A stretch of DNA of 64,000 nucleotides from contig CAJINV010000006.1 of NCBI GenBank assembly GCA_905178155.1, positions 564,398 through 628,397 of the forward strand, written 5' to 3'. This document shows, in pieces, positions 1-64,000 of the stretch. Position 1 is the stretch's first letter; the number at the start of each line of letters is the position of its first letter. This stretch comes from Amoebophrya sp. A120 (Eukaryota; Protista; Dinoflagellata). A program made the translations under genes and the position numbers. The notes under the pieces are model-generated. The model worked only from the letters and a program-made list of their open reading frames with translations. It did no database searches and was not told the DNA's origin.

Positions 1-38
1 CGTCTTGATATGGGGAGGGGGGATTTTTCCTTTTGATA
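1..38. mobile_element. Introner family B, right end only
   Basis: GATATGGGGAGGGGGGATTTTTCCTTTTGATA terminal repeat. Confidence 0.8.
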
Positions 39-3000
39 CCCGCGCATTCTTTCCCGCCGGGCGCGCACCCCGCGGAGGGCGCCTTGCCGGCATTGCAGTT
101 TTCTTGGTTACACCCCTCGGTCGAAAAACATTTCCCGTCGGCGTTCACGTACCCCCGCTGCGCACAGGTGCCCTCGTAGGCCGGGTGCATGTGCAGGGCG
201 AACATCCGAAACCGCCCGTGGTCCTGCGGGGGGGTCCAGGCGTAGGACCCCGACTCGCGGTGAAACGCGTCAATAACGGAATTGTGCGCCCACTGCGGGT
301 GTGTATCCAAAACCGCGTTCGCGGCGCGCTTGGTCACCGGGAAGCGCACAGACTGCGCGCATCAAAGTGAAAAAAGCCCCCACAACATACGCAAAAGGCG
401 ATTTGTGTTGCTGGATTTGTGTACACAAATGAGCTTTGTATTGCAGCGAGAGTTTGTCGGCATATTCTAAGCCCATTTAGATACGCATCCGGCTAGCAGC
501 TGCGCATGAGAAACAAGGCTGAGATAGGCGAAAACGCATGACAGGCTGGCTGCACAATGCGCCACATGGGTGCCGTTTGCCTTGTACGCAAGACAGACCT
601 GATTTGTGGTCGCAAATCAGCATCACAAATTTCCTTTTCGATATGAGGAGGGGGGATTTTTTCCTCGCAATAGCGCGAGGGGGTGATGCGCCTCGTCTAT
701 GGATGTGTCAGAGTTGAAATCGACAAAGTTGAAATAATTTCCCATGCATAAATTGCAAGGCATGAACTGCCTCTCTTGCAGGGACGGCAAGTGATGCCGA
801 CTGTCAGCCTGTTTGGGGTCTGCGATAGAGCTACTAAAGTAGCACTACAGAAGACGCCTTCTGGGGCCCCTAAACAGCATGACAAACTGGATTTGGACGG
901 TGCCAAAATTTGTCATGCGCCGCTTAGAAATTGGGCTTCCACCTGGTATCGATTTTATGCATTACAAATTATTTCAACTTTGTCGATTTCAACTCTGACA
1001 CATCCATATCGTCGGATATTGGTGTAAAGTCCGCGGTCGTGAGCATTACCCGAATGTACTGTAGTTGTGCCATGGCCCGACCCACCCCGCTATCAGATGT
1101 AAAAGTGTCTGGGTCTGGAAGAATGCATGTTTGTCATGCTTGTCTGGGATGATTCTTAAATCTGTCATGCACGTTACCCAAGAGCCCAATTGTTCTGTCA
1201 TGCAGAAACGCAGTTTGTCATGCAGAATAGGCAACACCTAGAAGCTCAGAAAGTTGTCATGCTGAGCCAGCACTTGTGGCGTCCTCCTGATACGCCACTC
1301 AGCATCACAAGTTCCCAGACCCAGACATTTTTGCATTTGATACCCGCACCAGCGGTGGGCGTCTCTGTGCGGGAACAGGTAGGGGTAGCGGTTCTGGTAG
1401 TCGTGGTTGCCCAGCATGGGCAGCACGTACCAATCCTCCTTCGGATCGTCAAATTGATGCAGAAACTTTTCGAAATACTCTTCCAACTGGCTCATAATGC
1501 CCAGATGCGTCAAGTCTCCCACGACAATGACGTCCTGACGAGGATGTGCAACCATTGAAGCCGAGGACCCAGCAGGACTTGCCCCCGAGGATTCAGGGAG
1601 CTGAACAATTGTGGTAGTAGTTGTTGTAGTCCCAGCAGATGACTGGTCTTGTGCCTCCACTAGCCTCATCGCGTCCGCGTGCCACGTGCAACTCCCCCGG
1701 TCCGCCTTGCAGGCCTTCACGCCCGCGTCGAGGGCGGCGGGTATGGTTGTGGTATCATGGGGAAACGACTGTTTCTCCCCGTTTTCGGTCCTCTTTCGCG
1801 TTGCGGACTCGGATTCGGGGGGGTCCAGCTCGAACCATTTGTCAAAGTGGCTTGTGTAACCCAGTATGCATTGCAAATATCCCTGGATGTCTGGAAGGTG
1901 GCAACTTGTGATCCTGTCTGTGGATTCTAAAAAAATTTGTCCTGCATGAGGAGGAAGACGAGTCCAGCTTTTGCTACGCGGAGAGGGCATTATTTCTCAT
2001 GCGGGTTAGGCATCAAGAAGGACTCAGAAAATCTGTGATGCTAGAGCATAATACATCAAACAGACATCATGGATTATGATGCAAAATGTGCATGACAAAC
2101 TTGGGCTCTTCCAGACCCAGACATATTTGCACTGGATACCCAGCTGGGGATCCCCGATGACGAAGAGATCGTAGGAGGAAGTGGTCCTCAACATCGATAT
2201 CATATGTAAAAACGTCCCCATCCCAGAGTTGTCAATGCAAATGCGCAATGACAGGAACATTTGTAATGCGCATCTCCATGAGACGCATTTCCAGTCGTGT
2301 TTTGGCATTTGTAATGCTGTAAACAGGATGAGAAAGTGGCTTTCTCATGCGGCCTTCCTTTCTAGCCAGCACTACACTGCAGATCGAAACTTGTCATGCA
2401 GAACTCCCAAAACTTGGGGACTTGCGTTGCAGACTTTCCATCTTGACTATGGTGTGGGGACGTTTTTACATAGGATAATCGAGTGCTGGCCATTATTATA
2501 CTCGAGGTCCGTGTAGTCGTAGGACGTAATCTCATCATCTCCGGAAAAATTATCCCCCATCGCCTCCCTCACATCGTCACTGTAGCCTATTTCCTTCTCC
2601 GAAGTGGTGCACTCCGAGGCGATGCCCATTTCATCACGAAAGTACCCGTCCCCTGTGCAGTATCGGACAAACGTGAACGCCCTGTCCAGCACCGCCTGGT
2701 CCCTACTCCAATCGCCGTCTTGCTCGCCAATGCACCAGCACTCGGTGTGTGCCAGCCCAGCAATCCACCGACCAGTATCCCACAGAAAAAGACCGACAGG
2801 TCATATTTGTAATGCAAAAATAAATACACAGGAAAATCTGTCATGGGCGAGGCCATAACATCCTGTTTAGGGCATGCAATACAGATTTTTTTGTCTATTT
2901 ATTTTTGCATTACAAATATGACCTGTCGGTCTTTTTCTGGGGGATAACCAGCTTCGTTTGCACACACCGGCGCGCCGCTAGAAGAAGTTGCAGTACTTCT

Positions 3001-3915
3001 TCTTTTACCCTGCGTGCTGGTGGCGGCCGTGGCGGTGGCCGCAGCTACTGTCTGCTGCAACAAAGCTGCTTTTGCCTCCTGGTCGCGGTGGACGTCGAGA
3101 GGATCGCTTTGCTGGTCGGTTAAAGTTGCAGCCACCTCAGCCAGTTCCTGCTCCGATGTTGGTGTTGCACTGGCCCTCGTTCTTTCCCACTTTTCCTTCG
3201 TCCGCCCTGGCATCAAGGAGGCACTGGACGTGGAGGCCGAAGAACCTCGCCCTGCGAGGAAAGTAGAAGATGTAGAACCTGCAAAAATTTTTGCGCCACC
3301 ACCTCTACCAGCCTTAGAAGTTGTGCTGGTTTTCATTTTATTGTTGCTCTGGTCGGCCTCGCCGCTGCGAATCATGTTGTTCACCGCCTGTTTCACTTTC
3401 GTATTCATCGTCTTGGTAGAAGTAGTAGTTCTCCATTTTTTCTCAAGCAAAACCTTTCCAAACGCAGCTCCTGTAGTTCCCGAAGAGGTCAATTTTGCAG
3501 ACCTTTTTGCACCAGCAGCTCCACCTTGTACTACGTGGCTCGACGCACGAAGGAGCTTCACGGTCTTTCTCGAAGATGACAAGGGTGAAAACCGAAAGGC
3601 GTCCGCTGGCAAGAAAATGTGAAGCTGGTAGTGTTGTTGTTTTGTTTGGTGGGGAAGAAGACCTCCATGCCGGTCCTGTTGTAGTACCCACTCCGGAAGA
3701 AGACCGAAGGTGTAGTTGTTGCCTTCATCCAGCGCATTAAGAACCACATCAGCCACAAAGAGAATAGATAAAACCAATGCTTTCAGTAGCAGCTTGTGCT
3801 TGTTGTTGAGTACTAGTGACATTAATTTCCGGGGGAAGTAGTTCATCTTGTGGGGAGTTCCAAAGCCAAACCGGAAGCAGGAGCACGGTGTTGAAGTTGT
3901 AAAACTGATTCTCAT
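1..3915 (-). CDS. Calcineurin-like metallophosphoesterase with N-terminal hydrophobic segment; multi-exon, 3' end runs off the window
   Basis: Removing introners joins exons carrying LFVIGDPQLG, VIVVGDLTHLG and LPMLGNHDY (metallophosphoesterase motifs I-III). Frame stays open to position 39. Start codon uncertain (3915 or 3847). Confidence 0.75.
360..672. mobile_element. Introner family B
   Basis: B-type TIRs (left end CAT instead of TAT); flanks gcgcg/gcgcg. Confidence 0.85.
698..1008. mobile_element. Introner family D
   Basis: ~43-bp TIR TATGGATGTGTCAGAGTTGAAATCGACAAAGTTGAAATAATTT; flanks tcgtc/tcgtc. Confidence 0.9.
1091..1342. mobile_element. Introner family A
   Basis: TIR TATC..ATG.AAAA.TGTCTGGGTCTGG; flanks cccgc/cccgc. 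Confidence 0.9.
1865..2138. mobile_element. Introner family A
   Basis: A-type TIRs; flanks cccag/cccag. Confidence 0.9.
2198..2477. mobile_element. Introner family C
   Basis: TIR TATC.T..GTAAAAACGTCCCCA; flanks atcga/atcga. Confidence 0.9.
2776..2946. mobile_element. Introner family F
   Basis: ~50-bp TIR TATCCC.CAGAAAAAGACCGACAGGTCATATTTGTAATGCAAAAATAAATA; flanks accag/accag. Confidence 0.9.
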
Positions 3916-4360
3916 CTTACCAGAACGGCTGCAGCGCGAAGATGAATTAAGAACTAGGAAAGCACTAAAAACCTAAAACTACGTCAGTATGGCTATAAAT
4001 ATTTATCTCAATAGCATCCAGATTGTGTGAAGGGAAACAAAATCTAACTTGTTTGATGTGCGTTTCGGTTTTTTAAGCCTTAGTGACATACATATACTAG
4101 GTTGTAAGCATATTATTCGAGGCGGGCCCTGGTGAAGTTGTCGTAGAAGATGTGTAACTACCTCCCTGCTGATGTTTCTTTCCAAAACGACGACGGACAC
4201 AAGCACAACTAGAGCTGAACTGCGAAAGAACGCTATTACTTAAGATAGCATTTTTAGAAACAGACGACGTGTGTGGGACGAAGTTTCACTTACGAGTTTG
4301 TTCAGAACGATAAAGACATGAGTTCGACGCGTTGCACGATTTTTTATTTGACGAGGAGCG

Positions 4361-4408
4361 AGCTGTGTACCACGATATGGAGCTGTGTACCACGATATGG
4401 AGCTGTGT
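4361..4408. repeat. Short tandem repeat, 20-bp unit x2.4
   Basis: AGCTGTGTACCACGATATGG repeated. Confidence 0.8.
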
Positions 4409-5424
4409 AGTTTGTTAGTGTACGATCTGGGTCTGGAACAGCGCCGGTTTGTCATGTTTGTCTCGCAGGAGTCTTACCTCTGTGAGGATGAATGAGCAGG
4501 AAATAAAGAGCCTGTACTTAGTTGCCTGTTCTTTCTTTTTCAGGTAGTAGACACGCGGTAACTGCTTGATCCAAACTTGGCAGTCCACTTGTTGTGAGAA
4601 CCTTCCAGAGGCGGCGCAGCACCTCCCCGCGGGGTCACTGATCAACGCGAGGTAGTTGTGTGCCGATTTGTTGTTGACCAGTTTAAAACACACTTTCATC
4701 TGCCATCCAGTGACCCACACGAGAAACTACTGCGCTCCATTTGCAAATGTAAAACGTCAAGTGCCGCCGTCAATACAGAGAGCGGACAGCTGCACTGGTA
4801 CAATCTTGCAGGCTTCTTGCGTGGTGCCCCCTTAGTCTATCTCGCGGAATAATATTGATCCAAAAAGAGGAAAAAAAAGCAGTATAGAACCGGATACAGA
4901 AACAACCACTATCGATGATCGAATGTTCGTCCTGCAATAGCATAAGTGGCTGAAAACATCAGAAACTACTGACATCAAAACCTTTAGGAGCTTAAGCCGA
5001 ACAAAATCTCATACCTGGGAGTTCTTGTTCTTTCAAAAAGAGAAAAACTTACTTCGCGTCAAAAATACAATACAGCAGCAGATTTGCAAGCTGCTGTAAT
5101 TTTTAGAATCGGATAAGTAGAAAATCACACGAAATACATGCATGCGGTGGTAGGTACACTCTTACTCATGGTGGTCCTGCTGCCCGTCAGTTGCATCCGG
5201 AGCGAATTTTTATCGTACGGAAATTCATTTCTTGCCCCCAACTGGAAGTAGAACCTGGTCGACCCACGTCACTTGGCTTAGTGTTGGTGGAAAGTTGTAT
5301 TTGTAAGTAGTTCATGCATATTGGATACTTCCACACACTGATTTCGATTTCTTTACAAACCGCCCGTAGTTCAAGTGCTTCTCACGAACTCGCGGTTCCT
5401 TTTGAAGCAATGCGACTACATGCA

Positions 5425-6625
5425 TCAGAAGTTAGTAGTATTACGAAGAGGCCGCGCAGGACGTATTAGTATAAACCAGATTCCTCTTCCATCTGGGGCG
5501 ATTATTCCGAATTTCAATTTGCATAATTTCTCGTAGTTTTCCAGGAAATTCTCCACCCATTTGCCGAAATCTGAGTTTGGAATTCATTTTTTGTCATGCT
5601 GAAATCATAATGCAGAATTTTTTGTCATGCGAAAACAGCCAACTGGAACACGACGGAAAAGAAAAAGCAAAAGCTATAGAAGTCAGTACCATCCCGCGTG
5701 ATCTTGTTGTTCAGGGCAACCACGTCTCCATTCTTGTAGGCGGTAATCAGGTCCATATCTTCAATCAGGTCAAACTATGAATTGCAAAAGTATCGCACTC
5801 GACTCGTATAAATGCATTACAAATTTCCTCAGCATGAGAAATAAAATTTGTAATGCTAATTTGCCCTAAGAACAGGATTTGTAATGCATGATTTCAATAC
5901 GAGTACGATACTTTTGCACAGGATACAAACGTAATGCCCTTGGTCGCCAGGCCGTTCTTCGAAAACATGCGGGCAAGCTGTTTGGATAGATGCATTACAA
6001 ATTTTCCCAGCATGAGAAATACAATCTGTAATGCGGATTTACCTTAAGAAAAATATTTGTAATGCAAGATACAATTAAGTACCTGACTCGCAGCTCGCTT
6101 CTCCAAGTACGCCTTTTCCAGTTCGGAGTACACAATGAAGCCGTCGCCGTTGTGTATGACAGTGCACAACCCCCCTCCGCCTCATTTGTCATGCAAGAAT
6201 CGAAATCAAGTTGCTGCCTTGCGGCACTGTTTGCATGACAAATTGTGGAATATTAGCCCAAACAGTACTACAGTTCCAACGCAGGAACTTGTCATGCACA
6301 GGCTCCATGGCTGCTGGTGTTTGTATTGCTATTCATGCCATGTCCAAATGTATGAGGGGGCGGAGGGGGAGTTCTTGTGCACGGTCATATTGTCGTCAAA
6401 AAACTCAAAGGCTTCGTCCGCAAATTTCTGCACGCCCGCCGCATTCGCCCCGCTAGAAAAGCACCGTGCGATCTGGGCGTTCTGCAGGAAAAACGGCTTT
6501 TGGGTCTGCGCGATAGCAGACAGGTTCGAAGCGGCGGGCGCGGTGGTGTGGGTCACCAATTTTCGGGACGCAGTTGCTGCCGCCCCCCGGTTGAGGAGGA
6601 GTCTCGTCGCGCCGAGCATGGACAT
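5425..6625 (-). CDS. EF-hand protein with mitochondrial-presequence-like N-terminus
   Basis: Spliced product reads AFEFFDDNGDGFIVYSELEKAY (canonical EF loop). Arg/Ala/Ser-rich leader ends ...ARCFSS. Two introners and two GT-AG introns. Confidence 0.7.
5776..5925. mobile_element. Introner family E
   Basis: TIR TAT....TGCAAAAGTATCG.ACTCG; flanks caaac/caaac. Confidence 0.9.
5978..6082 (-). other. GT-AG intron derived from a family E introner
   Basis: GTAC...ACAG ends; interior matches the core of the adjacent E element but TIRs are lost. Confidence 0.75.
6155..6389. mobile_element. Introner family G
   Basis: TIR TATGAC.GTGCACAA..CCCCCTCCGCC; flanks ttgtg/ttgtc. Confidence 0.85.
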
Positions 6626-7540
6626 ACTTTCAAAACTTCCTGTCGTGAAAAAAAAAACGCTATTTGGTTACACAGGTAAAGAAGTCGGGGCGGTGCTGTG
6701 TATACTTAAGTTAGTTCAGATGAAACTTCTTCGATCGATCCAGTGTACAACTAGCTGGGGCTTAATTATAAAACGGCTTGATGTTCTATCAGAACTGTCG
6801 TCCAGCCAGGTTGTCGCTTCTGTTCTAAGTACCTCGGGGGAAAAGGGGAGTGCTGGAGGTCCTCCTGTTTTATTGTTTGGGAGCGGTTAAGGATGTGTGA
6901 AATAAAAGCGAGGTGGCCCTGTGGCTGTGCCATCTTCTCTCTACAAAGTGAAATTTACTACTATACCACGACAAAAATAAAGAACACCGATAGAGCGCTA
7001 GGCTTTCTGCACTCATAGTTCTCGTGCGACGTGAGGAAAATGAATTTGATACGACAAAAGCAAAACGTAAACGAAGGACCGAGTCTTCTACTTCACATAA
7101 TCACGAAAAAAAACGACCGAGGATTCCATTTCCCACGCTCTTCAGAATGATGATGTAGGACTGCTCAAAGTCAATAAACCGATCAAGAACTAGTTCTTCG
7201 CTAGTACAAATAAACCGACGGCACAACTTCCGACTCGGCGGATAGTCTTTGTAGTTATGACGAAAAGGCCACTTGATAGATAATTTAGGGCTGCAAGAAA
7301 ACACAAGTATACTCGACAAATGCATTATACGGCTGCAGGCGATAACTTTTCCACCAGCCTCATCGATTTAATGATTTTTTATTTTTGGCTCTAGATTTCT
7401 TGAAAAATAGAGCAGGATGCATCCATGTGAAGACATTCGTATGTCGTCTTTTTTCGCGCACGAGGTCCGTTCGTCCTCGCGCGCTGCTTTTTTGATTTTG
7501 CACAACAAAAACAGCGCACCTCAAATTATCCTATCTCCAC

Positions 7541-10445
7541 TTAGCGTCGCTTGTAAATGCAGGCTTTCGGTGCGGTCCAACCAGCATTTTTGTCCCCACT
7601 GCCTTTCCCGACGGCGCGCTTCCCCTTGTTTCCCTGGTCGGAGCTCTTGCCGCCTTTACTTTTGTTCTTCCCACCCTTTCCTTTACCTTTCCCCTTCTTG
7701 CCTCCGCCGCCCTGTGGTTTGTTTTGCCCTTTAATATGATTCTTGCCTTTGCCTTTGCTGTTACCCTTCGTCTTCCAGGGAACATCAGTAGATCCAGATT
7801 CAGCACAAGCTCCGTCCTTTTGCTTTTCCCCAGTTGTACTACTAGTAGCTGCCGTTTCCTTACTCCCTGCAAGAAACAGTCCCCACCGGTAGAAGCCCTT
7901 GATAAAAAAGTGCGTGTTTGAGTTCTCCTCAAACAACCGGCTCTGTTCCCGCTGTTTCATGCGCCAGCAGTTTCCGTTCTTTTCCACATCCGCGACAAAT
8001 TTCTCCACGCCGGACTCCTGAAACCGCGACTGCACCTCCGCGATGAGCAACAGACCGGTCTTTATGCAGTGCAAAAGCATCGTATTAGTATAAATTGCAT
8101 TACAAATTTCCTCAGCATGAGAAATGAAATTTGTAATGCGGATTTAACTTGAGAAATGAATTTGTAATGCATTAATGCAATTACTACGAGTACGATACTT
8201 TTGCACAGGATAGTCTTCGGCTTCAACAACCGACTCGCTTCCTTGATCGCGTTTAGACAGTCCGTGCCCATCAGCGCGAGGTATCAACTGTAAACATGTC
8301 ATCTGGGTTTGGAAACTTGTAATGCTGCGTTCGGAATAGTGAATGCCCTGTGATGCACAGCCAAGCATGAGAAATATTGTCGCGGCTTTCTTAGTATTGC
8401 GCTTTTCGCATGACAAATTGCGTTCTATTGCATGGCAGGCCAAAGGGTCTCTTCTTGGCCACGCATCACAAACTTTTCGGTTATGCCAGACAAGCATGAC
8501 AAACCTTAGTGCAACATCCTTCCAGACCCAGATCGATGTTTGCATTTGATACGAGGCACAAAATCACAACGTCCTGGGTACCGGTGGCGAGGGGCACGTG
8601 CTGGTTGATATTTGCGGCCTGGATCTTGATAGTGGTGGAATTGGTTTTGAGATTTTTACCATCACACGACGATGATCTCTCGATCTCCCTGCTGACCAAA
8701 TCAAAGTTGTGAACCTTGATCTGTTTCTTCGTGACGACCTGGCTTTTTCTGGTGGAGCCCTTCTGACCCGAAACCTGATCTACTTGTTCTGAACCACCAC
8801 CGGTTGTACCACCAGTACTCTGGATCGACACAAACCGGCCTTCCAACTGTCTGGCGATTTTCGCTTCGCCGCATCCCAAATCGGTAATGTTGAAGAAGGA
8901 TGAAGTAGTACTACTAGAAGGTAATGATGTCCCCTCCTGCTTATTTTTGCTAGTAGTGGTCTGACCCGCGGCCTCGTCGTCTGAGCCGCTATCGGCTGCT
9001 GACTTGGTTCCCTCCTTGTTCTTTTCTTTCTTGGAAAGCACTGCATCTTCGTCTGAACTAAGACCCTCTTCCTCCTCCTCCTCTGACATTTCATCGTCCA
9101 AATCTACATCCGAATCCCCGCCCAGGATTTCCGCGTCAGACTGAGAGAGTGCAGAATCTTCCTCTTCTAGCTCCTCTTCCTCTTCTGATTCAATCGACAT
9201 GTCGTCTCGGTCGTCGTAGGAAACTTGCTTCTTGCCCTGCACCCGTGCATGACGACCCTCATCGCTGTCATCATGCGCCACAACTCCACTAGTCCTCATA
9301 GTACCGTTTGAAGCAGTCGAGATCGAGAATTTCTTTTCCAAAAACTCAATCAACACGTCGACCGGGTTCGAGGGCCATTTCCGCACCTGCTCCGCAAACC
9401 CTGCGTGGTATTTTTCGAACAAGTGGGGCTGCGATTTCCACCACCGCAACGCGTTTTGCCCGGTGGAAGTGTAAAGCTGCTCGTTCAACTCCCGGAACCT
9501 GGCGGCCTGCAGTTTGGCGGAGAGTTGAGGCTGTGGCGCGGCTGGAGTTGATTCGCCGACGGAGGCATCTTCGTCTTGCTTTGAAATTTTATTTTTTCCT
9601 TTATTTTTGTTCTTCTTCGTCTTCCCCGCGGTCTCTCCTCCCGCCGAAGGTTGTTGATCACGCTGCTGTGTGCCGTTTTTATCACGACCTTCTGCACCGC
9701 CGCCTGCAGTGGAGGCTCCTGGGCCTCCCAAAGTAGTAGATATCGCTGGTTGGTCCGCGGCACCACTACCGGCTACGACCTCCGTCGGCTGCGCACCTCC
9801 ATTCTGCCTCGCTTTCAAGGATGCGAGTAAGCTGGACACCGCAGAAACCTTGGGTTCTTTCGGTTGGTCGACGATAACACTCGGTGCAACGCTCCTACTG
9901 GCAGTCGTGTTCGTAACTGGTGCTTTCGTCTTTTGCTTTTTCAAAGGCGGTTCGGGTGGTTTCTCTGTTGCGTTTTTCATCTTCGCTTGTTCCGCAATAT
10001 TTTCATTATGCTGGGTTCTCGCTGTTTGGTTCCCATCTTTTTTGTCTTTGTCCTCACCGGTCGTGGTCGCGTTCTTCCCGGCTTTGCGCTTCTTGGACTT
10101 CTTCATGGACGAGGGGAGCTTGGATGTTGACGCTGCCTCGGAAACAACAACTGAGGGCACCGTAACTGTTGCCGTTATCTTCACATCCTGCTTTTTACTC
10201 GGCGCTCGACCCACCGCTGCAACAGCAACGGTACTGTTGGTTTCAGTTGTACTGGAAACAGTACCCTGTCTCTTCTTCTTCTTCATCGCCTTCTTTTTTG
10301 TGCCTGGATTGTTGTCACCCGCACCAGGATCCTCCCCACCCCCAGGGAAACTGAACGCCTGGCGTGCTTGGTCTAAAGACGGAAGCTCTGCGAACAGAGT
10401 TCGCAACTCCGCTTGGAGGTCGGTCTCGCTCGTCTTGATGGGCAT
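7541..10445 (-). CDS. RRP8: Ribosomal RNA-processing protein 8 (LSU rRNA m1A methyltransferase / nucleomethylin)
   Basis: ARFRELNEQLYT, YHAGFAEQVRKWPSNPVD, DLGCGEAKIA, CLALMGTD, LLIAEVQSRF and C-terminal KACIYKRR; three exons. Confidence 0.93.
8063..8212. mobile_element. Introner family E
   Basis: E-type TIRs; flanks gtctt/gtctt. Confidence 0.9.
8282..8551. mobile_element. Introner family A
   Basis: A-type TIRs; flanks cgagg/cgagg; splits the CL|ALMGT motif. Confidence 0.9.
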
Positions 10446-11899
10446 GGTCTAAAATTTGCGGGCCGAGAAGGAACAGAAGTAATATCAACGAACTAAAAAC
10501 GCAGAAATGCTATATACCCACTTCTAGATGTCACGGACAACGTGCGTCCTAAACAAACAACCTGCGGTAAACCTACTCTATGCCCTCGCTGATCATGTAG
10601 TTGTCAACCGTCGAATTCATGCTTCTTTTGTCGCTGTGTCAAAAAAAATTTTCTTGCAAAGATGAACCCAGGGACCTTGTTTCCAACTGCAGCTACGTAG
10701 TAAAATTTTCTGATCCGGGAGTGAATCGCTTTATCTGCCCTTGCGCTTTTGCTTCGCTTTTTCGATCATAAACCATTCTGTTCTGTAGAGCTGCTGGACC
10801 CACTGCTGGATCCATGTTGAATGCGAGACTGCATAATTCATAAGGTTACAACTGATGGATCATTGTGTGATGTGAGATATCAACCACTTTGCTCCCGGCC
10901 TTGTAAGGTCGCTGCGGCAAATGATAGCAACTTTTTCATTCACGTCGCGGATCGTCCTGTATCCTTCAGAATTCCACTGTGGATCCGAGCGTTATTTCGC
11001 GTTGGATTCCACTTCGATAGCATTTTCAGAACCACACGAAAGAGCATTTCTGTGACCACTGTAGACATTTACTACGACCGACATCCTCCACATTCAGCAG
11101 TACATCACGGTGTAAAAGTACTTCAGGTAATTTCTAACTTACGTGCCCACTGTCGCTTGAGATCACCACTACAGAGCATCAAACATGACTGTTTCTCCCA
11201 CCTGCAGGGCGTCCTCACGAGGACCCTGTCTGATTTGTAAACGATACTTATTCATCATCCTACCGTCTCTCGTTGAGTTGTTGCCGTTCATTTTATTTTT
11301 TCATCCTCTTCAAGACCATTGCTCTGTGGCGCTGCATGGTGATTGTTCCGCCAATAATGGGTCCTCCAACAAGAGTTGTATTGTTGTGCAAAAATTCTCA
11401 GAGCATGAAGTTTCGCTATATAATCCTCTTCTCGACAGATCAAAAATTATCTAGACTTGATGTGCTGCTTTAGAAACATTTCCACAGCAGAGCTCCGGTA
11501 TTTTCTATTCGACAAAATATCTATTCAAGTGTGTGTGATTGTGTTCTAGTTTTCGATAAAATACAGTGTTTTCGACGATTAAAAAGTTATGTTCTAGTGT
11601 TCGATAAAATACAGTGTGCTAAAATACAAAATACAAGTGTGCTTGTGCTAAAATACAAAATACAAGGGAGAAAAACCGTGGTAAATCGCTCTGCTGTGGT
11701 TTTTATAGCGTTGTCAACAAACTAGAAAGTGCCACCGTCTAGGAAACTCAAGTGTGATTGTATCAGAAGGGGATTGTCGTGTGAAACTTAACAATAAATT
11801 CAGAAGCCACTACTTAAATATAAATTCTTCAATTTTACAAAAAAAACTCAACGGAGCACTGCACTAGACCACTTTCCAATCCAAGAAAGCTTTCCAGCT

Positions 11900-14769
11900 T
11901 TAGCGGAACCGCTTGAAGAGCTTCTTGGCCGCCTTCTTGGCCTTCCGGGCCGCCTTCTTCGCCTCTTATCAAGACGGAAAATCCCCCCTCCCAAGGTCGA
12001 AAACGAAACTTGTCGTGCTGTATTTGAGTACACAAATCGACTTGCAATGCTACAAGCCCAAGAGCCGCAGCTGCGGCCGAGTTTGCAGGTAGTTTGTCAT
12101 GCTGCTTTCCACTTCCAGCTGCCTCCTGTCATGATGAAGGCGCAAAGGTTTAAGTATTCCCACGCCACCCAGCGCTACAGTGTCAACACCTTTCCGCCCT
12201 AGCATTACAAAGCTTCCTTGTGGCCACAAATCAGCATCACAAATTTCCTTTTCGATATGGGCAGGAGGGATTTTTCTTCTTGATACCTCGCGCTTCGCCT
12301 TCTTGGCGGCCTTTTTCGCGGCTTTCGCGGCCTTTTTCGCCGCCTTCTTGGCCTTCCGGGCGGCCTTCTTCGCTGCCTTGGCGGCGCGGGATTCCTTGAT
12401 CTTGTTGCCAATCGCCCCTGCCTATGGATTGCAAAAGTGTCTGGGTCTGGAAACTTGTGATGCTAAAATGTGCATGATGAAAACACTGCCGTAATGACAG
12501 TCCGGCATGACAACTTCCTCCAAAAACGCTTCGTCATAGGCAATCCGCATGAGAAGCTGCGCTTTGGCATGAGAAAAGAGGCTGCGGCTTTTGTTCATTA
12601 CGCAACTACACAGACTTTATTCTAGGAATGTGGAGCTAGCATTACAAGTGCCAACCTTCCAGACCCAGGAGACATTTTTGCAGTGCATACTGCCGCGCCC
12701 TTCAGCTTGTTGCCGACGGCGGTGGCACCGGCCTTCACCTGCTCGCGGAAGGTCATTTTCGTGGCGGGCGACTCATCCGAACCAGTGTCCTCATCCGAAC
12801 CAGTGTCATCCGCGGCGTCCATCGAGGTCGGCAACGGCGTCGTGGTCGTGGTGGTCATCATGCCGTCGGGATCAACTGCAAATATATGTCTGGGTCTGGA
12901 AGAGCCCAAGTTTGTCATGCACATGTTGCATCATCCATGACATCTGTGATGTATACTCTAGCATCACAGATTTATTCCTGCGGCCTTCTTGATGCCTTTA
13001 TTCTGCATGACAAATTCCCTCTCCGCATAGCAAAAACTGGACTCGTCTTCCTGGTCATGCAAGACAAATTCTTAAACATAAAATCAAAAGGCAGCGTCAC
13101 AAGTTGCATCCACTTCCAGACACAGACATATTTGCAATGGATACTCGGCCTTGGCGGAAGCCGCCTTCTCCTCCTCACTCATTTCGGCGCACTCGGTCTT
13201 CTTGTCCTTACCGAAGGTGATCTTCGCATCATCCCCGCAGCAGAACTTTCCGGTCGGGCACAGCTGGTCTGGGGGCACCATGCCCTGGCAGCACTGCTGA
13301 AACTTGTTGGGGTGGTCCTCGCAGATGGGGTTGCCGCTGGCGCAGGCGGCGTCGACGACCTGCGGGGTCGCCTCCGGGTTGCCGGCCAGGAAGAGGATCT
13401 GATACGAAAACGAAAATGTTGATTTTTGTCATGCGGAATTAACATTTCAGAAACACACTGTCATGCTGGACATCAATCACTCCACTAGTCCGTGTTTAAA
13501 AACATAAAAACAATAAAAATCTAAATTTCTCATGCGGTTTTAACACTACAATAAACCACACCTACAGAAGCACTACTTATACCCTTGAGCACTCCTCGGA
13601 ACCATCGGGCAGTCCGCCGGCCTCGCCCTCCATTGCGTACGTCCAGTTCTCGTCCTTGGTGTCCTCAATGGTGGTGGTGCCGAGCTTTCCATCCTCCACT
13701 TTCTCGACCGTCTTGGTACCGAAGTGCCCCATCACATCGTAGGCGAAACAGGGTTATGCATTAGTAGAAGAGCATCGTGTGCTTGGTGAGAATTTTTGCA
13801 TGACAGATTTCATCTTTAGAACTGAAAGTGAAGTAATCGAACTTTTGTCATGCGGAGTACGATACTTATGACAAATCAGATCTGTCATGCAATTTTCCCA
13901 AAAACGACTACGACACTTCTTACAAGCATAGCTTTCTTTGGGGGATGATGTCGCAGGACTTGGAGTCGATCATGAGCTTGACACACGCGGCGCAGGCTTG
14001 CTCCTTCTTGCTGTATTTTTCGGATTTTTTGATTCAACTTGTCATGCATAAACTACACGATTGAACAAATCTGTCATGCTTTTCTCGCATCGCTGTCGTT
14101 TTAACAAAGAAACAAAAAATATCAAAAGAAAAAAGTTCGTCACGATCACTCATGCGCATTCTTGCAATACAAAATTGTGTGTCATGCGTAAAAATGCATC
14201 ACAGCCAAACTTCATTAGGGATTTCCCTAGTGTTTCTGCAATACAAGGAAAGTTTGTGATGCTGAGAAAGTTTGTAATGCAAAACCTGCAAGTTAGTGAC
14301 TGTGACAAACATTTTTCTCTCCATAAAAAAAATTATACCCGTACACCCCCTCGCCTTCCCTTTCGCCCGTAGTTCCATCGTCGGGCAGTGCGGGCTTCAA
14401 CACCTCGTCCAAATTTGAGTAACTGGCCGACCAGGCGGTCTCGCAGACTGGCAAAGCAGAGGTGGTCGTGGCGGAAGAGAGCAAATATCAACTGCAAAAG
14501 TGTCTGGGTCTGAAAACTTGTGATGCAAGTCCGTGAACAATAAGTACGCTGTGATGTGCCGCCAAGCATGACAAGTTTTTTCGTGCTTCTGTACTGCGTA
14601 TTTCGCATGAGAAACTGCGCTTTTGCATGACAGGCAAGAGGGCCTCTTTGTGGCCACGCAATACAGACTGCAGAGCCATGCCAGACTGGCATTACAAATC
14701 TTGCAATCTCGCAGACCCAGACATTTTTGCAGTTGATAGCAAACCCAAGGTTGCGACTGTTGATCGCAT
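11900..14769 (-). CDS. Hypothetical secreted Cys-rich protein with Thr/acidic linker and Lys/Ala-repeat basic tail
   Basis: Spliced N-terminus MRSTVATLGLLSSATTTSALP (signal-like); Cys-rich middle (ACAACVK, QQCCQG, KFCCGD); ends AAKAAKKAARKAKKAAKK...LFKRFR*. Confidence 0.7.
11967..12285. mobile_element. Introner family B
   Basis: B-type TIRs; flanks cctct/cctcg; gives GT...AG ends on the sense strand. Confidence 0.9.
12423..12689. mobile_element. Introner family A
   Basis: A-type TIRs; flanks ctgcc/ctgcc. Confidence 0.9.
12870..13143. mobile_element. Introner family A
   Basis: A-type TIRs (left end GAT); flanks gtcgg/ctcgg. Confidence 0.85.
14486..14738. mobile_element. Introner family A
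   Basis: A-type TIRs; flanks gcaaa/gcaaa. Confidence 0.9.
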
Positions 14770-16137
14770 TTTAGACGAATTGGAAGTTCGCATCTTTAGA
14801 GGATCTACTTCCGGGGTTTACGACGAGGAAGCCTTCCCTAAATTCCGTAGCCTCGCTGGATGGGTAGTGCTGCTGGACACTACGCTATTCGGTCTAGGGT
14901 GATGAGAATTTTTTAAACAGAAGGTTTTGCGACAAAAGATGAAGGACGAAGTGGTTTTAGAACATTTTGACACTGGATTTTGGATCTTTTTCTGCCAGAA
15001 AGACGGCGGAGACGAATAAAACTTGATCCACATAAATTCCGAACAACGAACGGAAGAAGAAACGGAAACGCTGACAATGAAAACCGGAAAGTTTGTCATC
15101 GTCAAATCTAAAAGATGAAATATCCAAAGGACACGCGAAATTTTTGCTGCTCTCCGTTGATAGAGAACTGCTGAACACAATTGGTAGCCGCTTGTCAACA
15201 CCACCTAAAAAGTAGTGGCACTAATAATTTCGCTTTTTAATCTTGTTGCACCAAGTCGTATTATTTCCTCTGCAAAAATAACGGTTCTTTAAACTGCTCC
15301 AATAAAAGCCAATTTATCATCCTTCTCTGCGCAGCCTGTTGGTGATAAATAGTGTTTATAAATCCTTCCAGTGTGGTTGTTGGTGTTTGTGATTGTTAAT
15401 AGAAAAAATCTAGTGTCGTGAAGACCGTTTTAGTCGTGATGATCGTGATGTTGTTCACTGTCAGTATAGTACCCTTGCACCAGAAACACGGCCCAAGCAT
15501 ACTTAGTACATCAGCAGGCCCTCTCTCGCAGCGTTCGGTTCTTTCGCAAGAGAAAGTACACTCCTTTGTAGTTTTCGAAAGCAGTGGTCGTTCTTTCCTG
15601 TACAACTTCCGGGGGTTTGAAACATCATCCACTTAGTACTTCGAAGGCGCGTTCCACCGTACCAGAAGAGCAGTCGGCGAAGAAATGGAGTGGCGGAAAA
15701 TTATCACGAACAGCCGAACTGTTTGAGTTCTGATGTGTCCTCGTGGTTATTCTTTTGTACTGGATGATTCTGCTGCCGGTTTTTCTCCTGCTTCACGCGA
15801 GCAGCTACTGCTGCGGCACACCAGTGTTGTACTATCTCCATTTTCTCCGTCTACTCTGCGCCAGTTGTTGAAAAAAGAAGATCAAACTGCGTGGTCGTGT
15901 TTTTAGCGTGTTGAGGTGGAACAAGTACTATTTAGTCACTGCTGTAGTTCCTCTTAGCGCCGCGTGGAGAGGAGCAAGACCCGCAGACACAGGTACTTCT
16001 CCGCTTATTTTCGATGCTCCAATAGTATTAAAGAAGAGTCTGTTGTTCATCCCCCGGTCGTGAAGGTAGAGCTGCTTTACTCTGTTTCATCTACCGCGTT
16101 CTTCTGCAACTCCGGTAAAAATACGACGAGTTCATCT

Positions 16138-17556
16138 TTACAGATCATCGTCCTCATCATCGTCAATCGGCACTGCCGCGGCCGCCGCCGCTTCCTGCTC
16201 AATCCGTGCGATGTCCGCGGCGTCAATCTGCACGACGGGCGGCTTCGCGAACTCCTCCACAAAGACCAAATCCTTGTTGTTACAGAGTCGTCGCGCGAGC
16301 CACAGGAAGGGCTTCTCAAAGTTGAAGTTGGAGCGGGCGGAGAGATCGTAGTACCTGTTATAGATAGGTTTTTAGGTATCACAAAGCTTTTCGTCATCTC
16401 CACTTGTCATGCAGAGTGCAACTTTGTAATGCGTGGTTTGCAATATCCTTCACATTAGTCATGCATATTTGGACACCAAAAACAAATCAATTTATACTGC
16501 AGATTCCTCTTTCTGTGGAATTGGATGTTTCGTGCCTTCACCTGCCGGTCCTTGACATCCACCTTATTCCCTACCAACACGATCGGGATCTGCTCGCACA
16601 CTCGCACGATGTCCTTGTACCTGTGATAGAATGTGGTGGTTTCCATGCTTTTTACTTTTTCTGCATCACAAAAATCTTTTATCCCACCTTTTCCGCATCA
16701 CAAGTTTTCCGTTTCTGATGAATCTGAAAATTGAATAATTTCAATTTGTCATGCTACAGTAACACAAAGACACTATTTTTCTCATCCTGAAACGCGCATG
16801 AAGAGAAATTTGTATACCATTCCGGGACGTTTTTGTAGGTGATACGGGAGGTGACGTCGAACATGATGATTGCGCATTCCCCCTGGATGTAGTACCTTTA
16901 GATGAAATTTGTATTGCTGATAAATTGTTTTGCTAAAAGAAACAAAAGGTTTGTCATGCTGCTTTCGACGCTATGCGGTATCAAGTTCCAGATGGACGAC
17001 ACGATCTGTCATGCGTCCTCTCCAATGAACCGCAAGCAGATATGCTTCTCTTCTGCCTTTGATCCCTTTCCCGCATGACAAACAAGCCGCGTAAAGAATA
17101 AAGTATACCCGTCCCTCAATCCGCCCATCTTTTCCTGTCCTGCGGTGTCCCACACATTGAAGCAAATCACACCGCAATTTGTCGTGAACTTTAGGGGGTG
17201 CACCTCCACACCGAGCGTTGGAATATACTTCTTCTCGAATTCACCTGTGATAAGTAGTAGAGTGTGTTGCATGTTGACAAACTTGTGTTGCGATGGAAGG
17301 TTGACAATACTAAGTACCCACTTTGTCTTCATGCACGACATCGCATGACAAATATCAGCAGCATGATGAGATGAAATGGAATTTGTAATGCGGGTTGACC
17401 TTAAGAAAAACATTTGTAATGCATGGCTGCAATACCTGTCAAGTGTCTTTTCACCAAAGTCGTCTTTCCTACACCGCCATCCCCTACCAACACCAATTTC
17501 CATTCCGCCTCCACCTTTGGTGCCTGCGGTACCTGCTGCTGTGGCTGTCCGAACAT
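16138..17556 (-). CDS. RAN: GTP-binding nuclear protein Ran; 5 exons, GT-AG introns at 16355-16497, 16621-16817, 16896-17108, 17245-17435
   Basis: [57 protein letters not shown] and acidic tail [10 protein letters not shown]. Confidence 0.97.
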
Positions 17557-19224
17557 TTTGCCTGGTTGGAGCTCTTCAGGAAAGCGAACTTCAGAAACGG
17601 TTGTAAGAGATTGAATTTTTATTTTCGATAGGAAAGAAAGTCGCTTTCAACAACAGTATGTTTATTTAAACGTATAGTGTAGTTCAAGCTATCAGGTCGT
17701 CGTAGTCTGCAAATTTAGAAACTTAAACCGCAAAATAAAACAATCTTTGGCCGATAGAGCTGCACCAGAAAAGGTTTGCACTAAGAGTGAGTGTCGCTGT
17801 CGTAACTAATAAAGTGGTCCTCGTGCGTAAATGAACTTCTGTTGAAACACCGCTGGTTTTCTCTGACGACGTTAAAGTAAAGGGGCCTGTGTGTATAGTT
17901 GTTGAAAATTATGGTTCAAGAAATGTGCAAAATTCAATCCAGTTTGGCAATTTCAGTGTGTCCCTTTCTACAGGGTATAATTACAACTTGCAATTTGTCG
18001 ATACTACACTGCAGCTATGAGTAAACCTACTTGCAATTATTCAAGTCTAGATCGCGATTCAGAGTAAGGTGGACCTCCACACGGCAGGTGCACTACGGGG
18101 CTGAAGAAATTTCTCCGCCACTAGACCGGCCGTGCTTTGACTCGAATCACACCTCCTTTGGTCGGAAAAAAAAACCCTTTCGCTATGTTTGATTTTGGCG
18201 AAGATTTTTTGCGATAGAATTTGTATTTCTGATCGGGTGAAGAAGTAGATCCGCTTGTGTTGACTCTGGTGCCACTAGAACCGTTTTGATATTTCACTAC
18301 CTCCTATTCACCAGATCGCGATCTTCTTCTTCTCACACACACGCTTGAGATGAAACGCACTTTGTCTTCGCTTCGACACATTTTCGCACGTTAGAAGATG
18401 GATAAGTACTCACCTACTAGTGCACTCGTCAAGAGCATCATTTGTTTCCACCGCCTCGAGGTGGATGATCTCGTTTTAAACCAAATGATTTGCTACCTTG
18501 TGGTGCACCACAACAGTAGTTAGAGCTGCTTCTCAGCTAGCTTCTCTCGCCACAAGTTGTGTTCCAACCTTGTCCTCTTTGTTCCTCGGGTAGTCGGAGG
18601 CGCAGCAAGGCACCTTGTGATGTCGGCAGCTGCGAGGACACGCCACAGCTACCCCTTGCTGTTTGTGCGGCGCATTTTGGTTTCCATGAACTACCGGGGT
18701 CTACTTCTTTTCCGTCTCTTCATCCGCTAAAAGTCAAATTTTCTTAATCTCTTCTCCGCATTGGTGTTTGATGACCTAGTGTGGTCTGTAGTGTCGTCGC
18801 ATAGTGTTCTTGTGTAACAAAGGTTCGCTCGTAATCCAATATCATATGAGCACATTGTGTGTGGGTCTTCGTAGCGAGTGAAATCGAAAACCTATGACAG
18901 CTGGCTTCAACACTGCATATTATCGTTTCTACTTCACGATGACATTTTCAACCAAAGGAATCAGTATTGTGCTATATAAATGCAGTAGTAGAGCCAGACT
19001 ACACCTACGTGGTCTAGTACTTCATACTAGGTAAAACAAACTCGTTGCATTTTATTTGTCACGATGTTTATTTGATGCACATCACAGTACTTCTATCCGC
19101 TATAGTGTAAAAATTTTTGTCGTCTATACGTTTCCGATAAATCCATCAAGGCAAAATCGAGCTGCTGTACTGAAGACTGTTTCATCTTGACAAAAAATGA
19201 TGTCCGCATTCTTTTTCCCTTTCT

Positions 19225-22200
19225 TTACGAGAAATCAAAATTTTGAATTTTTTCCATGCCCTCGCCGAAGGTCATGTTGTTGTCGTCTAAATTTCCGAAT
19301 CCCCCCATGCCGTCTTCCGCTTCCGACTCACTATCCGGGAAATATTTCGTTTTGAACTCCACAAATTTGTCCAGCAGCGGTTCCAGCTGCTTGTTCTTCG
19401 AGTTGTGCAACCGGGTGATCAATTCCTCGATCTTCTCCGCATACCCACAGGTCGCCGCGATCTGCTGGTAGTGGTCCGCCAGGGAATTCGTGACCTGTTG
19501 CGGTTATCGAGTGCAAACATGTCTGGGTCTGGGAGATTGCGAGATTTGTCGTGCTAGTCTGGCATGACTCAGGAATCTGTATTGCGTGGCAACCAAGAGC
19601 TCCTTTTGCCTGTCATGCAATAAACACGCAGTTTCTCATGCGGAATACGCAACTCAGAAGCATGAAAAAACTTGTCATGCTTGGCGGCGCATTACAGTGT
19701 GGTTATTATTCAGTGACCTGCATCACAACTTTCCAGACCCAGACATATTTGCATTTGATAGCGGTACGCCCGTGCCGTCTGGCTGCATGGTGGTAACTTG
19801 TTGCGTCGAGGACAATACCTTGGCGGAGCTATCGACCAAATTCGACAACAGCGGGGGCTCGAGCTGTTTGTTGTGGAATAAGTGGAGGAAAAACGTCGCC
19901 TGGTGGAAAAACATGACCGGGACTTGCTGGTACTTTTCCAAGCCGTACGCGTTGGTTTTCAGCGTGTTCTCCGTGACGAATTGAAAGATGGTCTGCAGTT
20001 CTGGCTGGTAGTTCGGATTCCCCTGCTCCTTCGTCGTCATCACCTGGACAATCTGTTCGGACAGGAAGGATACGTCGTTGGTGGCGAAATAGTTGGTGAA
20101 GCAGTAGATCAGCTCTTTCACCGTGTCATACTTCATCTTGGACCAGGCTTCGTTCTGCTGAAAATTCTTATGACACTGCACAACTCCCCCTTCCCCTCAC
20201 TTGTAATATTCCATGAACCGCAATACAAACACCAACACACATGGAGCCTGTGCATGACAAGTTCTTCATGCGCCTCGTGTAAGTCGTACTGTTTGTGCTT
20301 CCGAAATTTGTCATGCAAACAGTCCCACAGCCCAGCAATTGGATTCAGGGTTTGGCATGACAAATGAGGGGGAAGGGGAGTTGTGCACTCTCATAATTTT
20401 GCCCGAGCTCCGACATTATGTCGAACACGTTCAGGTACTGGTTTTTTTTTTGAATTTGGATTTGGTTCTCCGCAATACAAAAACGCTTTTTCATTCGCTA
20501 TTCGCATGACAGGTTCTCCCACGACTGCAGTCTGTGAACAAGCTGCGTGTTGACCACGACGCAACTCTGTGATGCGAAACAAAACCATCAGGAACTACAA
20601 GTAGAGGATTATCAAGATCCGGAGAAGTACCTCTGCCGGCGGTGCTGGTGGGTCTTCGGTTGGCCACGTGTTCGATGGATTCTCAACTCTCGGTATCAAA
20701 AGGAAAAATCTCCCCTCCCCATATCGAAAACGACGTTTCTGATGCTGGATTCGTGTACACAAATCCGGGCTGTCTTGCTGGGGAGGACTTCTGCAGGCCC
20801 ATGCCAAGTGTGGGGAAGGAATTTCTTGCCTAGGCGTCCAGCACGAAAAACGTCCGCGCTGTAGGTCCAGCAGCATGATAAACCGCCTGCACAGTGCGGC
20901 GGTTGTCTGTGGAGTTGCCTGCTTGCAAGACAGACGCGATTTGCGACCACAAATCCGCATCACAAATTTCCGAAAATATTATACCTTTTCAGTACGGGGA
21001 GGGGAGATTTTTCTTTGCGATACTCGGGTCCTGTATCGGGTTCAAGCTATGATGGGAAACAACCTGTCCTCCTTCCCATTCATGATAGCTGGCGACTATC
21101 ATACAAAATGGAGTCAACTTCTACTTACACAGCAGGCTGTGTAGTCATGCAAAATGATGATCATGATGTCGCAGGAATCTTTTGTCTCTGATCGCTTTTC
21201 CTCTTGGCGGACCGCGTGTGCATGACCTATTTCGGCGAGGATGAGGACCAATACCAAAGCAGCACGACTATCTAGGGGTTTGCTGAGACGTTCTTGTCAT
21301 GCAGAAGTTACTTCTCGAATGCACGGGTACTAGTCCTATAATCTGTGTTGCTGCAGAGGGTCGTGCAGCAATATTAAACAAACAAACATCAAAGGACGAC
21401 ATCAACGGACGACAAGTTGTATTTTTTTTTTCCATACAGGTTGGAATTCGGCGACAAATCGTAGGGGAGAATACTTGCCAAAACCTGATCCGGCAAGGCT
21501 GCGAGTAGATTGGACACCAGCCAGCAATATGATATGCAAAAGTGTCTGGGTCTGGAAGAATGCAACTTGTCATGCTAAATCTGAAGCATACAAAAATCTG
21601 TGTTGCATGATTACCAAAAGTGGTCCAGTTTTGACCAAGTCGGGAGGGAGTTTCTCATGCAGGGTAGTCATGAGAGAGATCGCACAGAATCTGTCATGCT
21701 AGGTCCTGCATTCCAGACCTCGTGGGTCATGGAAAAGGTGCATGACAAATCTGACAATCTTCCAGACCCGGACATTTTTACAATCCATAAGCAACCTTCT
21801 TTCCTCGCCTGTGCGTGGTCGATGACGCGGAGCATTTTCAAAACCGCTGGGAGGATCCCGGATAACAGGCACACGTCGGTGTACTGTCTCGCTTCGGCGG
21901 ACACGAGCTCACCTAACGCTTTCAAATATCAAATGCAAATATCCCCGGAGGTCTGGATGAAACTTGTGATGCTAAAACGTGGATGATATTAAAAACAGCT
22001 CCGAATGCAACCTAGCATGACAACTTTCCAGAACGCTTTCTCGTACGTATATCCGCATGAGAAACTGCGTGCTTGTGTGTACAAATGAGGCTACGACTTT
22101 TGTTGGTTTATGCAATACAGATTTCCTAGCTATGGAAAGCTAGCATTACAAGTTCCAAGCTTCCAGACCCAGACATATTTGCAATGCATATCAACGCGGG

Positions 22201-25200
22201 GATGCGGATGTCTTTCGTGTAGGAGCCGTCGTTGGGTTCGCCGTTCACATACCGACCCGTCCACACGGGGGTGCCAGAGTCGCGGGAAACCTGGACGATT
22301 TTTTCGATCGTGCGATAGTCATTTGTCATGCAGAAATTACCTGATCAGAATGTACTAAAACGGGTACGGGAACTGCTGCTATGCGCATATTTCTTAAAAC
22401 GTTTCATTTGCAAGAAGCCACCGCATGACACGTGGAACTACAACTATCTATCATGTGGTGTCTCTTATATCTATACCTCTGGCTCCATTTTTGGCTCAAT
22501 GATGGCGACCAGGCACCGCAAGAGCTGATTTGGTTCGACTAACACACCATTGCTGGAATCCTTCTGTCCCGCCATTAAAAAAGCATCCAATCTCACGTTG
22601 CCCTCGTCCTGTTGTTTTTGGTTGTTGTTTATCTGCATCCAGCCATTTTGCATGACAGAGAGGCACTTTTTCTTTCATCACGATGATTCTGCAAGACAAA
22701 AAATCCTGTGTAGCTGTAGGTGGGTAGAAGTAGTTCTTCCCAGCAGCACATAGGTGAAGGATACTAGCACAGCAATTATCAAAACAATACCGCTCGCACG
22801 TTCCCCTGAATCGCGTAGAAAATTCCCCACAGTGCCTCGGATGCTAATGTGTCCTTCATCTTTCTCCCCACCACCTCCGCAAAGACTGTCAAAGCGTATC
22901 CCGGGTAAAAACGTCCCCACATCATACTTGTCATGCAGATTTGCGATTACAGGAAGATTTGGAAAGCGTATCTCCGTGAGAGGCATTTCCAGTCGCGTCT
23001 TGGAATTTGTAATGCTGTAAACGGGATGAGCAGACGGATTTGTGATCCACGGCTGCACTTGCTAAACTACACTACAGCACGGACTGGAATTTGTCATGCG
23101 TTGCTCCCAAAGCCTCCGAGATTGTGTTGCTAAGTTCCCAATCATTGACTATGGGGAGGTGGGGACGTTTTTACATATGATAAAGCCGGCTGAATCTTTG
23201 CAAACTCGGGCGCGGGCTTCCCCCGGCAGCAGTTGGTCATCACCCACAGGACGTTTTTCAAGTTGTTTTCCTTCTCCGTTTCTGTCCAAGGGAGCTCGAT
23301 GATGCCACTGCAAATCGATTGGAGAATCGGGATGATGTTTTTCTGCACCAGTTGGTCGCGCAGTTGGGCGCCGTCACCCGCGATGTTACCTGATGTAATT
23401 TTTTTGTGTATTATGCATTACAAATCTTCTTCTTAAGGTAAAGCACTGCATTACAAGTTTTATTTCTCATGCTGAGGAAATTATTTGTATAATGCATTTA
23501 TACAACATCGTAAAAATTATGTACCTAATCCCCACACCGCCTGTTCGCACAGTTCTTGTCTCAGCGCTTTATCAAATGCAAAAATGTCTGGGTCTGGAAG
23601 AATGCATGTTTGTCATGCTTGTCTGGCATGACTCTTAAATCTGTCATGCACGTTGCCCAAGAGCCGCATTTTTCTGTCATGCGGAGACGCAGTTTGTCAT
23701 GCAGAATAGGCAACACCTACAAGCTCAGAAATTTGTCATGCTGAGCCAGCACTTGTGGCCTCATCATGAGATGCCACCCAGCATCACAAGTTTCCAGACA
23801 TCCAGGGATTTTTACATTTGATACGCTTGCTTTGACTGCAAGATGGATAAAAACGCGTCAATGCCACCCGCTTCCACTACATAACGGGTAAATTTGGAAT
23901 CCCCAGACGCGATGTTGGTCACGGCCCACGCCGTTTCGAGGGTGAGCCTGATAATTTTCATTTTCATATTGTTCCCATAAATGATCCAGTTTGATGCAGG
24001 AGCTTCTGCACTTCTCCCAAACAAGCAGAAGCATAACATGAATATATTCGTATCCCGTCATCGACAAAAATAAGCTGATCACAATGTAAGTAGTAGTTCA
24101 ATCAAAACTTCGTTGTGTGACGATTTTCATACTTCTAATACAGCATGACAAATTGAAAAATCCTAATACTTTGGATCCGTAGAGACCCGCATCAAGTCGA
24201 CTAATTTCGGCGTTAAGTTTGCGGCGACCACTTCCTCTATTGGTGGCGCTTCTTCCTTTGACAACAGTTTTCTGACCACAATCACCGCTTCGAGCTGTGT
24301 CTCCGCGTCGCCGTCGTTAAATATCGCCTCCGCTAGTCTTGGCAGTTGCTTTTCCAATTTCTCTCCCTGGGGAAATTTCTGCCCGGGCGTCAACATGTTG
24401 GGCTCCGTTGATTGGCTGGCTGTTTGCTGGTTACTAAATTGCTGGACCTGCATGCCGCCATCTTGCATCGAGGAAGATGTGCTCTCGGCCCTGTTAAAAA
24501 GTTTTATTGTTTTGGGATTCACATTGGTTCCTGTTGCTTGCTCGATACGTAATTAATGACGGGTTCTTATTTCCTCTTCAGTTGCATCAAAGCTTTGGAA
24601 CATCAATCGCCGATGATGTGGATAGTAGTTTCTCATCCAAGTCAAAAAAACCTACTGCGCAACATCAGAAACAACCTCACATCTTATGATGCAAAGCTAC
24701 ACAAATCAACAAATTTCCCTATAATGTCCTTAATACCCTGGTGTGCTGGTTGAGCTGTTGGCCAGTATCAAATGTAAAAATGTCTGGGTCTGGAAGATTA
24801 GAACTTGTCATGCTAAACCTGAATGATGCAAAAATCTGTGTTGCGTGAGTACCGAAAGCTGTCCGCTTTTGACCAAGTTGGGAGGGAGTTTCTCATGCAG
24901 GAAAGGCATGATAGAGACCTCCAAGAATCTGTCATGCTGGGTCTCGCATTCCAGACCTCATGGGTCGTGGAAAACCTGCATCACAAATCTTGCATTTTTC
25001 CAGACCCAGACATTTTTGCATTTGATAGCCAGCATATTGTCCCCAAACTGCTCCGCGATGGTCGTTGCATTTTTGTTATGCATTGCAAAAGTATCGTACT
25101 CGTGTAAATGCATTACAAATTTCCTCAGCATGAGAAATAAAATTTGTAATGCGGATTTACCTATAACAAAAAGATTTGTAATGCATGATTGCAATACGAG

Positions 25201-26191
25201 TATCAGATACTTTCGCAATTCATAGTTGTTTCGCTTCTGCGCCAAAATAGCTTGTTTCTCCGCTTTTCGGATCTGTATCAAAAGGAAAATTTCCCCTCCC
25301 CATATCAAAACGAAATTTCTGATTTTGGATGGCTAAGGGCTGGGTGTCCCTGTTTAGACTATACCTAAAAAACTTAAACCACATACCCGGTAAACTCTAG
25401 TAGGATTATTTGGACGATGTGATTTCTACCGAAAGACAGCAACAACAGCTCCTGGGAAGGCGGCGTAGTGAGCTGTGTTGTTATCTGAGTAGAAATAACT
25501 TCGTACAAATGTGCCCACTAGCACCGAGGCCCAAAACGAAATTTCTGATGCTGGATTTGGGCACACAAATCAGCTTTGTACTGCAGGAAAGCATTGCGGT
25601 CAGGTCCCCAAGCTAGGGAGGGGCGCATGCGTCTAGTTGTTCAGCATGGCAAGCGGCTCCCCTTTAGGCCCAACAGCATGCCAAATCGCTTCCATAATGA
25701 GGGGGAAGCTTCTGCCCTTGTCTTCTTGCAAAACAAATGTGATTTGTGACCTCAAATCAGCAACACAAATTTTCGGCAACATGTCTTTTCAATATGGGGA
25801 GGGGAGATTTTTCCTCTCAATAATCTGCACCTCGTCTTCCTCGCGTTTCCGTCGCACGTCATCCGGGTCCGCGGTGGCCTTGTACTGGTTTTTATCAAAT
25901 GCAAATATGTCGGGATCTGGAAGAACGCAACTTGTGATGCCGCATTTCGATTCCAAAAAAAACTGTATTGCATGGGCAGCAGAGAGAGTGTAATTTTTGC
26001 TACGCGGTAAGTAGTAGGGGCATTTGTCATGCAGAATAGGCTTCAGAAAGCCCTGAGAAAAAAATCTGTGATGCTAGAGCATGCATCACAGATCGATCAG
26101 CACTCATGCAAAATGTGCATGACAAACCTTGTTCCAGACCCAGACATATTTGCAATCGATATTTCTTTCGGTCCTTGCCGAACTCCGACAT
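19225..26191 (-). CDS. Importin alpha (karyopherin alpha) with extended C-terminus; 11 introners plus GT-AG introns
   Basis: IBB domain VRRKREEDEVQIRKAEKQAILAQKR; ARM motifs VRKLLSKEEAPPIEEVV, ETAWAVTNIASGDS, EQAVWGLGNIAGD. Confidence 0.9.
19505..19760. mobile_element. Introner family A
   Basis: A-type TIRs; flanks gcggt/gcggt. Confidence 0.9.
20169..20395. mobile_element. Introner family G
   Basis: G-type TIRs; flanks attct/atttt. Confidence 0.85.
20694..21022. mobile_element. Introner family B
   Basis: B-type TIRs; flanks ctcgg/ctcgg. Confidence 0.9.
21528..21789. mobile_element. Introner family A
   Basis: A-type TIRs; flanks agcaa/agcaa. Confidence 0.9.
21927..22190. mobile_element. 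Introner family A
   Basis: A-type TIRs; flanks tcaaa/tcaac. Confidence 0.85.
22897..23182. mobile_element. Introner family C
   Basis: C-type TIRs; flanks aagcg/aagcc. Confidence 0.85.
23390..23524 (-). other. GT-AG intron derived from a family E introner
   Basis: TTAG|GTAC...TCAG|GT; interior is the E core in inverted orientation relative to 5776-5925. Confidence 0.7.
23570..23823. mobile_element. Introner family A
   Basis: A-type TIRs; flanks cgctt/cgctt; closely similar to 1091-1342. Confidence 0.9.
24766..25027. mobile_element. Introner family A
   Basis: A-type TIRs; flanks gccag/gccag. Confidence 0.9.
25077..25224. mobile_element. Introner family E
   Basis: E-type TIRs; flanks tttgt/gttgt. 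Confidence 0.85.
25276..25822. mobile_element. Introner family B with ~225-bp internal insertion
   Basis: B-type TIRs; flanks atctg/atctg. Confidence 0.85.
25893..26161. mobile_element. Introner family A
   Basis: A-type TIRs; diverged flanks gtttt/tttct. Confidence 0.85.
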
Positions 26192-27777
26192 GGTGGGCTG
26201 TTGGGTGGTCGTTGTAAAATGCCAAGACAGATGAGATGAAGCAAAGCAATTACTGTCGCCGAGTTGTACAAGCACAACTCGTCACAAGAACGTGGTGCAG
26301 ACTACGGCCTCTCGTCCGGTCTCCCCTTCGGCCCATGCACTCCTGACAACTATCTTCCCCTGCTAGTGCTGATGTTCAACCGGTCATCTATCTGCGGTCT
26401 AGTACAACTACAACTCAAGACCCGTTATCAAATTTTTACCACGCTTCTATGTCTAATTCAGAATTCAGAATGGTACTTGCTAAAAGGGGAAAAAGTTGTA
26501 GAACGGAAAATAAATTCCGGGGGATCTTCGCTGTGTCGTGTGGAACAAATCGGAAAATAAATGCTGGTGTACAACGGAAGTAGATGAAAGTCGATCAAAC
26601 TTTATTTTAGCAAGAAGAACTTAAGCATGTTTAATACTACAATGCCTTGTACAACAACAATATCTACGTAGTAGTGCCCGAATAAACCACTTTACAAACT
26701 TCTTTTTAGAGGTCCTGGAAATCATGTTCAAAAAAATTTGGCGGTAGTTTTTGATTCAATTTGGCGACGAAAATTTGGAACTGCGCCGCTGAGAGATGAT
26801 GACTTCTGTGCACAGTACTAGTTTCTGATCTTTTACAGTCGTATTCGTATAGGTATTTTCTCTTCCAAAGACATTTTTCGATTTCGAAAGAGGAAGCAAT
26901 TTCATCCCGCAAAATGCTGGATGTAGAATTTGGGGACAAGAACCATATTGCATTTTGTGACCACTACTTCGTCTGCTTCGAAGCTATAATTTTCAACGAA
27001 AGCAAAAATCCTTGTAAGCACGTTGAGTGCTTTTTACACTTGCACTTCTGATCGCTGTCATTTTTGGTCCCAGAAATGGTGACCAAGTTGCTCAAGGAAT
27101 AAAGCTGGATCCTTTCAGGACGAGACCTGTTCCTGACTTGAAGTAGTAGTATTTCAGAAACTGACAAGGAACAACACCTGGACCTGCTGCTGTGCGGTTT
27201 TCAAAATAGAAGGGTCGCCGCTTTGTTTTGCAACTACAATAAATGCTCTTCGCTACTAGTGCATTGTGTTTCATCTCACAAGAAAGGTACGAAGTTCTGA
27301 TCATTTGTTTTTGTACTGTCATCCTTTTCAAAAAGCATCAACCGGATAATTCCACCTGCATGTTGAGCCTCCTTCGTATTCGTTGTCGACTTCTACAGGA
27401 ATATATTTCGCCTACTTAAGCTGACCGAGTAGGAAAATTCACACGACGCTGTTTGCCGAGCCACAGTTGAGACGTTTATCGATACTGCAGCGCTACTGGA
27501 GGAAATCCTTTGGTTGCTTGTTCGTTGTATGAAAAAAAACTTTTCAGCGATCATGAAATCTGATACATAGAATGTTGTAGGTCAAAAAGAAAAGCGCTTA
27601 AAAGGTTTTAGGATTTTTGCAACAGGGGCAAAAATCGATCGTACTGTCACATTACTTAATTTGTGTGCGTATTTATGAAATTTTAACAACTTTGAGAAGG
27701 CTTAGCTTGCGATAAAACAAATCTCTGATACATATCCCAGCCTCCGGCCCGCTCGCATGGCCTACTGCACAACATCA

Positions 27778-30700
27778 TCATTCATCATCATCGTCACCAA
27801 ACGGAGAAAAGGATTTTGATTGCTCCTCGTCTGCCACGTTCTGGCAAAAGTGGTCGACCACCGGAGCCTATCAAATGTAAAAGTGTCTGGGTCTGGAAGA
27901 ATCCGAAACTTGTTATGCTGTTTTTGCATGACACAGAATGTCTGTCATGGAAGCCCTAGCATCACAGATCTTTCGAGGCCTTCCTGGTACCTATTCCGTG
28001 TGACAAATGCCCAACACGCGTAGCACAAACCGGACTCCTTTTGCTGGTCATGCAATACAGAATTTTTTAGCGTCCAAAGTTAGCATCACAAGTTCCAACC
28101 TTCCAGACCCAGACACTTTTGCAATCCATAGAGCCTCCTTCGCATCCGAATACACATCCGGATCTTCCATGCAGTTTACGAGCCGAAGGTGTTCGACGGA
28201 TATGAAATGTAAAAATGTCTGGGTCTGGAAGATTGCAACTTGTGATGCTAACTTTGGAATCTAAAAAAATCTGTATTGCATGACCAGCAAGAGGAGCCAC
28301 ATTTGTGCTACGCGAGGAGGGCATTTGTCATGCGGAAATGGCATCAGTAAGCTTTCCAAAAATCTGTGATGCTGGGTCATGCATTACAAGCATCACGGGT
28401 CATGCCAGACAAGCATGACAAGCCTTCCATTCTTCCAGACCCAGACATTTTTACATTTGATAACAGATTTCGAGTCACCAATCGCGTTGTCAAACTTGTA
28501 CTTCTCCTGCATCTGGGTGAATGGCTGCGACGTTTTTTTCGCCAGATCGCACCACTGCCATTCCGCGTCCTTTGCCGTTTCGTTGACGAGGTGGTACTTG
28601 GTCGCCCAACCAGCAAAGCGCTCCTGCTCCGCGTATCAAAGTGAAAAATCCCCCCACCTCCCCATATCCAAACGGGATACTAAATTTGTGATGCTGATTT
28701 CTGACCACAAATCATGTTCTCATGCTAGAGAGCAAAGGATGCGGACTGTAGTGCTCCTGGCTGGCGTGGGAGAGCCTGGCATCTTCAGCATGACAGGAGG
28801 CAACTGGAAGAGGGAAACAGCATGACAAAAAAATGCCTACAATTCAGGCCACAACTGCGTCGCTTGGCCTTCTAGCAATACGATTTGTGTACGCAAATCC
28901 AGCATCACAAATGTCCTCTTTGATATGGGGAGGGGGGATTTTTCCTCACAATACCGCTGTGCAGTTGTTCGCCAGGCGTTCCAGGTTTTCGTCGGAAATC
29001 TCTTGCTTATACCTTGCAAATATGTCTGGATTTGTGATGCGAGATTTGAAGCACAGCAAGATCTGTGATGCATCGATAGGAGGGGTAAGCAAAGTTTTCT
29101 TGTCGTGTTGGGAAACTAAGGGCTGAAAGTAGCCAGTCTGTGATGCTAAACGCACTAGAATAATATATTATTCGCGAGAAGCCGAGATGAAGCGCCACTT
29201 GTCATGCTGTTTCTAGGCCGCACTAGGGAAATAGCCCCTGCTGGCAACATGTACTTAAGGACCACGATGACAAATTGTCTGAAAAATCCTTGTTCCAGAC
29301 CCAGACGTATGTATTTCAGTTGATATTCCTTCGCTTTCTTCCACCACTGGCGAAACTGTCGCCAATAGTCCAGAGGCTTGATGCTGTTTTTCTCTTTCAA
29401 CGCCTTCTTGACCAGCTTCTCCTCCTGCCGCTTTCGCCGTGCCTCCCGCAGTCTTTTCTGCCGCTCTCGGTTATCCAAGAAAAAAACTGTGTGAGTGTAA
29501 CTTTGTACTAGGGACGAGAGCAGCATCACAAATTCGTTTTGCATTACAGGAAAAACAAGAACCTGTCATGCGCGGCTAGTATCTTCACTGGAAGAACGTG
29601 TGAGAGTAGCCTATGACCACGCAGATCCAGCATGACAAGTGATAGCTGTTTTTCATAATTCTGCATCACAGACTTACACGACTCACACAGTTTTTATTCT
29701 CTTCCATACCGGTACCAAACGCGGACCCGCGCGAGGAGGTTTTGGTGCTTGATGTATGCATTGCAAATATGTCTCGGTCTGAATTTGTCATGCGACTTTG
29801 GAAAGGCAGAGAGATCTGTAATGCATGAATCCGACGGGCCAGTTTTTTTCTCGTGCTGGAGGCCACTTCTTTTTGATGCGTTTTTACGAAAGATCATAAT
29901 CTGCAATGAGCCTCGCAAAGTGTCTGATGCTGGTATTTTGCCGTACCCGTACATACTGGGCTACTCTGCAAAAATGCAAGCTTGTTCAGCAACACAAGTT
30001 TATATATTCCAGACCCAGTCCAAAGATTTTACTAAGGGAGTAGAAGCATCACAAGTTGCATCCTTTCAGACCCAGAAGACATACTTATTTGCAGTTGATA
30101 CAGGAGGGTCAGCAGGAGCAACGGGTTATCAAATGTAAAAGTGTCTGGGTCTGGAAGAATGCAACTTGTCAGGCTAAATCTGAAGCATGCAAAAATCTGT
30201 GTTGCATGATTACCAAAAGTCGTCCAGTTTTGACCAAGTCGGGAGGGAGTTTCTCACGCAGAATAGGCATGAGAGAGATCGCACAGAATCTGTCATGCTA
30301 GGTCCTGCATTCCAGGCTTCATGGGTCATGGTATAAAAGCTGCATGACAAATCGCGCATTTTTCCAGACCCAGACATTTTTACATTTGATACAGGTGGCT
30401 CAGGAAGAGCAACAGGGGCGACGCCGCCAGTTTGGGTTATGGGAGTGTCAGGATTGAAATCGTCAAAGTTGAAATAGTTTGTCATGCATAAAATGGATGA
30501 AATTTGTAACCCAGTTTCCAAGTGGCGCATGACAAATTTTAGCGGCGCCTGAACCGAGTTTGTAATGCTGTTTGGGTAAGGAAGACGCCTTTCGTCATGC
30601 TACTTTAGCAGCTCTATTTCTACCCCTCAACAGGCTCACAATCTGCCTCCCTTGCCTACTCTGCAAGACAAGCACTTTGTGGGTTGCATTTTATGCATCA

Positions 30701-31341
30701 CAAACTATTTCAACTTTGACGATTTCAATCCTGACGCTTCCATATGGGTCACCGTTGAAGTAGTTGGGGCTTGTTCAACACTTTGGTCAAAAACTGCAGT
30801 AGTTTCATGCGGCTCAGGCTTGGCGGAAGCAGGTGCTTCACCCGCTGCCGCATCTTCGGTTTCGGTGGTACTGGGATTAGGGGCCGTTGCTGCTTCCTGG
30901 TCGGCAGTGGTTGCAGCTGCACCGCGTTTTTTGTAGTTCTCCTTCTTGGTATTCCGTCCCACGAAGAGACCCGCAACGCGGAAAATGACGACGCCCGGAT
31001 GAAGTGATAAACTTGCTGTCCCTTATCAAATGCAAATATCCCTGGATGTCTGGAAACTTGTGATGCTGGGTGGCGTATCATGAGGAGGCCACAAGTGCTG
31101 GCTCAGCATGACAACTTTCTGAGCTTCTTGGTGTTGCCTATTCTGCATGACAAACTGCGTTTCTGCATGACAGAAAAAAGGGGGTCTTGGGTAATGTGCG
31201 TGACAAATTTAAGAGTCATGTGAGACAAGCATGACAAACTTGCATTCTTCCAGACCCAGACATTTTTGCACTTGATATCCCACAGTACAGGGGGACGACG
31301 GCCGCCGCGCCTAAAATGCCCTTCAAGGGTTTCACTTTCAT
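27778..31341 (-). CDS. Hypothetical protein with hydrophobic N-terminus, Ala/Thr/Pro linker and charged helical region; 10 exons
   Basis: Removing 9 elements (+5 nt each) gives a continuous frame from MKVKPLKGILGAAAVVPLYCG to ...SPFGDDDE*; no family recognised. Confidence 0.65.
27869..28130. mobile_element. Introner family A
   Basis: A-type TIRs; flanks gagcc/gagcc. Confidence 0.9.
28201..28462. mobile_element. Introner family A
   Basis: A-type TIRs; flanks acgga/acaga. Confidence 0.9.
28634..28953. mobile_element. Introner family B
   Basis: B-type TIRs; flanks ccgcg/ccgct. Confidence 0.9.
29008..29325. mobile_element. Introner family A, degenerate
   Basis: Eroded A-type TIRs; flanks ttgct/ttcct. 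Confidence 0.7.
29472..29708. mobile_element. Introner family H
   Basis: TATCCAAGAAAAAAACTGTGTGAGT...ACTCACACAGTTTTTATTCTCTTCCATA; flanks tcggt/ccggt. Confidence 0.75.
29755..30100. mobile_element. Introner family A, degenerate or chimeric
   Basis: A-type ends with a doubled right-end motif; flanks do not match (tgatg/cagga). Confidence 0.7.
30127..30391. mobile_element. Introner family A
   Basis: A-type TIRs; flanks cgggt/caggt. Confidence 0.9.
30438..30744. mobile_element. Introner family D
   Basis: D-type TIRs; flanks tgggt/tgggt. Confidence 0.9.
31024..31277. mobile_element. Introner family A
   Basis: A-type TIRs; flanks tccct/tccca; interior inverted relative to 1091-1342. Confidence 0.9.
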
Positions 31342-33736
31342 GTTCCTTCTGAGAAAGAAAAACAAATCGAAACCAGAAAAAAGTTCAGCAAAGTTATTTT
31401 ACACGGCTTTCAGAGAATAAATACTCATGTTGACGGGTCGCAACTGGCAGGGATCTGAAAGTTCGTTGTAGTGGTTCTGGTTATTTTTTCTGCAGGTTAA
31501 TCATAGATAGTACAAGTAGTTGTAGCAGCCCGCTTTAAGAAATAAAACAGCTTGCAAGCATGAACTATTGGAACTAGCGGAAGAAGATTGCAGCATAGAA
31601 GCCTTGTTCTGACACTTTTCCTGCACAATCTGCATGTAGGTATTGACTACTTACACCGATGGCTGCTGCATTCACAGACGTCACACCGAAACCACCGACG
31701 AGCCGGAAGCGGCTACGGTGGGCCATATTGACTGCTGCATGAAAATACAACAACGACCGACAGGTGTGCGGAGAAGGAACAAAGGGACCACCGACTTTGC
31801 GCAGAAGGTGGTCGTGGAACTACCGACAATACATACTGAGAAGAGCACCACACCAAACCGATCATTGGATTACACAGTGGCAGGGCAGCTGGAGCTGCCA
31901 AATGCAAATATTAAAAAACCGAGCAAAAATAATAGTTGTAAACAAGTTCTTAAACTCACCGAGCCAGCTGCCAACGGCAGAACTTTCACAACGCTGAACA
32001 ACTTTTGTACTACAGGCCTGGTGTTCATCTTCTCACGGCCTAAGGGCGACCGACGCGGTTAGCTGCTCGCGTCAGCTCCTTCCGCTGGTTCGTGGTTCCA
32101 ATACGTTCTGGGGGAGAAATAGAAAATGAAAATGATATACCGGAAAGAGCATCAGATCGACTGAAAACAACACAGGCCGCAATAGTTTTTCCGATAGGTT
32201 TATTATTTGTAAGCTCTGCAAGAAACTAGTGGGGGCCTCTATTTTCTTTCCGAAACTACTGCGCGTTGTTGAAATCAATCGAGCTGTGTTGAACTAAGTA
32301 AAAAAATGACAGTGTGGGGATACTAGTCAAGACTTTTGACGGTCTACTGACTGAAATGGGGGGAGTGCTACTTGAAAATTAAATCCGACACCACCCTCTC
32401 GCGCGTTCCCTTGCAGCTCCTGTTTTTGTACTACGGAATAAACATTGTCCTAAAGATAATTTTCCTTCAGAAACTGTGGTGCATCGCCTAGACATAGTAC
32501 GACTTAGCGCGGTTCTAGTAAGGAAACTAGCGCGGTTCCAGTTCATCCTCGTGCGTGGTGTACTATTGGAAATAATTTTGATTTGAAATAACAAATCTTC
32601 CGTATACGTATTCGAATGGGATACCTTCGATAAGCTTTTATTTTCGGGATGTGCTAGAAACAAATATGGAAACCGAAACATCTTGAAAACGACCTGTGCG
32701 AGAATACTTGTAAGAGTGCCTAGTACTTGGGGACGACTACTTGTTGTTCAATGGGAATGAAATTACTTATAGAAATTTAGGGTTACTTGGTGATAGCCTA
32801 TGCTGTATCGTTGACAATGCGGTGAAAACGATGCTTTACTTCTTCGGGGAGAGCTGAAAAGATGACGTGGTGAAAAAAGATGACTCGGGGAAAGACTAAA
32901 ATTACGAGCGGTGAACATGCAAAAATGTTTTATTGGGTACTACTCGGAGGTTGAAAAATGAATGCTGTGCAGTTCTACTTTTGCGCCAAATTGATGGAGC
33001 AAAATTCTGGGGAGGTAAAATGCTAGTACTGCGGAATAGAAAGCAAGATTGGGCTTTTTACATAGGCAATATAGAATTTTTCTAGTTCCTGGGAAGTGCT
33101 GGTCTACTTTGTGCTGTAGGGTTAACTACTAGAAAAGGGTACAGCTACCTTTATTTTGCGATACAAAACTGAGTTTAGGGCGGGATACGTACTATGTGAG
33201 CAGTCAGGAAACAAAAAGTAAAAAGCGAACAAAAACCACGGTAGAAAAAGAACTGGGAAATAAAATGTAGGAAAAATAGTTCGCTCCTCAGATGAAAAAA
33301 TAACCGCCTTGGCTTCGTACCTATGCTACACTTCTCCTAGCATGTAGCCTTGTTTGTTTCCGTGCTGCTACAGCCCGTAACAACACCTCCTTAACACTCT
33401 CCTTTGTTGGAACGAATCCTGATAGATGGTTCTTGCAAAAAATGTAACAGTAAAACCGAAAAATGTAGATGTGAATCGAAAGATGCAAATAGGAAATGTC
33501 AAATGTGAAAAAGCAAAATGAAAAAAATTGAGTGAAGCTGTAAACTGGTGAAAATAAAGTGATAGATGTACTTTTAAACAAGAAATCTTCGTGTGATGAT
33601 GAAATGATGAAAATGAAAATCGAAAAATTGAAAAAAAAGTTCGTACGAAAGATGCCCGATGCACTATCTTACACAAGAACCAGACAAGGAAGAAATTTGT
33701 CTCTGTCAAAACGCCGTGTGTAGTGTCTCCTTCACC

Positions 33737-36700
33737 TCACCACGGGCACTATCATATGTAAAAACGTCCCCACCCCATAGTCGTCAAGTTGGGAACCTAG
33801 CAAGACAAATCCAGATCCACAAGTTTTGGGAGCCACGCATGAGAAGTTGCAGTTCGTAGTACGGTGCACGTTAGCAAGGACAATCGCATCACAAATCCAT
33901 CTGCTTATCGTGTTGATAGCATCACAAATTCCAAAACACGATTGGTAACGCCTGGCATGGACATGCACATTACAAATCTTCCTGTCGTCGCAAATCTGCA
34001 TGACAACTCTGGGGTGGGGACGTTTTTACTCAGGATAGGCACGCGCTCCGGTTCAGGCCTGGTGGCATCCCGTACATTCCCGACGACGATCCCCGGTTGT
34101 ATATCCTGAGCAAAAACATCCCCACCCCAAAGTTGTCATGCAGGTTCGCTGCAATAGGAATAGCAGGAGCATTTGTAATGCGCATCCACATGAGAGGCAT
34201 TTTCAATCCTGCAGTTTCGGAACTTGTAATGCTGAAAACAGGATAAGGAGATGAATTTGCCATGCGACTCTCCTTGCTAGTAGACCGCTACACTACACTA
34301 CAGCCTGCAAGAACTTGTCATGCGTGACTCCCAAAACTTTCAAGTTTGTGTTGCAAAATCCCCTCCTTGACTCTGGGGTGGGGACGTTTTTGCTCAGGAT
34401 ACGCGGACCCGCATGCCCTCGCACGTTCATCATGTGCTGGCGGCGCGCCGGCGGCGACTGCGAACCCGCCATCGAGTCAGACGGGGAGGCGCACGAGGTT
34501 GCGACGCCGGACGCGGTAGACCGGGCAGTCGGGGAACTGCATATCCAAGAAAAAAACGTTGTAAATTTGTGATGCGCAACACGCAAGATGATTGCGTCTG
34601 TCATGCTTGGCATGCATCATAGGGTCCATTAAAAAGCGTTTTCCCGTACTATCTGCGCATGACAGGTTTTGGCTGTAATGCCAGACAAATTTGTGATGCT
34701 GTTCCTCCAAAAAAATTACACCTACAATGTTTTTTTCTGTGGGATACTGCAGGTACTGAGCGCACTGAACCGATTGTTTCCTTGCGCACCCAGACCGTGC
34801 CCGATCGGGAGGTGTTGACCACCGCGAGACGAGTTGCTATTCGAATTGCTGTACCGAATCGGAACCCCATTCGCGTTCCGCTGCACCACCACATTCTTGG
34901 TCGGCCCCATCATGCTCCCAGAGCTTGAGCTGCTGTTCCCCATGCCAATCCGATTTTGGTAGGTGTAGACCTTCCACGCCTGAATGACACTCATCATCCA
35001 CTGGCCCACCGTCAGATGCGAACCCAAAATCTGCCGCAACTCATTGGTCCGCAACCCAAACCGTTGGTAGACCAGGTCTTGCAGCTTCTTCGAGGTGAGT
35101 TTCTGGCTGTTGTTGCCAGGACCAGAGTGGGATTTGCACTGGATGTAGTTCTCCAAAATCTCCTTTTTCATGAAGTAAACCACCTCTTCCGGCGTGGCTT
35201 TCTGCTCCAGAGTCAGCTGCGCTGGAACGGCGCCAACTTGTTGCAGTGGCTGAGCAGTCGTTCCGTCACCGTCTGTCGGACTGGTGGCGCCGATCGTTTG
35301 CTGGGTAACAGTGCTCAAGGAAGCAGGGGCGTTCCAGTAGGTCTTCAGAACGGGAGCTATCATTTGTAAAAACGTCCCCACCCCCGAGTTGTCATGCAGA
35401 TTTGCAATGACAGGAACAGTTGTAATGGGCATCTCCATGAGAGGAATTTCTAGTCGTGTTTTGGCATTTGTAATGCTGCAACCAGGATAATGAGATGGAT
35501 TTCTGATGCGTTTGCCCTTGCTAACCTGCACTACACTACGGACTGCAACTTGTGATGCATGAGTCCCAAAACTTCCAGGTTTGTGTTGCAAAATCCCCAT
35601 CTTGACTATGGGGTGGGGACGTTTCTACTCAGGATAGGAGCTGTCTCCTCTTCTTGGGCGGGCCCCAGATGAACTACATCAAGTTCATCTTGAGCAGCAT
35701 TCATCTGTTCCTCCGCTTGTTCGTCCGCTTGCAGCTCCGGAGGCGGTGGCGGGGGGATTTCCGAATCCGAATCCGAGTCCAAGTCCTCGACGTTGTTTTC
35801 GTCGTCGTCTTCACTCTCGATAGTGTCAACCTGCTCCTCCTTGTGATTCGCAAAAATCGCGTCCAGATCAAGCGTCAAGCCCGGCGCACCGCCAGGAACA
35901 ACAACCGGGCGACTCGCCATGGTTCCCGTTTGCTGTTGTGCCGTGGCAGAACAAAGAGAAAGGTACTCATCATGTTGCTGACCGTTGTTGTTCACACTGA
36001 TGTCCTCATCCATCGTCGACACCACCTGCAGCTGCACCTGCACGTCGATCGACGTAGTGGTTTGCTGCTCCAAAATCGACGATCCCGTCGCGGTAGAACT
36101 TTCGATTGCAATGTTGTTTAATATTTCGGGCTGCGGGGGTTGCTGGTGCTCTCCTACTTCTTGTGGGCTGCGGACATTTATTTTGGGACTCATGTCGTCC
36201 TCTGCTGGGAGATGAATTGTGGTTCCTGCACCCTCGAGAACATCGAGTTTAGCGTGCACGACACCAAACGTTGTTGTAGTAGCATCACCGGCACGACCTC
36301 CGGCCGTGTTCACACCAGGAATAGTCTCGAAGCCGTAAAAATTTTCCATGCCAAACTATCGCAAGAAAAAACGATGTTTCACTCTATACGATTTTTTTGC
36401 AAGTTTTGCATCTTTCTTCGCAGGTTTGTTCTACATGACAAAAAAAAATTTGGCATACAAGGTTCCAAAGGGAAAAGTAGACATACTAAAAAATTAACTG
36501 TCTTCGCATGTCGAGTAGCAAGACAAATCCTTCTGGGATACACTTTCTGCATTAGAAGCTATACAGTGAAACAGTTTTTGCCTGCGATACAAACATCAAA
36601 TTCTCCTCATCCTCCTCATCCTCGGGCGAAAAGTCCTCCTGCGCGGCCAGCGCCTCGTCGACGGGAGAATAAAGCTCGTCGGTCAGGTCAATGGCCTCCA

Positions 36701-58734: not shown

Positions 58735-61700
58735 TCAGAAGTACTTGAGCGTTTCCCTGCACGGGTCCTATCGTGAGGAAAGATCCCCCCTCCCCGTACC
58801 AAAAAGGGACGCATCTGAAAATTTGTGATGCTGATTTGTGGACACAAATCGTCTCTGTAATGCAAGAAGGCCAATCCAGCGACTCCGCCGCATTATGCAG
58901 GCGGTTTGTGATGCTATGGGGCCTACAGAGTACACATTTGCCATGCTACGCGCCTACGTCAGAACCCTTCTACTTAGGCTTGGCATGGGCCTGCAGTCAT
59001 CTGCTGCAAGACAGACCTGATTTGTGTGCGCAAATCCAGCATCAGAAACTTCCCTTTGATATGGGGTGGGGGGATTTTTCTTTTTGATAGGTCCATAAAC
59101 TGCCTTACCACCTCGTCGGTGACGAGTTTTCTCCTTTCCCTGTGCTTATCAAATGCAAACGTGTCTGGGTCTGGAAGAATGCCAGTTTGTCATGCTTGTC
59201 TCACTTGACTCTTACATCTGTGGTGCGTGAGCAGCAAGAAAGCCTCTGCTTCCCTGTCATGCAACAACGCAGTTTGCCATGCGGAAAACGAATTACATAG
59301 CAGCGCAGCAAAAACTTGTCATGCTTGGCTATGTATTGCAGTGCGCCAAACATTCCCAGACTTGCATCACAAGTTTCCAGAGCCAGACATATTTGCAATG
59401 CGTAGTGCTCGTTCACGATCAATTTCAACTCGGCAACGAGTTTGTTCTTCACTTCCCCGGTCGTCATTCTGCCGGAGCCGTACTCCTCGCCGATTTTTAT
59501 CGAAAGGAAAAAGCCCCCCTCCCAATATCGAAAACGAAATTTGTGATGCTGTATTTGAGTACACAAATCGTCGTGTATTGCTACAAGGCCAAGCGCCGCA
59601 GTTGTGGCCTCGTTTGGAGGCAGTTTGTCATGCTGTTTCCTACTTCCAGCTGCCTCCTGTGATGCTGCAGATGCAAGGCCGTCCCACGCAACCCAGCACT
59701 ACAGTCCGCATTTTTTCCCTTCTAGCATGACAAAGCTGATTTGTGGCCACAAATCTGCATCACAGATTTCCGTTTCGATATGGGGAGTGGGAATTCTTCC
59801 TTTTCATAATCTTTTTAAATTCCTCGTCGTCCTCCAGCACATACCGCAAGTACTCGTACGGAACGTCCACATCTAAGTTCGCCCCTTTTTCTATCCCACA
59901 GAAAAACTCAGGCAGGTCAGATTTGTAATGCATAGAATGAATTCACAAAAAGATCTCTCAAGGGGCTCGCCCATAGCATGCTGTTCAGGACACGCAATGC
60001 AGATATTCTTGTCTATTTATTTTTGCATTACAAATGTGACCTGTCTGCATTTTTCTGTGAGATATTTTCCCGGTGCTCCTCCAGGGTCTGGCCCCCGCCG
60101 GAAAGGGCGTACTTCATGACTTTGTCCTTGATCTGCTTCTCCTATCAAATGCAAAAATGTCTGGGTCTGAAAGAATGCCAAACTTGTCATGCAGGTTTTC
60201 CATGGCCCACGAGGTCTGGTATGTGGGACGTAGCACGACAGATCATTCTGTGAGAGTTCTATCATGCATATCCTGCATGAGAAACTGCCTCGCGATTCGG
60301 TCAAAAGTGGACAGCTTTTGGTAATCTTCACGCAACACAGACTTTGATATGATTTAGATTCAGCATGGCAAGTTGCTTTGTTCCAGACCCAGACACTTTT
60401 GCAATGCATATCTCCGAGTCGGTGACGAAAATGGTTGACGGGGTATCCGTATCCTGTGCAAAAGTATCGCACTCGTAGTAATCGCAATCATGCATTACAA
60501 ATCTCCATACCAAGGTAAAACAGCATGACAAATTTCATTTGTCATGCTGACCGAATTTGTAATGCGATTTCTACTAGTACGATTATACTTTTGCAATGCA
60601 TAATCCGCGGACGAAGACATCTTGGTCGTGTGGCCTTGGAGTGCGGGGAAAAACTTGGAATGGATCAAAGCGGGCTTCTGGAGGTTTAGCCGGGGCGCAA
60701 TGTCGCGGGTTACCTGATAGATTAAGATTTTTATATGGCGCATCCGCATGATAGATTGAATACTATTGTTCACCAGCAACGGGTTGTAGACGAAATTTGG
60801 GGAGGGTGCAGAAATCCACATAAGAAAAGCGTCTACAACTTCATGCGTGAATATATAAAACTAGCAAAAAGTTGTAGTAGCACTCAACCGCTATACCCTG
60901 AAAAACGGGTCTTGATCAATCGCCTGGGGGATCAGACACCGCACGTCGGTTCTTCCTCCAAAAATGTGCGGAAAGGCCTCGGGAAAACTCGGCGCGGCCT
61001 GCACCGCGGTGTAGAAGCATTTCCCTATGTTCGCGGAATCGGTCAACCCCAGCGCGCCCTTTGCTTGGTTGAACGTGATTTTCTTCGCGATTTTCGCAAC
61101 TAGCGGGTACATGGTGCCCATGTAATCAAAGTTCGTGAAAATGAAAGTTTTTTCCGGGTTGAAGCCGCACGCGATGATGTCCTTGATATTCGCGTAGGCG
61201 AGTTTGTGGGCCTCCTCGGCGGAGATGTTTTCCTTAAACCAGGACTTCTCGTCGTCCGTTAACTGAATCACCAATGGTATGGAAGCGTCAGGATCAAAAT
61301 TTACAAAGTTGAAGTAATTTGCGATGCATAAAACCGATACCAGATGGCACCCACTTATCAAGTGGCGCACGACAAATTTGGGTAGAGCCTAAATTTAGTT
61401 TGTCATGCTGTTTGGGTAAGGAAGCCGCCGCTTGCCATGCTACTTTAGCAGCTGACTTTTTACCCGTCAACAGGCTTACTATCTGCCTCGCTTGCCTACT
61501 CTGCAAGGCAGGCATTTGGTGGCTTGCATTTTACGCATTACAAGTTTTTCAACTTTGTTGATTTCGGTTCTGACACTCCCATAAATGGAACGTCGAACGT
61601 GTCCTGGAGCCACTTAGTGAAAAAAAAGGGCACCAGGTGACCTGTGGAGTTGATTGTGCAGCAGAAAATGGATCTACTTCACAAGGGGGCGATGAGTACT

Positions 61701-64000
61701 TTTTCCGAGGAAATACAAATAACGTCGTGTGTAGTGTTCTTGTGCATGAAAAATCATCTACATGATCTCTGCAGAAGAGCGATTTCCTCGACATCTCCGC
61801 AGGCGGCAATTTACTTTGCTTTCTGGTCGACACTATTTTCACTTCGGAGTATTAAAAGAAATGCAACGAAAAATTCAAAATCTGTCCCATGATATTGTTT
61901 ATACCTATATGCAGTGACTCGCTGCTCGCGCCCCGTCCGGTGTAGAGGTAGAACGGCACGCCCTTTTCGATATGCATTGCAAATATGTCTGGGTCTGGAA
62001 GAGTGTAACTTGTCATGCTACATCTGGATCGTAGAAAAATTTGTGTTGCATGATTACCAAGAGAGGTCCACTTTTGAACAAGTTTAGAGGCAGTTTCTCA
62101 GGCAGGAAAGGCATGATAGAGATCTCACAGAACCTGTCATGCTAGGCCGTGCATGCCAGACCGCGTGCGTCAGCGTCATGGAAAACCTGCATGACAAACC
62201 TAGACCCAGACATTTTCGCATTTGATACTCGACCTGATCCAGCAAAATATCCAGGTCCCGGTGCGTGAAAAACAACCCTCGGCTATTACAGTGAAAAGTG
62301 CCCCCCACCCCTCAAATTGCAAAAATTTGTGATGCGAAGTTTCCAATTGAAAACTTTTTGTCATGCATGAAAGGAGTATGAATCTTTCTGATGCAGAGTC
62401 TAGGCGTGTATCGCATCGCTTGCATGACAAGCGCCGCTCTTGCTGGGGTCTTTTGCAATACAAATTTTCGCTATTCACGATTGGAAACCTGTGATGCTGA
62501 TAGGTGCAAGAGGGCGAATGTTTCATTTGGAAAGGTTTGCAATACAAATGCTTTCAGGTTCGGGGGTGGGGGCATTTTTCATTCTGATATCGGCGCAAAA
62601 ACCGGTGCGCGCGCTTCCCCGTGATTCTTTCTATCCGTTGGATCAAGCTCGCGTCGATCTTGCTGCACCCAAAGTCGCGGACGAGTTTATCGTAATCAAT
62701 CCCCGCATCGGCCTGCACGTCCACCGGGTTGATAACTTGTGATATTACAATGAAAAATGCCCCCCCCAGAACTTGGCAGCATTTGTATTGCAAACCTTTC
62801 CAATAGAAACATTCCCCGTCTTGCATATCTCAGCCTCACAGATAATTTTTCATGCTGAATATAGCTCAAATTTGTGTTGCAGAGAAGCCCAACAGCAGCC
62901 GGATCTCTCATGCAAAAGACGCCTTGCGTGCCTAGATGCTGCAATGAGAAAGGCTCGCAATCCTTTCATGCAAGACAAAAAGCTGTCATTTGGAAATATT
63001 GCATGACAAACTTTTGCCAATTCCGGGGGCATTTTTCATTGTAGTATGTGACTCATCCGCCGGCTCACACTCCGCTTGGGGCGGGTACAGGGGCCGCTCC
63101 TCCGCTTGCGTGGCTGAGGATGGTATATATATTTCATCCTAATTGTTTCTTGCCTCTTGTTCTACTGCGTGACCGTGGTCTACTTTCATTGACAAACAAA
63201 ACCATTGTCCTTAGATCATGTGTAGCTCGATATATAAAAATTCGCAGGACAGCAAAGTGGAGAAACCACCTGCTCTCCTCAACATCTCATGTTCAGCAAC
63301 ACCTGTATTCCAATCTCAATTTCAATTTCATTCTCCTGGTTTATTTACGAAAAAATACCTTTTTCCCCCTCCACCGGCGTGCACTGCACCGTGACCTTCA
63401 AAGTTTGCTTCTCCGCGTTGAAGGTGAATTTCGTGAGCTCCATATGCAATGCAAAAGCATCGTACTAGTGGAAAATGCATTACAAGTTAGCGGCCCAGCA
63501 TTATGAATGAAATTTTTTGTAATGCTGATTTACCTTGAGAAAGGGATTTGTAATGCAAAAACGCAATTAGTACAACGAGTACGATGCTTTTGCACTGCAT
63601 ACTCCACCTTCCCGAGCAAAATGGTTGATTCCAACACCGGATTGATTTGGCAGTTCAAATTCCAGCTTGGTAACCTCACTAGCCGGAGCTCCTGAACGGT
63701 GTCTGGGACCTTAAATTGGTCGTACATCGTCTCACCGTACCTGCGAGTTATTTGGGTTGGAACTTTCTGATGTCATCTGTCATGCGGACAGGGAATTCCA
63801 CATGCAAACCAGCACTGCTTTCCTGGCATGACAAATTTAAGAAAAACGTACTCCTATCGAGAAACCCATCCAAAAATACAGTTCCTCCGCGTGTTTCCTG
63901 GCCATCTTGAAAACGTATCAAGTGCAAAAATGTCTGGATGTCTGGAAGAGTGTAGACTTGTCATGCAGATTTTTCATGACCCATGAGGTCTGGAAGGCGG
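58735..64000 (-). CDS. WARS: Cytosolic-type tryptophanyl-tRNA synthetase with N-terminal AlaX-like domain; 5' end outside the window
   Basis: [76 protein letters not shown]; 12 introners plus GT-AG introns 60714-60896, 61642-61904, 63114-63358, 63741-63879. Confidence 0.96.
58769..59089. mobile_element. Introner family B
   Basis: B-type TIRs; flanks ggtcc/ggtcc. Confidence 0.9.
59147..59404. mobile_element. Introner family A
   Basis: A-type TIRs; flanks gtgct/gtgct. Confidence 0.9.
59498..59808. mobile_element. Introner family B
   Basis: B-type TIRs; flanks atttt/atctt. Confidence 0.85.
59892..60064. mobile_element. Introner family F
   Basis: F-type TIRs; flanks ttttc/ttttc. Confidence 0.85.
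60143..60410. mobile_element. Introner family A
   Basis: A-type TIRs; flanks tctcc/tctcc. Confidence 0.9.
60450..60602. mobile_element. Introner family E
   Basis: E-type TIRs; flanks atccg/atccg. Confidence 0.9.
61278..61583. mobile_element. Introner family D
   Basis: D-type TIRs; flanks aatgg/aatgg. Confidence 0.9.
61971..62227. mobile_element. Introner family A
   Basis: A-type TIRs; flanks ttcga/ctcga. Confidence 0.9.
62284..62589. mobile_element. Introner family J
   Basis: TATTACAGTGAAAAGTGCCCCCCACCCC...GGGGTGGGGGCATTTTTCATTCTGATA; flanks tcggc/tcggc. Confidence 0.9.
62743..63046. mobile_element. Introner family J
   Basis: J-type TIRs; flanks tgtga/tgtga. Confidence 0.9.
63443..63601. 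mobile_element. Introner family E
   Basis: E-type TIRs; flanks ctcca/ctcca. Confidence 0.9.
63916..64000. mobile_element. Introner family A, left end only
   Basis: TATCAAGTGCAAAAATGTCTGGATGTCTGGAAG. Confidence 0.8.

What the first reader, a model, noticed from the sequence alone, without database searches (positions are those of the whole stretch)
1..64000. About 70 MITE-like introners of ~10 TIR families share one end rule (5-bp TSD + TAT...ATA) and act as non-canonical introns
Seen: the families have unrelated TIR interiors, yet nearly all start TAT followed by an A-run around positions 9-15, end in ATA, and sit between 5-bp direct repeats of variable sequence. They interrupt essential genes (TrpRS, importin alpha, RRP8), so they must be removed. 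Established: IR/DR-bearing non-canonical introners were described in Amoebophrya A25/A120 (Farhat et al. 2021), and to my knowledge their excision machinery is unresolved. Inference: one transposase type with a 5-bp stagger, and one structure-based excision system, serve all families.
Basis: partly seen in the sequence, partly recalled or inferred. Interest (0 to 1): 0.75.

Follow-up and report, generated by a model that had tools for sequence, protein, structure and literature searches.

The report
Transposon introns cut at fixed offsets
About 70 small hairpin-ended transposon copies of an already published kind (the "introners" of the parasite Amoebophrya) fill 30% of this window, and all 16 checked are missing from likely messenger-RNA contigs with a cut that fits one base before and four bases after the element whatever those bases are, a simple rule that likely reflects a rewired spliceosome.

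Summary
Observation confirmed: 72 elements (18.9 kb, 13 families), 66 ending TAT...ATA, 49 with an exact 5-bp duplication; 0 in shuffled controls. They match the published Amoebophrya A120 introners, whose TAT+7+AAA ends and a 5-bp repeat example are in Farhat 2021. Likely-mRNA contigs (one study, two samples) skip 16 of 16 readable elements as element+5 nt. One register alone fits all: 1 nt before TAT, 4 nt after ATA in transcript sense. Two copies that have lost the duplication pin it exactly, so the duplication is not needed. None is GT-AG, and a 292-element outside set shows no GT or AG preference. Interiors are not unrelated: TGTNATGC occurs in 65 of 66 copies, all 13 families. No transposase was found. 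I favour a U1-less spliceosome (0.55): the cut makes the terminal T intron base +2, that base varies less than its mirror base (1 vs 8), and three repeat-less relatives are GT-AG introns. A Euglena-like separate machinery is the rival (0.3). I found the offset rule in no paper searched, but this scan already noted it and the motif on other pieces of this genome.

The parts
1091..62227 (.). Family B1, 31 copies (252-346 bp): 1091-1342, 1865-2138, 8282-8551, 12423-12689, 12870-13143, 14486-14738, 19505-19760, 21528-21789, 21927-22190, 23570-23823, 24766-25027, 25893-26161, 27869-28130, 28201-28462, 29008-29325, 29755-30100, 30127-30391, 31024-31277, 36962-37227, 37907-38168, 39595-39851, 40074-40357, 40859-41111, 46216-46467, 46556-46835, 48890-49192, 50081-50345, 56783-57043, 59147-59404, 60143-60410, 61971-62227
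2198..39546 (.). Family B2, 8 copies (279-300 bp): 2198-2477, 22897-23182, 33750-34037, 34102-34401, 35358-35636, 37559-37838, 38321-38612, 39268-39546
360..59808 (.). Family B3, 8 copies (305-547 bp): 360-672, 11967-12285, 20694-21022, 25276-25822, 28634-28953, 55210-55514, 58769-59089, 59498-59808; a ninth is cut by the window start (1-38)
5776..63601 (.). Family B4, 6 copies (148-159 bp): 5776-5925, 8063-8212, 25077-25224, 49834-49981, 60450-60602, 63443-63601
698..63046 (.). Families B5-B13, 19 copies: B5 698-1008, 30438-30744, 61278-61583; B6 2776-2946, 49249-49432, 59892-60064; B7 29472-29708, 34542-34746, 48620-48842; B8 6155-6389, 20169-20395; B9 36357-36589, 40412-40620; B10 41202-41456, 56124-56374; B11 62284-62589, 62743-63046; B12 14120-14325; B13 54845-55136
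29751..30101 (-). Intron pinned exactly: element 29755-30100 with no duplication left, removed with 1 nt upstream and 4 nt downstream (ends GT..TC)
   Evidence: tables 5 and 5c
34098..34402 (-). Intron pinned exactly: element 34102-34401 with no duplication left, removed with 1 nt upstream and 4 nt downstream (ends GT..CA)
   Evidence: joint 34097 to 34403 with no slide, in all 4 runs
25073..36590 (-). 14 further elements skipped as element+5 nt: those starting at 25077, 25276, 25893, 27869, 28201, 28634, 29008, 29472, 30127, 30438, 31024, 33750, 35358, 36357
32101..42310 (-). Transcript unit with a 1,518-codon reading frame across 14 elements; poly(A)-like tail joined at 32101; no Pfam match in the exons scanned
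   Evidence: table 7
17245..17435 (-). Ran intron 1: GT-AG intron with a B4-family interior (81% identity), no terminal inverted repeat, flanked ACAG|G ... ACAG|G
23390..23524 (-). Importin-alpha intron: GT-AG, B4-family interior, no terminal inverted repeat, flanked TTAG|G ... TCAG|G
5978..6082 (-). Predicted GT-AG intron with a B4-family interior (89% identity) and no terminal inverted repeat; boundaries from the gene model only
60894..63138 (-). Part of the tryptophanyl-tRNA synthetase gene, interrupted by the elements at 61278, 61971, 62284 and 62743
21392..23885 (-). Part of the importin-alpha gene, interrupted by the elements at 21528, 21927, 22897 and 23570
7544..10448 (-). 825-codon frame with a partial Methyltransf_8 (RRP8-type) match, interrupted by the elements at 8063 and 8282
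63916..64000 (.). B1 copy cut by the window end

Best explanation
These are non-autonomous inverted-repeat transposon copies that sit between 5-bp target duplications and are missing from likely messenger RNA at fixed offsets (1 nt before TAT, 4 nt after ATA), most likely cut out by a modified, U1-less spliceosome that measures from the paired element ends. Steps: (1) inferred: an unidentified transposase, probably one type, binds arrays of TGTNATGC and inserts the element in either orientation with a 5-bp stagger at essentially random sequence; (2) predicted: in pre-mRNA the two ends pair; (3) shown for 16 junctions: element+5 nt is lost in the 1+4 register, which restores the original sequence and needs neither the duplication nor GT/AG; (4) inferred: the register makes the element's first T intron base +2, so N-U-A-U stands in for the G-U-A-U donor, and the hairpin or a bound protein sets the 3' site by distance; (5) inferred: copies that land in NNAG^G are GT-AG introns in the same register and can then lose their inverted repeats.
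For: Removal: 14 of 14 complete elements in 24990-34530 are skipped and 2 more are read from contig pieces; all 16 lose element+5 and only the 1+4 register fits all (16 of 16; next best 13 of 16), with two duplication-less copies allowing nothing else. RNA nature: poly(T) loose end at 32101 and empty bins between genes; the DNA-like run X1 shows depth 0 for the 3 element-skipping joints listed. Removing element+5 puts 49 of 72 elements in minus-strand frames of 150 codons or more, against 32 and 31 for +4 and +6. Both insertion orientations occur. End pairing: 69 of 72 pair in positions 10-25 and 50 of 72 at the terminal base. For the spliceosome: base +2 differs from T in 1 case (a C, the deviation known from GC-AG introns) while its mirror base -5 differs in 8 (376 oriented elements, p=0.039 uncorrected); all three repeat-less B4 relatives in the window read GT-AG, two with an exon edge pinned by homology; all four Ran introns start GTAT. 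Farhat 2021 reports nearly all spliceosomal proteins plus U2, U4, U5, U6 but no U1 in A120. Shared mobiliser: motif in 283 of 289 perfect-duplication elements in outside loci, neighbour spacings best fit by about 10.5 bp.
Against: No lariat, branch point or factor was seen; contigs cannot show them. No preference for canonical bases: G at +1 in 81 of 241 intact against 16 of 51 diverged copies, AG at the 3' end in 21 of 241 against 2 of 51. The window's apparent gain of G at +1 (6 of 8 changes) did not replicate (1 of 7). The +2/-5 asymmetry is one of three paired tests, post hoc, about 0.12 after correction, with orientation inferred by a model (69 of 72 right on the window it was partly trained on). 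Predicted canonical introns do not share the AT at -7/-6 in general (4 of 34, noisy model). The spliced contigs come from one study and two samples, and their RNA status is the tool's guess; two on-record raw RNA runs did not cover the genes. No transposase found. Helical phasing is weak once related copies are collapsed (period 12 fits as well).
Confidence: 0.55

Rival explanations
1. Same 1+4 code, but read by a separate, spliceosome-independent or dedicated machinery (structure-guided nuclease and ligase, or circle-forming), as proposed for Euglena nonconventional introns.
For: Complete indifference to GT and AG; most ends are predicted to pair; Euglena uses the same logic with fixed 3-nt and 5-nt spacers around a paired CAG/CTG and its machinery is suggested to be distinct (PMC12501133); U1 was not detected in A120.
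Against: The register coincides with U at +2; +2 is more constrained than its pairing partner, which pure pairing does not predict; positions 4-7 of the two ends match in only 39-74% of 289 copies; repeat-less relatives are GT-AG.
Confidence: 0.3
2. The shared end rule is a survival filter, not one transposase: several enzymes move several families, and only TAT...ATA elements with a 5-bp duplication are removed without a scar. This concerns mobilisation and is compatible with either excision route.
For: 1+4 equals 5, so the cutting rule would select for 5-bp duplications. Gozashti 2025 assigns A120 introners to diverse TE classes. The motif also persists in repeat-less introns (11 of 46 hits outside elements lie in the four Ran introns), so it may serve the host.
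Against: All 13 families share the motif at similar distances from the ends (33-34 or 41-45 bp in 68 of 92 ends that have one within 70 bp); the unbiased scan of 440 kb of outside loci found no second end rule (195 of 235 5-bp hits are TAT..ATA), though those loci were fetched by a B1 pattern.
Confidence: 0.25
3. Removal is homology-driven across the 5-bp repeats, or occurs in DNA (somatic excision or template switching in library making).
For: Most junctions can slide within the repeat; hairpins flanked by direct repeats are classic reverse-transcriptase switch substrates (own knowledge); the RNA label of the runs is a guess.
Against: Two copies with 0 of 5 repeat bases left are removed in the same asymmetric register; reading frames depend on removal; skipped forms dominate (depth 166-277 against 5-10 for retained pieces); X1 lacks the listed joints.
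Confidence: 0.05

Closest known systems
Introner elements / non-canonical introns of Amoebophrya sp. A120 (Farhat et al. 2021, PMC7789003; passages, sections 11 and 16, supplement legends; figures not seen)
   Same: Inverted repeats starting TAT, seven variable bases, then three or more A; short direct repeats (5-bp example in Fig. S19 legend); about 240 nt; removal from RNA without GT-AG; no transposase inside.
   Different: The paper gives repeats of 3-5 nt and calls splice sites variable or unknown (Fig. 3 legend). Here the duplication is 5 bp, the cut has one register, the duplication is dispensable, and all families share one motif. The Fig. S23 legend ('1-5 nucleotides') and the sentence on four nucleotides upstream may partly anticipate the offsets; I could not see the figure.
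Euglena nonconventional introns, code N3-CDG...CHG-N5-6|R (Nomura et al. 2025, PMC12501133; abstract, sections 8 and 12)
   Same: MITE-like paired ends, fixed unequal spacers between the paired motif and the cut sites, no GT-AG.
   Different: Spacers 3+5 rather than 1+4; CAG/CTG rather than TAT/ATA; purine needed after the intron, with no such bias seen here; circles reported there, product unknown here.
Fritillaria borealis MITE-derived non-canonical introns (seen through review PMC11282704 section 6 and two passages of PMC13326754; Henriet 2019 itself not read)
   Same: Transposon-derived introns with inverted repeats and duplications, removed by an adapted U2-type spliceosome.
   Different: Preferred AG-AC/AG-AT ends and U1 conserved there; here ends are NT..NN and U1 is reported missing.
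Introners of Polarella, Symbiodinium and Aureococcus (bioRxiv 10.1101/2020.10.14.339549, part 1 of 4)
   Same: DNA-transposon introners with class-specific duplications, some working in both orientations.
   Different: Those carry or co-opt recognisable splice sites and need particular target bases; here target sequence is unconstrained.

Membership tests
Amoebophrya A120 introner elements | Inverted repeats starting TAT + 7 variable nt + A-run | tested here: met
   position counts; definition
Amoebophrya A120 introner elements | 3-5 nt direct repeats at the exon/intron boundary | tested here: met
   49 of 72 exact 5-bp, 20 with one mismatch
Amoebophrya A120 introner elements | Repeated in families | tested here: met
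   13 families; full-length relatives of 64 of 66 copies in outside loci
Amoebophrya A120 introner elements | Removed from transcripts at non-GT-AG sites | tested here: met
   16 of 16 junctions, none GT-AG in the 1+4 register
Amoebophrya A120 introner elements | Host is Amoebophrya A120 | not testable with these tools
   No genome held; inferred from the strain-specific repeat signature and from unchecked scan notes
MITE (non-autonomous TIR transposon) | Short, inverted repeats, constant-length duplication, no coding capacity, many copies | tested here: met
   X1 summed depth over element-rich bins up to 1e5 against about 35 in element-free bins (not a copy number)
MITE (non-autonomous TIR transposon) | Cognate autonomous element with transposase | tested here: inconclusive
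   None in the window or in 170 outside loci; the one long candidate holds only repeat DNA; under 1% of a 115-Mb genome examined
U2-type spliceosomal intron | GT (GC) - AG ends | tested here: not met
   0 of 16 RNA junctions; 1 of 72 elements GT-AG in register
U2-type spliceosomal intron | U at +2 constrained | tested here: inconclusive
   1 change at +2 against 8 at the mirror base, p=0.039 uncorrected
U2-type spliceosomal intron | Lariat intermediate and snRNP dependence | not testable with these tools
   contigs only
Euglenid nonconventional intron | N3-CDG...CHG-N5-6|R code | tested here: not met
   N1-TAT...ATA-N4; exon-start base unbiased
Euglenid nonconventional intron | Release as full-length circle | not testable with these tools
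   no raw reads covering the genes

The most novel reading that the evidence does not exclude
Amoebophrya A120 has a sequence-blind splicing code, N|TAT...ATA-NNNN|, in which a U1-less spliceosome keeps only the +2 U and places the 3' site by distance from a paired end. Its 1+4 geometry equals one transposase's 5-bp stagger, so any insertion in either orientation becomes a scarless intron. The TGTNATGC array, kept even in introns that have lost their repeats, is a host-read intron mark.
Probability: 0.3. Interest if true: 0.8.

Novelty: already known. Interest (0 to 1): 0.5.

Why it matters
The elements are published, but how they are removed is an open question. A fixed 1+4 code replaces 'variable, unknown boundaries' with one annotation rule for tens of thousands of introns. 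It gives exact predicted lariat or circle junctions to look for, and it explains how transposons can land anywhere in essential genes at no cost. With the Euglena 3+5 code it suggests a repeated principle: cutting offsets that sum to the target-duplication length.

Tried and rejected
No host genome was available, so no genome-wide clustering or transposase search. Raw RNA runs X11 and X12 laid 213 and 4 reads, almost all on element sequence, and gave no junctions. The joint table was cut (1,183 rows hidden); one joint (26156 to 28214, X7 only, 25-nt side) joins two element copies and was set aside as repeat noise. Idea that the duplication supplies AG or GT: rejected (AG at the 3' end 2 of 72; a canonical pair within -3..+8 slides for 5 of 72). 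Idea that old copies gain G at +1: seen in the window, not replicated. Idea that canonical introns share AT at -7/-6: true for 3 of 4 Ran introns by reading, not general. Viral contigs: 0 matches to the B1 pattern. The 1.1-kb B5 element in L026 has no transposase-like frame by inspection; it was not run against Pfam. Pfam matched only 2 of 48 exon pieces, none a transposase. Ran exon 3 gave no PDB hit at 1e-8 and exon 4 was not tested, so Ran introns 2-4 are read from sequence. An integrase-type enzyme (5-bp duplications are typical of Copia integrases, recalled; PMC12130899 describes a TIR introner family with Copia/Gypsy homology) remains an untested lead; I saw 22 of 58 A120 rows of its dataset and not family 38.
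Full report
Observation. An unbiased search for inverted-repeat pairs flanked by direct repeats of 2-10 bp showed one sharp class: 43 of 62 hits with a 5-bp repeat end TAT..ATA. A relaxed rule-based search gave 69 candidates and 0 in five Markov-3 shuffles. After dropping 3 mis-pairings and adding 6 degenerate copies found by homology, the window holds 72 complete elements covering 18,922 bp. Forty-nine have an exact 5-bp duplication, 20 one mismatch, 1 two, and 2 none. The duplicated sequence shows no marked base bias. The first 66 fall into 13 BLAST families. The A-run lies at positions 11-15.

The families are not unrelated. TGTNATG[CT] occurs in 65 of 66 copies and all 13 families: 234 hits in 18.9 kb of elements against 46 in the other 45 kb. 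The first inward copy usually lies 33-34 or 41-45 bp from an end and neighbours are most often 31-33 bp apart. Spacings fit a period near 10.5 bp best, but only weakly once related copies are collapsed. Members of a family lie in both orientations relative to the genes, which run on the minus strand.

Outside set. A scan of metagenome contigs with a B1 pattern returned 170 loci, all from one assembly; viral contigs gave none. In about 440 kb (with some overlap) 195 of 235 5-bp-repeat hits end TAT..ATA and no second end rule appeared. A de-duplicated catalogue has 367 elements, 289 with exact duplication, 283 of those with the motif.

Removal from RNA. Contigs of runs X3, X4, X5 (one sample) and X7 (second sample, same study) were laid on 24990-34530. 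All 14 complete elements there are skipped; X7 shows 5 of the 13 joint rows. Two more junctions come from adjacent contig pieces. All 16 lose exactly element+5 nt. The tool only guesses that these runs are RNA. A poly(T) loose end at 32101, empty bins between genes and the absence of three listed joints from the DNA-like run X1 support the guess. Retained pieces over two degenerate copies have depth 5-10 against 166-277 for the skipped form. Two on-record raw RNA runs did not cover the genes. Across the window, +5 removal places 49 of 72 elements in frames of 150 codons or more, against 32 and 31 for +4 and +6, and yields a 1,518-codon frame across 14 elements. TrpRS and importin alpha are confirmed; the RRP8-type match is partial.

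The register. Most junctions can slide within the duplication, but mismatched copies restrict it. Only one register fits all 16: one base before TAT and four after ATA in transcript sense. Copies 29755-30100 and 34102-34401, which have no duplication left, allow only this register; three copies exclude a cut at the element edge; one excludes cuts further in. Intron ends are then NT..NN (CT-AA, TT-GA, AT-AA, GT-TC, GT-CA and so on), never GT-AG. The duplication is therefore not the guide, and an asymmetric cut on a symmetric DNA structure points to an RNA-level process.

Which machine. Against recognition of canonical bases: in 292 oriented outside elements neither G at +1 nor AG at the end is favoured, and the window's apparent gain of G at +1 did not replicate. 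For a spliceosome: the register puts the element's first T at +2; that base changes once (to C) while its mirror base changes 8 times in 376 oriented elements (p=0.039, about 0.12 after three tests). The three B4 relatives in the window that lack inverted repeats all read GT-AG, with Ran intron 1 pinned between residues 32 and 33 and the importin intron's downstream exon pinned by homology; their flanks read ACAG|G..ACAG|G and TTAG|G..TCAG|G, as expected of a duplication in this register, although AG|G is also the ordinary consensus. Farhat 2021 found most spliceosomal parts but no U1. Ends are predicted to pair in 69 of 72. I put a modified spliceosome at 0.55 and a Euglena-like separate machinery at 0.3.

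Mobilisation. No transposase was found in the window or the outside loci. One enzyme type is likely from the shared duplication length and motif, but a 1+4 cut would also filter for 5-bp duplications. The motif persists in repeat-less introns (11 of the 46 outside hits are in the four Ran introns), so it may serve the host as well.

Relation to what is known. Farhat 2021 (PMC7789003; passages, sections 11 and 16, supplement legends, no figures) describes A120 repeats as TAT, seven variable bases and an A-run, direct repeats of 3-5 nt, a 5-bp example, and variable or unknown splice positions. Gozashti 2025 (PMC12130899; passages and 22 of 58 A120 dataset rows) lists duplications of 2-5 nt or none and mixed splice-site origins. 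Passages of PMC12005148, PMC11453091 and PMC13326754 and section 6 of PMC11282704 state no offset rule. Six library searches found no paper stating a 1+4 cut or the shared motif; subscription papers, theses and figure S23 were not visible and may bear on this. The closest analogue is the Euglena code with 3-nt and 5-nt spacers (PMC12501133). I had noted the register before consulting the scan's notes, which report the same offsets and motif on other pieces of this genome; these are unreviewed and are not independent support.

Verdict. Real, and a member of a published class. The added value is a directly pinned cutting code and modest evidence on the machinery. Interest 0.5.

Noticed in passing
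window 16130-17510, minus strand: Ran GTPase gene with four GT-AG introns, all starting GTAT and together holding 11 TGTNATGC copies; only intron 1 has detectable family homology.
   Followed up: partly
window 24766-24852: Raw RNA run X11 has about 200 reads matching this element end but with different flanks, while no gene of the stretch is covered: a transcript elsewhere, or in a relative, retains a near-identical B1 piece.
   Followed up: no
L026 505-1608; L130 72-219: A 1.1-kb B5 element with exact duplication carries a roughly 800-bp GC-rich repetitive insert; a similar insert end adjoins a B2 copy in L130, suggesting a second mobile element that lands inside introners.
   Followed up: partly
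window 25276-25822: A 547-bp B3 copy, about 230 bp longer than its family, is still removed as element+5; a relative of its extra interior lies inside a B1 copy in L013 (4994-5237).
   Followed up: partly
window 13752-13930, minus strand: Candidate old intron with only a 5-bp TATGC...GCATA stem, three motif copies and no duplication; boundaries not resolved.
   Followed up: no
L001-L170: One metagenome assembly holds full-length relatives of 64 of 66 window elements (12 of 13 families) at up to 95% identity; no orthologue of the window's genes was among the fetched loci.
   Followed up: partly
element ends, positions 4-7: The two ends of one copy often differ here (39-74% match) while positions 9 and 11-13 match over 90%, and the same few variants recur across families, like a bipartite transposon end.
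   Followed up: partly
window 4426-4513: Isolated fragment of a B1 end in apparently non-coding DNA.
   Followed up: no
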